From Burkholderiales bacterium (GTDB taxonomy: Bacteria; Pseudomonadota; Gammaproteobacteria; Burkholderiales; JACQAP01): 59,661 nucleotides of DNA. The notes beneath the pieces were generated by a model. The model was given only the letters and a program-made list of their open reading frames with translations, searched no databases and was not told the origin of the DNA. Shown here in pieces: positions 1-59,661 of the stretch. The stretch's first letter is position 1; each line of letters opens with the position of its first letter. The position numbers and the translations under genes are program-made. The stretch covers positions 1 through 59,661 of the forward strand of contig JBJXFN010000032.1 of assembly GCA_046155535.1 (NCBI GenBank), written 5' to 3'.

Positions 1-126
1 CACTCCAAATATCGACTAGGTTTGTCGGACTATTCCAACTTGACCGATTGGTTACGAAAGGTGCACGGGAGGTAGCAGCGTGATAGCAGCTCAGCCTAAC
101 CACGCCTCGATTTGACCTACACCAGC

Positions 127-1260
127 TCAAGAATAATTGGGATGGGAAGCGCCGTATATATTCATGAACCGCCGATCGATCCAGTCCTTCCAGCGCCACA
201 CCCATTTCCCCTGAACCGCGAAATTGCCGCGTGATGCAATGGCGTGGCGGTCACCAGTGCTGATGAGCGCCAGTGACTCCGGCTGGGGAATCCAGTGCCG
301 CAAGGGTTGGGAGAGCAAGGCGCGGCGGAGATTTTCCGCGAGCGGCGGACCGGCGCGCACGGCGTAGACCCCGGACTTTGGGCGGGGATGATCGCGAACC
401 GTGGCGATGTCTCCGGCCGCGAAGACCTGCGGATGCGAAGTGGATTGCAGGTATTCGTTGACGAGGATGAAACCCCGATCGTCGGTGGCGAGGCCGGCGG
501 AGCGCGGCCACATCGGTGCCGAAGTGCCAGTAGCCCAGACGATCAGATCCGCTGCTATGGTCCGGCCGCCCCGGATTCTGAGCAGGCCGGATTCCACTTG
601 TTCCACCTTGCAACTGGTTTCGATGGTGATACCGCGTTGCCGGAGAATCCGGTCGAACATGCCGCGGACGGTGGCATTGTGCGCGGGCAGAATCTCCGGC
701 GCGTCGCCGACCAGGACAAATCGGGCGCGGTGATTGGGCGCCAGATGCTCTAACCGGTATTGCATCGCAAGCAACACTTCGACGCCGGCCGCACCGGCGC
801 CTGCCACGACAATACGTTCCGGACCCTCACCGCGAGACGCGCTTGCACACAAAGCTTCCCAGCGGGCAATGAATGTTTCCACCGGCTTGACCGGTAATGC
901 GTGCGCGAATGCGCCCGGGATATCGAACACTGCCGGGCGCCCACCGGTATCGACGGACACGACATCGAAGCACAGTGCACGACCGCTTTCGCAAAACACC
1001 AGACCGGCGTCCAGGTGCAAACCATTGCAGCGGGTCACGATCAGATTGCAGCGTACCTGACGAGACAAGGCGGCGAGATCGATATGGCATTGGGCCCGCG
1101 AATAGTGCCCGGCAATCCAGCCCGGCAACATGCCGGAATAAGCGGCCTCCTTGCCGGGATCGATCAGGGTGAGCTCGACATCGGGCAGCGGATCGATGGC
1201 AAACCGCCGCAGCACTTCCACATGGCTATGGCCGCCACCGATCAGGATCAGTCGTTTCAT
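127..1260 (-). CDS. FAD-dependent pyridine nucleotide-disulfide oxidoreductase (resembles the N-terminal domain fused to SelD, TIGR03169-like)
   Basis: LILIGGGHSH and VVAGAGAAGVE Rossmann motifs, YSGMLPG, VFAAGD, KSGVYAVR, WKDWIDRRFM C-terminus; start MKRL at 1260 (alternative ATG at 1275). Confidence 0.85.
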   Translation of the reverse strand: MKRLILIGGGHSHVEVLRRFAIDPLPDVELTLIDPGKEAAYSGMLPGWIAGHYSRAQCHIDLAALSRQVRCNLIVTRCNGLHLDAGLVFCESGRALCFDVVSVDTGGRPAVFDIPGAFAHALPVKPVETFIARWEALCASASRGEGPERIVVAGAGAAGVEVLLAMQYRLEHLAPNHRARFVLVGDAPEILPAHNATVRGMFDRILRQRGITIETSCKVEQVESGLLRIRGGRTIAADLIVWATGTSAPMWPRSAGLATDDRGFILVNEYLQSTSHPQVFAAGDIATVRDHPRPKSGVYAVRAGPPLAENLRRALLSQPLRHWIPQPESLALISTGDRHAIASRGNFAVQGKWVWRWKDWIDRRFMNIYGASHPNYS

Positions 1261-1495
1261 TTCAGGAAAACCCATTTGCCACAGAGAACACAGAGGACGC
1301 AGAGAAAATCCGCAAGAAAAATCCAGTGAAACATTTCAATTGTCCGATGCGAAGGCAGTGGCAGATTGTTTGATACTTTTCATTGTGTCCGTGACCAACC
1401 TCAATCAGGATCAGTTTTTTCTTTTCAGGAAAACCCAGCTGCCACAGAGAACACAGAGAAAATTCGCAAGACAAATTCGGCGAAAATTCTCAATT
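1222..1495. repeat. Degenerate direct duplication (1222-1341 vs 1385-1495) of the oxidoreductase 5' end plus the adjacent repeat arm
   Basis: atcaggatcagt..ttcaggaaaaccca..tgccacagagaacacagag..aaaat.cgcaaga occurs twice; second copy translates GFPEKKKLILIEVGHGH vs GFPEMKRLILIGGGHSH and lacks one 9-nt unit. Confidence 0.85.
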
Positions 1496-1562
1496 CCCTT
1501 GCTTGTAAGCATAGACAGAACAATGGACTTTTCTCTGTGTTCTCTGTGACCTCTGTGGCAAA
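1275..1562. repeat. Intergenic inverted-repeat element A (arms of 3x 9-nt ACAGAG-type units)
   Basis: left tttgccacagagaacacagaggacgcagagaaaa (1275-1308); right ttttctctgtgttctctgtgacctctgtggcaaa (1529-1562). Confidence 0.9.
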
Positions 1563-1574
1563 AATTCTTTTAGT

Positions 1575-2303
1575 TCATTTCGGAGCATCGCCGGTAAGAA
1601 AGCGAATATCCCCGTACCACGCCACGACGGACTCACCGGTGTTGTCGGTATCGGTGGCGATGGCAATACCGGATATCGGCGGAGGGTCCTCTCCGAATGC
1701 CGCGCGAAAATCCTCCCGCACATTGCGCTGCAATTCCACCCAGCGGCCGACATTGGCGGCGCCGCTCTCGGCGACAATCACGCGCACCCGGTCGGTGTAG
1801 GCACTCCACATCGAGGTGTCGCGAGCAAGCCGCGCGTCCCAGACGTAACACAGCGCGGCCACCGGAATGTCCGCGCCGTACAACGCGCGGCCCATCTGGA
1901 TTTTCGTGCGGGTGCCGAATGACAACTTCCGGATATCGTAGTCGAACAGCACATAAATCCGGGCCGGGAAGTCGTCCCTGTCCTTGCTGGTCGGGTCGGA
2001 CTTATCCACCAGATTGTCAATTTTCCAGCGCCAGTTGATGACTGGCAGCACGTTCGGATCGATTTTCAGCGCATGGGTGAGGCTGGCCATCGAAGCGTTG
2101 GCTTCGGCTCGCAGAACCGTGATGCCCGCATCCTCGACAAGGGAGTAGCGGGTGTGCTTCTTGACTTTGGGCACGGCGGAAAAGCGCCACGGAGCAGGCA
2201 ACACCTCACCCGGGCTTGCAGTCGAGAAGGGCACGGGTCCGGTTTCTTCCGCTTTTGCTTGAAACGCGAGGCAAGTCAGCAGCACTGCTAGCGCGCGTTT
2301 CAT
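1575..2303 (-). CDS. DUF3047 family exported protein
   Basis: Signal peptide MKRALAVLLTCLAFQAKA; WRWKI, DDFPARIYVLF, LCYVW, IATDTDNTGE..AWYGDI motifs; ATGA overlap with upstream gene. Confidence 0.85.
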   Translation of the reverse strand: MKRALAVLLTCLAFQAKAEETGPVPFSTASPGEVLPAPWRFSAVPKVKKHTRYSLVEDAGITVLRAEANASMASLTHALKIDPNVLPVINWRWKIDNLVDKSDPTSKDRDDFPARIYVLFDYDIRKLSFGTRTKIQMGRALYGADIPVAALCYVWDARLARDTSMWSAYTDRVRVIVAESGAANVGRWVELQRNVREDFRAAFGEDPPPISGIAIATDTDNTGESVVAWYGDIRFLTGDAPK

Positions 2304-2950
2304 GGTTCGCCGCCGGGGTCCAGCGCGGGGACCCAGCCCTCCCGAACCAAGCGTTCGTAATCTTCCGGCCGGTCGAGGTCCCAGCGAACGGGCAGCTCGT
2401 GCCATCGCCACCCCAGGTTGCGCAGTCGCTGGCGCGTTTCCTCCATGACCTGGCCGGTGCCCCAGGGCATGGCGTCGAACAGGGCCGGCATGGCGTGGTG
2501 TACGCCCACGAGGCAATAGCCGCCGTCTTCCACCGGGCAAAACACGGCGTCGTTTCCCTCTTTCAGCATCGTTACGGCAGTACGCAAATCCGCGGTGTCC
2601 AGCGCGGGGCAATCGGTCCCGATCAGCAGCACCCGGCTTGCGCGGGTCAGCGCATCCGCAATCGCGCCCCGCATGCGCGCGCCGAGATCTCCATCGCACT
2701 GTGTGTGCAGGGTGGTGCCGAACCGGGTCTGGCTGGCGGCAAAGAATTCGTGGTGCACATCCGGCGCGCACCACAGTTCCAGCGGGCCGACCGCGGCGTC
2801 GCGTGCCATCGCAAGCGTGTGATCGGCCAGGTTCCGATACAGCGCGGCGGCACCGTGTTCGCCGAGCAGTGGAATCAGACGGGTCTTGACCCGGCCCGTC
2901 ACCGGCGCCCGGGCGAACAGCAGCACAGAGGAGTCGGCCTTATTTGCCAT
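2300..2950 (-). CDS. TIGR04282/DUF2064 family glycosyltransferase-like protein (rSAM/selenodomain-associated transferase 1)
   Basis: LLFARAP..GRVKTRL, Q.DGDLGARM, LIGTDCP, P.EDGGY.LVG, DLDRPED. Confidence 0.9.
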   Translation of the reverse strand: MANKADSSVLLFARAPVTGRVKTRLIPLLGEHGAAALYRNLADHTLAMARDAAVGPLELWCAPDVHHEFFAASQTRFGTTLHTQCDGDLGARMRGAIADALTRASRVLLIGTDCPALDTADLRTAVTMLKEGNDAVFCPVEDGGYCLVGVHHAMPALFDAMPWGTGQVMEETRQRLRNLGWRWHELPVRWDLDRPEDYERLVREGWVPALDPGGEP

Positions 2951-3638
2951 GGTAACGGCGGGCGAGTTGCGTCGGCGCGGCACCAAGAAAATAACGCAAG
3001 CGCAGGGACCACATGAAAAAGATGGTTCGCCAGATGCCGTCGCGTTCCCAACGCCGCGAGGAAGTGATCACGGTCTCGTGCAGGCAAAGTGGCGGCCCCA
3101 GCCGTTTGAGCCGACGGGAAAGTTCGATATCTTCCATCAACGCGATGTCGGCGAATCCGCCAACGGATTCGAATGCCCTGCGCTCGACAAAAATTGCCTG
3201 ATCGCCGGTCGCGATGCCGGTGAGTCGCGACCGCAGGTTCATCAAGGATTCGACACAACGCAGCATTCGCGCGCGGCCGGACAGACGCACATCGAATCGG
3301 CCCCAATGCCGTTGACTCTTCGAAAGCCCTTCGATGATGAAACGCTCGGCCTGTGGCGGAAGCTCGGTATCCGCGTGCAGGAACAGCAGAATATCCGCGC
3401 GTGCCTCTGCGGCGCCGGCATTCATCTGCGCCGCACGGCCGGGTGTGGGAGATTCGATCACCTGATCCACCAGGCCGGATGCCGCCTCGACTGTTCCGTC
3501 CCGACTTCCACCATCGGACAGGATGACTTCCACGCCGCGACGGCGCAGGGGCTGAAGTGCGGTGAGAAAGGCGACTATTCCTTCCGCCTCGTTCAGGGTC
3601 GGGACAACAACCGAGAGTCGATGCGACACCCGACTCAT
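2940..3638 (-). CDS. TIGR04283 family GT2 glycosyltransferase (rSAM/selenodomain-associated transferase 2)
   Basis: SVVVPTLNE, DGGS.DGT, GRAAQMNAGA, FLHADT, TGDQAIF, LMEDIE, TSSRRW; ATGA overlap with DUF547 stop. Confidence 0.9.
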   Translation of the reverse strand: MSRVSHRLSVVVPTLNEAEGIVAFLTALQPLRRRGVEVILSDGGSRDGTVEAASGLVDQVIESPTPGRAAQMNAGAAEARADILLFLHADTELPPQAERFIIEGLSKSQRHWGRFDVRLSGRARMLRCVESLMNLRSRLTGIATGDQAIFVERRAFESVGGFADIALMEDIELSRRLKRLGPPLCLHETVITSSRRWERDGIWRTIFFMWSLRLRYFLGAAPTQLARRYHGK

Positions 3639-4471
3639 CTTTTGTCGTTCAAGGACCAGTCGTAATCGAGAAACGTCAGTTTTACTTTCCTGTCGCGGAT
3701 GGACTGGCGGGCCGAGGTATCCGAAGCCAGGCGTTCGGCATACTTTGCCAGCCAGGCGGCTTCGGAACCGGCCTTGCCCGCGAAGTCCTTGCCGTACCAG
3801 TCGAAGATTTTCGAGATTTCCAGTTTTCCGGACTGGGGATTGAAGCGGTTGCGCGAGGCGTCGGAGAGAAACCGCTCGACGCCGTCCTCCAGTTGGGCAT
3901 CGAGTTTCCCGGCGACAAAGGCCTCGTTTCGCAAGGCCGGGCAACCGACCGAGGCGCAATTGACCGCCATGTGGATGCGCGGCTCGTCGAACACGCCGGC
4001 CGCGCGGATCATGCCCTGCTCGATGTCATCCAGATGCCGGGACTTGCCGAACAGGGTGAAGAAATTCTTCTTCCAGGGGCTGCGGGTCAGTGAGCCGAGG
4101 TCCTTGATGGATTTGAGCTTCGGATATCCTGTGAGGATCAGTTCCACCGTGAAGGCGTTGTAGGCATTGATCAAGAAGGCGAGCTGCTGCGGTTTGCTCC
4201 AGCCATCGTATTCCGCCTGGGTCACGGCGGAGAGTTGCGCCAGATAGGTTTTCAGCGCGGCATGGTCCGCCTGAAACCCCCGGTAATCCGACTGCGACGC
4301 ATTGCCCCCGGGAAGCCACACGACGTGCTTCTTCGCCAGCGTATCCCACTGCGCATGGGAATGGTCAAACGCCGCCTCGGCCGCGGGCGTGAACAGCCAA
4401 ACAAGACTCGACGCAAAGACGCAAAGGCGCAAAGAAAAGCGTGTAAAAAATTTTATCGGATCGTCAGTCAT
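3635..4471 (-). CDS. DUF547 domain exported protein
   Basis: LAFLINAYNA, LDDIE, EPRIHMAVNCASVGCP.L, SKIFDWY..DF, YDWSLN; start codon uncertain. Confidence 0.85.
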   Translation of the reverse strand: MTDDPIKFFTRFSLRLCVFASSLVWLFTPAAEAAFDHSHAQWDTLAKKHVVWLPGGNASQSDYRGFQADHAALKTYLAQLSAVTQAEYDGWSKPQQLAFLINAYNAFTVELILTGYPKLKSIKDLGSLTRSPWKKNFFTLFGKSRHLDDIEQGMIRAAGVFDEPRIHMAVNCASVGCPALRNEAFVAGKLDAQLEDGVERFLSDASRNRFNPQSGKLEISKIFDWYGKDFAGKAGSEAAWLAKYAERLASDTSARQSIRDRKVKLTFLDYDWSLNDKR

Positions 4472-4634
4472 TGCACGGTACTTTCTCTCAGAGGTATTTG
4501 GGTCAGGGAAGCCTTCATTGCAATTCATATCCATTGTTCATTCGTGTTCGACTTGACTCGCGGATAGTGAGTGTGCAATTCGAATCTTCATTATTTCCTG
4601 TCTTTCCTTTGCGTCTTTGCGCCATTGCGTCAAG
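4407..4634. repeat. Inverted-repeat element B (arms of 3x 8-nt CGCAAAG-type units), overlapping the DUF547 5' end
   Basis: left ctcgacgcaaagacgcaaaggcgcaaagaaaag (4407-4439); right ctttcctttgcgtctttgcgccattgcgtcaag (4602-4634). Confidence 0.9.
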
Positions 4635-4650
4635 GAAATTAATCGAGTTA

Positions 4651-6789
4651 TCAACCGCGCATCCAGGAGTGGTAGCGCGCTACCCACGCCAATAGTTTCT
4701 GCGGCGCATGGGCGCGCTTCCAGTTGCCGGCCACATATTTGTTGGCTTCCGCCAGCGTCGGGTAGATATGGATGGTGCCGAGTATCTTGTTCAGTCCGAT
4801 GCCATGGCGCATGGCGGCAACGTATTCGGCAATGAGATCCCCGGCATGTTCCCCGGCGATGGTCACGCCCAGAATCTTGTCCTTTCCCGGCACCGTCAAC
4901 ACCTTGATCAGGCCATGGGCTTCCGAGTCCGCAATGGCCCGGTCGAGATCGTCCAGTCCGTAGGTGGTGACTTCGAAGGGAATGTTCTTTTCCCGGGCTT
5001 CGGTTTCATTCAGGCCCACGCGTGCCACTTCCGGTTCGGTGAACGTGGCCCAGGGAATCACGGAATAGTCGGCACGGAATTTCCGGAAGCGGCCAAAGAG
5101 CGCATTCACCGCGGCATACCAGGCCTGGTGGGCAGCGGTGTGGGTGAACTGGTAAGGCCCGGCGACGTCGCCACAGGCGTAGATGTTTGGGTAAAGAGTT
5201 TGCAGAAATTCGTTGGTTTCCACGGTGCGTTGCCGGGTCGTCGGGATGCCAAGCTCTTCGAGGCCGTATCCCTTGGTGTTGGCGACGCGGCCTACCGCGA
5301 CCAGCACTTCGTCGAAGGGCACGCGGATGTCCTGCCCTTGATGTTCACAGATCAGCATTTTCTCGCCGTTTTCGACCAGAAATTGTTTGGCCTTGTGTTC
5401 GAGTTTGACGTCCACGCCTTCCGCGCGGAACTTTGCCAGCACCATCTGCGAAATCTCCGGGTCTTCGCGGATCATGATTCGCGGCAGCATCTCGACCTGG
5501 GTGACTTTCGATCCGAAGCGGGCAAAGGTTTGGGTCAATTCGCAGCCGATCGGTCCGCCACCCAGCACCACCAGACGGGCCGGCAGCTTGCGCAGATTCC
5601 AGACCGTGTCGGAAGTCAGGTAGCCGATCTGCTCGAGACCGGGAATGGGCGGCACAAAGGGACGGGCACCGGCGGCAATGATGATGGAGCAGGTGGTGAG
5701 CGTCTGATCGCCAATTTTGACTGCCCAGGGTGAAACGATTTTTGCCTCGCCCTGGATGCACTCCACGCCCAGGCGGGCATAACGCTCCACGGAATCGTGC
5801 GGCTCGACCTCCCGGACCACGCGCTGCACGCGTTCCATGACGTCCGCAAAGTCGTAATCGGCTCTGGCCTCGCGGATGCCGAACTCCGCCGAGCGTTTCA
5901 AGTGGGAGAGAAACTTCGCCGACCGGATGAGCGCCTTCGAGGGGACACAGCCGGTATTGAGGCAATCTCCCCCCATGCGGTGTTTTTCGATCAGCGTGAC
6001 TTTGGCTTTGACTGCGGCGGCAATGTACGCCGACACCAGGCCTGCCGAGCCGGCGCCGATCACCACGATATTGCGGTCAAACCGGCGCGGCCGGGGAAAG
6101 CGGGCGTACACCTTGCGTGCCTTGATCATGTCGATGATCTTTTTGGCGATCAGCGGAAATAGCCCCAGCAGCGTGAACGAGGCAATCAGCATGGGGGAGA
6201 GAATCCCCGACGCCGAATCGATCCGGGCAATCTGGGTGCCCGCATTCACGTAGACGATGGTGCCCGCCAGCATGCCAAGCTGGCTGACCCAGTAAAACGT
6301 GGCGGTGCGCAGCGGCGTCAGGCCCATTGCCAGGTTGATCACAAAAAACGGAAAGGCCGGGACGAGCCTCAAGGTGAAAAGGTAAAACGCGCCTTCTTTT
6401 TCGATGCCGGCATTCAGGGCGCGCAGCTTGTCGCCGAATTTCGCCTGCACGGAATCTCGCAGCACGAATCGCGAAACCAGAAACGCCAGGGTCGCACCGA
6501 TGCTGGAGGCGAACGAGACAATTATGGCTCCCCACAGCAACCCGAAAATCGCACCGGCAGCAAGCGTCAGGATGGCGGCGCCGGGCAGCGACAGGCCGGT
6601 GACCGCGACATAGGCCAGGAAAAACATGGCCGCTGTTGCAAGCGGATGCGCAGCGAATTGCGCATCCATCTCGCCTTGCCGGGATTTCAGGTAAGCAAGA
6701 TCGAAAAATCGTTCGAGGTCGAAGGCAAAAAAAGCCACAGCCAGCGCGGCAATGGCAAACAACAGCAATAACCGTCCTTTGGTAAACAA
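4651..6789 (-). CDS. VTT/TVP38 (DedA-like) membrane domain fused to a class I pyridine nucleotide-disulfide oxidoreductase (LpdA/MerA-like)
   Basis: N-terminal SLPGA, LRLVP.FPFFVIN; then VIGAGSAG, GGDCLNTGCVPSK, LGGGPIGCE, HIYPTLAE; probable TTG start at 6789 after GGAGGA. Confidence 0.88.
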   Translation of the reverse strand: MFTKGRLLLLFAIAALAVAFFAFDLERFFDLAYLKSRQGEMDAQFAAHPLATAAMFFLAYVAVTGLSLPGAAILTLAAGAIFGLLWGAIIVSFASSIGATLAFLVSRFVLRDSVQAKFGDKLRALNAGIEKEGAFYLFTLRLVPAFPFFVINLAMGLTPLRTATFYWVSQLGMLAGTIVYVNAGTQIARIDSASGILSPMLIASFTLLGLFPLIAKKIIDMIKARKVYARFPRPRRFDRNIVVIGAGSAGLVSAYIAAAVKAKVTLIEKHRMGGDCLNTGCVPSKALIRSAKFLSHLKRSAEFGIREARADYDFADVMERVQRVVREVEPHDSVERYARLGVECIQGEAKIVSPWAVKIGDQTLTTCSIIIAAGARPFVPPIPGLEQIGYLTSDTVWNLRKLPARLVVLGGGPIGCELTQTFARFGSKVTQVEMLPRIMIREDPEISQMVLAKFRAEGVDVKLEHKAKQFLVENGEKMLICEHQGQDIRVPFDEVLVAVGRVANTKGYGLEELGIPTTRQRTVETNEFLQTLYPNIYACGDVAGPYQFTHTAAHQAWYAAVNALFGRFRKFRADYSVIPWATFTEPEVARVGLNETEAREKNIPFEVTTYGLDDLDRAIADSEAHGLIKVLTVPGKDKILGVTIAGEHAGDLIAEYVAAMRHGIGLNKILGTIHIYPTLAEANKYVAGNWKRAHAPQKLLAWVARYHSWMRG

Positions 6790-6824
6790 GAGTCCTCCCG
6801 GGATATTTTCAGGTTTGTTTAAAT

Positions 6825-7772
6825 CTATACCGCGATGCGCGCCTGCGGAACGGAAAATCGTGGGCCGTAATCGATGCGTTCGTGGTACGAGAGATGGGCG
6901 TCGGATCCCGCGGGCCAATTACCCAGAAAACGTTTCATCCATGCCACGTGATCGTAGTCGAGCCGGACGGCGTCCACGTGTGCGCCGTCGATCACGTCGC
7001 CGTAGAGCGCGGCACCCGCAGGCGCAGGGGTCAGGCCGATGCGTGTCACCAGTCCGTATCGGGTTCCCGCGAAATTCGGCATTCCGGCAGCCCCGTTGTT
7101 GACGACCGCCATGCGACGGCCCGCCACGAGAAATGACTTCCATACAGGCAGGCAGGTGTGGCTGCTGGCGAATACCTGCACCCCCGCCTGTTCGAACCAG
7201 CGTGCGCAGCGATCCGCCGAGTCGTGATCAGACAAGGCGCCATGGGAGAATTGCCACCCGGCCAGCGATTCCGCGTCGCCATGCACGATGCCCACGCGCA
7301 ACCGCCCGACTTGCGCCACCGCATACATCGGAAGGGAATCCAGGACCGCGCGCGCGTGCGGGAAGGCACGGGCGGTTTCGCGCAGCGTGGCGATGATCCG
7401 GTTGGAGCGCTCGACTTCGCCATCATTTACATCGTCCGGATAGGCGCAACCGCAGCCCGCCGGATCGTCTTCGCCGGCCAGTTCGGTTTCCACGTTGCCG
7501 CGCAGGGCGATGTGGGACAGCGCCGCATCATTGACGAGAGAAAATGACGCCGGATCGATATCGAACCAATGGAAATCGCCATTGAACACGACCATCGGCC
7601 GGTCTGACTCCTGATCGAGCAGCCGGTTCAACGCGTTCAGCGCTTCGACGTTGCCATACAAACCCCCGACGACATAAATCACATTGGCTGATATGGCGTC
7701 GAGCGAGCGCAATGCCCGTGGCGTATAACGATAATGCAGGGGGCAATGGCGACCGGGAGCATTCTGGTTCAT
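6825..7772 (-). CDS. Metallophosphoesterase-like conserved protein
   Basis: GGLYGN, NGDFHWFD, LRGNVE, VHGD, SSHT, NNG match degenerate calcineurin-like motifs; also GCGCAYP. Confidence 0.65.
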   Translation of the reverse strand: MNQNAPGRHCPLHYRYTPRALRSLDAISANVIYVVGGLYGNVEALNALNRLLDQESDRPMVVFNGDFHWFDIDPASFSLVNDAALSHIALRGNVETELAGEDDPAGCGCAYPDDVNDGEVERSNRIIATLRETARAFPHARAVLDSLPMYAVAQVGRLRVGIVHGDAESLAGWQFSHGALSDHDSADRCARWFEQAGVQVFASSHTCLPVWKSFLVAGRRMAVVNNGAAGMPNFAGTRYGLVTRIGLTPAPAGAALYGDVIDGAHVDAVRLDYDHVAWMKRFLGNWPAGSDAHLSYHERIDYGPRFSVPQARIAV

Positions 7773-7901
7773 GGAGTCGGTGCGAACTTGTTACGGAAAC
7801 AGGAATTCAAACACAATGTAGCCCAATACGTTGCGGGAAGGGGAACTGGATGCGCAGTGCAAAGAGTCCGGGGGTTGCCCCACAGCGGGGATGAAGGTTC
7901 C

Positions 7902-9374
7902 ATGAAAAGCAGGGCGAACATGGCAGTCGCGTTGTTGTGGCTGGCGGGGTGTGCCACGATCCAGGAGCCGCTGCGGGGGAGTCTTTCCGCGCCGGATGCG
8001 GGCGTGGCCGAGTGTGCCAGATGGTTTCAGACACTTGACCGGCAAATTGACGCGGCCGGTGTGCGGGACGGCGGCGAGTTCCGGATACCGGGGTTTCCTT
8101 ACCTGCGCACCGATCGATTCATGGCCTCGTTTCGCACGTCCGCGACAGAGGGCCCCGCGCGGGATGCCTGGCTTGCGCGTTTGCGAGCGCTGGATCGCGC
8201 AGCGCGGAATGCGGAATTGCGCAATCTTCCGGAGGCCGCCTTTCGTGCGCTCGGGATCGATCGGCAGGACGTTGCGCCCCGCACAGAATTTTGCGCACGG
8301 ACCCTTTTGTCCCATGACCGGGACCAACCGGGCACCGCGACACAGCTGGCAGAGCGGGCGAAAGTGCCGGACGACTATCGCACCTGGCAGCGGGCACTGG
8401 GTTTGTACGGGCTCGTCAGCGTTCCCTTTTCCGCGGGTGTCGAGGACTGGCAACGAGATGCGGTGGAGGCCTTCCGCCGTTCCGCTGCCGGCGAAGCGGC
8501 ATTCGAGCGTTCATTCGAGTACCGGCCGCAGACTGCGATGATTCGTGAAGACCCGGAAACGATTTTTACCCGCAGCCAGGTGGATGCGCTCGGCATTCAG
8601 TCATTTTCGCCGGAGGATGCGGAGCGCTTGTTTGAGGCGTATGCGCCGGTCATTGAAATGGAGGCGGGCGGCAGTTTCGATGAAATCGGCCGGATTGCCT
8701 GGCAGGACGGCGCATTACCTGGCGTGCAGACCACCGCGCCCACCGTGTATCGCAAGCTTGTCCATACCCGGTACGGCGCCGAAACCCTGGTGCAACTGGT
8801 GTACGTGGCCTGGGTCTCCGAACGTCCGCACCGGAATGTGTTCGACCTGCTGGCCGGCAAACTCGATGGCGTGGTCTGGCGGGTTACGCTGGATCGCCGC
8901 GGTTCGCCTTTGCTCTATGACACCATTCATCCTTGCGGATGTTTCCATATGTTTTTCCCCGTTGAGGGGGTGGAGCCGCGCGCTGCGCCATCGAAGTGGG
9001 TCGAATGGGCGTTCGCACCGGCGCCCGCGCCCCGCCTTGCATCAGGCGAACGGATCCGGGTGCGCTTGCAGTCACGCACCCATTACATGGTTGGCATCTC
9101 TGCGGACGGCGGCAATGGCGGAAGGGAATACGTTTTTGCCGACTACGACACCTTGCGCGCATTGCCGCACGCGAATGGCTCCCGCAGTTTTTTTCGCCCC
9201 GACGGGCTGATTGCCGGGACGGAGCGTGGCGAGCGAATGTTTTTCTGGCCCATGGGTGTGCCCAGTGCGGGGGCGATGCGGCAGTGGGGACATCACGCGA
9301 CCGCGTTTCTCGGGCGGCGGCATTTTGACGATGCGGATTTGATCGATCAGAGATTTCGCCTGCCTTTGCAGTAG
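7902..9374 (+). CDS. Uncharacterised lipoprotein
   Basis: Lipobox LAGC after hydrophobic leader; long ORF; YDTIHPCGCFH and MRQWGHHATAF.GRRHFDD motifs. Confidence 0.75.
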   Translation: MKSRANMAVALLWLAGCATIQEPLRGSLSAPDAGVAECARWFQTLDRQIDAAGVRDGGEFRIPGFPYLRTDRFMASFRTSATEGPARDAWLARLRALDRAARNAELRNLPEAAFRALGIDRQDVAPRTEFCARTLLSHDRDQPGTATQLAERAKVPDDYRTWQRALGLYGLVSVPFSAGVEDWQRDAVEAFRRSAAGEAAFERSFEYRPQTAMIREDPETIFTRSQVDALGIQSFSPEDAERLFEAYAPVIEMEAGGSFDEIGRIAWQDGALPGVQTTAPTVYRKLVHTRYGAETLVQLVYVAWVSERPHRNVFDLLAGKLDGVVWRVTLDRRGSPLLYDTIHPCGCFHMFFPVEGVEPRAAPSKWVEWAFAPAPAPRLASGERIRVRLQSRTHYMVGISADGGNGGREYVFADYDTLRALPHANGSRSFFRPDGLIAGTERGERMFFWPMGVPSAGAMRQWGHHATAFLGRRHFDDADLIDQRFRLPLQ

Positions 9375-9433
9375 GTTGCACGCGGTTTCTCCACGAGACG
9401 ATTGGATGCGACGAGTCGGTTTTCCCTAAGCAT

Positions 9434-9462
9434 TTGACACGCCGCGGCGCCAGTAACAACAT
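9434..9462 (+). promoter_or_regulatory. Candidate sigma70 promoter
   Basis: Perfect TTGACA (9434-9439), 17-nt spacer, weak -10 CAACAT, upstream of the cytochrome lipoprotein. Confidence 0.3.
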
Positions 9463-9525
9463 GAAAACGACACGTGGGGGGGTTGTCTGTTGGGTACTTC
9501 CAAAAAAATCACGTCCTTCTCGCAA

Positions 9526-11520
9526 ATGCGAGCGATTGGACTTTGTCTGCTTGTGCTGCTCTGGGTCGCCGGTTGTGGCGGCGGCTCGGGTTCCGGATCG
9601 GATAGCCCGCCCGCGGCTGGCATGTCCAGAGACCTGACGGCCTTCGCCTTTCTGGCTGCGAACAATCCCGGCCTGGGCGCGGACGTGGTCGGCGTGATCG
9701 CCGGCACGTCGATATCGCTCACCGTGCCTTTCGGGACCAATGTGCAATCCCTGGTGGCGAATTTCTCGAGTACCGGGGCGGGCGTCACAGTGGGCGCGGC
9801 GACGCAGGTGAGCGGCACGACCGCCAACAGCTTCTCCGCGTCGGTTGTCTACCGCGTGACGGCGGGCGATGCGTCGTTCAAGGACTATACGGTCAGCGTT
9901 GCGATCTCGCCCAGTACGGCCAAGGACATCACCGCATTCGTATTCCTGGCCACGAACAACCTCGCACTGGGCGCGGACGTGGTCGGCGTGATCGCCGGCA
10001 CGTCGATATCGCTCACGGTGCCTTTCGGGACCAATGTGCAATCCCTTGTGGCGAACTTCACAAGTACCGGAGCCGGCGTCACAGTGGCCGCGGCGACGCA
10101 AGTGAGCGGCACCACCGCCAACAACTTCACCGCGCCAGTCGTCTATCGCGTGACGGCAGGCAATGCGTCGTTCAAGGAATATACGGTCAGCGTTGCGATT
10201 TCGCCCAGCACCTCCAAGGACATTACGGCCTTTTTGTTTTTGACCGCGAACAACGCCGGGCTGAGTGCCGACGTGGTCGGCGTGATCGCGGGCACGTCGA
10301 TATCGCTCACCGTGCCCTTCGGGACCAATGTGCAGTCCCTGGTGGCGAACTTCACAAGTACCGGGGCTGGCGTCACGGTGAGTGCGCTTACGCAGGTAAG
10401 CGGCACCACCGCCAACAACTTCTCCGCGCCAGTCGTCTATCGCGTGACGGCGGGAGACAGTTTGACCAAGGACTATACGGTGACGGTCACCATCGCAGCA
10501 GCACTTGCGCGGGTGGCTGTTGGCGCGGGACTTGGAAACGCCGGCATCGCGACAGGCACTTTTCCCGCCCTGTTGTCGCAGACCGGCGTATTTACCAACC
10601 TCGTCACTCTTGCCCCCCACCCGGCGCTGGTGCCGTTTGCGGTCAACGCCCAGTTGTGGTCGGACAACGCAGTCAAGACTCGCTGGATTGCAGTGCCCAA
10701 CGACGGTGCACCTTACGCGGCGTCCGAACAGATTGTTTTCAGCGCCACTGGAAACTGGACGTTTCCGGAAGGCACAGTGACGGTCAAACATTTCGAACTG
10801 GTGGTGAACGAACTCATCGGCCAGCGCAAGCGGCTGGAGACCCGGATCGGTGTCCTGCGTAATAACCCGATGGGCCAGCCGGTCTTTACCGGTGCGTCGT
10901 ATAAATGGAATGCGGGCCAGACCGACGCGAATCTGGTGACTTCCGCTGTCACCGAAATCAACAACGTGGTGACCGCGTCCGGCACGATCCAGCGTTCCCA
11001 CACCTATCCGAGCGCAGCCAATTGCACTACCTGTCACCGGATTTCCGCCGGTCGCGCACTCGGTATTCGCACCCACCAGTTGAATGGCAGCTACACATAT
11101 CCCGGTGGCGCGGTCCAGAATCAGCTCGAGGCGTGGGGGCAGGCGGGGCTCTTCAACGGCAACTTTGTCGCAGCGAGTATCCCGACCTACCTGCGTACCG
11201 TGGCCATCACCGACACGGCAGCCTCGCTGGAGACCCGGGTGCGCTCGTATTTCGAGGCAAATTGCTCAGACTGCCATCATCCGGGCGGGTCAAACAACTC
11301 CTGGGATGCGCGTTTCGCGACGCCGCTTAACATGCAGGGCATCGTCGGCAACGTCGTGACGCCGTCAGATCCGGATGCTTCCCCGCTCTACCGGCGCATG
11401 AGTTTTTCCGCGGTGGATACGCCCGTCAACGCCAACCAGATGATGCCGCCGCTCGCGAAGAATCATACGGATACGTATGCCCTGGACGTGGTGCGGAGCT
11501 GGATTCTTTCCTTGCCGTAG
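9526..11520 (+). CDS. Lipoprotein with three tandem beta-rich (DUF5018/Ig-like) repeats and a C-terminal di-heme c domain (SO2930-like)
   Basis: Lipobox VAGC, Gly/Ser linker, 3 repeats, LWSD.A.K.RWI, FPEGTV.VKHF, RLETR, CTTCH, NCSDCH, MPPL. Confidence 0.8.
   Translation: MRAIGLCLLVLLWVAGCGGGSGSGSDSPPAAGMSRDLTAFAFLAANNPGLGADVVGVIAGTSISLTVPFGTNVQSLVANFSSTGAGVTVGAATQVSGTTANSFSASVVYRVTAGDASFKDYTVSVAISPSTAKDITAFVFLATNNLALGADVVGVIAGTSISLTVPFGTNVQSLVANFTSTGAGVTVAAATQVSGTTANNFTAPVVYRVTAGNASFKEYTVSVAISPSTSKDITAFLFLTANNAGLSADVVGVIAGTSISLTVPFGTNVQSLVANFTSTGAGVTVSALTQVSGTTANNFSAPVVYRVTAGDSLTKDYTVTVTIAAALARVAVGAGLGNAGIATGTFPALLSQTGVFTNLVTLAPHPALVPFAVNAQLWSDNAVKTRWIAVPNDGAPYAASEQIVFSATGNWTFPEGTVTVKHFELVVNELIGQRKRLETRIGVLRNNPMGQPVFTGASYKWNAGQTDANLVTSAVTEINNVVTASGTIQRSHTYPSAANCTTCHRISAGRALGIRTHQLNGSYTYPGGAVQNQLEAWGQAGLFNGNFVAASIPTYLRTVAITDTAASLETRVRSYFEANCSDCHHPGGSNNSWDARFATPLNMQGIVGNVVTPSDPDASPLYRRMSFSAVDTPVNANQMMPPLAKNHTDTYALDVVRSWILSLP
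9628..10495 (+). repeat. Three intragenic tandem repeats, 294-nt (98-aa) period
   Basis: Units begin at 9628, 9922 and 10216; DVVGVIAGTSISLTVPFGTNVQSLVANF is identical in all three. Confidence 0.95.
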
Positions 11521-11667
11521 GCCGGAGGCGCCGGGGCTTCGTTTAGGGCTGCCTCCGTATTTGGGGAAAATCGATGTTGCTTCGATTTCGTGAATCTATT
11601 ATCGGTTTGTTACCATGCTCGCGTTCGTGGACGTGACACCATCTCGCCAAGCTTATTCTGATTTCCC

Positions 11668-12180
11668 ATGAGTCGCGCATTCGTCAAAGACGGGACCGAG
11701 GATCTGGCCGCCGAGGCATTGCCGGAGCGGCCGGTGGAGGCCGGGCCGAATTACCTGACGCAGGAGGGTCTGGATCGGCTGCGCGCCCGTGTCGAGGAAT
11801 TGCACGCGGAACACGCGCGTCTGAAGGAAGCGGCGGCCGACTTCGACCGGCCGCGGCTGATGCAGATCGAGCGCGACCTGCGTTACCTGCAGGCGCGGCT
11901 GGAAGCCGCAGTGGTGGTGGATATTGCGGCGCAGCCGCGGGATGCGGTGCACTTTGGTGCTCGCGTCAAGGCAGAAGACGAGAATGGCCGCACGCATGTT
12001 TTTACCATTGTGGGCGAAGACGAAACCGATGCCGCCCATGGGCGGGTAAGCTGGCAATCCCCGCTTGCCAAGGCGTTGATTGGCGCACAGGTGGGCGATA
12101 CCGTCACCTGGCACCGGCCTGCCGGGGTGACATCACTGGAAGTGCTGGCAATCGATTACCCGAAAACCAAGAGGAAATAA
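11668..12180 (+). CDS. GreA/GreB family protein (short coiled-coil variant)
   Basis: MSRAFVK, NYLT.EG, V.FGA.V, IVGEDE.D, VSWQSPLAKALIGA.VGD. Confidence 0.88.
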   Translation: MSRAFVKDGTEDLAAEALPERPVEAGPNYLTQEGLDRLRARVEELHAEHARLKEAAADFDRPRLMQIERDLRYLQARLEAAVVVDIAAQPRDAVHFGARVKAEDENGRTHVFTIVGEDETDAAHGRVSWQSPLAKALIGAQVGDTVTWHRPAGVTSLEVLAIDYPKTKRK

Positions 12181-12189
12181 AGGAAGCGC

Positions 12190-13866
12190 ATGTACGATTT
12201 CATCTTTGAAAACGCGACCCTCTACGACGGCAGCGGCATGCCACCGCGACGGGAAAATGTTGGAGTACGCGAAGGGCGCGTCGCCGCCATCGGCGCCGTG
12301 CAGGGGCAGGCCGCCGAGCGCATTGATGCCAGCGGTCTCGCCTTGATGCCGGGCATCATCGATACCCATACGCATTACGACGCGCAGATTACCTGGGATC
12401 CGTTTGCAAATCCGTCGCCCGCGCTGGGCGTGACCACGGTGGTGATGGGCAACTGCGGCTTCACCATTGCGCCCTGCCGTCCGCAGGACCGTGACCTGAC
12501 GATGCGCAATCTGACCCATGTGGAAGGCATGTCACTGGACGCGTTGCGCGCCGGGATCCGCTGGAACTTCGAATCCTTTCCCCAGTATCTGGACATGCTG
12601 GAACAACAGGGGGTCGGGCCCAACGTGGCCTGTTATGTCGGCCACTCCAGCATACGAACCTACGTGCTGGGCGTGGACGCGCCCAAGCGCGCCGCCACGG
12701 CGGAGGAAGTCAAGACCATGCGAAACATCGTCACGGAGGCGATGGAGGTGGGCGCCGCGGGATTTGCCACGACCCGATCCGGGCAGCACAACGGCGAGGC
12801 CGGCATCCCGATGCCTTCGCGTCTCGCAGACGATCATGAGATGACCGCCTTGTCCGCGGCCCTGCGCGACGCAGGGAAGGGATTGCTGATGATGACCAAG
12901 GCCGCCAACACGCCGGTGCCCTGGATCGAGAAACTCTGCGAAGCAGCCGGCCGGCCTTATCTGGTCGCTGCACTCCTGCATTCCAACCTGGCGCCCGAAT
13001 CGACCTTCGAGGATCTGGACAACATTCGCGCGGCGCAGCGACGCGGCAACCGGATGTATGGCGCGGTATCGGCCTGCCCCTTGAACTTCGAGTTCACCAT
13101 GCACGAGCCGTATGTGTTCGAAGGCCTGCGCGTCTGGCAGCCGCTGATGTCCATGGACAACAAGACCTTTTGCAAAACTCTGGCAGACCGTGCGTGGCGT
13201 GATCGACTCAAGAAGGAACTGGAAGAACGCAGTCGCAGGATGTTCACCGGCGAATGGGACAAAGCCCACGTGGCGCAGGTGGCCGAAGCGAAACATGCGG
13301 CGTTCGAAGGTCACTCGATTGCCGCGCTGGCCCGCAGCACAGGCGTACACCCTGTCGATTTTCTCCTCGATCTGGCCCTGGAGGAAAACCTCGACACCAT
13401 GTTCACGGCCACGCTGCTCAATTCCGACGAAGAGGCGGTGGGTCGCATGATGCGGGACGAGAATGCCATCGTTTCGCTTTCGGATGCCGGTGCGCACCTG
13501 ACGTTCCTGTGCGATGCCGGATTCGGCCTGCATGTGCTGGGCCACTGGGTGCGGGACAGAAAGCTGATGCCGCTGGAGCAGGCGGTGCGCAAGCTGACCG
13601 CCGAACCGGCAGCCTTGTTCGGCATGCGGGATCGGGGCCATATCGCAGAAGGACAACCGGCAGATCTTTTTCTGTTCGACCCGGCAACCGTGGGGCGCGG
13701 GCCATCCACCCGCGTTTACGATCTGCCGGCAGGCGGATCGCGCCTGACTACGCCGGCCTCCGGCGTGCATGGCGTGTGGGTGAACGGCCGCAAAGTTGCA
13801 AACAGCAATGGTTTGCTGGGCAATGCGCCGAAAGCGGGGAAGGTGTTGCGCGAGTTTGCCGGATAG
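12190..13866 (+). CDS. N-acyl-D-amino acid deacylase family amidohydrolase
   Basis: PGIID.HTHYD, GVTTVVMGNCGF, SDAGAH, DRG.I..G..AD; RBS present. Confidence 0.9.
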   Translation: MYDFIFENATLYDGSGMPPRRENVGVREGRVAAIGAVQGQAAERIDASGLALMPGIIDTHTHYDAQITWDPFANPSPALGVTTVVMGNCGFTIAPCRPQDRDLTMRNLTHVEGMSLDALRAGIRWNFESFPQYLDMLEQQGVGPNVACYVGHSSIRTYVLGVDAPKRAATAEEVKTMRNIVTEAMEVGAAGFATTRSGQHNGEAGIPMPSRLADDHEMTALSAALRDAGKGLLMMTKAANTPVPWIEKLCEAAGRPYLVAALLHSNLAPESTFEDLDNIRAAQRRGNRMYGAVSACPLNFEFTMHEPYVFEGLRVWQPLMSMDNKTFCKTLADRAWRDRLKKELEERSRRMFTGEWDKAHVAQVAEAKHAAFEGHSIAALARSTGVHPVDFLLDLALEENLDTMFTATLLNSDEEAVGRMMRDENAIVSLSDAGAHLTFLCDAGFGLHVLGHWVRDRKLMPLEQAVRKLTAEPAALFGMRDRGHIAEGQPADLFLFDPATVGRGPSTRVYDLPAGGSRLTTPASGVHGVWVNGRKVANSNGLLGNAPKAGKVLREFAG

Positions 13867-13985
13867 TCAAACGTCGGTGGCGTGTCGGCCTCGCGGCCAG
13901 CTCTCGGAAACCCGGCGCGCGGTGATTCGAATCAGCAGCGCCGTGGCCGGCAGCACCGCATAAGCCCGATGTCTCCCTGGCGTGT

Positions 13986-14405
13986 TCAGTTTCCGGAAGG
14001 GGCAGAAGGATTTTTCAGCAGCCGGGACTGCTTCTTTTCCGGCGAACAGGTGCCGGCATCGCGATTGAACGACTGGCGCAATTCACCCTCGGTACTGATT
14101 TCATCCACTTCCAGCCGAAAGGTGCGGTCCTTGCGTCCGATGACGAGGCGGTGGCGCATGCGCGACCCGGCGCTCCAGTCGTGTGTGTAAACCGCATCGA
14201 TGGTCTCCGGCGTGAGGGTGGCCTGGAAGGGCTTGCCGGCGTCCCAGAGAATGCTGCGCCCCGATTCGTAAATCAGTGTCCGGATCTGCTCGCCCAGCAC
14301 ACACTTGAACAACAGGTCGCCAGGGGATTCCGCCAGGGCGGTGATGCTGGCCGCGCAGAGCCCAACCAGGGGCACCATCCGGCAAAGCGGGCGCCCGGGG
14401 CGCAT
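13986..14405 (-). CDS. Hypothetical exported protein
   Basis: Signal-like leader, Cys near each end of the mature part, directly downstream of the peroxidase gene. Confidence 0.5.
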   Translation of the reverse strand: MRPGRPLCRMVPLVGLCAASITALAESPGDLLFKCVLGEQIRTLIYESGRSILWDAGKPFQATLTPETIDAVYTHDWSAGSRMRHRLVIGRKDRTFRLEVDEISTEGELRQSFNRDAGTCSPEKKQSRLLKNPSAPSGN

Positions 14406-14406
14406 T

Positions 14407-14958
14407 TCAGGGCTTGTCAGCCAGCAACTTCTCGATCTGGCGCACGATTTCCTCGCTTTCCGGTTTGGTGCGTGCCGAAAAACTATAGGCCTGGGTGCCA
14501 TCGCGGGAGACCAGATACTTGTGGAAGTTCCATTCCGGCGCCTCGCCTGTCTTGCTCGCGAGTGCGGCAAAAAAGGGATTCGCCTTGCCGGAAACGACGC
14601 TGGTTTTTTCCATCAGGGGGAATTTGACCCCGTAGGTCAATTCGCAGAATTCCTTGATCTCCTTGGCGCTACCCGGTTCCTGTGCACCAAAGTCATTGGC
14701 CGGAAAGCCCACCACTACCAGGCCCTTGTCCCGATACTTCTGATACAGGGATTCCAGGCCTTTGTACTGGGGCGTGTTGCCACAGTAACTGGCCGTGTTT
14801 ACCGCCAGGACGACCTTGCCCGCGAATCCGCAGAGATTCACGGACTTGCCATCGAGGTCATTCATTTGATGGTTCAGCAATGCAGGGCAGGCCATGGTCA
14901 CCTCACTCAACAGGGTCAGGAAAAACAGGGTGGTCGCAATCGGAAATGTTCGCAACAT
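14407..14958 (-). CDS. Glutathione peroxidase family protein (Cys-type, signal peptide)
   Basis: GKVVLAVNTASYCG.TPQY, GFPANDFG.QEPG, WNFHKYLV. Confidence 0.93.
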   Translation of the reverse strand: MLRTFPIATTLFFLTLLSEVTMACPALLNHQMNDLDGKSVNLCGFAGKVVLAVNTASYCGNTPQYKGLESLYQKYRDKGLVVVGFPANDFGAQEPGSAKEIKEFCELTYGVKFPLMEKTSVVSGKANPFFAALASKTGEAPEWNFHKYLVSRDGTQAYSFSARTKPESEEIVRQIEKLLADKP

Positions 14959-15086
14959 GGTTCAGGTTCCGGCATGACAAAGGTTTTGCGGATAATATCG
15001 CGTCCAGCGCTGCGTGCGCGGGGTAAATGAAAAGTCGGGTACGCTGCGTGCGTTGCCGATGCGAGGCTGCGCAAGGAGGATTGACC

Positions 15087-15533
15087 ATGCTGGTAAAAGA
15101 CATACTCGGGATCAAGGGAGGCAAGATCGTGGGCATCGGCACGGAGGAGTCGCTGCCCAAGGCAGTCGGCCTGATGGTGGATCACGACATCGGCTCGCTT
15201 GTGGTGCTCAAAGAAGGGCGGATGGCCGGCCTGCTGACGTTTCGCGAGGCCCTGGCCGCGGTGCATCGCCGCAAGGGCGATATCCAGGCGGCCACCGTGG
15301 GCGAGGAGATGGTGGCAAATCCGATCTGCTGCAAACCGGAAGACAGCGTCGATCACATGCGCACTGTCATGACTGACAATCACGTGCGTTATGTCCCCAT
15401 CATGGATGGCGGCAATCTGGTCGGGGTGTTGTCCTTCCACGATGTGGCCAAGGCGGCGCTGCGCGCGGCAAGCTTCGAGAACAAGTTGCTCAAGCAGTAC
15501 ATCAAGAATTGGCCGGAACAGGACCAGGCCTGA
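15087..15533 (+). CDS. CBS domain protein
   Basis: Two CBS repeats (IGSLVV, VRYVPI..GVLS..D); RBS AGGAGG. Confidence 0.88.
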   Translation: MLVKDILGIKGGKIVGIGTEESLPKAVGLMVDHDIGSLVVLKEGRMAGLLTFREALAAVHRRKGDIQAATVGEEMVANPICCKPEDSVDHMRTVMTDNHVRYVPIMDGGNLVGVLSFHDVAKAALRAASFENKLLKQYIKNWPEQDQA

Positions 15534-15546
15534 TCCTTCGCCACCG

Positions 15547-16881
15547 TTGAAGGCCACACGCCCCCCGGTCTTGCACGCCGAGGTCCGGCCCCGCGAAGTG
15601 TGGGGCTGGATGATGTTCGATTTTGCCAATTCCGGTTACACCACCGTCGTGATCACGGCGGTGTTCAATGCCTATTTCGTCTCGGTGGTCGCTGAAAAGG
15701 CGGTGTGGGCGACGTTTGCCTGGACGCTTGCGCTTTCGATTTCCTATGCCCTGGTGGCGGTGGGGGCGCCCCTCATTGGCGCCTATGCGGATGCTCATGC
15801 CGCCAAAAAGCGGCTGCTGGCGTGGTCGACCATCGGCTGTGTCGCAGGGACGGCGGCACTGTCGCTGGTCGGTCCGGGAGATCTTGCGCTCGGAGTGGCG
15901 TTGTTGATCATTTCGAATTTATTCTTCGGCATCGGCGAAAATCTGGTGGCTGCCTTTTTGCCGGAAATCGCGCGTGGCAAAGCGCTTGGAAAGGTCTCGG
16001 GATGGGGCTGGGGACTGGGTTACATCGGAGGGCTGGTCAGTTTGGGGGCTTCTCTTGCCTACGTCACCTGGGCGCAGGCACAGGGCCAGTCCGGAATCGA
16101 ATTCGTGCCGGTGACCATGATCATTACCGCGCTTCTGTTTGGCGTGTCGGCATTGCCGACTTTTCTGTTCCTCCGGGAGAGATCAACACCCCAGCCACGG
16201 ACCGCCGGCGCCAGGAACGGTGCATTTGCGCGAATCGGCGAAACCCTGCGCAGTGCAGGGCAGTATCGTGATCTCAGGCGCCTGCTGGTCTGCATCCTCT
16301 TCTATCAGGCAGGCGTGCAGGCCGTCATCGCCCTGGCGGCGATTTACGCCGAACAGGCCATGCACTTCACCACGCAGCAGACCATTACCCTGATCCTGGT
16401 GGTGAATGTCGCTGCCAGTGCCGGCGCCCTGATTTTCGGACAGTGGCAGGATAAACTCGGCCACGTGCGCACATTGGCACTGACACTGGTGGCATGGTGC
16501 ATCACGGTGCTGCTTGCCTGGGGGGCAGAATCCGCAGCGATGTTCTGGCTGGCGGCCACTATCGCTGGCATCAGTCTGGGCGCCAGCCAGTCAGCGGGCA
16601 GGGCCATGGTCGGATTCATGAGCCCGACGCATCGCCGCGCGGAATTTTTTGGATTGTGGGGCGTAGCGGTCAAGCTTTCGTCGATTCTGGGGCCGCTGAC
16701 CTACGGCGCTGTGAGCTGGATATCGGATGGCGACCATCGTCTTGCCATCCTGATCACCGGCAGTTACTTCGTCATCGGATTGATTCTGCTGCTGGGCATT
16801 GATGCGGCGCGCGGCCACGAAGCTGCCGGTCGCCCGGGGGCGGGCGATGCGTTTTCAACATTTCCAGAGAAAGTCCGTTAG
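15547..16881 (+). CDS. MFS transporter, UMF1/Atg22-like family
   Basis: W.MFDFANSGYTTVVIT, AFLPEIA, SG.GWG.GY.GG, AEFFG; about 12 TM; start uncertain. Confidence 0.85.
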   Translation: MKATRPPVLHAEVRPREVWGWMMFDFANSGYTTVVITAVFNAYFVSVVAEKAVWATFAWTLALSISYALVAVGAPLIGAYADAHAAKKRLLAWSTIGCVAGTAALSLVGPGDLALGVALLIISNLFFGIGENLVAAFLPEIARGKALGKVSGWGWGLGYIGGLVSLGASLAYVTWAQAQGQSGIEFVPVTMIITALLFGVSALPTFLFLRERSTPQPRTAGARNGAFARIGETLRSAGQYRDLRRLLVCILFYQAGVQAVIALAAIYAEQAMHFTTQQTITLILVVNVAASAGALIFGQWQDKLGHVRTLALTLVAWCITVLLAWGAESAAMFWLAATIAGISLGASQSAGRAMVGFMSPTHRRAEFFGLWGVAVKLSSILGPLTYGAVSWISDGDHRLAILITGSYFVIGLILLLGIDAARGHEAAGRPGAGDAFSTFPEKVR

Positions 16882-16941
16882 ATCATTGGAAACAACTCGT
16901 TATAATCTTTGTCACCTTGCCGGCAAAAGAAAGAAGGCGCG

Positions 16942-18480
16942 ATGTTGAATTGGATCAAGGGATCGAAATCCGAACATCCTCTTGCAGAGGACAAGACGAC
17001 CCGCGAACTGCTGACCGAATTGCCGGCCAACGACCCGTTCAAAAGCCTGGAAGAACTTTCGCACTGGCTGGACTCCCTTATCGGCTCCGAGGATTTGAAG
17101 ATTTCCAGGAATCTGGAAGTCATCGACCTGATCGACCAGGCCGCGAAGCCGCATCTGCGCCGGTTATCGGTAGAGTACATTTCCGGCGGTGCGCGATTGC
17201 AGAAATTCCAGGAAATCCGCATCTGGAACTCGGTTTTCAAACTCTGGCGCAAACTTGCCGAAGCCTACCAATATTGCATCGCGTGTTACCACGCCGGAAC
17301 CGCCGGTGCGGGCGCCGTCAAGGGGCAGGTGCCCATGATGACGGCGCGCGCCTTGCGAGCTTTGAACAGTCAGCTCAAATGGCAGTACCTGCGCTATGGG
17401 CCCGTTGCCACCAGATTGTGGGAACAGTTCGGCTGGGCGTTCTCCTTTGCGGAAGAAAAGGGTTTCGTGCGTTCCAAGGTGACGGTGTATCCGGGTCCTT
17501 TTGGTGAATCGTCCATCGAGCGCGAATTTCTCAAAAGCCTGATGCTCGCGATGTCCTCGACCGACAGCTTGTTGCCGACCAAGCTGGAAATCGCCGAACG
17601 GGTGGTCGCCCAGTTTTCGGAGTTTTTCAAGTTGGAATTGCGCGCAGCGCAGGGTTGCCATTTTTACTTCGATCTGGCGCGCAATCGTCCGCCGGCCAGA
17701 CTGATGTCCGATCTGGCAATGCAACCGGGCATTCGCTTCTTTGGCCCGGGCACTGCGTCGGAAGAATTGGCGAAGGTCATAACGCTGGTCGAGCGTTCCG
17801 GGGCGGTGCCATCGAGCATCAACCTGGGCGGCACCTATGAACCGGAAATGGTGTTGGAGGTGCTGCGACATCTGGCCCTGTACTGGTCGCCGGTGCCGCC
17901 TGCCCGCATTTCCGAACGACACAACTCGGTTTCGCGGATCAGCGTCGTGCACGATTTCAATGAAATTGTCGACACGATATCCGGGGATACCGAGGATCTG
18001 TCGTTTGACAGCTCCATCGAAACCTGGATGGTCGAGAATGAAAGTGAAGGTGGATATGGTGCACTGCTGCCCTTTGCCAAAAGCGACTGGCTGAAAGTGG
18101 GAACCTTGCTCGGTGTAAAACTGGAAGGCGGTGCCGCATGGGGTGTCGGGGTGGTGCGGCGCCTGTCGGCTTATGACTTGAAGCAACGTTATGTCGGCAT
18201 TCAGTTGTTGTCCAAAGGAGGCGCAGTGGTCAAGGTAAGCACCTCGGACGTGACCGGCGCGCCGGGGAGGGAGAGCGCCGTGTTATTGCCCTCGAATGCG
18301 GCGGACAGCACCAAGAGTCCGGAAATGCAATTGCTGCTCAGGCCGGGAACATATTCCCCGCTAAAAAGCCTGGGGATGATCGCCTATGAACGGAGTTACG
18401 TCCTGATGCCGCGCAAGCTGCTGGAAAGCGGGGAGGACTTCGATCTGGTCCGAGTGAAGGTCATGCAACGAGCGCAATAA
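16942..18480 (+). CDS. Conserved protein with C-terminal PilZ-like motifs (FimW-like candidate c-di-GMP receptor)
   Basis: RISER (RxxxR) followed by NESEGG (N/DxSxxG); helical N-terminus; TATAAT at 16901 upstream. Confidence 0.55.
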   Translation: MLNWIKGSKSEHPLAEDKTTRELLTELPANDPFKSLEELSHWLDSLIGSEDLKISRNLEVIDLIDQAAKPHLRRLSVEYISGGARLQKFQEIRIWNSVFKLWRKLAEAYQYCIACYHAGTAGAGAVKGQVPMMTARALRALNSQLKWQYLRYGPVATRLWEQFGWAFSFAEEKGFVRSKVTVYPGPFGESSIEREFLKSLMLAMSSTDSLLPTKLEIAERVVAQFSEFFKLELRAAQGCHFYFDLARNRPPARLMSDLAMQPGIRFFGPGTASEELAKVITLVERSGAVPSSINLGGTYEPEMVLEVLRHLALYWSPVPPARISERHNSVSRISVVHDFNEIVDTISGDTEDLSFDSSIETWMVENESEGGYGALLPFAKSDWLKVGTLLGVKLEGGAAWGVGVVRRLSAYDLKQRYVGIQLLSKGGAVVKVSTSDVTGAPGRESAVLLPSNAADSTKSPEMQLLLRPGTYSPLKSLGMIAYERSYVLMPRKLLESGEDFDLVRVKVMQRAQ

Positions 18481-18500
18481 ATTGCAGGCGGCCGCCCTGG

Positions 18501-19166
18501 TCACACCAGAATACGTCGCAGCCAGACGCCGATATCCGTAATTTCCTCGGGACACACCGAGTGCGGCATCGGGTACTGGTGCCACTCCACTGCATAGCCC
18601 AGCGCCGACAGGCGCTCACGTGCCGCCGTCCCGAGTTTCATCGGCACCACATTGTCGGTGCTGCCATGCGCGATGAACACCGGCACACCGTGGTTCGACG
18701 CATGGCGTTCCTTCTCCAGGGTGTCGGATAGCGGTAGATAGGCCGACAGCGACATGATGCCGGCCAGCCGGTTTGCGTGGCGTAACCCGGTATGCAGGGC
18801 CATCACGCCTCCCTGGGAAAATCCCGCCAGAACGATACGATGCGCGGGGATAGAGCGCTGCACTTCGTGTTCGATCAATTTTTCGATCAATGCGGCAGAT
18901 TGGCGAATGCCTTTCTCGTCCGGCCTGCGGTCCAGGTCCTGGCCGGTGATGTCATACCAGGCGCGCATCACGAATCCGCCATTGATGCTCACCGGTTGCA
19001 TCGGGGCGTGTGGGAACACGAAACGCACGCCAAAGGCCGGCAATTTGAGTTCGGGCACCACGGGCGCAAAATCATTGCCGTCCGCACCCAGGCCGTGCAG
19101 CCAGATCACGGCGTGGGTCGGTTTGGGCCGGGTTTCTATTTCTATTGCTTGCAGCAGTTCTGTCAT
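18501..19166 (-). CDS. Phospholipase/carboxylesterase (alpha/beta hydrolase)
   Basis: WLHGLGADG, MRAWYDI, GFSQGG, HG..D.VVP, Y.MPHSV. Confidence 0.93.
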   Translation of the reverse strand: MTELLQAIEIETRPKPTHAVIWLHGLGADGNDFAPVVPELKLPAFGVRFVFPHAPMQPVSINGGFVMRAWYDITGQDLDRRPDEKGIRQSAALIEKLIEHEVQRSIPAHRIVLAGFSQGGVMALHTGLRHANRLAGIMSLSAYLPLSDTLEKERHASNHGVPVFIAHGSTDNVVPMKLGTAARERLSALGYAVEWHQYPMPHSVCPEEITDIGVWLRRILV

Positions 19167-19178
19167 GAAAAGAGTTCC

Positions 19179-19310
19179 TTGCCGCAGAGGCACAAAGGCA
19201 CGGAGGTTGCGCGAAGTGATTCGGATAGGGTCGATTCGTCGATGGGTGGCGCGTCCCTGGCATTCATTTTCTTCTCATCCTTTGCTTTGGTTCTGCGCCT
19301 TGGCGGTAAA
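19179..19310. repeat. Degenerate inverted-repeat element C (8-nt unit arms) between mog and the esterase
   Basis: left ttgccgcagaggcacaaaggcacggagg; right arm reverse complement tttaccgccaaggcgcagaaccaaagcaaagg. Confidence 0.6.
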
Positions 19311-19313
19311 GGT

Positions 19314-19907
19314 TCAGGTCTTCGGGCGGATCGCGGATTTCGGCCGGAAGGACTTGACGATGGTTTCGTCGGTCTCGATGTATGGCCCGCCGATCAAGTC
19401 TATGCAGTAAGGGACCGCGGCGAATATGCCGGGGACCTTCTGTTTGCCCTCGGCGTCTTTCAGGCCTTCCAGGGTTTCCTTGATGGATTTGGGTTGGCCG
19501 GGAAGAGTGATGATCAGCGTTCGTCCGCGGATGACACCGACCTGGCGCGACAGGATTGCGGTAGGAACAAAATTCAAACTGATCTGGCGCATTTGTTCGC
19601 CGAAGCCGGGCATTTCCCGATCGGCCACGGCGAGTGTTGCTTCGGGCGTGACGTCTCGCGGGGCCGGACCGGTGCCACCGGTGGTCAACACCAGATGGCA
19701 GCCCTCCGCGTCGCACAATGCCTTCAGCGTGGCCTCGATCTGCGGGCGTTCGTCCGGAATCAACCGGGTCAGCACGCGGCGGGGGGTCGTTATCACGCGA
19801 CCCAGCCATTCTTCGAGCGCGGGGATCCCCTCGTCCTTGTAAACGCCTTTGGATGCCCGGTCGCTGATGGACACCAGGCCGATGATCACTTGTTCGTTTT
19901 CGGTCAT
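19314..19907 (-). CDS. mog: Molybdopterin adenylyltransferase
   Basis: SISDRAS.GVY.DEGIPAL, TTGGTGPAPRDVTPEAT, MPGFGEQMR, LPGQPKSI. Confidence 0.96.
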   Translation of the reverse strand: MTENEQVIIGLVSISDRASKGVYKDEGIPALEEWLGRVITTPRRVLTRLIPDERPQIEATLKALCDAEGCHLVLTTGGTGPAPRDVTPEATLAVADREMPGFGEQMRQISLNFVPTAILSRQVGVIRGRTLIITLPGQPKSIKETLEGLKDAEGKQKVPGIFAAVPYCIDLIGGPYIETDETIVKSFRPKSAIRPKT

Positions 19908-19917
19908 GAAACCATTG

Positions 19918-20076
19918 AAACACGGAGGACACGGAGAACACGGAGAAAAAACTGAATGCCCGCAGGATCTGCGCGGGTAACAAAAATATCGCTTGTTGCC
20001 TGGTCAACTCGACTGCGCTGTCTTTCTCCAGTCTCTATAGTGGGTTTCCTCCGTGATCTCCGTGTCCTCCGTGGTT
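19918..20076. repeat. Inverted-repeat element D (arms of 3x 9-nt ACGGAG-type units)
   Basis: left aaacacggaggacacggagaacacggagaaaa (19918-19949); right tttcctccgtgatctccgtgtcctccgtggtt (20045-20076), overlapping the yjgA stop codon. Confidence 0.92.
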
Positions 20077-20572
20077 AATTGCTTCGGGAGTTCAGAATTT
20101 CCCGCAGTTCCTGGAACAGTTCGCGAAAGTTCTTCGGCGGTTTTCCCGCAGCGTATTCCATCCTGGTGTTGCGGATCAAGGTGCGCAGGCGCTGGGCATC
20201 CGCGCCCGGAAAATCATCCAGAAATTCCTGCAATGCCGGATCCTCGGCGAGCAGGCGGGTGCGCCAGTGTTCGATCCGGTGGAGTTGCGCCGTATCCTGG
20301 CGCGAAACGCCGCTCCAGATGTCGAGTTGACGGCGAATGGCGTCGCCGTCGCTGTCTTCGCGCATCAGGCGGCCGATGTATTGCATTTGTCTGCTCAGGG
20401 CGCCGAACTTTGTGATGTTCCTGGCTTCCAGCACTGCATCGAGCAGCCGCTCCGAAAGATTCAGTTGCCGCAACTTGTCCGCGGGCAGGGCCACCAACTC
20501 CTCGCCGATGTCCTGCAATGCATGGTCGAGCTTTTTGCGCTGCGTCTTGCTTAGGGGCAGGTCGTCAGACAT
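20075..20572 (-). CDS. yjgA: Ribosome biogenesis factor YjgA/DarP (DUF615)
   Basis: SKTQRKK, LQDIGEELV, RQMQYIGRLMR, LR.LIRN, RELFQ; divergent from pmbA. Confidence 0.93.
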   Translation of the reverse strand: MSDDLPLSKTQRKKLDHALQDIGEELVALPADKLRQLNLSERLLDAVLEARNITKFGALSRQMQYIGRLMREDSDGDAIRRQLDIWSGVSRQDTAQLHRIEHWRTRLLAEDPALQEFLDDFPGADAQRLRTLIRNTRMEYAAGKPPKNFRELFQELREILNSRSN

Positions 20573-20665
20573 TGCGACGAGTCAGGGAGTGGATGGTGAA
20601 TCAACTGGTATCATAGCGAAAAAATCTCCCGCCGCGCCTCCCTTTCTTGTGCATCGACTCCATTC

Positions 20666-22030
20666 GTGAATTCCATTCCGATTTCGCAGCATTCCGACCA
20701 GACCTTTGCCAGCGACCCGTCTCTGCTGCGCCAGATTGCCCACGATGTGCTTGCGCACGCCCGGGCGGAAGGCGCCAGTGCGGCCGAAACCGAAGTCAGC
20801 GAATCTTTCGGGCAAAACGTGACGGTGCGCCGGGGCGAAGTGGAGACCATCGAATACAACCGGGACAAGGGTCTGGGCGTCACGGTCTATATCGGCAAGA
20901 GCCGAGGCCATGCCAGCAGCTCGGATTTTTCCGGCAAGGCGATCCGCGACACGGTGCAGGCCGCCTTGTCGATTGCACGACTGACCGCTGCGGATGAATT
21001 CTCCGGGCTGGCGGAGCCGGAGTTGCTGGCGACCGAGTTTCCGGACCTCGAATTGTATTTCCCCTGGGAATTGACGGTGGAGCAAGCCATTGAAAAGGCG
21101 CGGGCCTGCGAAGACGCAGCATTTGCTGCGGACCCGTCGATCAGCAATTCCGAAGGTGCGAGTGTTTCGGTGCAGCAGGCGCAGTTCGTGTACGGGAATT
21201 CGAGTGGTTTTCTTGCCGGATATCCGAGTTCCCGGCACAGTATTTCCTGCGCTGTCATTGCCGGCAAGGACGACGCAATGCAGCGGGACGACTGGTACAC
21301 CAGCGCCCGCGACCCCGCGGACTTGGATTCGGAAATACAAGTTGGCACGCGCGCCGGAAAACGCGCGGCACGGCGAGTGGGCGCCCGCAAGTTGCCCACC
21401 GCCAAGGCGCCCGTCCTCTACGAGGCGCCGGTCGCGGGCGGACTGCTGGGCCACTTCGTAGCCGCCGTCAGCGGGGGCAGCCTGTATCGCAAGTCCTCTT
21501 TCTTGCTCGATTGCATCGGCAAGCAGGTGTTTGCGCCGGGTATCCGGATTCGCGACCTGCCGCATATCCGGAAAGGCCTGGCCAGCAGTGCTTTCGACGA
21601 CGAAGGCGTAGCCACCCGGGCGCGCGACATTGTGGAGCGCGGGATGTTGCAGGGCTATTTTCTGGGCAGCTATTCGGCGCGCAAGCTGGGCATGCAGACC
21701 ACAGGCAACGCCGGCGGCAATCACAATCTGCTTCTGGATCCCACGGCAGGAGACCTGGCGACGCTGATGAAAATGATGGGCCGCGGATTTCTGGTGACCG
21801 ACCTGCTGGGGCAGGGCATCAACATGGTGACTGGCGATTACTCCCGGGGCGCAGCCGGATTCTGGATCGAAGACGGCGAAATTGCGTTTCCGGTGCAGGA
21901 AGTCACCATTGCCGGCAACCTGCGGGACATGTTTCGAAATATCGTTGCGGTCGGCAACGACATCGAAGTTCGTGGATCGCGCCGGTGCGGCTCTGTTCTG
22001 GTCGAGGGCATGACGATGGCAGGAGAATGA
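20666..22030 (+). CDS. pmbA: Metalloprotease component PmbA/TldE
   Basis: VRRGEVETIEYNRDK, MQRDDWY, GGSLYRKSSFL, FDDEGV, TGDYSRGA.GFW, TIAGNL. Confidence 0.96.
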   Translation: MNSIPISQHSDQTFASDPSLLRQIAHDVLAHARAEGASAAETEVSESFGQNVTVRRGEVETIEYNRDKGLGVTVYIGKSRGHASSSDFSGKAIRDTVQAALSIARLTAADEFSGLAEPELLATEFPDLELYFPWELTVEQAIEKARACEDAAFAADPSISNSEGASVSVQQAQFVYGNSSGFLAGYPSSRHSISCAVIAGKDDAMQRDDWYTSARDPADLDSEIQVGTRAGKRAARRVGARKLPTAKAPVLYEAPVAGGLLGHFVAAVSGGSLYRKSSFLLDCIGKQVFAPGIRIRDLPHIRKGLASSAFDDEGVATRARDIVERGMLQGYFLGSYSARKLGMQTTGNAGGNHNLLLDPTAGDLATLMKMMGRGFLVTDLLGQGINMVTGDYSRGAAGFWIEDGEIAFPVQEVTIAGNLRDMFRNIVAVGNDIEVRGSRRCGSVLVEGMTMAGE

Positions 22031-22032
22031 AG

Positions 22033-22129
22033 ACGGTGAACGGTAAATGGTGAACGGTGAATGGTGAATGGTGAAAAACCCTCACCCCTCAATCCGCAAT
22101 CCCGAACCCAGACTCTCGAATTCTCGAAT
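22033..22129. repeat. 7-nt tandem arrays right after the pmbA stop: 6x A(C/T)GGTGA then degenerate CCCTCAC/TCCCGAA-type units
   Basis: acggtga acggtaa atggtga acggtga atggtga atggtga aaa, then ccctcac ccctcaa tccgcaa tcccgaa cccagac tctcgaa. Confidence 0.85.
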
Positions 22130-22135
22130 TTCTTC

Positions 22136-22771
22136 ATGCTCTCGCCATCCAACATGCTCGCAGCGCTGCTTCGGGCAGCACTGGCGACCCTCTTGTTCGG
22201 CGGGTTGGCGGCGTGCGGCGACAAAATTCCGTCCTTGCCGAAGTTGGGTCAGAGTGACGTGGTGCTTGCCTTCGGGGACAGCCTGACCTACGGCACCGGT
22301 GCGGGCGAACAGGAGAGTTATCCCCGAATACTGGCGAGGTTGATCGGACGCGAGGTCGTGGGCGCCGGGGTGCCGGGCGAGGTGAGCGCAGAGGGACTGG
22401 AACGCCTGCCGGGTGTGATAGAGGAATTCAAGCCGAAACTTCTGCTGCTCTGCCTGGGCGGTAACGACATGCTGCGCAAAATCGACAGCGCGGTCACCGA
22501 GTCCAATTTGCGCGCGATGGTGCGCCTGGCCAGGGAACGGGGGGTCGCGGTAATGTTGATTGGTGTGCCGCAGCCCGTGCTCTTCGGTGGCAACGCTGCG
22601 TTCTATGAGAAGATCGCTGAGGAACTTGCCGTTCCCATCGAAAACAAGGTGCTTCAGGAAGTGTTGTTCGACAAAAAACTCAAGTCCGACACGATTCATC
22701 CCAACGCCGAAGGCTACCGGCAAATGGCCGAAGCCATCGCCGGGTTGCTTCGCAAGGCCGGGGCAATTTGA
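22136..22771 (+). CDS. GDSL/SGNH arylesterase lipoprotein (TesA-like)
   Basis: LAAC lipobox, AFGDSLT, GGND, D.IHPN. Confidence 0.9.
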   Translation: MLSPSNMLAALLRAALATLLFGGLAACGDKIPSLPKLGQSDVVLAFGDSLTYGTGAGEQESYPRILARLIGREVVGAGVPGEVSAEGLERLPGVIEEFKPKLLLLCLGGNDMLRKIDSAVTESNLRAMVRLARERGVAVMLIGVPQPVLFGGNAAFYEKIAEELAVPIENKVLQEVLFDKKLKSDTIHPNAEGYRQMAEAIAGLLRKAGAI

Positions 22772-22800
22772 ATTGGGGGCAAATGCTGCAAAACAACGCG

Positions 22801-22944
22801 TTCACCGCAGTGGACGTGGAAAAAAGTCGCAGAGAGTGCGGGAAGGGTTATTCGAAATTCACACGAGTATGAAAACAGAAACATTGATTCCCTTCCGTAC
22901 CAATGTCTGCGTCGAAAAGGCGTTGGAAAAATTCCCTCGCTGAG
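22801..22944. repeat. Possible highly degenerate member of the inverted-repeat element family
   Basis: ttcaccgcag..cgcagagagtgcgggaaggg on the left can pair with cccttccg..tctgcg on the right; AT-rich centre; intergenic. Confidence 0.3.
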
Positions 22945-22946
22945 TC

Positions 22947-23756
22947 ATGGCCAAGGCAAGGCAGGCGCTGCAGCTCCATGATGTCACCTGCACCTTTGGT
23001 GCGCGCGCGGGCATCCCTGCCTATACCGCGGTGGAAAACGTCGATATCGCGGTGGCGGAAGGCGAATTCGTATCGGTCGTCGGGCCCACCGGCTGCGGAA
23101 AATCCACGCTACTGAATGTCGCGGCAGGATTGCTCGCCCCCACGCGCGGCAGCGTGCAGGTGTTCGGTGAGCCGCTACGGGAGATCAATTCGCGTGCCGG
23201 TTATATGTTCCAGAGTGATGCTTTGATGCCGTGGCGCACAACACGCGAAAACGTCGCCGCCGGGCTCGAATTTCGCGGGGTGACGCCCAGCGAGATCGGC
23301 GCCGGGGTGGAGGACTGGTTGCGGCGCGTGGGCCTTGCCGCCCATGGGGGAAAATATCCGCATCAGCTTTCCGGCGGGATGCGCAAACGGGCTGCACTGG
23401 CGCAAACCTTGATTCTCGATCCCAAAATCCTGTTGATGGACGAGCCGTTTTCGGCGCTGGACGTGCAAACCCGCAGCCTGATGGAGAACGAACTGCTGGC
23501 ACTCTGGCAGCAGGATCGCAAGTCAGTGTTGTTTGTCACCCACGACCTGGAAGAGGCCATTGCGCTGTCGGATCGGGTAGTGCTGCTGTCCGCTGGTCCC
23601 GCCAGCAGGCCGATTGGGGAATTCCCGATCGACCTGCCGCGCCCGCGCGACGTGGCGGAAATTCGCCTGACCCCCGGTTTTCTCGAATTGCACAGGCGCA
23701 TCTGGGATGCCTTGCGCGACGAAGTGCAGAAGGCCTACGCCCATGCTCTGGACTAA
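22947..23756 (+). CDS. NitT/TauT family ABC transporter ATP-binding protein
   Basis: GPTGCGKST, LSGGM, LLMDEPFSALD, VTHDLEEA. Confidence 0.95.
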   Translation: MAKARQALQLHDVTCTFGARAGIPAYTAVENVDIAVAEGEFVSVVGPTGCGKSTLLNVAAGLLAPTRGSVQVFGEPLREINSRAGYMFQSDALMPWRTTRENVAAGLEFRGVTPSEIGAGVEDWLRRVGLAAHGGKYPHQLSGGMRKRAALAQTLILDPKILLMDEPFSALDVQTRSLMENELLALWQQDRKSVLFVTHDLEEAIALSDRVVLLSAGPASRPIGEFPIDLPRPRDVAEIRLTPGFLELHRRIWDALRDEVQKAYAHALD

Positions 23757-23774
23757 GCTTGAAACCACAATTCC

Positions 23775-23904
23775 GCCACAGAGAACACAGAGAACACAGA
23801 GAGAGATTTAGGGGTTTGGGCCAGAATGCTGCACCGACCACGGCAAGCATCAAAGACAATGTTCATTCCTGATATTTCTCTGTGAACTCTGCGTCCTCTG
23901 TGGC
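23775..23904. repeat. Inverted-repeat element G (arms of 3x 9-nt ACAGAG-type units)
   Basis: left gccacagagaacacagagaacacagagaga (23775-23804); right tttctctgtgaactctgcgtcctctgtggc (23875-23904). Confidence 0.92.
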
Positions 23905-23931
23905 AAAAGGACTTTTTTTACGGATTGATCG

Positions 23932-24738
23932 ATGAAAGGCGCCGACCGTTCTTTGTCACCCGTCACCCGTCACTCGTCACTGGTTTTCTGGCAAGTGGCG
24001 CTTTTGCTGGGATTGTTCGGGCTGTGGCATGTGCTTACCCAAATGGAGGTGCTGCCGAAGTTTTTCTTCGGTGAGCCGCTGGTGGTTCTGCGCCGCGTCT
24101 GGGACTGGTTTGCCAGCGGAAAGATTTTTCCACACCTCGGCATCACGCTCCTGGAAACCCTGTTGGCCTTTGTGCTGGGCACCGTCCTGGGCTTGGTGTT
24201 CGGCCTGTGGCTGGCGCTGTCGGATTCTGCCGCGCGCCTGTTCGACCCTTACATCACTGCGCTGAATTCCATGCCACGCGTGATCCTGGCGCCAATTTTT
24301 GCGGTGTGGTTCGGGCTGGGCATCTGGTCCAAGGTATTGCTCGGCATCACGCTGGTGTTTTTCATCGTGTTTTTCAGCGTCTACAATGGCGTGCGGGAAG
24401 TCAGTCCGACCGTGCTGGCCAATGCACGCATGTTGGGCGCGTCAGGGAGGCAACTTCTGCAGCATGTGTATCTGCCCAGCGCCACCGCCTGGGTGTTCTC
24501 CAGCCTGCACGCTTCCGTGGGGATGGCGTTTGTGGGCGCGGTGGTGGGTGAGTACCTCGGCTCCGCCAAGGGCGTGGGGTACCTGATCTTGCAGGCCGAA
24601 GGGGTATTCGATATCAATACCGTGTTCGCGGGCGTGCTGGTTCTCACCGGTTGCGCGCTGGTGCTGGATCGAATTGTCACGCTGGTCGAACGACGACTGC
24701 TCCGCTGGCATCCGGGCCGCGTGTCGGCGGATGCCTGA
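23932..24738 (+). CDS. NitT/TauT family ABC transporter permease
   Basis: NSMPRVILAP, EAA-like loop ARMLGAS, GAVVGEYLG; multiple TM. Confidence 0.93.
   Translation: MKGADRSLSPVTRHSSLVFWQVALLLGLFGLWHVLTQMEVLPKFFFGEPLVVLRRVWDWFASGKIFPHLGITLLETLLAFVLGTVLGLVFGLWLALSDSAARLFDPYITALNSMPRVILAPIFAVWFGLGIWSKVLLGITLVFFIVFFSVYNGVREVSPTVLANARMLGASGRQLLQHVYLPSATAWVFSSLHASVGMAFVGAVVGEYLGSAKGVGYLILQAEGVFDINTVFAGVLVLTGCALVLDRIVTLVERRLLRWHPGRVSADA
23955..23982 (+). repeat. 4x 7-nt GTCAC(C/T)(C/G) array inside the permease N-terminus
   Basis: gtcaccc gtcaccc gtcactc gtcactg encodes SPVTRHSSL. Confidence 0.8.
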
Positions 24739-24841
24739 TCGCCCGGAAAGGCAGACGCTGCCTGCTCAGGCGAATGGCGTTGTACCGGCACAAGGGGAAT
24801 ATGTTGGAAACATGGAGCCCCGTGGCAATCGGGAAACCTGA

Positions 24842-25537
24842 ATGATCAACAAGATTGTTTCGACAATGGCGCAAGCGATGGCCGGCATCCACGACGGTGC
24901 GACCATCATGATCGGAGGATTTGGCGGGGCGGGGCAGCCGGCGCAGCTGATCGAGGGACTGATCGAACAGGGCGCGAAAGACCTGACCATCGTGAACAAC
25001 AATGCCGGCAATGGGGAAACCGGCCTAGCGGCGCTGCTCAAGGCCAGGCGCGTGCGCAAGATCTACTGCTCCTTTCCGCGACAAACGGACTCACACGTAT
25101 TCGATGCGCTTTATCGCGCCGGAGAGATCGAACTGGAACTGGTGCCGCAGGGCAATCTTGCCGAGCGTATCCGCGCGGCAGGGGCGGGCATCGGTGGTTT
25201 TTTCACCGCGACCGGTTACGGCACGGACCTGGCGAAGGGCAAGGAAACCCGCATGATCAACGGCCGTGGCCATGTCCTGGAAATGCCCATCCATGCGGAC
25301 TTCGCGTTGATCAAGGCGGAAGCCGCGGACCGTTGGGGCAACCTGGTGTATCGCAAGACCGCGCGAAATTTCGGTCCGATCATGGCCACTGCCGCGCGCT
25401 GCACGATTGTGCAGATCAACAGTGTGGTGGAACTGGGCGCGCTCGATCCGGAAACGATTATTACGCCGGGTTTGTATGTCAATCGCATCGTCCGGATTCC
25501 TGATGCAGCCAGAACAGTTCTCGATAATGCCGCCTGA
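24842..25537 (+). CDS. pcaI: 3-oxoadipate CoA-transferase subunit A
   Basis: IGGFG, NNNAGNG, CSFPRQ.DS, PQGNLAERIRA.GAG, KTARNFGP. Confidence 0.92.
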   Translation: MINKIVSTMAQAMAGIHDGATIMIGGFGGAGQPAQLIEGLIEQGAKDLTIVNNNAGNGETGLAALLKARRVRKIYCSFPRQTDSHVFDALYRAGEIELELVPQGNLAERIRAAGAGIGGFFTATGYGTDLAKGKETRMINGRGHVLEMPIHADFALIKAEAADRWGNLVYRKTARNFGPIMATAARCTIVQINSVVELGALDPETIITPGLYVNRIVRIPDAARTVLDNAA

Positions 25538-25561
25538 AATGACGAATCCGGAAGCCCCGAC

Positions 25562-26218
25562 ATGAACCGACTCAGCCGGGACCAGATGGCTGCGCGCGTG
25601 GCGCGCGATATTCCGGAGGGAGCAGTGGTCAACCTCGGCATCGGAATGCCGACTCTGGTGGCCAATCATCTGCCCGATGATCGGGAGATCCTGCTGCAAA
25701 GTGAAAACGGTGTTCTGGGGATGGGCCCTGCGCCGGCACCCGGCAACGAGGATTGGGACTTGATCAATGCAGGCAAACAGCCGGTCACGCTGCTGACCGG
25801 AGGATCGTTTTTTCATCACGCGGACTCGTTTGCGATGATGCGCGGAGGACATCTGGACATCTGCGTCCTGGGCGGATTCCAGGTGTCCGTGGGCGGGGAT
25901 CTTGCCAATTGGCATACCGGCGCAGCGGACGCCATTCCTGCCGTGGGTGGCGCCATGGATCTGGCCAGTGGCGCGAAAAAGGTATTCGTGATGATGGAGC
26001 ACCTGACCAAAAGCGGGCAAAGCAAAATCGTCCGGCAGTGCAGCTACCCGCTCACCGGCATTGCCTGCGTGCATCGCATCTACACCGACCTGGCTGTGAT
26101 CGACGTGACGCCGGACGGACTGCGGGTCATCGACATGGCAGAGGGGTTGACCCTGGACGAGCTGATTCGCTTGACTGGCGTGCCGCTGGTGCTCGACCCG
26201 GGGCAGGTCGCGGCATGA
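25562..26218 (+). CDS. pcaJ: 3-oxoadipate CoA-transferase subunit B
   Basis: VNLGIGMP, SENG catalytic Glu, RGGHLD, GGAMDL. Confidence 0.92.
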   Translation: MNRLSRDQMAARVARDIPEGAVVNLGIGMPTLVANHLPDDREILLQSENGVLGMGPAPAPGNEDWDLINAGKQPVTLLTGGSFFHHADSFAMMRGGHLDICVLGGFQVSVGGDLANWHTGAADAIPAVGGAMDLASGAKKVFVMMEHLTKSGQSKIVRQCSYPLTGIACVHRIYTDLAVIDVTPDGLRVIDMAEGLTLDELIRLTGVPLVLDPGQVAA

Positions 26219-27294
26219 AGGCCTTCACCTATAACGCGCTGCCCTCCCGGGTCGTGTTCGGCGTGGGCGCGCTGGACCAACTGGGAGCCGAGGTGGAACG
26301 CCTGGGTATCCGGCGTGCCCTGGTCCTGAGCACACCGGAGCAGCGTAACGCCGCCGAAGATATTGCGCGGCGCTTGGGAAGTCGCGCCGTGGGAGTGTAT
26401 GACCGGGCCGTGATGCATGTGCCGATCGAAAGTGCAGAAGCTGCGCGCCGGGTGGCAGCCGATCTGGGCGCCGATGGGTGCGTGGCCATCGGTGGAGGGT
26501 CCACCACGGGTTTGGGCAAGGCGATCGCGCTGACTTCATCGCTGCCGATTCTGGCCATTCCCACCACGTTTGCCGGATCGGAAATGACGCCGATTCAGGG
26601 CATCACTGCCGAGGGTGTGAAGAAAACCGTGCGCGATGTGCGCATGCTGCCCAGGACCGTGATCTACGATCCGAACCTGCTGGTTTCCCTGCCTGCAAGA
26701 ATCGCCGGTCCGAGCGGCATGAACGCGATCGCGCATTGTGTCGAAGCGCTGTATACGCAGGATGCCAATCCGATCACTTCCCTGATGGCCGAGGAGGGCA
26801 TTCGCGCGCTCGCGCAAAGTCTGCCCAAGGTGGTGCGGGAACCGCAGAATCTCGATGCGCGTGCAGAGGCGCTCTATGGCGCCTGGCTGGCGGGAAGTTG
26901 CCTGGCGGTGGTCGGCATGGCGCTTCACCACAAGCTGTGCCATACGCTGGGCGGCAGTTTTAACCTCGATCATGCGCAGACCCACACGGTGGTGCTGCCC
27001 CACGCGACGCGCTACAACCGCGACGCCGCACCGGACGCCATGACGCGCGTTGCGCGTGCGCTCGGAGCGCAGGATGCGGCCGCCGGCCTGTACGACCTGG
27101 CGCTGCACCTGGGTGCGCCGGTCGCGCTGCGCGACATCGGCATGCCTGCGGATGGACTGGATCGCGCGGCCGATCTTGCCGTGAGCAACCCGTACTGGAA
27201 TCCACGCCCGATCGAGCGAGCCGCCATCCGGGAATTGTTGCAAAACGCCTGGGAGGGCAAGCGCCCGGTCTGGGGATTATCGACCACGAAATAA
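26215..27294 (+). CDS. Maleylacetate reductase (iron-containing ADH family)
   Basis: AVMHVP, GGGSTTGLGKA, PTTFAGSE, HHKLCHTLGG, HAQTH; ATGA coupling to pcaJ. Confidence 0.92.
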   Translation: MKAFTYNALPSRVVFGVGALDQLGAEVERLGIRRALVLSTPEQRNAAEDIARRLGSRAVGVYDRAVMHVPIESAEAARRVAADLGADGCVAIGGGSTTGLGKAIALTSSLPILAIPTTFAGSEMTPIQGITAEGVKKTVRDVRMLPRTVIYDPNLLVSLPARIAGPSGMNAIAHCVEALYTQDANPITSLMAEEGIRALAQSLPKVVREPQNLDARAEALYGAWLAGSCLAVVGMALHHKLCHTLGGSFNLDHAQTHTVVLPHATRYNRDAAPDAMTRVARALGAQDAAAGLYDLALHLGAPVALRDIGMPADGLDRAADLAVSNPYWNPRPIERAAIRELLQNAWEGKRPVWGLSTTK

Positions 27295-27336
27295 CGCCGA
27301 GTCGCTTCGGCAATCAAATCGCAAATCGGAGCCAAC

Positions 27337-28539
27337 ATGCCTGAAGCATTCATCTGCGCTGCGCTAAGAACACCCATCGGACGCTACGGCGGCGTACTGT
27401 CGTCGGTGCGTCCCGACGATCTGGCGGCAATTCCACTGCGGGAATTGATGGCACGTCATCCGTCGGTGGACTGGGGCGCGGTGGACGACTTGGTCTTTGG
27501 TTGCGCCAACCAGGCGGGCGAAGACAACCGCAATATCGCCCGCATGGCGCTGCTGCTGGCGGGATTGCCGAAGGAGATTCCGGCCAGCACCATCAATCGG
27601 CTGTGCGGTTCGGGCATGGATGCGGTGGGGATCGTCGCGCGCGCCATCCGGGCGGGGGAAATGGATCTGGGCATTGCGGGAGGTGTGGAGAGCATGTCGC
27701 GTGCCCCCTTTGTGATGCCCAAGGCCGACAGCGCGTTTTCCCGCACCAATGCGGTGTATGACACGACGATCGGCTGGCGGTTTGTCAATCCGTTGATGAA
27801 GCAGCGTTACGGCACCGACTCGATGCCGGAGACCGCCGAAAACGTCGCCGTCGAATACCAGGTGTCGCGGGCGGATCAGGATGCCTTTGCCTTGCGTTCT
27901 CAAGCCAGGGCTTCGACTGCACAGAAAAATGGCCGCCTGGCAAAGGAGATCGTGCCGGTGACGATCCCGGCCAAAAAAGGCGAGGCCCTGGTGGTGGACA
28001 AGGATGAACACCCGCGCGAGACCAGTATGGAGGCACTGGGAAAATTAAAGCCGATCGTCCGGCCCGAAGGGACCGTGACTGCCGGCAATGCATCGGGAGT
28101 GAACGATGGCGCCTGTGCGCTGATTCTGGCAAGCGAGGCGGGAGCGAAAAAACACGGGCTGACGCCGCTGGCGAGGGTTGTGGGCGTGGCCACCGCCGGA
28201 TGTGCGCCGCGCATCATGGGAATCGGCCCCGTGCCCGCCACCAACAAACTGCTTGCGCGTCTGGGGATGAAACTGGATCAGGTGGATGTCATTGAACTCA
28301 ATGAAGCGTTCGCAGCACAGGGACTGGCCGTGCTGCGCGAACTGGGCGTGAAGGACGACGATCCGCGTGTGAACCCGAACGGCGGCGCCATTGCGCTTGG
28401 ACATCCGCTCGGCATGAGCGGGGCGCGACTGGTGGCCACCGCGGTTCACGAAATGCGTGAACGCAATCTGCGTCGTGCCCTGACAACCATGTGTATCGGC
28501 GTCGGACAGGGGATCGCGGCGCTGATCGAACGCGTCTAG
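27337..28539 (+). CDS. pcaF: 3-oxoadipyl-CoA thiolase
   Basis: [37 protein letters not shown]. Confidence 0.93.
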
Positions 28540-28562
28540 CGTTTCCTTGCGGAGAAACGAAA

Positions 28563-29420
28563 ATGCGAAACCTGACCGAAGCCAACCTGACCGACGCGGT
28601 CCTGAAGAAACTCGATGGCGCGACTGATCCGAGATTCAGGCAGGTCATGACCAGCCTGATCAGGCATCTGCATGGTTTCATCCGCGATGTGGAACTGACG
28701 GAGTCGGAATGGTTCGCGGCCATCCAGTTCCTGACCGCAACCGGGAAAAAGTGCGACGACAAGCGCCAGGAATTCATCCTGCTTTCCGACACACTCGGGG
28801 TGTCCATGCTGGTGGATGCCGTCAACCACCGCCATCCTTCCGGCGCGACAGAGTCCACGGTAAGGGGCCCCTTCTATGTGGAAGGCGCGCCGGACCTGCC
28901 GCTGGGATCGGACATCGCGCACGGCGTCGAGGGCGATCCGACCTATTTTTCCGGGCGTGTTCTGACGCCGCAGCGCGAACCCATTGCGGGGGCGCTGCTG
29001 GATTTGTGGTCCACGGACGGTGAGGGCGCCTATGACGTGCAAAGGAAGGGGCAGGGGTTGCGGGCGCGCGGCAAGATCAGGGCCGATGCCCAGGGCCGTT
29101 ATGCCTTCTGGACGGTGAAGCCGGTGAGTTACCCGATACCCACGGATGGGCCGGTCGGCAGGATGCTGCTCAGGATGGGCCGGCATCCGTACCGGCCGGC
29201 ACACACCCACATGATTCTTTCGGCGCCGGGTTTCAAAACGGTGACCACGCACCTGTTCGTGGAAGGCGATGCCTATCTCGAATCGGACGCTGTATTCGGG
29301 GTGAAGAATTCCCTGGTGACGGACTTCGTTCGGCATGAACCCGGCGTGGCACCGGATGGCCGGCGTATGGACAGGGCTTACTTCACTGTCAATTTCGATT
29401 TCGGTCTGGTGCCGGCATGA
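28563..29420 (+). CDS. Intradiol ring-cleavage dioxygenase, hydroxyquinol 1,2-dioxygenase-like
   Basis: RQEFILLSDTLGVS, GPFY, YDVQ, YPIP.DGPVG, RPAH.H, DAVFGVK. Confidence 0.9.
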   Translation: MRNLTEANLTDAVLKKLDGATDPRFRQVMTSLIRHLHGFIRDVELTESEWFAAIQFLTATGKKCDDKRQEFILLSDTLGVSMLVDAVNHRHPSGATESTVRGPFYVEGAPDLPLGSDIAHGVEGDPTYFSGRVLTPQREPIAGALLDLWSTDGEGAYDVQRKGQGLRARGKIRADAQGRYAFWTVKPVSYPIPTDGPVGRMLLRMGRHPYRPAHTHMILSAPGFKTVTTHLFVEGDAYLESDAVFGVKNSLVTDFVRHEPGVAPDGRRMDRAYFTVNFDFGLVPA

Positions 29421-29496
29421 CCAGGTTCCGCGCCATGAACCGGCTCTCTGCGTTGCCCGTCTTCTGAAACGCAAACTTTGATGTCAGTGCCTCAAT

Positions 29497-29883
29497 TCAC
29501 GCAGTGCTGCCCATCTTTACCATGACTAGCACGGCGCCGCCTTCGCTGATGACGCGCGTGTCATGTCCCTTGCCCGTCAGGTCTGTGTGCAGCCACACCG
29601 ACCCCTGCGGGAAGCGTCGTATTTCGCCATCACTGACTTCGACTTCCAGTTCTCCCGACAACACGAAGATATGTCCTACGCTCGGTGCCGGGTGCCAGCC
29701 CCCGGCCCATCCGGATGGAAGCGTAATGAAACCGACTTCCCGGGCGGCGCGGAACTCGGATACATTCATTGGCGCTGCCGGTGGCGCAACATCCACCAGG
29801 GACAATTTGACCTGGACATTCCTGAAGTGGGTCTCGCCATCGGCATCGGTGTACATTTCGGTGTAATTGGGGGCGGCCAACAT
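29497..29883 (-). CDS. Cupin domain protein
   Basis: Y.DADGETHF, WHPAP, LSGE.E, DLTGKGH. Confidence 0.8.
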   Translation of the reverse strand: MLAAPNYTEMYTDADGETHFRNVQVKLSLVDVAPPAAPMNVSEFRAAREVGFITLPSGWAGGWHPAPSVGHIFVLSGELEVEVSDGEIRRFPQGSVWLHTDLTGKGHDTRVISEGGAVLVMVKMGSTA

Positions 29884-29924
29884 TTGATCAAATCTCCCTG
29901 AATCGTGAAAACACAGCCTATTCT

Positions 29925-30110
29925 AGGACTGACCCGGGCGTCCATCCAGAATGATCAGAATCTGGTAGAACACGAACGCGGTTGACGCCAGGAATCCGCG
30001 CACCGGATATCGTGGCAAACAGACTGATGACACGGATGACGACCGGGGAGCCGCCGGTGACATGGGTGGTGAGGAGGGCCAGCGGGGCAGCGCTCTTGCC
30101 GCTAGTGGCA
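29925..30110 (-). pseudogene. Possible internally deleted remnant of an APC-family amino acid permease
   Basis: SAAPLALL..VTGGSPVVIRVISLFATISGA, then in another frame LASTAFVFYQILIIL; no start codon; recognition by eye only. Confidence 0.3.
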
Positions 30111-30268
30111 GGAATCGCTATCTCGTGATAGGGTTCGCAATGATCGGTCCCTCTGTGGACGGGATTCGCTCGAACCCGGAAAAAACTGGCGGCCGTCGAC
30201 CTGCGTTTCATCAGGGGCACCGATTCCAGTGGAGTAAGAAAAAAAATACTTGATCGAGGAGGGGAAAA

Positions 30269-31372
30269 ATGAAGAAGATTTTCGAGGTTTCCGGCGTTGC
30301 GGCATGTGTATTTGCGCTGGTCGTCACGGCAGGTTGTGGCAGTAAGAGCAAAGAGGAATCAGGCGCTGATACGAGTAGTTCTGCCGCGCCAGCCGCCAAG
30401 AAAGTCACGTTGAAAATGGCCAGCCTGTTTCCTGGTTCGCTGCAATTGCTTGGCGACAGCGCGATCAAGTTGTCGAAGACCGTCGACGTGATGTCGGCCG
30501 GTACGCTCGATCTGAAGTTCTTTGAGCCCGGCGCACTGGTCCCCGGTCTGGAGGCAATTCCGGCGACATCGAAAGGCTCGGTGGATGCGGCATGGTCAAG
30601 CCCCGGATTCTTCGCGGGCGTGGACACCACCTTCAGTTTCTTCTCAGCCGTGCCTTTTGGCGCCGCCCCGACCGAGTTCCTGGCGTGGATGTACTACGGT
30701 GGCGGCCTTGAGCTTTCGACCGAAATGTTCGGCGCACACAATATCAAGCCGATACCCTGCCAGATGATTCCGCCGGAAGCCTCTGGCTGGTTTCGCAAGG
30801 AGATCAAGACAGTCAACGACCTGAAGGGCTTGAAAATGCGTTTCTTCGGTCTCGGCGCCAAGGTGATGGACAAGCTCGGCGTGTCGACCCAATTGCTGGC
30901 GCCGGGCGACATATTCCAGTCGCTGCAACTGGGCACGATCGACGCAACCGAGTTTTCGATGCCGTCGAGCGACGAGAACTTCGGCTTTCACCAGGTTGCC
31001 AAGTACTACTACTTCCCCGGTTGGCACCAGCCTGCTTCGTTTAACGCGCTGTTCGTGAACAAGGATGTGTGGAACAAACTTTCCAACCAGCACAAGCGCA
31101 TACTCGAGGTGGCCTGTGGCGACATGGTTCGCGATGGACTGGCCAGGGGTGATGCCTCCCAGTCGCCGGCGATGCAACGCATGCGTGACAAGAACGGCGT
31201 GCAAATTCTGCAGTGGAGCGACGACATCCTGAAAGCCTACAAGAAGGCCTGGGACGAAGTGGTGGCGGAGGAGTCGGCGGCCAACCCCAACTTCAAGAAA
31301 GTCCATGACTCCTACGCGAAATTCCGCGAAGAATACAAGTTGTGGGGAAAAAACGGCTACCTGAAGCAGTAA
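30269..31372 (+). CDS. dctP: TRAP transporter substrate-binding protein (TakP/DctP family) with lipobox
   Basis: VTAGC lipobox, FEPGALVP, GWFRKEI..V.DLKGLKMR, YYFPGWHQ; RBS GAGGAGG. Confidence 0.92.
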   Translation: MKKIFEVSGVAACVFALVVTAGCGSKSKEESGADTSSSAAPAAKKVTLKMASLFPGSLQLLGDSAIKLSKTVDVMSAGTLDLKFFEPGALVPGLEAIPATSKGSVDAAWSSPGFFAGVDTTFSFFSAVPFGAAPTEFLAWMYYGGGLELSTEMFGAHNIKPIPCQMIPPEASGWFRKEIKTVNDLKGLKMRFFGLGAKVMDKLGVSTQLLAPGDIFQSLQLGTIDATEFSMPSSDENFGFHQVAKYYYFPGWHQPASFNALFVNKDVWNKLSNQHKRILEVACGDMVRDGLARGDASQSPAMQRMRDKNGVQILQWSDDILKAYKKAWDEVVAEESAANPNFKKVHDSYAKFREEYKLWGKNGYLKQ

Positions 31373-31386
31373 ACGTGTGCTGATGT

Positions 31387-31417
31387 AAAGAGCGGGCGAC
31401 CTTTTCTCCCGCTCTTT
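31387..31417 (+). terminator. Stem-loop after dctP (attenuator or mRNA-stabilising hairpin)
   Basis: aaagagcggg N11 cccgctcttt. Confidence 0.65.
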
Positions 31418-31439
31418 GCATTTTCAAGAGGCAAAAATA

Positions 31440-32018
31440 ATGGAAAGAATGCTGCGCGCGAGTGACGCCATCGATGGCGTTTTGTACCGTGTCGCGACGG
31501 CCACAGGCTGGTTGTTCGTCGTCTGTACGATTGTCATTGCGTTTGACGTATTGTCCCGGAAATTCGGCTTCCAGATTCCAGGCCTCGGTTCGACGCGGCT
31601 GCAGGAACTCGAGTGGCACATCCACACGGCATTGTTCTCGTTCTGGCTTGGCATCGCTTATATCAAGAATGCCCACGTGCGAATCGATATCGCCTTTCTT
31701 AATTCCAAGCCGGCTACGCAGGTGTGGGCCGAGTTTCTGGGTTGTTTGATCTTTGCGATTCCCTATTGCCTGCTGGCGATCTACTTCAGCTTTGACTTCA
31801 CCTGGGTGTCCTGGGTAGACAACGAACACTCCGCCTCGTCGAACGGATTGCCGTACCGGTGGATTCCGAAGGGGTTTATCACCCTTGGCCTGATCATGCT
31901 GTTCGCGGCGGTGATGTCGACGCTGATGCGCACCATTTTGTACCTGTGGGGTCCGGAGCATCTGCGGCAGAATGCGAACGTACCCGTGATCAGGGATCAT
32001 CAGGGAGCGACGGCATGA
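31440..32018 (+). CDS. dctQ: TRAP transporter small permease
   Basis: LQELEWH, HVRIDI, 4 TM. Confidence 0.9.
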   Translation: MERMLRASDAIDGVLYRVATATGWLFVVCTIVIAFDVLSRKFGFQIPGLGSTRLQELEWHIHTALFSFWLGIAYIKNAHVRIDIAFLNSKPATQVWAEFLGCLIFAIPYCLLAIYFSFDFTWVSWVDNEHSASSNGLPYRWIPKGFITLGLIMLFAAVMSTLMRTILYLWGPEHLRQNANVPVIRDHQGATA

Positions 32019-33400
32019 ACTGGCTTGCACATCACATCTCGCTGGTACTGTTTGTCGTACTGGCACTCGCGTTGTTCTGCGGTTTCCCGGTTGCCTTCGT
32101 GCTTGGCGGAATCGCGATCATATTCGGCGGCATAGGCATGCTGCTCGGTGTTTTCGAGCCGGTGCAGTTTTTCAATCTGATGCCGCGAGTGTGGGGCTCG
32201 GCTGCGTCCAATTCGATTCTGGTTGCCGTGCCGATGTTTATTTTCATGGGTACCCTGCTCGAGCGTAGCGGCGTGGCAAATGATCTGTTGCATACCCTGC
32301 AAGTGCTCTTCCGGCGGATTCCCGGCGGACTGGCCATGTCGGTCACCCTCATGGGAACCATCATGGCGGCGACCACCGGGATTGTCGGCGCGTCGGTGGT
32401 CATGCTCACCTTGATCGCATTGCCATCGATGATGGAGCGCGGCTACGACAAGCAACTCGCCGTGGGCACGATTGCGTCGGCCGGCACACTGGGCATTCTG
32501 ATTCCCCCGTCGATCATGCTGGTGATCATGGGGGATCTGTTATCGGTATCGGTTGGCGCGTTGTTTGCTGCCGCCGTCTTGCCGGGGCTGCTGCTGGCCG
32601 CGCTCTACCTGATCTATATCTGCTGGACGAGCTTCAGACACCCGGAGCGCGCTCCGCCTTTGCCCGACGATGTCGGACCGAAGTCGACTGCCGAGCTTCT
32701 CAAGATGATCGGCAAGAGCTTTTTCCCGCCGACATTGCTGATCACACTGGTGCTGGGTTCGATATTCGGAGGTTGGGCAACGCCGACGGAAGCCGCCGGT
32801 GTTGGGGCGATCGGCGCCATGTTTCTCGCCTGGATGAACAAGCGCCTGGACATGCGGACCTTGAAGGACGTCATCGAACGCACCGGCTTGACCAACGGCA
32901 TGGTGTTCTTCATATTCTTCGGCGCCACGCTGTTCTCCTACGTATTTCGCTCGCTTGGCGGGGACGACCTGATTGTTGAGCTGCTTGCGACGATCGGCAT
33001 TGATACCGGGTGGGAAATTCTCACATTCATGCTGGTACTGACTTTCCTGCTCGGATTTTTCTTCGACTGGATTGAAATTGTACTGATCGTCCTGCCGGTG
33101 TTTGCGCCGATCTTGCAGCAGGTCGATTTCGGCACGCATATCGGTGCAGGCGGCCCGATCGTATTCCTGACATGGTTCGTGGTCATGATGTCAGTGAATC
33201 TGCAGACGTCTTTCCTGACGCCGCCGTTCGGCTTCACGCTCTTCTATATGAAAGGCGCGGTGCCGCCTTCAATCAACATGGGACATATTTATCGCGGCAT
33301 CGTCCCCTTTGTCGTGTTGCAAGTGATCGGCATGTTACTGGTAGTGGTGTTCCCCGAGATCGCGTTGTGGCTGCCGCGAGCAGCCGGGTTCCTGAATTGA
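32015..33400 (+). CDS. dctM: TRAP transporter large permease
   Basis: AVPMFIFMG, SAGTLGILIPPSI, ATPTEAA, SFLTPPFG. Confidence 0.94.
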   Translation: MNWLAHHISLVLFVVLALALFCGFPVAFVLGGIAIIFGGIGMLLGVFEPVQFFNLMPRVWGSAASNSILVAVPMFIFMGTLLERSGVANDLLHTLQVLFRRIPGGLAMSVTLMGTIMAATTGIVGASVVMLTLIALPSMMERGYDKQLAVGTIASAGTLGILIPPSIMLVIMGDLLSVSVGALFAAAVLPGLLLAALYLIYICWTSFRHPERAPPLPDDVGPKSTAELLKMIGKSFFPPTLLITLVLGSIFGGWATPTEAAGVGAIGAMFLAWMNKRLDMRTLKDVIERTGLTNGMVFFIFFGATLFSYVFRSLGGDDLIVELLATIGIDTGWEILTFMLVLTFLLGFFFDWIEIVLIVLPVFAPILQQVDFGTHIGAGGPIVFLTWFVVMMSVNLQTSFLTPPFGFTLFYMKGAVPPSINMGHIYRGIVPFVVLQVIGMLLVVVFPEIALWLPRAAGFLN

Positions 33401-33437
33401 CGCCGCTTTCCGGCGGGGCAATACGGACCGGGTTGTA

Positions 33438-33468
33438 CACAAACGGGGCGCCAAGCGCCCCGTTTGTG
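33438..33468 (+). terminator. Hairpin after dctM, likely intrinsic terminator
   Basis: Perfect 14-bp stem cacaaacggggcgc-caa-gcgccccgtttgtg. Confidence 0.75.
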
Positions 33469-33494
33469 AAATTGCGTTCGGGCACGTCGTGATT

Positions 33495-33824
33495 GGCCCG
33501 CGCGAATTCTGCAAAGTCGTAAAGGCGTGAGCGGCCGAAATAGATAGGCCGGATTGGATGTGCTTCGGTGGCGTCACGGGCTGGACGCGTTCTTCCGCGA
33601 TCGCCGGCGCCGCCGGCATGCCGCTTTCCAGCCATTTATATCCAGAGGTTTCGGCGCAACTGCTCCGCGTCAGCGAATCGACGGACTGGTTGGAGCGGGG
33701 CGACCGGGCCCAGCCCGTCCTGGCGGTACCCTTTCTGGCGAAAGATGGCTTTGCACACCGATCGAATACGCCGGGGAACGAACTGGCTTGGGACGAAGCG
33801 GCGACTGAGAAATTTGCAATCTGA
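33495..33824 (+). pseudogene. 3' remnant of a mandelate racemase-family gene (paralogue of 57725-58054)
   Basis: Colinear 330-nt match to the intact gene end; in-frame TGA at 33528; no 5' part. Confidence 0.9.
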
Positions 33825-33949
33825 CCCTGCTCCGGCGGAGCGACGGCGACATTGCTCGTTGCAGTGCCGATTGTCGAAAGCAGAAAATGAACTGTGCATC
33901 CCGCGCCGATGTTGTTGGCGGCAGGACTCGCTGAAAAGACCATTACGCC

Positions 33950-35338
33950 ATGAATACCCATTCGCTATGGCTGGATGACCTTCAGACCGGCCAAGCGCCA
34001 GTTCAGCATCTCGTCAACGACATTACCGTCGACGTGGCAATTGTTGGCGGCGGTTTCGTTGGTCTGTGGACGGCGATTACGCTGAAGGAACTCGACCCCG
34101 GTCTGCGCGTTGCCGTGCTGGAAGCGAATCGCTGCGGCAGCGGTGCCTCAGGGCTGAACGGCGGTTTCGTGATGTCGTGGTGGCCGAAGATTGCGAGTCT
34201 GGTGCGCGTGTGCGGCCTGGATGACGCATTGTGGCTGGCGGACGAAACCACGAAATCGGTGAGTGGTTTGGCTGCGTTTCTTGGGCAACACGGCATTGAC
34301 GCAGAGTATCGACAAGCAGGCTGGCTCTGGACCGCTACGACGCCGGCCCATATCGACGCCTGGTCGGAAGTCGTTGCAACAGCGCGGCGCATCGGGCGCG
34401 GCCAGGTATTCCAGGAAGTCAGCCGCGAAGATGTTGCGCGCAGGACCGGCTCCGATGTGCATATCGCCGGTATCTGTGAGCCCGTCAATGCGACGATCCA
34501 TCCCGGAAAACTGGGCCGCGGCCTGGCGCAGATTGCCGCCAGACTGGGCGTTGAAATCTATGAAGCATCCCGCGTCGAGCGCATGGTTCGATCCAGGCCC
34601 GCCAGACTGCGCACACGACGTGCTTCGGTAACGGCTGGACAGGTCGTGATTGCGACCAACGCGTGGGCAGCGGCCGTGCCGGAACTGAAGCGGCAGTTTG
34701 TCTGCGTTGGGAGTGCCATTGTTGCCACCCCGCCAATCCCCGGGCGTTTGGCTGAAATCGGCTGGGTTGGCGGCGAAAGCATTACCGATTCGCAAACCAC
34801 AGTCAATTATTACCGAACGACCCGGGAGGGGCGCATCGTGTTTGGCAAAGGTGGCGGACGGATTTATTATTCCGGCGCGCCGCCCGCGGTGTCATTCAAT
34901 GACGCGCGCGGCATTGCGGAAGCGATTGCTGATTTTCGACGCGTGTATCCGATGTTGGCCGATGTGCCCATTGAGCGAAGCTGGTCAGGCCCGATCGACC
35001 GAACCTACGACAGCCTTCCGCTGCTGGGCAGCCTGGACGAAGCACCCAATTTTTTTTACGCAGTGGGGTGGAGCGGCAATGGCGTCAACCCAAGCCGTAT
35101 CGGCAGTCGAATCCTGGCAAGCTTGCTGCTCGGCAAACGTGATCGCTGGGCCGGGAACGGATTGATCAATCGCAAGGCGCGGAATTTCCCGCCTGAGCCG
35201 GTGCGCTATCTGGGAGGGTCGCTTGTCAGGGCCGCAATGATGCGTAAAGACAGGAAGGAAATCGCCGGAAAATCGCCTTCGACTATTGATGACGCGCTCG
35301 TGCGCCTGGCGCCGGCAGGATTGGAAGACAAAGTTTAG
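33950..35338 (+). CDS. FAD-dependent oxidoreductase, DAO/PuuB family
   Basis: IVGGGFVGLW, GSGASG.NGG, IHPGKL, W.GPID, GWSGNGV. Confidence 0.88.
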   Translation: MNTHSLWLDDLQTGQAPVQHLVNDITVDVAIVGGGFVGLWTAITLKELDPGLRVAVLEANRCGSGASGLNGGFVMSWWPKIASLVRVCGLDDALWLADETTKSVSGLAAFLGQHGIDAEYRQAGWLWTATTPAHIDAWSEVVATARRIGRGQVFQEVSREDVARRTGSDVHIAGICEPVNATIHPGKLGRGLAQIAARLGVEIYEASRVERMVRSRPARLRTRRASVTAGQVVIATNAWAAAVPELKRQFVCVGSAIVATPPIPGRLAEIGWVGGESITDSQTTVNYYRTTREGRIVFGKGGGRIYYSGAPPAVSFNDARGIAEAIADFRRVYPMLADVPIERSWSGPIDRTYDSLPLLGSLDEAPNFFYAVGWSGNGVNPSRIGSRILASLLLGKRDRWAGNGLINRKARNFPPEPVRYLGGSLVRAAMMRKDRKEIAGKSPSTIDDALVRLAPAGLEDKV

Positions 35339-35418
35339 CGATAATGACATGTACCGGCCAACTGCGGTATCGTTGAGCGGATAACCACCAGATCAATTGC
35401 ATCAATGCAGGGGGCTCA

Positions 35419-36420
35419 ATGATGAATAGTGCCGCGCAAGTTTCGATCGAAGAGGGGACCTCCGGAGATCTGGATTATCTGGACGCCGGCGTGCAGTCTT
35501 CCCTCTATCGCAACGGCAAGGTTTTCACCCGGCGCGACCCGGATGGCAGCGATGCGGGCACAGAGGGGGTCAATCGCCGCAAACAACAGGTGACTATCCA
35601 CAACGCCCGCTTGCTGCAGGGTGGTGCGCGCCATACGCTCGCGAGAAACGGCTACGAGCTGCTGACCCGGCCAACGACAATCGAAGGCATCGATTTTTTC
35701 AATCACCAGCAGGTGGTAAAGGAGTACTACCCGCAGTGCGTCGAGATCGTGCGGGCATTCACCGGCGGACAGGTGTTCGCCTTCGATCATAACGTCCGGT
35801 CAGCCGTCGGCAAGCAGGCAAAGAAACGCATCGCCGGCGGGCAGCAAGTGCAAGGCCCCGCGCAAATCGTGCATGGCGATTACACCTTGACCAGCGCGCC
35901 GCAACGCTTGCGGGATCTGACCAAACCGCCGAAGACGAACGACACCTTGCGCGGGGTCGTGCTGCAGGAAGGGCAATCGCTGATCAGGCCGGACGAGGCC
36001 GCGCGGGTGCTTGCCGAAGGCGGCCGCTTCGCGATCATCAACGTGTGGCGCAATATTGCGAAAGAGCCCGTCTTTACCCACCCGCTTGGGCTGTGCGATG
36101 CGCAAACGGTGCGTCCCGAAGACCTGGTTGTTTTCGAGATCCAGTACCAGGATCGAATCGGCGAGAACTATTTCGCCAAGCATTCCCCCCGCCACCAGTG
36201 GTACTTCTATCCGCAGATTACGCGCGATGAAGCTCTGCTGATCAAACAATGGGATTCCGCCGGACCCATGGCGCGCTCACAAGGCGTAAACGGGGATGCC
36301 AGCAACGCTCAGGCTCCCTGCACGTTCAGCTTTCACAGTGCGTTCGAAGATCCGTCGACGCCGCCCGATGCGCCCGACCGCTGGAGCATCGAAACGCGCT
36401 GTTTCGTCCTCTACGACTGA
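35419..36420 (+). CDS. CmcJ/NvfI/AsaB-like non-heme Fe(II)/2OG oxidoreductase
   Basis: YYP, FDHNVR, VHGDYT, INVWR, PL.LCD, HSAF, SIETR. Confidence 0.85.
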   Translation: MMNSAAQVSIEEGTSGDLDYLDAGVQSSLYRNGKVFTRRDPDGSDAGTEGVNRRKQQVTIHNARLLQGGARHTLARNGYELLTRPTTIEGIDFFNHQQVVKEYYPQCVEIVRAFTGGQVFAFDHNVRSAVGKQAKKRIAGGQQVQGPAQIVHGDYTLTSAPQRLRDLTKPPKTNDTLRGVVLQEGQSLIRPDEAARVLAEGGRFAIINVWRNIAKEPVFTHPLGLCDAQTVRPEDLVVFEIQYQDRIGENYFAKHSPRHQWYFYPQITRDEALLIKQWDSAGPMARSQGVNGDASNAQAPCTFSFHSAFEDPSTPPDAPDRWSIETRCFVLYD

Positions 36421-36724
36421 CCTGAAAGACCGTGTCCTGCAGGCGAGGGGGCTTCGTCTGCCAGGCGATGGCCTGCGCTACCCATTCAGATCACCGGTAG
36501 CCTGGGCGCGGATAGTGGGACGCTTCGCTGCGACCCGGGCGGTTTCCCTCTGCGTGACCCGCCATCACCTTGCATTCGGATCGGTCTCGTTAGTCCTGCC
36601 GAGACCACCCGCCGGCACTGTCACCGCCGTCATGTCGACGTGCAGAGCCTGTTGATCCCTTGGACGAATGAGACGGACAAGTGTCCTGCCCGGTTTGGTT
36701 CACGCGTATCCTGCCCTGTGTACG

Positions 36725-37714
36725 TTACTGATCCAGCTTCACGCCTGTGAGCTGGACAAGCTGCCGCGCGCGGTTCTGTTCCGCGGCGATGAAGACTGCG
36801 GTCTCCTCGGGCGTGGTGGTGACGATCTCGCCCGCGGCCAGCGCGATCTCCGCCTCGAAGTCCACGGACCGAAGAATGGGCAGCATGGCCTTGTGCAACG
36901 TGTCGATGATGGATCGCGGCGTCTTGTGTGGTGCCAGAAACACATTCCAGCCACGGAAATTGAGCGCCTCCCAGCCCATCTCGGTGGCGGCGGGGACCTG
37001 CGGCAGGAAGGGCTTGCGCGTCGATCCCGCGATGAGCAGCGGTCGCAGCTTGCCTGATTCGATGAAGGTCCGGCACGACGTTGCCCAGTCGAACATCACA
37101 TCTATGTGTCCAGCCATCACGTCGGTCAACGCCTGCGTGCCGCTCTTGTAAGGCACGTGCAGGATGTCGATGCCCGCCGACCTGTTGAGCGCCAGCAGAA
37201 GCAGGTGGGTCAAGGTACCCGTGCCGGGTGAACCGCCCGTGATAGATCCCGGCTTTGCCTTCGCCTGGGCGATGAGATCGTCCATGTTCCGGATATCGAG
37301 CGCAGGATTGACCACCAGGATGGCGTTGCCACTGGTGAAGCGGGTGATGGGCTGGAAGGGCTTCTCGTGGATATAGGGCAGGTTGGGAAACAGACTCGGA
37401 CTCAGCCCGATCTCCGAGGCGCCACCGAAGAGCAGCGTATAGCCGTCGGGTGCCGCATTGGCCGCCGTCACTGCACCCAGGGTGCCCGAGGCGCCAGGCC
37501 TGTTTTCGACGATGACCTGTTGCCTCAGGGCTCTGGAGAGGCGATCAGCCACGCGCCGCGCCCACATGTCGAGCACCGTGCCGGGCGCGTAGGCCACGAT
37601 GATCCTGATCGGCCGGTTCGGATAGGCTTCCGCTGCGGAACCCATACGCGGCAGGACTACAACAGCCGACGCTGCCAGCGCGCACGATGACCGCAAAAAG
37701 TGCCTTCGACTCAT
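36725..37714 (-). CDS. Bug/TctC tripartite tricarboxylate transporter substrate-binding protein (Tat signal)
   Basis: SRRHFL, YPNRPIRIIV.Y.PG, VENRPGASG, PDGYTL, HVPYK; no tctAB nearby. Confidence 0.9.
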   Translation of the reverse strand: MSRRHFLRSSCALAASAVVVLPRMGSAAEAYPNRPIRIIVAYAPGTVLDMWARRVADRLSRALRQQVIVENRPGASGTLGAVTAANAAPDGYTLLFGGASEIGLSPSLFPNLPYIHEKPFQPITRFTSGNAILVVNPALDIRNMDDLIAQAKAKPGSITGGSPGTGTLTHLLLLALNRSAGIDILHVPYKSGTQALTDVMAGHIDVMFDWATSCRTFIESGKLRPLLIAGSTRKPFLPQVPAATEMGWEALNFRGWNVFLAPHKTPRSIIDTLHKAMLPILRSVDFEAEIALAAGEIVTTTPEETAVFIAAEQNRARQLVQLTGVKLDQ

Positions 37715-38013
37715 GCCCGTCTCCAGATCCGGAAAAGCGCCGCGCAGCGGCGCGGCACAGCAAGTTAATGCTGCGCCGATTGACGCCGGCCCGCAAGCTG
37801 CCCTGCACCATAGGGACACCTGCATTGTGAACAGCGGTGTGTCTGTGTGCGGACGGCGGCAAATGCCGGCTCGACGAATGTATCTTCGCACTGCAGACCC
37901 CACCCCGAGCGATCACAATTTTCCTGGATGCCTCCGGGTTGCGCGCGCAATGCTGCCCGGAATAGAGGATTGGCGGTCCTTACGTGACGCTGGCACCTTG
38001 AGTGGTCGGAAAT

Positions 38014-38922
38014 TCACCCTTGGAGGCGCGAAGTTCCTGGAGCCGGCATGGACCCTTGATGCTTTGGAATCTTGAAGGGAGTCTCACCAGGTACTGATAC
38101 GCAAGCTGCGATGGTGTCGGAGACCCAAGGTTTTGCCGCCACCTTTTCCAAATAGGGCAGCACGTCAGGTGCGAAGGCTTCGTGCCGGCACAGCGTATGA
38201 AAATGCTTCGTGACCCGCGGATAACGCTCGTCGACGTCGGGCCCGGTAATGCAGTCCAGTCCCAGCGCCCGCAGAGTCTCCGCGTAGATGCGCTCGCGTG
38301 AAAACAGCGCAAGTTCCGCGACCATGCAGATATCAGCGATGCTCAATGTCTCCCCGACCAGGAATGACCGATTTGGAAACAAGGCGCGATCGAGCCCGCT
38401 CAAATAAGCGTGCAGCGCTTCGCTGGTGCGAGCATGAATGTCCTTCGTGACACGGCCGTCACGCAATGACAGCAGATAAATCTGCGAATCCCGGGCAAAC
38501 ACCAGACTGGTATCCAGAAAACCGTCGATTCGGGACGCCATGTAGGCATCGCTGCCATAAAGGGGACACTTGTCCGCGCCGAGCCGCGCGACGGTTCGCA
38601 TGATGCTGTTGGATTCGAAGACGCCGACCGATCCGTCCGGGCTGAAGGCGGCCGGCACGGTGCCAAAGGGAATTGCCTCCAGGAATGCGTCGGTTTTGTA
38701 GAGCGGCTTCCCGCCGAAACCCGTGCGCGACTGCCGCGCAAACCCAGAGCTGTCTGCGCGCTCGTCATCGGTCATCGGGTGGGCTTCAAAATCCCACAAC
38801 CACTCCGGAATCTCATTGGGCGCAGCCCCCCGGATGTCGATGGTGATGCCGCACAACCGCGCGGCAATCGTAGCCTTCCAGATTCGTGGGTTCGGCAGAT
38901 AGGAAAAAATGCGCAGGTCCAT
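38014..38922 (-). CDS. Glutathione S-transferase-fold protein, eEF1B-gamma-like
   Basis: SYLPNPRIWKATIAAR, PFGTVPA, VFESNSI, FLVGE.LSIADI; C-terminal about 35 aa may be an extension. Confidence 0.75.
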   Translation of the reverse strand: MDLRIFSYLPNPRIWKATIAARLCGITIDIRGAAPNEIPEWLWDFEAHPMTDDERADSSGFARQSRTGFGGKPLYKTDAFLEAIPFGTVPAAFSPDGSVGVFESNSIMRTVARLGADKCPLYGSDAYMASRIDGFLDTSLVFARDSQIYLLSLRDGRVTKDIHARTSEALHAYLSGLDRALFPNRSFLVGETLSIADICMVAELALFSRERIYAETLRALGLDCITGPDVDERYPRVTKHFHTLCRHEAFAPDVLPYLEKVAAKPWVSDTIAACVSVPGETPFKIPKHQGSMPAPGTSRLQG

Positions 38923-38970
38923 TGTCGTAACTGCTCCTGGTCAATTCATAGGGCGCCTGTCAGTAGTGTC

Positions 38971-39255
38971 TTAATCAAGCAGGGTGCACCCGAAGTACGT
39001 CAGTTTTCTTTCCACGTGTGCGGCTTCCTGCATAAACCGTACGAGGGACTTGGCGTTGCGATGTGCCTGAAAAGCGGCTTCATTCTCATAGACCTCATAC
39101 AGCATGAGATTGTGCTCTGGCTGGATGATGTCAAAACGAAGGGTGCCGGGTTCGTCCCTCAGGCAACGATCGCGATGTGCTCTGAGCAGGGGAAGAAGAA
39201 CGCCGATCTGCTCCGCTGTGATTTCGTAAGTCGCCACTACCGCATACTTGCTCAT
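38971..39255 (-). CDS. ABM-domain putative monooxygenase
   Basis: EPG.LRFDI, LYEVY.NEAAFQAH. Confidence 0.82.
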   Translation of the reverse strand: MSKYAVVATYEITAEQIGVLLPLLRAHRDRCLRDEPGTLRFDIIQPEHNLMLYEVYENEAAFQAHRNAKSLVRFMQEAAHVERKLTYFGCTLLD

Positions 39256-39316
39256 CGACGTCCTCCCATTGTTGGGCCTCACGCGGCATGGGTGTGCCGC
39301 CGCAACGACACGGACC

Positions 39317-40468
39317 TCAGCCTGCGATCCCCTTGTTCGGAGTGATCAGGTACTTAACCCCGGTCGCCCGTTTGCCATATTCCGAGATCGCTTGCATCCG
39401 CAACGCACCAGCCAACGAGACTTCGTGTGAATAGTGGCTGGCGAAAGTGGTCTTGAGTTCCGCGACCACGCGCGCGCGCAACTTCTGCGCCGCGGCCGGA
39501 CCAATCTTTGCCAGAAAGATAAAGAGCAACCAGCCGCCTATGCCAAACGAAAAGCCGAAGTTACGCACGAATTCGGTAGGTGCTGTGTTAAGCGCGCCAT
39601 ACAGGTAGACCTGCTTGTGTGTCGACGTGCCGTAACGGCTGTACTCCTTGGCGTTGCGGCTCAGCGCCGCTTCCATGCCGGTCAGGATCTGACCCGCCAG
39701 CTTGCCACCGCCAATGGCGTCGAAAGCGATCGTCGCGCCGGTGGCGGCCAGGGCCTCAGTCAGCTCGGCCATGAACTCGGGAGACTCGGTGTTGCAGACG
39801 AATTTCGCGCCCTGCGCTTTCAGCAGATTGGCCTGTTCCTGTTTGCGCACGATGTTCACCAGTGCAACGCCATCTTTAAGACAGATACGATTGAGCATCT
39901 GCCCCAGGTTCGAGGCCGCCGCCGTGTGAACCAATGCGCTATGGCCTTCGCGGCGCATCGTATCCACCATGCCCAAAGCGGTGAGCGGATTGACGAAGGA
40001 ACTGGCACCTTCGGCTGGCGTGGCATCGTCGGGCAGCTGCAGGCACTGTTCGGCTTTGACGCAGCGGTACTGCGCATACATGGCGCCGCCCAGCATGGCC
40101 ACTTTTTTACCGAGCAAGGCTTGGGCGTTGGCCGCGCTACCCGCCTTGACCACCACACCGGCCCCTTCATTACCGGCCGGCATCGACTGATCCAGCCTCC
40201 CCGCCATCGCCTTCATCGCTTTCTCGGGCACCTGTGCGGTGATCACCGGGCGCCCGGCGCTGCCGGACGCCTTTGCCGTGTTCATGTCGGCAGCGCCGAA
40301 CAGCAGGCCCAGGTCGGAAGGGTTGATTGGTGTGGCCTCGACGCGAACGAGCACTTCGTCGGCCGCCGGCTGTGGAACCTCGACATCGGCCAGCGATATT
40401 TCGAGTTCGCCGCTGCGACGAATCAGCGAGCGAAGTTGCAAGGCAGTACGTGGAATGGCTGGGTTCAT
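39317..40468 (-). CDS. Zinc-independent MDR family oxidoreductase
   Basis: TPINPSDLG, GNEGAG, SFVNPLTA, HTAAASNLG, FDAIGGG. Confidence 0.88.
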   Translation of the reverse strand: MNPAIPRTALQLRSLIRRSGELEISLADVEVPQPAADEVLVRVEATPINPSDLGLLFGAADMNTAKASGSAGRPVITAQVPEKAMKAMAGRLDQSMPAGNEGAGVVVKAGSAANAQALLGKKVAMLGGAMYAQYRCVKAEQCLQLPDDATPAEGASSFVNPLTALGMVDTMRREGHSALVHTAAASNLGQMLNRICLKDGVALVNIVRKQEQANLLKAQGAKFVCNTESPEFMAELTEALAATGATIAFDAIGGGKLAGQILTGMEAALSRNAKEYSRYGTSTHKQVYLYGALNTAPTEFVRNFGFSFGIGGWLLFIFLAKIGPAAAQKLRARVVAELKTTFASHYSHEVSLAGALRMQAISEYGKRATGVKYLITPNKGIAG

Positions 40469-40520
40469 GGTGTTTGGCTCATTTTGCTCAGTTAGGTTGA
40501 TGAAAAAGGCGCGAGCTCGT

Positions 40521-41300
40521 TTACAGAACGCTGTTGTGAAGTCCGCCGTCCAGCAACAGGCTTTGCCCGGTGATGTAACCGGCGTGTTCACTGCAAAGGA
40601 AAGCGCAGGTATTGCCGAATTCGATACTGGAGCCGAATCGTTTCGCGGGCACTTGCGCGGCACGCTGCGCAGCAACCTGCTCCGGCGACACCCCGGCGTT
40701 TTTCGCCCACGCGGCGACACCGCCACGCAGACGGTCGGTATCAAAGTAGCCCGGCAGAATGTTGTTGATGGTGACGTTGTGCTCCGCCACGGTGCGTGCC
40801 ACACCCGCCAAGAACGCCGTCAAGCCGGCACGCGCGCCACTGGAAAGATCGAGGCCGGGCACCGGCATCTTGACGCTCATCGATGTGATATTGACGATAC
40901 GCCCGAAGCGCTGTGCCGTCATGTGGTTGATCACTTTCTGGATCAACTCGATCGGTGTCACCATGTTCATCGTCACGCCATCCAGCATCGCAGCGCGATC
41001 GAGTTCGCGAAAATCCCGAAACGGCGGGCCCCCATTGTTGTTGATGAGAATATCCGGGTTGGGACAGGCGGCCAGCACGGCCGCCTGTCCCTCCGGCGTG
41101 CTGATATCGGCCACAACCGGCGTGACCGACACTCCCGTTTTTTTGGCGATTTCGTTGGCAGTCGATTCCAGCACGGCCTTGTCCCGCCCGTTCAATACAA
41201 GCGATACGCCCGCGTTGGCCAGCGCCATCGCGCAGCCCTTGCCAAGTCCGCGGCTGGAAGCGCAGACAATTGCTTTCCGGCCTTTGATCCCCAAATCCAT
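40521..41300 (-). CDS. SDR family oxidoreductase (atypical, SxxxR in place of YxxxK)
   Basis: CASSRGLG, NNNGGP, LSSGAR, ITGQ.LLLDGG; RBS GGAGG. Confidence 0.9.
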   Translation of the reverse strand: MDLGIKGRKAIVCASSRGLGKGCAMALANAGVSLVLNGRDKAVLESTANEIAKKTGVSVTPVVADISTPEGQAAVLAACPNPDILINNNGGPPFRDFRELDRAAMLDGVTMNMVTPIELIQKVINHMTAQRFGRIVNITSMSVKMPVPGLDLSSGARAGLTAFLAGVARTVAEHNVTINNILPGYFDTDRLRGGVAAWAKNAGVSPEQVAAQRAAQVPAKRFGSSIEFGNTCAFLCSEHAGYITGQSLLLDGGLHNSVL

Positions 41301-41418
41301 GCTTCCTCCCAAAGTGAACTTCGATTGACTGATGTTTCGATTGATTCCGGCGCATGCCACGAGCCCGAAGGTCCAGTGATTACTCTTGCCGAAGGCGACA
41401 CGTAACTTCCCGGTTACT

Positions 41419-42816
41419 TCATGGATGCCATGCCCGGCGCCGCAACGCGGCCACCACAAAAATGCCATAGAAGCTCATCGCACCCGCCACCAACCACAAG
41501 AGCCCCTGCGGCGTCACCAGGACGTCACTGGCCAGCCAGATCAACCCGCTCGCCACAATGAGCGTTCGTAGAACCGCACCCAGCACCGGCCAAGCCAGGG
41601 TATTCAAGCCTTGACTGGCGAAGTACAGCCCAAGTCCGGCGGCGAAGAATCCATAAAAAGGCCCGAGCGTTTGTAGCGTGGTGCTGCAATGGGCGATCAC
41701 CGCCGGGCTGCTGCCGAGAGTACCGCACCACCATTGGGGGTTGAGGGCAACAGTGAGTCCTATCGCGCCAACGATGGCAATGTTCGCGATCGTGCCACGC
41801 CAGGCGATTTCAATGGCGCGCGCCCTCTGCCCCGCACCGACATGCGCGCCGACGATGGCGATCAAGGATGCCCCGATGCCGAAGATGACTGGAACCATCA
41901 CCAACTCCAGGCGCACTGCCAATCCGTAGCCGGCCAGCCACTCCACGCCGAAGTGACCAAGGAGTCTGGTCGCGATGAGGGAATAGAGAATGGTCACAAA
42001 CGACTGGGTGCCCGCCAACAAGCCGGGACGCAATACAGCGCCGAAAACAGCCCAGTCAATGGCCTGGGCTTTCAGGAGAATCGGCTGACCGCGTCGCAGA
42101 ATCAAGGCCAACACGGTAACGAGACCCACGCCGTAGGCGAGGAGCATTGAGCAGGCCGCAGCCCCCATCGTGTCATGGGCGCTTGTTGCCGGTCCCGCCG
42201 CCGGAATGAGCCAGGCACCGAACAGCGAGTAGGCAAAAACGACAGAGGCCATGGCCAGGGCGGCTCTCGCCATGTCGCCGGCGCCGCGCAGCACCGAGCA
42301 CAACATGTTGAACAGCCATAAAAGCGGCACGCCGGCAAAGACAATGCGCGAGTAGTGAATCGCAGCCGCGAGCACGTCGTCGCGTGCGCCTAGCCAGTAA
42401 AAGAACATCGGGCCCAGAATGAGGACGAACACAGCCATCACGACGCCGCCCAATACCGCGATCACGATCGCGCTGCGCAGAATCGATTGTGCGCGCAGCA
42501 GATCGGCGGCACCCAATGCGCGCGCCACTGCGCCGCTGGTTGCCCCGCCAATGGCGCCGGCAGAGAGCATGTTGGCAAGCATGACGAGCGGAAAAACAGT
42601 TGCCACGGCAGCCAGCGCAGTTGTACCTGCGCGACTCAAATACCAGGCCTCGACGACGATCAGGGCCGTTTGGATGGCCGCGCCGATCACCCCCGGCACC
42701 GCCAGGCGCATCATCGTCGGCAGCAATGGCGTACCCACCAATGGGGATTGTGCAGCGAAACGGGCGGGGGAATCTTCCTGAGATCCGGCGGCAGAGACGG
42801 GAGTGGAGTTGTTCAT
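41419..42816 (-). CDS. MATE family transporter
   Basis: RLAVP, ARALGA, LRGAGD, AGYG..VRLE, GA.VGAG...RA; about 12 TM. Confidence 0.88.
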   Translation of the reverse strand: MNNSTPVSAAGSQEDSPARFAAQSPLVGTPLLPTMMRLAVPGVIGAAIQTALIVVEAWYLSRAGTTALAAVATVFPLVMLANMLSAGAIGGATSGAVARALGAADLLRAQSILRSAIVIAVLGGVVMAVFVLILGPMFFYWLGARDDVLAAAIHYSRIVFAGVPLLWLFNMLCSVLRGAGDMARAALAMASVVFAYSLFGAWLIPAAGPATSAHDTMGAAACSMLLAYGVGLVTVLALILRRGQPILLKAQAIDWAVFGAVLRPGLLAGTQSFVTILYSLIATRLLGHFGVEWLAGYGLAVRLELVMVPVIFGIGASLIAIVGAHVGAGQRARAIEIAWRGTIANIAIVGAIGLTVALNPQWWCGTLGSSPAVIAHCSTTLQTLGPFYGFFAAGLGLYFASQGLNTLAWPVLGAVLRTLIVASGLIWLASDVLVTPQGLLWLVAGAMSFYGIFVVAALRRRAWHP

Positions 42817-42939
42817 CGCCTGGTTGGCGCAATGTCGGTGCAAGACTGCTTCAAGTCATGCTCTTGATCAGGGTGGCGCGACGCGAATCGGAACACTTCT
42901 CCACGTTGCCGTGTTCCCGTTTCCCGCAGCATTTTCCTT

Positions 42940-42959
42940 TAGATTATACTCGTCATCCA
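42940..42959. promoter_or_regulatory. Candidate TetR-type operator in the divergent MATE/SDR intergenic region
   Basis: Imperfect palindrome tagattat-actc-gtcatcca; a TetR gene lies downstream in the same unit. Confidence 0.25.
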
Positions 42960-43018
42960 TTTTTCGCCGGAAGTTCGCTAACCGTTGTTGCGACGTCCGA
43001 CCACTTTCAGGAGAGATT

Positions 43019-43723
43019 GTGAGTCAGCCAATTTGCCTAATTTCCGGCGCCGGCGACGGCACGGGTGCCGCAATTGCGCGTCGGTTTGCTTCAGGCAACT
43101 ATCGCGTTGCTTTGCTCGCGCGCGGCGAAGAGCGATTGAAGCGGCTGGAAAAGGACATACCCGGCTCGAAAGCATATGTCTGCGATATCAGCGATCTCGA
43201 CCAATTGCGCAAGACCATTGCCCAGGTGCGCGACCAGATGGGCAGCATCGACGTTGCCGTGAACAATGCCGCCCAAGGGGCGTTCAATACCATTCTCGAA
43301 GCAGACCCGGTGCGATTCGAAGAGTTGTTTCGCATCAACGCGACGGCGCTGATGGTGCTCACACAGTGCGTGGCGCCAGACATGCTCGCAAAAGGTCATG
43401 GCGCCATCATGGTGACGGGCAATACTTCCGCGTGGCGCGGGAAGCCGAGCTTCTGCATGTTCGCGCCCACCAAGGCGGCTCAACGCATCCTTGCCGAGGC
43501 CATCGCCCGTGACCTTGGCCCCAAGGGTATTCATGTCGCGTACATCACCATCGATGCCGCCATCGATACCCCCTGGACGCGCCCGCGTCTGTATCCGAAC
43601 AAGCCGGACGACTTCTTTGCGAAGCCTTCTGCCATCGCGGATACGGTTTACCACGTGGCCCACCAGGATCGGTCGGCGTGGACGTTTAATGTCGACGTCC
43701 GCCCCTACCACGAAAATTGGTAA
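43019..43723 (+). CDS. SDR family oxidoreductase (FxxxK variant)
   Basis: SGAGDGTG, NNAA, FAPTK, GIHVA, RSAWTF; GTG start with GGAG RBS. Confidence 0.9.
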   Translation: MSQPICLISGAGDGTGAAIARRFASGNYRVALLARGEERLKRLEKDIPGSKAYVCDISDLDQLRKTIAQVRDQMGSIDVAVNNAAQGAFNTILEADPVRFEELFRINATALMVLTQCVAPDMLAKGHGAIMVTGNTSAWRGKPSFCMFAPTKAAQRILAEAIARDLGPKGIHVAYITIDAAIDTPWTRPRLYPNKPDDFFAKPSAIADTVYHVAHQDRSAWTFNVDVRPYHENW

Positions 43724-43762
43724 CCTCGCCTCTCTACAATCAGTGGTCCCGGAGAACCTGCC

Positions 43763-44134
43763 ATGCCCGTCATACGTATTGAAGTGCCTGAAGGAACGGC
43801 GCAGGCAACCAAAAAGAGAATCCGCGCGGGCGTCAAGCAAGCCGTCCTCGACACGCTTGCGCCCAAGGAGACCAAGTATGACTATGTGGCGGTCAGGGAG
43901 GTATGCGCGGAAATTGGTGATGGCGTGCCGCTGGTTTCCGTCGATCTAAGGCCGGGCCGTGGCGCGGATCGAAAAAAAGCCCTGGTCGATGCGATTGCCG
44001 CGTTATTGAAAATCGAACTGAATGTCGATGCCAGGGACATCTACGTTCTGTTCAGGGAAACCTCCGCGGAGAATCACTACTGCGGCGGTGAACCGCTCCC
44101 GGCCTGGTCACCCGCAAGTCAACTCGCCCGTTGA
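43763..44134 (+). CDS. Tautomerase superfamily protein (two beta-alpha-beta units)
   Basis: Catalytic Pro after Met, PGR....K, C-terminal GG; 123 aa. Confidence 0.82.
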   Translation: MPVIRIEVPEGTAQATKKRIRAGVKQAVLDTLAPKETKYDYVAVREVCAEIGDGVPLVSVDLRPGRGADRKKALVDAIAALLKIELNVDARDIYVLFRETSAENHYCGGEPLPAWSPASQLAR

Positions 44135-44188
44135 GCAAGTCGGGCAATATCATTCCCACTCTCTAACCCAACTTTTTGGAGCGTTCAT

Positions 44189-44476
44189 ATGAAAATTGTC
44201 GCCATCGCCACTCGCAACCAAGACGCCAAACCCGAAGCCTTTGCGCCGCATCTGGAGGCGGAGGCCAACGCCGCACTGGCACTGTACCGGGACGAGGTCG
44301 TCCGCGAGATCTATAGCCGCACGGACGGCAAAGGCGCCGTCCTGGTGCTCGAGTGTAACGACGTCGCCCATGCCGAGCGAGTTCTCGCTCAGTTGCCGCT
44401 GGTCAAAGCCGGTTTGCTGAGCGTAGAGTTGTATGGCGTAAAGCCGTATCGCGGCATTGTGCAGCACGTGAAATGA
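44189..44476 (+). CDS. Muconolactone isomerase/YciI-like small barrel protein
   Basis: EAE....LY...VVREIY.R.D..GAVLVLE, L.QLPLVKAGL. Confidence 0.6.
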   Translation: MKIVAIATRNQDAKPEAFAPHLEAEANAALALYRDEVVREIYSRTDGKGAVLVLECNDVAHAERVLAQLPLVKAGLLSVELYGVKPYRGIVQHVK

Positions 44477-44519
44477 CGTCTGGAATGTTTCGCTTTTATC
44501 CAGGACAGTCGAGCAGTCG

Positions 44520-45134
44520 ATGCGAAAATCCAGAGTAGAGACAGCCCAGACTCGCGAGCGCATAGTGTCCGGCGCCAGCGGTTTGCTACGCGAACGCGGA
44601 CTTGGAAATGTCAGCGTTGCGCAACTGATGGCCAACGCTGGCCTGACTCACGGTGGGTTCTACGCCCACTTCGACTCGCGGGAACAATTGGTACATGAGG
44701 CGATTCGGTTTGCACTGGCGCAGTCGGCGCAGCGCATTTACCAGAGTGCACTGAAAGATGGCGGCCGTCCCGGATATTCCCGACTGATCGAGCGTTATCT
44801 TTCCCCTGCACATCGCGATAATCCGCAAAGCGGCTGTGCACTGGCATCTCTGGGTTCGGAAGTGGGGCAGGACAGCGATGAATCGAAAGAGGTCTTCTCA
44901 GCGGGGTTGGAGGCGTTTATCACCCTGTTGGCGAAATTGTCTCCTGAGCACACACTCAAAGCGCGCCGAACCCACTTTCTGGGAGTAATCAGCGCATTGA
45001 CAGGCGCGTTGGTGCTGGCGCGGGCGGTGAACGATGCGCAGGCGTCGGAGGAGATCCTGCTCGCCGCCAAGACAACCTTGCTGGCGGACGAAAAGCGCCG
45101 TTCTGCCAGGCGAGTCGGAGGCCAAACGTCGTGA
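44520..45134 (+). CDS. TetR/AcrR family transcriptional regulator
   Basis: LM..AGLTHGGFYAHF.S HTH; YLS..HRD...GC. Confidence 0.92.
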   Translation: MRKSRVETAQTRERIVSGASGLLRERGLGNVSVAQLMANAGLTHGGFYAHFDSREQLVHEAIRFALAQSAQRIYQSALKDGGRPGYSRLIERYLSPAHRDNPQSGCALASLGSEVGQDSDESKEVFSAGLEAFITLLAKLSPEHTLKARRTHFLGVISALTGALVLARAVNDAQASEEILLAAKTTLLADEKRRSARRVGGQTS

Positions 45135-45177
45135 AGTCCAGGGCGCAACAGACTGCGAATCAACAAGAGGAATAGCG

Positions 45178-46170
45178 ATGAGAACGCGCATTACGGAGTT
45201 ATTCGGCATTCAGCACCCGATCATTCAAGGGGGCATGCACTACGTCGGGTTTGCGAAGCTTGCCGCGGCGGTATCCAATGCCGGCGGCTTGGGCATCATC
45301 ACCGGCCTGACGCAGAAGTCCGCGGCAGATCTGGCCAACGAGATCGCGCGCTGCCGCGACATGACGGATAAACCCTTTGGCGTGAACCTGACCTTTCTGC
45401 CGACCGTCTCGGCGCCGGACTATCCGGGATACATCAAGGCGATCATCGACGGCGGCGTGAAAATCGTCGAAACGGCAGGACGCAACCCGCAGCCCTATCT
45501 GCCTTACCTGAAGGACGCCGGCATCAAGGTCATTCACAAATGCACCTCGGTGCGCCACTCGCTCAAAGCCGAGCAGATTGGCTGCGACGCGGTTTCCGTC
45601 GATGGTTTCGAGTGCGGCGGGCATCCTGGCGAGGATGACATTCCGAATTTCATTCTGCTGCCGCGCGCGGCGGAAGAACTCAAAATCCCGTTCGTGGCCT
45701 CCGGCGGCATGGCCGATGCGCGCAGCCTGGTCGCCGCCCTTGCGCTGGGCGCGGAGGGCATGAACATGGGCACCCGCTTCATGGCAACCAAAGAGGCGCC
45801 GATCCACGAGAACGTCAAACAAGCCCTGGTCGCCGCAACCGAGCTCGACACGCGTCTGGTCATGCGCCCGCTGCGCAACACTGAACGCGTGCTCAACAAC
45901 TCCGCCACCGAGCGCCTGCTGGAGAAAGAAGCCGCCCTCGGCAAAAATCTCCGATTCGAAGACATCATCGAACAGGTGGCCGGGGTGTATCCGAAGGTCA
46001 TGATCGATGGCGATATGGAAGCGGGGGTCTGGTCTTGCGGCATGGTGGCCGGCTTGATACACGACATCCCGACCTGCAAAGAGCTGATCGACCGGATCAT
46101 GTCCGAGACGGAGCGTTTGATCCGCACCCGCCTCGAGTCCATGCTCGCGCGTACTGCGAAGGCCGCCTGA
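45178..46170 (+). CDS. Nitronate monooxygenase/FabK-like FMN oxidoreductase
   Basis: HPIIQGGM, AVSNAGGLG, PFGVNL, ECGGH, ASGG, GTRF. Confidence 0.9.
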   Translation: MRTRITELFGIQHPIIQGGMHYVGFAKLAAAVSNAGGLGIITGLTQKSAADLANEIARCRDMTDKPFGVNLTFLPTVSAPDYPGYIKAIIDGGVKIVETAGRNPQPYLPYLKDAGIKVIHKCTSVRHSLKAEQIGCDAVSVDGFECGGHPGEDDIPNFILLPRAAEELKIPFVASGGMADARSLVAALALGAEGMNMGTRFMATKEAPIHENVKQALVAATELDTRLVMRPLRNTERVLNNSATERLLEKEAALGKNLRFEDIIEQVAGVYPKVMIDGDMEAGVWSCGMVAGLIHDIPTCKELIDRIMSETERLIRTRLESMLARTAKAA

Positions 46171-46195
46171 GCGTCAGCACAATCTGGAGACATCC

Positions 46196-47083
46196 ATGCA
46201 ATCCACCTCATTCTCAAATTCACAGTCCATGCCGGATCACTCGGCCGCTTTTCAGGCGCCACTGAACTACCTGGCCGATTCCGAAGGCCCGGTGCAAGTG
46301 CGCATTTATCCGCCAACCAGCGGCATCGAAACCCTTCGTCCGGCGGCAGTGCAGCAGATGGTCGGCATGCGGGATCTGCGGCCAAACGCCGGAGAGTTTC
46401 GTTTGGATGAGTGCGGTTTTGCGCTGCACACTTCGCCAAGCGCCATCAAGGGTTTCCAGGACATTCCCGACGTGCGCGCGCGTTATTACCCGGAAGTCGA
46501 GGCGGCGGTGCGACAATTTACCGGCGCGCTGGCGGTCATCATGTTCGACCACAACGTGCGCAGCACCGCGCGCGCGGCGCGCGGCGAGCTCAATGTGCGG
46601 CTGCCCGCCGAGCAGGTTCACAACGACTACACCGAGCGTTCCGGACCGAAACGCAGGCGCGAAATCCTCGAAGCGGCCGGGCGCACGGATCTCATGGATC
46701 ACCATTTCGCTTTCGTCAACCTTTGGCGTCCGATTGTCGGGCCGGTACGCGACAATCCGCTCGGCGTGTGCGACGTGCGCAGCGTGCAGAAGGCGGATCT
46801 GGTCGAGACCGAGATTCAGCACTACGGCGAAGACAACCTGGCCCAGCCACGCCATTCCGGCGAGATTTATTCAGTGCGCTACAACCCGGCGCACCGCTGG
46901 TTCTATGTGTCGGAAATGCAACCCGACGAAGTGCTGCTGCTCAAGTGCTACGACTCGCGCACCGACGGTCGCGCCCGATTCATGCCGCACACCGGCTTTC
47001 AGAACCCGACGTGCCCCAAGGAGTTTGTGCCACGGGAAAGCATCGAGGCCCGCACATTGGTTGTGTTCGATGCATACCTGTAA
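46196..47083 (+). CDS. CmcJ/NvfI/AsaB-like non-heme Fe(II)/2OG oxidoreductase (second paralogue)
   Basis: YYPEVE, FDHNVR, VHNDYT, NLWRP, PL.VCD, PHTGF, RESIE.R. Confidence 0.87.
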   Translation: MQSTSFSNSQSMPDHSAAFQAPLNYLADSEGPVQVRIYPPTSGIETLRPAAVQQMVGMRDLRPNAGEFRLDECGFALHTSPSAIKGFQDIPDVRARYYPEVEAAVRQFTGALAVIMFDHNVRSTARAARGELNVRLPAEQVHNDYTERSGPKRRREILEAAGRTDLMDHHFAFVNLWRPIVGPVRDNPLGVCDVRSVQKADLVETEIQHYGEDNLAQPRHSGEIYSVRYNPAHRWFYVSEMQPDEVLLLKCYDSRTDGRARFMPHTGFQNPTCPKEFVPRESIEARTLVVFDAYL

Positions 47084-47140
47084 CGCGCAAAAGCATACTT
47101 GAATCGGCGCGTACCCGATCAATTTCCTACCGGAGGAGTA

Positions 47141-47743
47141 ATGGCCAGAGAAGTGGAATTCTTGTTCGATTTCGGCAGCCCGACCGCCTATCTCGCTTAT
47201 ACACAATTGCCCAGGATCGCGGCACAGCGCAAGGCGCGAATCCTCTGGCGCCCGATATTGCTGGGCGGTGTGCACAAGGCGAGCGGCAATAGTGCGCCGA
47301 TGACCGTCCCTGCAAAGGGGCGATGGATGTTTCACGATATCGCGCGGTGGGCGAAACGTTACGGCGTCGCCTACCAGATGAATCCGCATTTCCCTATTAA
47401 CACTGTCGCACTGATGCGCGCCGCCGTTGGCGTGCAGATGAAGATGCCTGAGCAGTTCATGCATTTCGTCGATGTCGTATACAAGGCCGTCTGGGCGGAC
47501 GCGCGCAATATGGGCGACCCCGCTGAAGTGGGGAGCGTGCTGCGCGCGGCAGGGTTGGACGCTGAGCGTATTGTGGCGCTGACGAGCGAACAAGAAATCA
47601 AAGACCGGCTCAAGAGCAACTCGGACGATGCCGTGGCGCGCGGAGTGTTCGGCGCGCCCACTTTCTTCGTCGGAAAGGAGATGTTTTTCGGACAGGACCG
47701 CCTGGAGTTTGTTGCCGAGGCCCTGGACGCTTCGCCTGCTTGA
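47141..47743 (+). CDS. 2-hydroxychromene-2-carboxylate isomerase family (kappa-class GST/DsbA fold)
   Basis: FDFGSP.AYL, PILLGG, FPIN, GVFGAPTF, FFGQDRL; RBS GGAGGAG. Confidence 0.9.
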   Translation: MAREVEFLFDFGSPTAYLAYTQLPRIAAQRKARILWRPILLGGVHKASGNSAPMTVPAKGRWMFHDIARWAKRYGVAYQMNPHFPINTVALMRAAVGVQMKMPEQFMHFVDVVYKAVWADARNMGDPAEVGSVLRAAGLDAERIVALTSEQEIKDRLKSNSDDAVARGVFGAPTFFVGKEMFFGQDRLEFVAEALDASPA

Positions 47744-47854
47744 CCTCGGCCAGTGTGAACTCTAGTCTTGGGTGCCGCTCGTCCTACCATCCGTAAGGCT
47801 GACCCGCTCAGCGCGTCGGCCTGGCAGGTTCAACGGGAAGGCCGCCTCGCCCTG

Positions 47855-48655
47855 TCAACGGCCTTCGAACTGCGGTGCACGCTTTTCCACAAAGGCTGCC
47901 GCCGCCGCCTTGTGGTCAGCAGTCTCGAAGGTGCGGATCATGTGGATCGCTTCAGCGTCGAGAACGTCCGACAACGAACCGCGCAGGCCGGCATTGAGGT
48001 TGCGCTTCATGTAGCCGATGGCGATCGTGGGTAGCGCAGCCAGCTCAGCGGCCCAGGCCCGTGCCGCTTCGGAAAGCTGTGCGGCGGGCACCACGCGGTT
48101 GACCAAGCCTATGCGCTGGGCTTCCGCCCCGCTGATCACCTGGCCACTGAAGTACATCTCGCGCGCCTTGGCCGCGCCGACCAAGTGATTCAGGAAATAG
48201 CTGCCGCCGAAATCGCCGGACAGGCCGATCTTCGAAAAGGCGGTGGTGAGCTTGGCATCGTCGGCGGCGATGCGCAGATCGCAGGCCAGAGCCAGGGACA
48301 GCCCGGCACCCGCCGCCGGGCCGGGGATTACCGCCAGCGTCGGCTTGGGCATCTCGTGCAGCCAGCGGCTGATCTCCATGCGCGTGCGCAGATCGGCCAC
48401 GCGCTGCTCGAAGGTGGCGGCGGCCGCTTCGCCGGCGGCGCGACGCGCAAAGCTCTTCACGTCGCCTCCCGAGCAGAACGCCGCACCCGCACCGGTGAGC
48501 ACCACGAGGCGCACAGCCGGGTCGTTGGCCAGGCGCGGCAATGCCTCGAACAACCCTTTGAACATCTCGGGCGTCAGCGCGTTGCGCGCTTCGGGGCGGT
48601 TCATGGTCAGCGTCGCAATGCCGCCTTCGATATTTTCAATCAGGTCTTGCGCCAT
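47855..48655 (-). CDS. Enoyl-CoA hydratase/isomerase (PaaG-like)
   Basis: NRPE.RNAL, FCSGGD, AAGAG.SLALACD, GLSGDFGG, F.EKR.P.F.G. Confidence 0.9.
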   Translation of the reverse strand: MAQDLIENIEGGIATLTMNRPEARNALTPEMFKGLFEALPRLANDPAVRLVVLTGAGAAFCSGGDVKSFARRAAGEAAAATFEQRVADLRTRMEISRWLHEMPKPTLAVIPGPAAGAGLSLALACDLRIAADDAKLTTAFSKIGLSGDFGGSYFLNHLVGAAKAREMYFSGQVISGAEAQRIGLVNRVVPAAQLSEAARAWAAELAALPTIAIGYMKRNLNAGLRGSLSDVLDAEAIHMIRTFETADHKAAAAAFVEKRAPQFEGR

Positions 48656-48687
48656 GGACTTCTCCGGTTGACTTCTTGGTTGATGAT

Positions 48688-49297
48688 TCAGGTCTTGATG
48701 GCCTTTGCGAATGCGGGCCGCGCCGCCAGGCGCTTCACTTAGGCCTGCAGATGGGTCATTTCCTCAGGCATGCAACCCAGCCGGCGCGCCATGTGGCAGG
48801 CGTGGCCGAGCATGAAGTCCACGCCGGACATTTCACCCAGCATGTAGTCGCGCCCAGCAAGCGCCTCGTTCAGCGGCTCCAGTGTCTTCGTGAGCAGACG
48901 CTTGGCCTGGCCGAGGATCTCCTCGTTGCGCCGCTCCGGCGGCAACAGCAAGGTGTGCATGACGATGGTGTTGATCGGCGGCATGACCATGCCCTCGCAA
49001 TAGTGGAACCACTGCAGATAACGCGGGAAGAGCGGTGAATCCGCCGCCGGCTTGAGCGCGCCATTGCTGTGGCGCGCTATGAGGTATTCGACGATCGCGC
49101 CCGATTCATACAGCATCACTTCGCCGTCTTCCAGAACCGGCACGCGGCCCAGAGGTTGGCGCGCGCGGTGCTCGTCGGACTTCAGCGCCTTGGGACTGAA
49201 CTCCATGCGATTGAGTTCGTAGGGCAGTTGCAGTTCTTCCAGCAACCAGACGATGCGTCCGGCGCGACTGTTGGGGGGCGTGGTGCAGTTTCAGCAC
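48688..49297 (-). pseudogene. Glutathione S-transferase with a +1 frameshift and a nonsense codon
   Basis: GTG start; extra base in G6 run at 49273-49278 breaks HAPNSRAGRIVWLLEEL; TAA at 48739-48741 precedes VKRLAARPAFAKAIKT and the natural stop at 48688. Confidence 0.85.
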
Positions 49298-49306
49298 GGG
49301 GTGCTC

Positions 49307-50095
49307 CTACTTCAGGTCGGGATTGCTGGCGTGGTTCCACCAGGCCAGATCCGAATGGGCGCGCAGGTCCAGTTCAAAAGTCCAGGCCGAGCGGTGCTGA
49401 TGCGCCAGGTGATAGTAGGTGTTGGCCACTTCGGCCGGTAACAGCAAGCCGTCGTTCTCGAGGCCTTTCTTTTCGCGCAGCGCCTGGAAGCGCTCGGGGC
49501 CGAGCATCTTGCCCAGCGTATCGGGCGCGTCCACCGCGCCGTCGATGACGATGTGCGCGACGTGGATGCCCTTGCTCGCAAACTGTGCGTTTAACGACTG
49601 GCATAGCATGCGACGCCCGCCCATCGCAGAGGCGTGCGAATGCTGGCCGGCGTTGCCGCGCACCGCGGCGGTGGCCGAGGTCACCAGCAGCGCGCCCTTG
49701 CCGCGCTGCTCCATGTAGGGAAACAGCACCTGGGCCAGTCGGAACAGGCCGAAGGTGGCCATGCGCCAACCCATCTCGAACTGCTTCAGCGTGGTGCTGG
49801 CCAGGCCCCGATCGCCGATCTGCGCGCCGAGGTTGAACACCGCGACGCCAATCGGACCGATATTGGCCTCGATGTGGGTGACCAGTTGCTCGATACTGTC
49901 TGCTTCCACGGCGTTGAGCATGAAGCCGCTGGCGGAGTCCCCCTCGGCCTGGATCTCGCCCACCAGTTTGTCGAGCCCCGCCTTGTCGGTTCGACGCGCG
50001 AGGCAGGCGTGGTAACCCTCGCGGGCAAAGCGTTTCGCGACATTTCCGCCGATACCGGCGCCAGCGCCGAGGATCAGGCAGACGGGTTTGGTCAT
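49307..50095 (-). CDS. SDR family oxidoreductase (atypical, HxxxM at YxxxK position)
   Basis: LGAGAGIG, FNLGA, TSATA..RG, GIHVAH, RSAWTFELD. Confidence 0.88.
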   Translation of the reverse strand: MTKPVCLILGAGAGIGGNVAKRFAREGYHACLARRTDKAGLDKLVGEIQAEGDSASGFMLNAVEADSIEQLVTHIEANIGPIGVAVFNLGAQIGDRGLASTTLKQFEMGWRMATFGLFRLAQVLFPYMEQRGKGALLVTSATAAVRGNAGQHSHASAMGGRRMLCQSLNAQFASKGIHVAHIVIDGAVDAPDTLGKMLGPERFQALREKKGLENDGLLLPAEVANTYYHLAHQHRSAWTFELDLRAHSDLAWWNHASNPDLK

Positions 50096-50140
50096 GAACT
50101 TGTCCTTTGCTCAGAAGAATGGCGAAGGTTACCGAACCCG

Positions 50141-50219
50141 TGCCATTGTGAACCGTTCGGTCCAGAAGGCAATTATGGCATGACCCATTGCAATCGATCG
50201 ATCTCGACCCGTGAACAAG
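50141..50219 (+). pseudogene. Degenerate copy of the tetR promoter/operator and first codons (matches 54011-54089)
   Basis: 67/79 identical by my count; ATG GCA TGA versus ATG TCC CGC. Confidence 0.85.
50149..50164. promoter_or_regulatory. Candidate TetR operator TGAACCG-TT-CGGTCCA
   Basis: Imperfect palindrome, nearly identical to 54019-54034. Confidence 0.55.
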
Positions 50220-50555
50220 AAGGCGATCACGCGCATGTCGCTACGGTCCGTGTTCCCGGCGGCATCTCGGCGGCCCGCAACAAGTGCCGGGCGCTCAGAT
50301 GGTCGGCCTCCGTAATAGCCTGGAGGTGCCGCAAAGGCTCCATCCAAAGGGCGATGGCCTCCAATGATTTCCGGCGTGACCACCGGACGGCGCATATCCC
50401 GTTGACCGGGACGTCAGGCAGACGCGTCGTCGTCCCACTCCCCACCCCGTGAAATATTTTTCGGCCGCCGATTCCCGTGGATGTGAATGCAACGTATGCT
50501 GCAAGGTGCAGGCTAGCCTTGCGTGCCGTCGATTCAATTCCCCGGAGCTTCCCTG

Positions 50556-51668
50556 GTGCACTCCTCAACCGATCAGATCAAACAGCAGAAACGCAGCATG
50601 ATCGACCGGCATACCCGACCGGACAATCGAAAAGCTCTCACGCAGGTTGTCACCACACTGGCGCCCCTGGCCGCCCTCTGGGTCGCCGCGTTTTATAGCA
50701 TCTCCATATCGGTCTGGCTGACCGCGGGCGTCGCGTTGCTGATGACCCTATTCCTGCTGCGCGCCTTCGTGATGATGCACGATTGCGGCCATGGCAGCAT
50801 GTTTCGCACACCTCGGCTCAATCGGGTTTTTGGCTTCGTCTTTGGCGTCGTGTCGGGCATGCCGCAGTACGTCTGGTCCAAGCATCACGCTTATCACCAT
50901 TCGACCAACGGTAACTGGGCGAAATACCGCGGCCCACTCGCCATCGCCTCCGTCGACGAATTTTCGATGCTGACCGAGCGGCAGCAACGCGCCAATGCAC
51001 GTTCGCGCCATATTGCCCTCGCCCCGCTGGCCGGCTTCGTCTACCTGATCTTCAATCCGCGCATGACTTGGCTGAAGGGCAGTCTCCAGCTCGCCGGTCA
51101 TTTGATCAAGAGAAAGATCGCTCAACCACGGGTCCCTTTCAAGGTGCATGCCGCCGAATTTCAGACACGGTATTGGGCGTCACCGGACGAGTATTGGCAC
51201 ATGACCTGGAATAACGTCGTGCTGCTCTCCTTGTGGGTATTGATGTCGGTGCTGCTGGGCCCGGTGCTGTTCTTCTCGGTGTACCTCACGAGCATGTCGC
51301 TGGCCGGTGCCGGCGGCATCGTGCTCTTTACTGTGCAGCACAATTTCAAGCATTCCTATGCAACCGGCGACGAAGGCTGGGATTACGACAGCGCCGCGAT
51401 CGAAGGCACGAGCTTCCTCATCCTGCCCCGCTGGCTGAATTGGTTCACCGCGGATATTGCCTATCACCACATTCACCACTTGTCCGCCAAGATCCCTAAC
51501 TACCGTCTCGCGCAGTGCCATAACGAATACGCGCAGTTGTTTTCAGACGTTACCCGCATTCGGTTGCGCGAGATTCCGGCATCCTTAAAGTATATTTTGT
51601 GGGACACGCGTGCGCGACAGCTCATAACGGTCGCCGAGTATCGCCAGCAAGGTGGGCCAGCAACGTAG
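50556..51668 (+). CDS. Membrane fatty acid desaturase
   Basis: His boxes HDCGH, HHAYHH, HHIHH; QHNF; IPNYRL; GTG start with GGAG RBS. Confidence 0.92.
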   Translation: MHSSTDQIKQQKRSMIDRHTRPDNRKALTQVVTTLAPLAALWVAAFYSISISVWLTAGVALLMTLFLLRAFVMMHDCGHGSMFRTPRLNRVFGFVFGVVSGMPQYVWSKHHAYHHSTNGNWAKYRGPLAIASVDEFSMLTERQQRANARSRHIALAPLAGFVYLIFNPRMTWLKGSLQLAGHLIKRKIAQPRVPFKVHAAEFQTRYWASPDEYWHMTWNNVVLLSLWVLMSVLLGPVLFFSVYLTSMSLAGAGGIVLFTVQHNFKHSYATGDEGWDYDSAAIEGTSFLILPRWLNWFTADIAYHHIHHLSAKIPNYRLAQCHNEYAQLFSDVTRIRLREIPASLKYILWDTRARQLITVAEYRQQGGPAT

Positions 51669-51793
51669 CGCCCGCGGCGGCCCTCGGACGCAGCCGGCGT
51701 GCGCCCATTCTTCAACTGCATCCCGTGCCACCTCGGAGATCATCATGAAACTCACTTCAATTCGCCCGCTGACAATCGCGGCCACAGCCTTTT

Positions 51794-52112
51794 CTCGAGA
51801 CTGAGACCGGGGCGAGCTTACCGGAGTTTGTCAAAGACGAGTTCGATGCCTATCTCGAATGCGGCATCCTCGCCCACGGCTTTGTGCGCCTGCGCTGCGC
51901 CGAGTGCGCGCACGAGAAGCTGGTGGCCTTCTCCTGCAAGCGGCGCGGATTTTGCCCCTCCTGCGGAGGCGCGGCGCATGGCGCAGAGCGCCGCCCACCT
52001 GGTCGACTGGGTCATCCCGCGCGTGCCGGTGCGCCAGTGGGTGCTCTCATTTCCGATCCAGCTGCGCATCCTATTCGCCGCCCATCCCGAACTACTCTCG
52101 CCGCTGTTGCAG
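51794..52112 (+). mobile_element. IS91-family (rolling-circle) transposase remnant, zinc-binding N-terminal part, frameshifted
   Basis: LPEFVKDEFDAYLECGILAHGF.RLRC..C..E.LVAFSCKRRGFCPSCG, frameshift near 51967, then RRMAQSAAHLVD.VIP.VPVRQWVLSFP; HUH region absent. Confidence 0.9.
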
Positions 52113-52138
52113 TGGAATTCCCCCGGTTTGCCCGGCGC

Positions 52139-52927
52139 CTACTGACCCAGCACCTGCTTCGCGTAGACCTTCTGCATGCCGCCCAGCCAACGGTCGTAGT
52201 CCTGACCCTTGCGACGGAAGTAGTCGAGCACCTCGGGATGCGGCAGCACCAGGAAAGTCTCGTCACGCATGGCCGAGACCACGTCATCGGCCACCTGCGC
52301 CGGCATCAACATGCCGTCCACGGCTGCGGAGCCGCCGCCGCTCGATGTCATGGCGGTCTGCACCCCCTGCGGGCAAAGACATGACACCCGCACGCCGCGC
52401 CGACCGTAGGCGATCCGCAACCACTCCGCAAAGGCGACCGACGCGTGCTTCGTGACGGCATAAGGCGCGGACTCGACGACAGAGAGCAGCCCCGCAGCCG
52501 ACGCCGTGACGACGAAGTAGCCTTCGCCGCGCGCCACCATCTCGGGCACCACGGCGCGTGCCGCCCAGACGTGCGCCATGCCATGGATCTGCCACATCTT
52601 TTCCCATAACGGATCGTCGAGCTCGATGCCGCCGCGCTTGCCGATGATGCCGGCATTGGACATATAGATGTCGATGTGGCCGAAGCGTGCGCGGGTGGCG
52701 GCCACCAGTGCCTGGATGTCGGCCTCGACACTGACGTCGCAGCGCAACGCCATGGCGCGTTCGCCGCCCTTGGCGTTGATCGACTTTGCCACCGCCTCGG
52801 CCTGGGCCAAATTGATGTCGGCCACCACAACGCCGCGCGCGCCTTCGGTGGCGAGTCGTTCGGCCAGCGCGGTGCCGATCCCGCTGGCTCCACCGGTGAC
52901 GATGGCAACTTTGTCGCGGATTTCCAT
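52139..52927 (-). CDS. SDR family oxidoreductase (classical)
   Basis: TGGASGIG, SNAG, TASAAG, YAVTK. Confidence 0.92.
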   Translation of the reverse strand: MEIRDKVAIVTGGASGIGTALAERLATEGARGVVVADINLAQAEAVAKSINAKGGERAMALRCDVSVEADIQALVAATRARFGHIDIYMSNAGIIGKRGGIELDDPLWEKMWQIHGMAHVWAARAVVPEMVARGEGYFVVTASAAGLLSVVESAPYAVTKHASVAFAEWLRIAYGRRGVRVSCLCPQGVQTAMTSSGGGSAAVDGMLMPAQVADDVVSAMRDETFLVLPHPEVLDYFRRKGQDYDRWLGGMQKVYAKQVLGQ

Positions 52928-52955
52928 GAGCGTTCTCCCGGTTATCTTTTTTATG

Positions 52956-53936
52956 TCAGACGATGCGCACGACGACGCGGCCGCGCACTTTGCCGTCCAT
53001 CAAGGCCTGGGCCTTGGCGATGGCGTCGTCCAGTGTAACCTCGTCGACCATGCTTTCGAGTTTGGTTGCGTCGAGGTCGCGCGCCAGTCTATCCCAGGCA
53101 CGTTGCCGCACGGCGCGAGGCGCCATCACCGAGTCAACGCCCACCAGGCTGACTCCGCGCAGGATGAAGGGGTGCACAGTGGTGGGCAAGTCCTGGCCCT
53201 GGGCCAGACCACAGGCCGCCACCACGCCACCGTAGCGCGTCTGCGCCAAAACATTGGCCAGGGTGATTGAACCCACGGCATCCACCACGGCGGCCCAGCG
53301 CTCTTTTTGCATGGGCTTGCCGGGTTTGGCGAACTCCGCGCGATCGATGATGGCATTCGCGCCAAGTTTTCGCAGATAGGCTTCTTCCGAGGCTTTGCCG
53401 GTGGATGCCACCACCTGGTAGCCGAGAGAGGAGAGCAGGGCGACTGCCACGCTGCCCACGCCGCCGGTGGCACCGGTCACCAGTACTTCGCCCGAACCTG
53501 GCTTCACGCCGCGATCTTCGAGCGCGAGCACGCACAGCATCGCGGTGTAGCCGGCGGTACCGATGGCCATGGCCTGGCGGGCGGTGAAGGCCGCAGGCAG
53601 CTTGACCAGCCAGTCGCCCTTGAGCCGGGCGCGTTCCGCGAGGCAACCCCAATGCGTTTCACCGACCCCCCAGCCGTTGAGCACGAAGCCATCGCCGGGC
53701 TTCCAGTCCGGGTGTGAGGACTCGAGCACCTTGCCCGCGCCATCGACGCCAGCCACCATCGGCCACTGACGCACGACCGGCAACTTGTTGGTGATGGCCA
53801 GACCTTCCTTGTAATTGAGTGTGGAGTAGGCCACTGCCACGGTCACATCGCCGGCCGGCAGGCGGGCATCATCGATTGATTTTACGGTCGCCGAAAACGA
53901 CGGGGCGTTTTCCAGCAAGAGTGCTTTGAACATCAT
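52956..53936 (-). CDS. acuI: AcuI/YhdH family acrylyl-CoA reductase-like MDR oxidoreductase
   Basis: YSTLNYK, AMAIGTAGYTAML, VTGATGGVGS, PFILRGVSL.GVDSV, VRGRVVV. Confidence 0.88.
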   Translation of the reverse strand: MMFKALLLENAPSFSATVKSIDDARLPAGDVTVAVAYSTLNYKEGLAITNKLPVVRQWPMVAGVDGAGKVLESSHPDWKPGDGFVLNGWGVGETHWGCLAERARLKGDWLVKLPAAFTARQAMAIGTAGYTAMLCVLALEDRGVKPGSGEVLVTGATGGVGSVAVALLSSLGYQVVASTGKASEEAYLRKLGANAIIDRAEFAKPGKPMQKERWAAVVDAVGSITLANVLAQTRYGGVVAACGLAQGQDLPTTVHPFILRGVSLVGVDSVMAPRAVRQRAWDRLARDLDATKLESMVDEVTLDDAIAKAQALMDGKVRGRVVVRIV

Positions 53937-54018
53937 TGAATGAACTCCGGAAAAAAAGTGGGAAAGAAAAAGGCCGGACAACCGTCCCGCGCCCGATCAG
54001 GCCGTCAGCTTGCCATTG

Positions 54019-54034
54019 TGAACCGTTCAGTCCA
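54019..54034. promoter_or_regulatory. Candidate TetR operator TGAACCG-TT-CAGTCCA between acuI and tetR
   Basis: Imperfect palindrome ending 10 nt upstream of the tetR ATG. Confidence 0.55.
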
Positions 54035-54044
54035 GAATGCAAAC

Positions 54045-54620
54045 ATGTCCCGCCCCATTGCATTCGATCGACCACGAGCCGTGAACAAGGCGGTGACGCT
54101 GTTCTGGCGCAAGGGCTATCAGGCCAGTTCCCTGGCCGATCTGCTGACGGCCATGGGAATCGGCCGCAGCAGCTTCTACGCCGCGTTCACCGACAAGCGC
54201 AGCCTCTTCATCGAGTGCCTGGATCTGTTTGCAGCACGCACCCTGGAACTGCTGCAACGCGCCCGCGCCGAGATGCCGCCGGTCGATGCCCTGCAGAGCT
54301 TCTTCGAGCGCAACTTCATCGGCGCGCGCGGTGCGAAAGGGAACTTGGGCTGCATGCTGGTGAACACCGTGCTCGAGATGGCCGACGTCGACGACGAACT
54401 TGCTGCGCGCGCCAGCCATCACCTGGGCGAAATGCAGCGCATTTTCCAGGCCTGCCTGCAGTATGCCGGTGCGGCGCCGAAGCGCGCCGAAGAACTGGCC
54501 GCCATGCTGATGCTGTTCAACGAAGGCATCCGCGTGTCGAGCCGCCGCCGGTTGCCGGATACGCAGCACCTGCAACCCATCGCCGCAACCTTTCGCCTGA
54601 TCCGGAGTGCGATCGCGTGA
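54045..54620 (+). CDS. TetR/AcrR family transcriptional regulator
   Basis: MSRP..FD, LFW.KGY, MGIGRSSFYAAF.DK, GC.LVNT. Confidence 0.92.
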   Translation: MSRPIAFDRPRAVNKAVTLFWRKGYQASSLADLLTAMGIGRSSFYAAFTDKRSLFIECLDLFAARTLELLQRARAEMPPVDALQSFFERNFIGARGAKGNLGCMLVNTVLEMADVDDELAARASHHLGEMQRIFQACLQYAGAAPKRAEELAAMLMLFNEGIRVSSRRRLPDTQHLQPIAATFRLIRSAIA

Positions 54621-54689
54621 GTGCAACCCTGCTCAGACTTCTCGTTCAGCGCATGCCAGACGCGGTCTTGGCTTCTGTAAGAGACAGCA

Positions 54690-55913
54690 ATGAATGACAG
54701 CAAGCGCTACACCCTGTGGCTGGTTCTGCTGGCCGCAGCCGGCACTTTCGCGCTCACCATGGGCACGCGCCAGACCATGGGCCTGTTCCTGTCGCCGCTC
54801 AACACCGCCACCGGCCTGGGTCTGACCAGCATCAGCCTCGCCTTCGCGTTTGGACAGCTTTGGTGGGGGCTCACGCAACCGTTCGCAGGCGCCATGGCCG
54901 ACAAGATCGGCGCAGGCCGAGTGCTTGTGATCGGCGTGCTGCTGATCGCGCTCGGTACATTCATCACGCCCTACATGACCAGCACATGGGGGCTGATCCT
55001 GGCCATTGGCGTGCTGTCGGCGGGCGGGGCGGGCATGGCGGGTCCTGCGGTGATCATGGCCGCCACCACGCGGCTGCTCCCAACCGAACGCCGTGGCCTC
55101 GCCACGGGCATCGTCAACGCTGGCGGCTCTTTCGGCCAGTTCGCCCTGGCGCCCATCACGGCCACGCTGATGGTGAGCCTGGGCTGGGTCAGTGCCATGC
55201 AGGTCATGGCCTTGCTGGTGCTGCTGTGCCTGCCGGCCGCCTTTGTGTTGCGCGGCAACGCGCTGCAGGCTGCACCTGCCGGCCAGAAGGTGCTGGGCTC
55301 GCGCGAAGCCATTCGCGATGCGCTTCGCAACCGAAGCTATCTGCTGCTGGGCGCCGGCTTCTTTGTCTGCGGTTTTCATGTGGCGTTTCTGGCCACGCAC
55401 CTGCCGGGTGTGGTCGCCTCGTGCGGACTGCCCACCGCCTGGGCCGGCTGGTCACTCGCGATGCTCGGCCTGTTCAACATCGTCGGCAGCGTCGCCATGG
55501 GTTGGGCCGTCGGCCGCTGGCGAATGAAGTCGCTGCTGTCGCTGGTATATGCCGCGCGCGCGCTGGCGGTGCTGGTGTTTCTGCTCGCGCCCAAGACTGG
55601 CCCGGTCATGCTGGTGTTTGCCGCGGTGATGGGGCTCACCTTCCTGTCCACCGTGCCGCCCACCGCGGGGCTGGTGGCGAAGTTCTTCGGGCCGGCCAAT
55701 ATGGCCACGCTGTTCGGCATCGTGATGCTCACGCACCAGATCGGCGGCTTTCTGGGGGCCTGGCTGGGCGGCAAGGTGTTCGAGGCCACCGGTTCGTACG
55801 ACTGGATCTGGTACATCGATATCCTGCTGGCGGTGGGCGCCGCGCTGGTGCACCTGCCTATCCGCGAAGAACCTTTGCGCCGTGCGGGGACTTTAGGCGC
55901 GGCCGCTGCCTGA
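54690..55913 (+). CDS. MFS transporter
   Basis: G.RQ.MGLF, G.MADK.G, FFVCGFH, HQIGGFLGAW.GG. Confidence 0.92.
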   Translation: MNDSKRYTLWLVLLAAAGTFALTMGTRQTMGLFLSPLNTATGLGLTSISLAFAFGQLWWGLTQPFAGAMADKIGAGRVLVIGVLLIALGTFITPYMTSTWGLILAIGVLSAGGAGMAGPAVIMAATTRLLPTERRGLATGIVNAGGSFGQFALAPITATLMVSLGWVSAMQVMALLVLLCLPAAFVLRGNALQAAPAGQKVLGSREAIRDALRNRSYLLLGAGFFVCGFHVAFLATHLPGVVASCGLPTAWAGWSLAMLGLFNIVGSVAMGWAVGRWRMKSLLSLVYAARALAVLVFLLAPKTGPVMLVFAAVMGLTFLSTVPPTAGLVAKFFGPANMATLFGIVMLTHQIGGFLGAWLGGKVFEATGSYDWIWYIDILLAVGAALVHLPIREEPLRRAGTLGAAAA

Positions 55914-55974
55914 GCCCTGCGCGAGATGAGCGGCATTTGAAAGTAATTTTCCACCGGATCCGGAGCCACCTTGC

Positions 55975-56853
55975 ATGACCACACCCATTCCGCCCAAGCA
56001 GTTCACCACCGTCGCCGGCCACCGTCTCGCGCATGTCGAGATGGGCAGTGGCGATCCCATCGTGCTGCTGCACGGCAACCCCACGTCTAGCTACCTGTGG
56101 CGCGATGTGATGCCGCCGCTGGCCGGCCTCGGCCGCGTGATCGCGCCCGACCTCATCGGCCACGGCGATTCCGACAAGCTGCCTGCGAGCCAGGGCCCCG
56201 GGCGCTACACACTGGAAGGGACTTACGACCTGCTGGCCGCCCATCTCGCCGCGCTACGAGCGGATCAGCGCGTCACTCTGGTGCTGCACGATTGGGGTAG
56301 CGCGCTTGGCTTTCACTGGGCACGGTTGCACCCGCAGCAGGTGCGCGGCATCGCCTACATGGAGGGCATCGTCATGCCCCTGCCGTCGTGGGACGACTGG
56401 CCGGAGAAGGCGCGCGGCATCTTCCAGGGCTTCCGCTCACCCAAGGGCGAAGACCTCGTTCTGAAGCGCAACCTGTTCATCGAAGGCGTGTTGCCCAGCT
56501 CCATCCTGCGCAAGCTCTCGGACGAGGAGATGGCGGCCTATCGCGCGCCATTCGCCAAAGAAGAGGACCGTCAGCCGATGCTGAACTGGCCGCGGCAGAT
56601 CCCGATCGCCGGCGAGCCGGCGAATGTCGTTGCACTGGTGCAGCAATATTCGCAGTGGTTGCGCGGCAGTAGCGTACCCAAGCTCTTCGTGAATGCCGAG
56701 CCGGGCTCCATTCTGGTGGGCGCGCAGCGCGAGTTCTGCCGCAGCTGGCCGAACCAGCAGGAGGTGACGGTGCCCGGCCTGCATTTCATACAGGAGGATT
56801 CCGGCGCAGCCATTGGCCAGGTCGTGGCGAACTGGTTGTCCCGACTCGAATGA
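55975..56853 (+). CDS. Haloalkane dehalogenase (DhaA/LinB-like)
   Basis: HGNPTSSYLWR, APDLIG.GDSDK, HDWGSAL nucleophile, YME acid, WPRQIP, GLHFIQED. Confidence 0.92.
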   Translation: MTTPIPPKQFTTVAGHRLAHVEMGSGDPIVLLHGNPTSSYLWRDVMPPLAGLGRVIAPDLIGHGDSDKLPASQGPGRYTLEGTYDLLAAHLAALRADQRVTLVLHDWGSALGFHWARLHPQQVRGIAYMEGIVMPLPSWDDWPEKARGIFQGFRSPKGEDLVLKRNLFIEGVLPSSILRKLSDEEMAAYRAPFAKEEDRQPMLNWPRQIPIAGEPANVVALVQQYSQWLRGSSVPKLFVNAEPGSILVGAQREFCRSWPNQQEVTVPGLHFIQEDSGAAIGQVVANWLSRLE

Positions 56854-56944
56854 AGGTGCCGAACGAAGTCCGGTGTGCGAAAAAGAAAGGTTCAGGCCTA
56901 GGCCGGGACTTGCATTGTCAACTTTGAAGAACGAGGAAATTGCC

Positions 56945-58054
56945 GTGAAAAAACACGAACAAACAAACATTTCGCTCACCCTCGAAAGCGTGAAAGTCAG
57001 GACAGTGTCAGTACCGCTGCGCCGCCCGATTGTCGCGAAAGTGGGGCAATTCACCCATTGGCCGCTGATTCTGATCGACCTGTATACGCGTGAAGGTGTT
57101 GTCGGCCGCAGTCTTCTGGAGCCGTACGTCCAGAAATCATGTCCCGCGATCACGAGTGTCCTTCAGTATGTCGCGGAATCTTTCAAGAGCAAGCCGTTGG
57201 CCCCGCTTGATGTCTATGGCGATGCGATGAAGACGCTGCACTTGAATGGCCGTGAGGGCATTACGGTGATCGCGCTGTCGGGCCTGGACATGGCGATCTG
57301 GGACGCACTCGCGCGTGCCGCCGGCTTGCCGCTCGTGAGTCTGCTGGGCGGCAGTCCAGGCCCCATCCGCGCGTACAACACCAACGGTTTGTGGTTGAGT
57401 CCCATCAAGACGCTTGGCAAGGAGGCGAAATCCTTGGTCGCACAAGGCGGATTCAAGGCACTGAAAATGCGCCTGGGGCGCCCAACACTGCAAGACGACA
57501 AGGATGCCATCCGTGCCATTCGGGATGCGGTGGGCGATGACATCTTGCTGATGACTGACTTCAACCAGGGCATGACATTCGGCGAAGCGCTGCAGCGCAT
57601 GCATGGGCTTGACGATCAAGGGCTGTATTGGTTCGAGGAGCCGATCGTGTACGACAACCTCGACGGCTGCGCGCAAATCACGCGCGAGATCAAGACTCCC
57701 ATTCAGATAGGCGAGAATATCTATGGCCCGCGCGAGTTCTACAAAGCCGTGAAAGCCGGCGCGGCCGACCTCTACATGCCGGATTTGATGCGCATCGGCG
57801 GCGTCACCGGTTGGATGCGCTCCGCAGCGATTGCCGGCGCCGCCGGCCTGCCGCTTTCCAGCCATTTGTATCCCGTAGTCTCGGCACAACTGCTGCGCGT
57901 CAGCGAGTCGGCCGACTGGTTGGAGTGGAGCGACTGGGCCGAGCCCATTCTGGCGGAACCGTTCCCGGCAAAAGATGGCTTCGCGCATGTAACGAATGCG
58001 CCTGGGAACGGACTTGCTTGGGACGAAGCGGCAGTCAAAAAAGTCGCAATCTGA
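56945..58054 (+). CDS. Mandelate racemase subgroup enolase-superfamily enzyme
   Basis: DMAIWD, KMR, DFNQ, EEP, GEN, MPD, SSH; GTG start with GAGG RBS. Confidence 0.9.
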   Translation: MKKHEQTNISLTLESVKVRTVSVPLRRPIVAKVGQFTHWPLILIDLYTREGVVGRSLLEPYVQKSCPAITSVLQYVAESFKSKPLAPLDVYGDAMKTLHLNGREGITVIALSGLDMAIWDALARAAGLPLVSLLGGSPGPIRAYNTNGLWLSPIKTLGKEAKSLVAQGGFKALKMRLGRPTLQDDKDAIRAIRDAVGDDILLMTDFNQGMTFGEALQRMHGLDDQGLYWFEEPIVYDNLDGCAQITREIKTPIQIGENIYGPREFYKAVKAGAADLYMPDLMRIGGVTGWMRSAAIAGAAGLPLSSHLYPVVSAQLLRVSESADWLEWSDWAEPILAEPFPAKDGFAHVTNAPGNGLAWDEAAVKKVAI

Positions 58055-58106
58055 GGGGTTGTTCCTGGTGCGCGGGTGGTAACTGATTAAAGGAGGAGCG
58101 GTCGAG

Positions 58107-58898
58107 ATGGATTACAAAGCGATGAAGTTTGAAGTACGAGAGAACGTGGCCTGGATTACGTTTAACCGGCCGGAGGCGTTCAACGCGATCAACAGCCAGG
58201 CGACGAACGAGTTCTACGATATCGTCAATCGTTGCAGTGTCGACCGGTCGATACGCGCGGTTGTTCTGACAGGAACAGGTGACCGGGCGTTTTGTGCCGG
58301 GGGCGATGTTGCCGAGTTCGCCAGGAGCGGTGACAACGTTGAAATGCTGGTGCGCGAAATGACCGGGGTCCTGCATACCGGCATTTCCCGGCTTGCGTGG
58401 CTGCGTGCGCCGGTCATCGCAGCGATCAACGGCGTGGCCGCCGGTGCCGGTTTGAGTTTCGCGGCGTGCTGCGATCTGGCCATCGCGGCGGATACCGCCA
58501 AGTTCACCAGCGCCTATACGCACATCGGACTGACGCCGGACGGAAGTTCAACGTTTTTTCTCAATCGGTTGCTTGGCCGCCGGCGGGTCATGGAGTTGTA
58601 CATGACCAATCGCGTTCTGACCGCACAGGAAGCACTCGACTGGGGACTGGTGAACCGCGTCGTTCCGGCGGCTGATCTGATGGCAGAGGTAACGAAGCTC
58701 GCCACACAGCTCGCAAAGGGCCCGACCCAGGCCTACGGCGGTGTCAAGAAACTGGTGATGATGTCACCCAACGACACGCTGGAATCGCAAATGGAACGCG
58801 AGACAAGAGTGATTGCGGAAATGAGCAGAACGAAAGATGCACGCGAAGGCATCAAAGCCTTCGTCGAGAAACGCAAACCCAACTTCGTCGGTGAGTAA
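58107..58898 (+). CDS. Enoyl-CoA hydratase/isomerase (PaaG-like)
   Basis: NRPE..NA, FCAGGD, AAGAG.S, GLTPD, F.EKRKPNF; RBS AAGGAGG. Confidence 0.9.
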   Translation: MDYKAMKFEVRENVAWITFNRPEAFNAINSQATNEFYDIVNRCSVDRSIRAVVLTGTGDRAFCAGGDVAEFARSGDNVEMLVREMTGVLHTGISRLAWLRAPVIAAINGVAAGAGLSFAACCDLAIAADTAKFTSAYTHIGLTPDGSSTFFLNRLLGRRRVMELYMTNRVLTAQEALDWGLVNRVVPAADLMAEVTKLATQLAKGPTQAYGGVKKLVMMSPNDTLESQMERETRVIAEMSRTKDAREGIKAFVEKRKPNFVGE

Positions 58899-58903
58899 GC
58901 CTT

Positions 58904-59635
58904 ATGGCTGATCCGAAAAAAGCGTTGGTCATTGGTGTTGGCGCTGAAAAAGGATTGGGCGCCAGCGTCAGCGCCCGGTTTGCGCGCGAAGGGTTCCACG
59001 TGTTCGTGGCCGGACGCACGGAGCAGAGCCTCGAACTCTTGGTCAAGCAGCTTCGATCTACCGGCGGAACCGCCACAGCCATCGTCGCCGACACCACCAA
59101 GGAGTCTGACGTGCTGTCGCTGTACGATCAAGTATGCGCCGCCAAGGGCAGCCTGGATGTCGCCGTGTACAACGCCGGCAATAACACGCCCGGTGCGGTG
59201 ATGGAAATGGAAGCCGACTACTTCGAGCAGGCATGGCGCGTGTGCTGCTTTGGCGGCTTTTTGTTCGGCCGCGAAGCGGCGCGCCGGATGTTGCCCAAGG
59301 GCGGCACGCTGCTATTCACCGGCGCCAGTGCCTCCGTGCGCGGGCGGGCCGGCTTCGTCGCATTCAACTCGGCTAAAGCTGCGCTGCGCAATATGGCGCA
59401 GGCGATGGCGAAAGAACTTGGACCGAAGGGGCTACACGTCGCTCATGTCGTGGTCGATGGCGGCATTGACGGCGATCGGCTGCGCACGCGGCGCCCGGAT
59501 CTGGTGAAACAGATGGGTGAGGAACGTTTGATTGACTTGGGCGGGTTGGCGGAAGCGTATTGGTTCCTGCATCAGCAGCAGCCACGTGCCTGGACATTCG
59601 AGCTGGATATGCGCTCGAAGATTGAACCGTGGTAA
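58904..59635 (+). CDS. SDR family oxidoreductase (FxxxK variant)
   Basis: IGVGAEKGLG, YNAG, TGASAS.RG, FNSAK, HVAHVVVDG, AWTFELD. Confidence 0.9.
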   Translation: MADPKKALVIGVGAEKGLGASVSARFAREGFHVFVAGRTEQSLELLVKQLRSTGGTATAIVADTTKESDVLSLYDQVCAAKGSLDVAVYNAGNNTPGAVMEMEADYFEQAWRVCCFGGFLFGREAARRMLPKGGTLLFTGASASVRGRAGFVAFNSAKAALRNMAQAMAKELGPKGLHVAHVVVDGGIDGDRLRTRRPDLVKQMGEERLIDLGGLAEAYWFLHQQQPRAWTFELDMRSKIEPW

Positions 59636-59638
59636 GAG

Positions 59639-59660
59639 TGCAGGGGTCATGCAGGGGTCA
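59639..59660. repeat. 2x 11-nt tandem TGCAGGGGTCA at the window edge
   Basis: tgcaggggtca tgcaggggtca directly after the SDR stop; truncated by the window end. Confidence 0.6.
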
Positions 59661-59661
59661 G

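Follow-up and report, generated by a model that had tools for sequence, protein, structure and literature searches.

Short spacers between co-directional genes of a Burkholderiales contig (JBJXFN010000032.1) hold inverted arms built from tandem units, which raises the question of whether these elements are RNA structures kept by the host, mobile DNA, or the empty versions of gene-bearing cassettes. The original prediction, made from the sequence alone, had linked such arms to small GxxExxY and four-helix-bundle genes. We analyzed the window, that is, the whole stretch of 59,661 nt, along with its genome and related genomes. The gene content, with a DarP/YjgA gene divergent from pmbA, is presumably proteobacterial. 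Four clear copies, one degenerate copy, and one decayed copy of the family were found (Table 1); the clear copies lie where they had been predicted, and their arms were recovered as inverted repeats.

Table 1. Repeat elements and tracts of the window, with the evidence for each
Feature	Position	Strand	Evidence
Class I composite element, CACAGAG units	1275..1562	-	inverted repeats, fold, flanking genes
Partial tandem duplication	1241..1495		direct repeats 1241-1341 and 1404-1495
Class I element, CGCAAAG units, 8-nt period	4407..4634	-	inverted repeats, fold, flanking genes
Degenerate class I element	19179..19310	-	strict pattern at 19183; clear elements at the relatives' junction
Class I element, CACGGAG units	19918..20076	-	fold, flanking genes, orthologous copies
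Class II tract, GGTGAAY heptamers	22035..22108	+	unit pattern, fold
Decayed element	22801..22944	+	fold, family-end comparison
Class I element, CACAGAG units	23775..23904	+	fold, empty site in G018, sister copies
Lone GTCACCC x3 tract	23953..23979	+	unit pattern; congener comparison

Each element end is an inverted repeat of ~45 nt that contains three CRCRRAG heptamers with 1-2 nt between them. The consensus of 102 arms reads, from outside to inside, TT(G/T)(A/C)(A/G)C-CACRGAG-GA-CACRGAG-AA-CACRGAG-(G)AAAA, with TTGAAC, TTTCAC, and TTTTGC as the most frequent outer hexamers, while the 45-170 nt between the ends are free to vary. The unit had been described as a hexamer (ACAGAG, ACGGAG) but is a heptamer at its core, with a period of 9 nt for CACAGAG and CACGGAG and of 8 nt for CGCAAAG in the window; the period is 8-9 nt in class I and 7-8 nt in class II. 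A strict arm pattern (CRCRRAG-N1-2-CRCRRAG-N1-2-CRCRRAG) matched the genome 135 times (68 forward, 67 reverse), compared with 0 and 0 matches for the reversed pattern used as a control. The genome-wide arm search with cargo listing that had been proposed yielded ~86 paired elements in 3.8 Mb, mostly 100-190 nt in length. As first noticed in the window, both arms of a copy tend to use one unit type: this holds for 32 of the 39 strictly defined elements, whereas the expectation was 15.7 and none of 2000 shuffles exceeded 26. Like MITEs, the elements are small, non-coding, and multi-copy and have terminal inverted repeats. An exact match to an already described REP or MITE family, which would have spoken against the original prediction, was found neither in Rfam (0 matches at gathering score across the whole window) nor in literature searches, which returned no description of this family.

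Folding bore out the predicted hairpins. The RNA fold z-scores of the clear copies are -7.9 (19918-20076), -6.6 (23775-23904), -5.6 (4407-4634), and -4.6 (1275-1562), and 0 of 200 shuffles of each were as stable. The element at 1275-1562, between the stop codon of a DUF3047 gene (1575) and the start of a Pyr_redox_2 gene (ATG at 1275 or, likelier, 1260), has outer arms of 34 nt (1275-1308 and 1529-1562, 88% complementary in an inverted-repeat search) and an additional inner arm at 1436-1465. This inner arm was produced by a direct duplication of ~100 nt that covers one arm and the initial portion of the spacer as well as the beginning of the downstream gene (direct repeats D1 and D2, 91% and 81% identity, spacing 163 and 154 nt). 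The arms of the element at 4407-4634 occupy ~4408-4436 and 4606-4632, between the stop codon of a VTT/Pyr_redox gene (4651) and a DUF547 gene. Between the DarP/yjgA stop codon (20075), which one of its arms adjoins, and the mog start (19907) lies the element at 19918-20076, with orthologous copies in L010 and L013. That at 23775-23904 separates the ABC ATPase stop codon (23756) from the permease start (23932) and has sister copies at C222:8111, C77:1631, and C139:1673.

The two weaker copies fared differently. The degenerate one, between the mog stop codon (19314) and the Abhydrolase_2 start (19166 or 19193), could be confirmed, as its left arm (19183-19205) satisfies the strict three-unit pattern and, of 17 relatives, 11 have clear elements at the same junction (4 are empty and 2 degenerate); the right arm lies at ~19279-19306, and the stem has decayed (z -0.7). 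The copy between the GDSL lipase and ABC ATPase genes, originally flagged as doubtful, is a decayed element with a residual stem (~22826-22848 with 22890-22914), and it folds beyond its shuffles (z -3.2). This stem falls inside the bounds first proposed, and the outer left end agrees with the family end at only 20 of 25 positions by hand count; a search tolerating 3 mismatches gave no family-end match there.

Two further tracts were absent from the original prediction. Six GGTGAAY heptamers stand at 22035-22076, right behind the pmbA stop codon, and are followed by a C-rich, 7-nt-periodic, weakly complementary stretch; this class II tract forms no convincing hairpin (z -1.1). The other tract consists of three GTCACCC units, the reverse complement of a class II unit, and lies within the permease reading frame, at its 5′ end. 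It is also present in the nearest relative, G018, and missing in the other congeners.

The elements strongly prefer short spacers between co-directional genes. Co-directional flanks were found for 72 of 79 elements (91%) compared with 2026 of the 2831 gaps that served as background (p 2e-5). The median distance is 19.5 nt between stop codon and arm and 31.5 nt between arm and start codon. This placement and the very stable folds would fit operon-internal stem-loops selected by the host for stability of the upstream message, processing, or translational coupling, with spread as a secondary matter; such a role has been proposed for the heptamer hairpins of cyanobacterial hupS-hupL (PMC2670836). 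Also in keeping with selection on RNA, arms are kept at orthologous sites (similarity 0.69, 0.58, and 0.83) where spacers are randomized (0.53, 0.39, and 0.63, the level of shuffles). At one such site both arms have changed together, reading CGCAAAG/CTTTGCG in L005 and CGCAGAG/CTCTGCG in L019, and L007 is half-changed, with G·U throughout when read on the mRNA strand. Across the arms, however, mismatches on the mRNA strand show no excess of G·U over A·C (111 versus 117 overall, 35 versus 33 for isolated mismatches), and therefore selection on RNA pairing was not detected; the absent excess argues against strong selection on an RNA stem. The proposed co-variation of arms thus holds for unit type and at one orthologous site but does not extend to selection on pairing. 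Related copies moreover run either way with respect to transcription (same direction in 5, opposite in 2), the distribution within the order is patchy and burst-like, with arm matches ranging from 0 to about 310 among genomes, and junctions work empty in close relatives. We consider it unlikely that host selection on RNA is the primary explanation. In the sole RNA run compared, which consists of contigs only, 6% of the sampled words were present.

The elements are flanked by housekeeping genes whose synteny is kept across the genus, and orthologous junctions could be compared in 18-24 congeners. Of 19 relatives compared at the darP>mog junction, 11 carry a clear element (at least four unit types), 5 carry none, and 3 are ambiguous; at the ATPase>permease junction, class I elements are present in 10 of 21 relatives, 8 are without, and 3 hold another hairpin family. 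Since junctions are filled, empty, or occupied by a different unit type, the elements are gained and lost as DNA. The ATPase stop codon and permease start are 4 nt apart in G018, versus an insert of ~170 nt in the window (about 23754-23925), and a contig from a strain of ~95% identity bridges the insert by joining 23752 to 23956. A possible target duplication of only 4 nt, GGAY, can be read from this single filled/empty pair, and none was seen in alignments of the sister copies. Together with nested insertions in L009 and L007, the presence/absence polymorphism, again as in MITEs, and the turnover of unit type at three junctions support the mobility originally suspected, although no transposition event was observed. 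Arms that stay alike while spacers are randomized require conversion, reinsertion, or selection; purely selfish, decaying DNA would be insufficient.

A different origin would have the arms made in place in immobile elements, by slippage of heptamers and hairpin-templated repair or conversion between arms. Unit numbers are indeed unequal between the arms of some copies (2 versus 3 or 3 versus 4), the two arms of L008 carry mirrored versions of a 29-nt insertion, whole-arm unit changes occur at the orthologous site described above, and the number of heptamers differs among Coxiella strains in the excerpted report on their 23S intervening sequence (IVS) (PMC4990558). This origin is nevertheless very unlikely in view of the end consensus, which spans 45 nt including non-repeated outer and inner parts at about 100 loci, and of the spacers, which are 70-77% identical at unrelated loci in the best independent element pairs; the same unit family also flanks GxxExxY genes in distant phyla. 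Speaking against mobility, near-identical copies at distinct loci were not found, the 95.5% identical pair C83/C213 having one flank in common. Slippage and conversion are likely real but maintain arms rather than create them.

The suggested link to gene-bearing cassettes proved correct. Tandem-unit arms enclose all nine cargo genes of this genome: the GxxExxY genes (5/5) have arms of the CRCRRAG type, and the 23S-IVS four-helix-bundle genes (4/4) have other unit types, GTGAnnG or GACAGAR. Each cassette carries one small gene in the direction of the host operon, co-oriented with both neighbors in 9/9 cases. Two or more CRCNRAG units on each side were found for 48 of 80 GxxExxY genes from 80 named genomes that span many phyla. 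In other phyla, 37 of the 42 upstream neighbors that could be called and 36 of 37 downstream neighbors are co-oriented with the cargo gene. A hairpin-forming, intergenic, multi-copy repeat with no clear target duplication would also describe REP/REPIN-type elements moved by a RAYT, an IS200/IS605-like Y1 HUH transposase, with the cargo genes as passengers, and the genome has three Y1_Tnp hits. Clustered units, however, flank none of these three genes within 900 nt, the tandem-unit arms are far longer than a REP, and it is GxxExxY that they accompany across phyla, which makes a RAYT-driven origin highly improbable.

Gene-less elements and gene-bearing cassettes have the same ends, and the cassette product is an uncharacterized PD-(D/E)xK nuclease and no known transposase. 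GxxExxY corresponds to Pfam PDDEXK_3 (E about 1e-40), D65, E75, and K77 show little or no variation across 44 sequences, and the predicted structure (pLDDT 95) gives weak matches to Cas4/RecB-type and Hjc nucleases. In 121 genomes of the order, which are related and hence not independent, at least five arm matches occur in 16 of 17 genomes with GxxExxY versus 15 of 104 without; this association is partly trivial because every nuclease gene supplies two arms of its own. A congener of 100% completeness (G046) has 172 arm matches and no GxxExxY hit, and elements can therefore persist without the nuclease. Mapped onto the GxxExxY protein tree, unit variants require 20 changes (20-21 in five shuffles), so that specific recognition of a unit by its protein is not supported. 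Remnants of the nuclease gene were not detectable, as 0 gene-less elements, and only two gene-bearing ones, matched the nuclease profile.

Similar architecture is found in rRNA. The 23S gene of G102, from the same order, contains a 460-nt insertion with a PF05635 ORF and arms of GACAGAR heptamers (35 nt, 91% complementary); this IVS has the same architecture as the cassettes. ORF-less IVSs also exist, for example, in Salmonella. The excerpt on the Coxiella IVS describes a 28-bp terminal stem with tandem GACAGAT heptamers in which RNase III cuts were mapped experimentally (PMC4990558). Window elements and IVSs thus share terminal inverted repeats that form a long stem and, as in Coxiella and G102, arms of tandem heptamers; ORF-bearing forms occur both in rRNA genes and in this genome, and the IVS ORF belongs to the family found here between class II arms. 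They differ in location, since IVSs occupy helix 25 or 45 of 23S rRNA whereas all window copies sit between protein-coding genes of an assembly that contains no 23S gene. They also differ in their units (CRCRRAG with a period of 8-9, unlike the IVS heptamers), in their gene-bearing relatives, which encode the PD-(D/E)xK nuclease, and in RNase III cutting, which for the window elements would follow by analogy.

Overall, we favor as the probable explanation that these elements belong, as gene-less, MITE-like forms, to a family of small operon-riding palindromic cassettes, tolerated through their stem, with GxxExxY as the candidate enzyme; the suggestion that they are mobile or empty versions of GxxExxY and four-helix-bundle cassettes is supported. 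The elements would spread as DNA and survive where they are harmless, behind a stop codon and ahead of the next ribosome-binding site. Transcribed through within the operon message, the arms may pair into a stem of ~25-35 bp with mismatches. RNase III, the gene for which is present in this genome, could cut such a stem as in the heptamer-armed Coxiella IVS, which would render the insertion tolerable at the RNA level; we propose that insertions are tolerated because the arms form this long stem. The likeliest mobilizing or maintaining enzyme would be the nuclease GxxExxY, which would work in trans on the heptamer repeats.

A broader and more tentative possibility is that the classical 23S IVS marks only the most familiar target of a much larger class of transcript-riding cassettes that spans phyla. 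Its members, small DNA insertions between inverted arms of tandem heptamers, would become harmless through being cut from, or tolerated in, any host transcript (rRNA, RNase P RNA, or operon mRNA) and would come in three forms, with the GxxExxY nuclease, with the four-helix-bundle protein, or empty. Both proteins might then be mobility or maintenance factors that recognize the repeated heptamers, which, if true, would provide a function for two very abundant "unknown" protein families and for IVSs. Cyanobacterial STRR repeats reportedly occur within an RNase P RNA gene, to judge from the title of that study.

Among other known systems, Correia elements have plain 26-bp repeats at their ends, contain an IHF site, and duplicate a TA target; the window elements have triple-heptamer ends with no TA duplication seen, and their candidate enzyme is not a known transposase. 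The likeness to Correia elements and other MITEs lies in a small, non-coding, multi-copy form with terminal inverted repeats, co-transcribed with the neighboring genes, and the excerpt on Correia (CREE/NEMIS) elements of Neisseria describes a hairpin bound or cut by RNase III (PMC2649163). REPIN-RAYT systems are similar in that their hairpin repeats form a population and also flank a few protein genes, but those genes encode a Y1 HUH transposase, whereas the ones flanked here encode a PD-(D/E)xK nuclease or a four-helix-bundle protein. Integron attC sites, which stand in cassette arrays beside an integrase and have R/L core sites at their ends, fit neither the flanking housekeeping genes in conserved synteny nor the outer hexamers. 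The TAACTGA repeats of marine Beggiatoaceae are intergenic tandem heptamers, patchy across phyla, that in the excerpted report stand just 5′ of start codons in 169 direct sets versus one indirect (PMC4679880), whereas the window elements are inverted pairs that form a hairpin. STRR repeats, tandem 7-bp hairpin-capable units between the co-transcribed hupS and hupL with proposed roles in transcript stability or translational coupling (PMC2670836), resemble the window elements as inverted tandem-unit arrays between operon genes. They differ in phylum and probably in unit sequence, and the excerpt reports no link to cargo genes or mobility such as that seen for the cassettes here. Operon-riding triple-heptamer cassettes, including gene-less forms, for which we found no published description, thus stand beside the known hairpins of 23S IVSs, cyanobacterial STRR repeats, and Correia elements, which are their nearest analogues.

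The element family is real, abundant and dynamic. In the genome assembly (3.81 Mb, 263 contigs, 59.8% G+C, with the window as contig C4), a unit-specific scan found 235 arm clusters and 68 left/right pairs. A second, unit-agnostic scan looked for short-period arrays that have an inverted partner; it yielded 70 pairs and added the 7-nt families GGTGAAC, GAGGTGC and GTGACGG. Merging both scans gave 86 elements, mostly 100–190 nt long. The strict three-CRCRRAG pattern of class I arms occurs 68 times in forward and 67 times in reverse orientation, with 0 matches for the reversed control. The end consensus of 102 strict arms, read from outside to inside, is tTtaaC-CACgGAG-GA-CACgGAG-aA-CACgGAG-aAAA-accAa, indicating that the arm is a conserved terminal inverted repeat of ~45 nt containing three heptamers, not a free array.

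The four clear copies in the window have exactly the coordinates originally predicted, and every copy there sits between co-directional genes, as judged from the Pfam domains of its neighbours (see table). The arm core is a heptamer, and spacing of 1–2 nt between heptamers gives these copies a period of 9 or 8 nt. RNA folding predicts long stems in all four clear copies, with 0 of 200 shuffles equally stable. Copy 1 is composite, as a direct duplication of ~100 nt covers one arm, a portion of the spacer and the beginning of the gene downstream. In the degenerate copy, one arm still fits the strict three-unit pattern and the stem has decayed. The doubtful copy keeps a residual stem, and its outer end agrees with a family end at only 20 of 25 positions (hand count); a comparison of this outer end with the family ends, allowing ≤3 mismatches, found nothing. 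Two pieces had been overlooked, a tract of six class II heptamers that forms no convincing hairpin and a lone tract of three units. No Rfam family was found in the window at gathering score.

Elements and heptamer tracts in the window, with Pfam-based neighbours and folding z-scores
Feature	Position	Unit	Neighbours or location	Fold z
Copy 1	1275-1562	CACAGAG	DUF3047 / Pyr_redox_2	-4.6
Direct duplication at copy 1	1241-1341 vs 1404-1495
Copy 2	4407-4634	CGCAAAG	VTT/Pyr_redox fusion / DUF547	-5.6
Degenerate copy	19179-19310		mog / Abhydrolase_2	-0.7
Copy 3	19918-20076	CACGGAG	DarP / mog	-7.9
Heptamer tract	22035-22076	GGTGAAY x6	immediately 3' of pmbA stop	-1.1
Doubtful copy	22801-22944		GDSL lipase / ABC ATPase	-3.2
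Residual stem of doubtful copy	~22826-22848 / 22890-22914
Copy 4	23775-23904	CACAGAG	ABC ATPase / permease	-6.6
Lone tract	23953-23979	GTCACCC x3	5' end of permease frame

An ORF start listed at 22061 falls within the GGTGAAY heptamers and is probably spurious; the ATG at 22137 is a signal-peptide-like start for the GDSL lipase. The GTCACCC tract, a class II unit reversed, lengthens the permease N-terminus (region 23932 to 23994) by ~13 codons and is present in the nearest relative, G018, and absent from other congeners. From the element to the conserved part of the DUF547 frame (4400-4534) there is no in-frame start, and a TTG at 4432, within the arm, would yield a plausible signal peptide by hand translation. 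The arm of copy 2 may therefore supply the first codons of this gene. Arms give false start codons and N-terminal extensions in gene calls (22061, 4432-4534 and 23932 in the window).

The preference for co-directional neighbours extends to the whole genome. Using our own dicodon gene caller, whose strands agree with Pfam in the window and which is otherwise crude, with approximate starts in particular, we found 72 of the 79 elements with two called neighbours between co-directional genes, compared to 2026 of 2831 background gaps (binomial p 2e-5). Outside this count are one element within a called gene and six at contig edges. The median distance between stop codon and arm is 19.5 nt; between the arm and the following start it is 31.5 nt. 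We dropped an integron attC reading, as the flanks are syntenic housekeeping genes, and a transcription terminator reading, as no consistent T-run follows the stems of the window copies by eye. A coding-repeat reading was also dropped, since periods of 7 or 8 nt cannot encode a peptide repeat.

Both arms of an element tend to use the same unit, as had been noted for the window. The dominant core is common to both arms in 32 of 39 strict elements (expected 15.7; at most 26 in 2000 shuffles). In the CACGGAG group, the two arms of one element resemble each other more closely than arms taken from different elements do (0.865 vs 0.825; reached in 0 of 2000 shuffles). No such excess is seen in the CACAGAG group (0.767 vs 0.786).

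Orthologous junctions of relatives, in a genus with conserved darP-mog-abh gene order, are variously filled, empty or otherwise filled, in keeping with the mobility originally suggested. Between darP and mog, a clear element is present in 11 of 19 relatives, three are ambiguous, and five have none, counting among these one with a single unit left in a 32-nt spacer (L004). The units at this junction are CACGGAG (L010, L013), CACAGAG (L002, L008, L017), CACAGAGA (L003), and CGCAAAG or CGCRGAG (L005, L006, L007, L009, L019). The last five loci share an orthologous element, since they agree in their flanks and in the first part of the spacer, and its units are CGCAAAG/CTTTGCG in L005 and CGCAGAG/CTCTGCG in L019. 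In L007, the left arm is made of G-type and the right arm of A-type units. Across orthologous groups, arm identity is 0.69, 0.58 and 0.83; spacer identity is 0.53, 0.39 and 0.63, with 0.49, 0.36 and 0.53 for shuffled spacers. Further rearrangements include elements nested within elements (L009, L007) and one 29-nt insertion mirrored in both arms (L008). A second palindromic repeat of ~39 nt lies within arm heptamers in L009, L010, L016, L017 and L283, sometimes twice in one arm; its short motifs occur ~4 times in the window's genome.

The mog-abh junction has a clear element in 11 of 17 relatives, a degenerate one in two and an empty site of 20-79 nt in four. Between ATPase and permease, class I elements occupy 10 of 21 sites, eight have none, and three (L270, L273, L279) have a different hairpin repeat, with small CCCTCTCC/GGAGAGGG palindromes as arms. 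Small palindromic insertions in general seem to accumulate at this junction. The ATPase stop and permease start of G018 are 4 nt apart, where the window has an insert of ~170 nt. The left edge of this insert brings a new stop codon, and GGAY is a possible 4-nt duplication there. A contig of a ~95% identical strain joins 23752 to 23956 via 31 other letters. The neighbouring lipase-ATPase gap measures 566-729 nt in L272, L277, L278, L280 and L283 and contains extra coding sequence, lipoprotein-like except in L280, which has a different reading frame; arms of GAGGGAC-type heptamers lie next to it in L277 and L278, and in L283 they do so on its far side.

In public short-read assemblies, contigs end at arms and many foreign contigs pile up on them (19919-20135, 23391-24041); these elements fragment metagenome assemblies. 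Sequencing runs comprising DNA contigs and one RNA run with 6% of sampled words show peaks of depth and "joints" at 19947-20045 and 23802-23875. These could be read as excision; we rejected this reading and attribute them to other repeat copies landing on the arms.

The likeness of paired arms had been taken to point to selection on pairing or to arms generated together. Selection on a transcript-level stem would leave mostly G·U among the transition mismatches of the mRNA strand. Selection on RNA pairing was not borne out, with 111 G·U and 117 A·C over all aligned arm positions, and 35 and 33, respectively, for isolated mismatches with two matches on each side. Related copies lie in the same direction relative to transcription in five cases and in the opposite direction in two. 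The lack of a G·U majority, the occurrence of both orientations and the polymorphism together point to a DNA-level element. Conversion, reinsertion or element-level selection would maintain the likeness of its arms, and the RNA stem is possibly tolerated or useful. Both the movement mechanism and the fate of the RNA are what we infer.

GxxExxY (TIGR04256, PDDEXK_3) and the 23S-IVS four-helix-bundle protein (PF05635) rank with the most frequent small proteins that environmental bacteria encode without a known function. The original prediction stated that similar arms flank such genes elsewhere and proposed that the window copies may be empty cassettes. The link is verified and the cassette idea upheld in this genome: all nine cargo genes lie between inverted tandem-unit arms, on the strand of both neighbours. 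The five GxxExxY genes, one of them frameshifted, are enclosed by CRCRRAG-type units (CGCAAAG, CACGGAG, CACAGAG, CACGAAG and CGCGGAG). Among the four PF05635 matches, one of which is interrupted by a TGA stop, three have arms of different tandem units (GTGAATG, GTGAGGC and GAACGGT) and the fourth has GGC-rich inverted arms with no definable unit. The GxxExxY copy at L025 (G000:C249:12959-13302) is divided between two frames and interrupted by stops, which makes it a decaying cargo gene within arms that are still good. A six-frame profile search of the 86 elements for nuclease remnants matched only two gene-bearing elements and none of the gene-less ones.

The association extends across phyla. 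Scanning species-representative genomes revealed at least 587 GxxExxY relatives, the best 80 of which come from Planctomycetota, Acidobacteriota, Chloroflexota, Bacteroidota, Verrucomicrobiota, Gemmatimonadota, Desulfobacterota, a Methanothrix and others. Among these 80, 48 have two or more C[AG]C[ACG][AG]AG units on both sides, compared to a chance expectation of ~0.17 units per flank by our own arithmetic, and CACAGAG dominates in 30 of the 48. Neighbours lie on the cargo strand in 37 of 42 callable cases upstream and 36 of 37 downstream. At least 149 viral or proviral stretches in IMG/VR have the class I arm pattern, far above a rough chance estimate. Of 80 such loci fetched (L114-L193), 16 have a partner arm within 900 nt, most have none, and the GxxExxY motif was found in 0.

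GxxExxY is a defined candidate enzyme, with DNA or RNA bearing three CRCRRAG heptamers as a defined substrate for testing. The protein matches PDDEXK_3 (E about 1e-40), a family listed as "Unknown" in a survey of the PD-(D/E)xK superfamily (PMC3424549). Residues D65, E75 and K77 of the PD-(D/E)xK motif vary little or not at all among 44 sequences. A confident structure model (pLDDT 95) gave only weak, generic PD-(D/E)xK matches in Foldseek (Cas4, RecB-type, Hjc; best E 2.7e-3), and a PDB sequence search gave no match. The arm pattern occurs in 40 of 121 genomes of the order, with 1 to about 310 matches and similar forward and reverse counts, and GxxExxY exceeds the cut-off in 17. Five or more arm matches are found in 16 of these 17 genomes and 15 of the 104 others, a contrast that is partly inherent, each gene coming with two arms of its own, and is inflated by kinship among the genomes. 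The association is strong and not obligatory, as the 100%-complete congener G046 has 172 arm matches and no GxxExxY above the cut-off. The unit variants do not track the protein tree (20 changes vs 20-21 in five shuffles); with no association seen, we dropped the idea of one cognate unit per nuclease paralogue.

The same end architecture appears in ribosomal RNA genes. No 23S gene was found in the window's assembly. In the three-contig genome G102, from the same order, the 3373-nt 23S genes contain an insertion of ~460 nt (L111 2700-3162), in which GACAGAR-heptamer arms (35 nt, 91% complementary) surround a 127-residue PF05635 ORF. A report on the Coxiella intervening sequence (IVS) describes a 28-bp terminal stem with mapped RNase III cuts, and three tandem GACAGAT heptamers, variable in copy number between strains, 5' of the S23p ORF (PMC4990558). 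Taken together, the cassette architecture is the classical IVS architecture. RNase III is encoded in the window's genome. Not every IVS is heptamer-armed: in G052, a 135-nt insertion in the helix-25 region of the 23S gene (L110 2039-2172) forms a plain 20-bp stem and lacks tandem units.

Within the literature searched, it is new that operon-internal gene-less hairpins, GxxExxY cassettes, four-helix-bundle cassettes and a 23S IVS have one end architecture and share one lifestyle across phyla. Searches for GxxExxY, PDDEXK_3 and PF13366 returned incidental mentions only, and arms around GxxExxY were not found described. By that same Coxiella account, IVSs have lacked an origin and mechanism for decades (PMC4990558); shared ends joining them to the cargo genes and about a hundred gene-less operon hairpins tie these loose ends together in a testable manner. 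23S_rRNA_IVP genes are known from rRNA insertions of CPR bacteria (PMC11270868) and from cas operons, for example between cmr3 and cmr2, where they have been read as functional partners (PMC3936711); operon-internal cargo can be mistaken in this way for a partner of its neighbours.

Compared with known systems, the window family differs from IVSs in not occupying the IVS-defining site and from REPINs in the RAYT criterion; none of the genome's three Y1_Tnp (RAYT-like) genes is flanked by arms. It resembles MITEs in all but two respects, showing no clear target duplication and having no known transposase. Among MITEs, Correia elements form a hairpin that RNase III binds or cuts (PMC2649163). 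The TAACTGA repeats of Beggiatoaceae were rejected as a match, being direct where the window arms are inverted (PMC4679880). The nearest published architecture is that of the cyanobacterial STRR hairpins, 7-bp tandem repeats capable of hairpin formation between hupS and hupL, with proposed roles in transcript stability or translational coupling (PMC2670836) that echo the coupling of stop and start codons in the original prediction.
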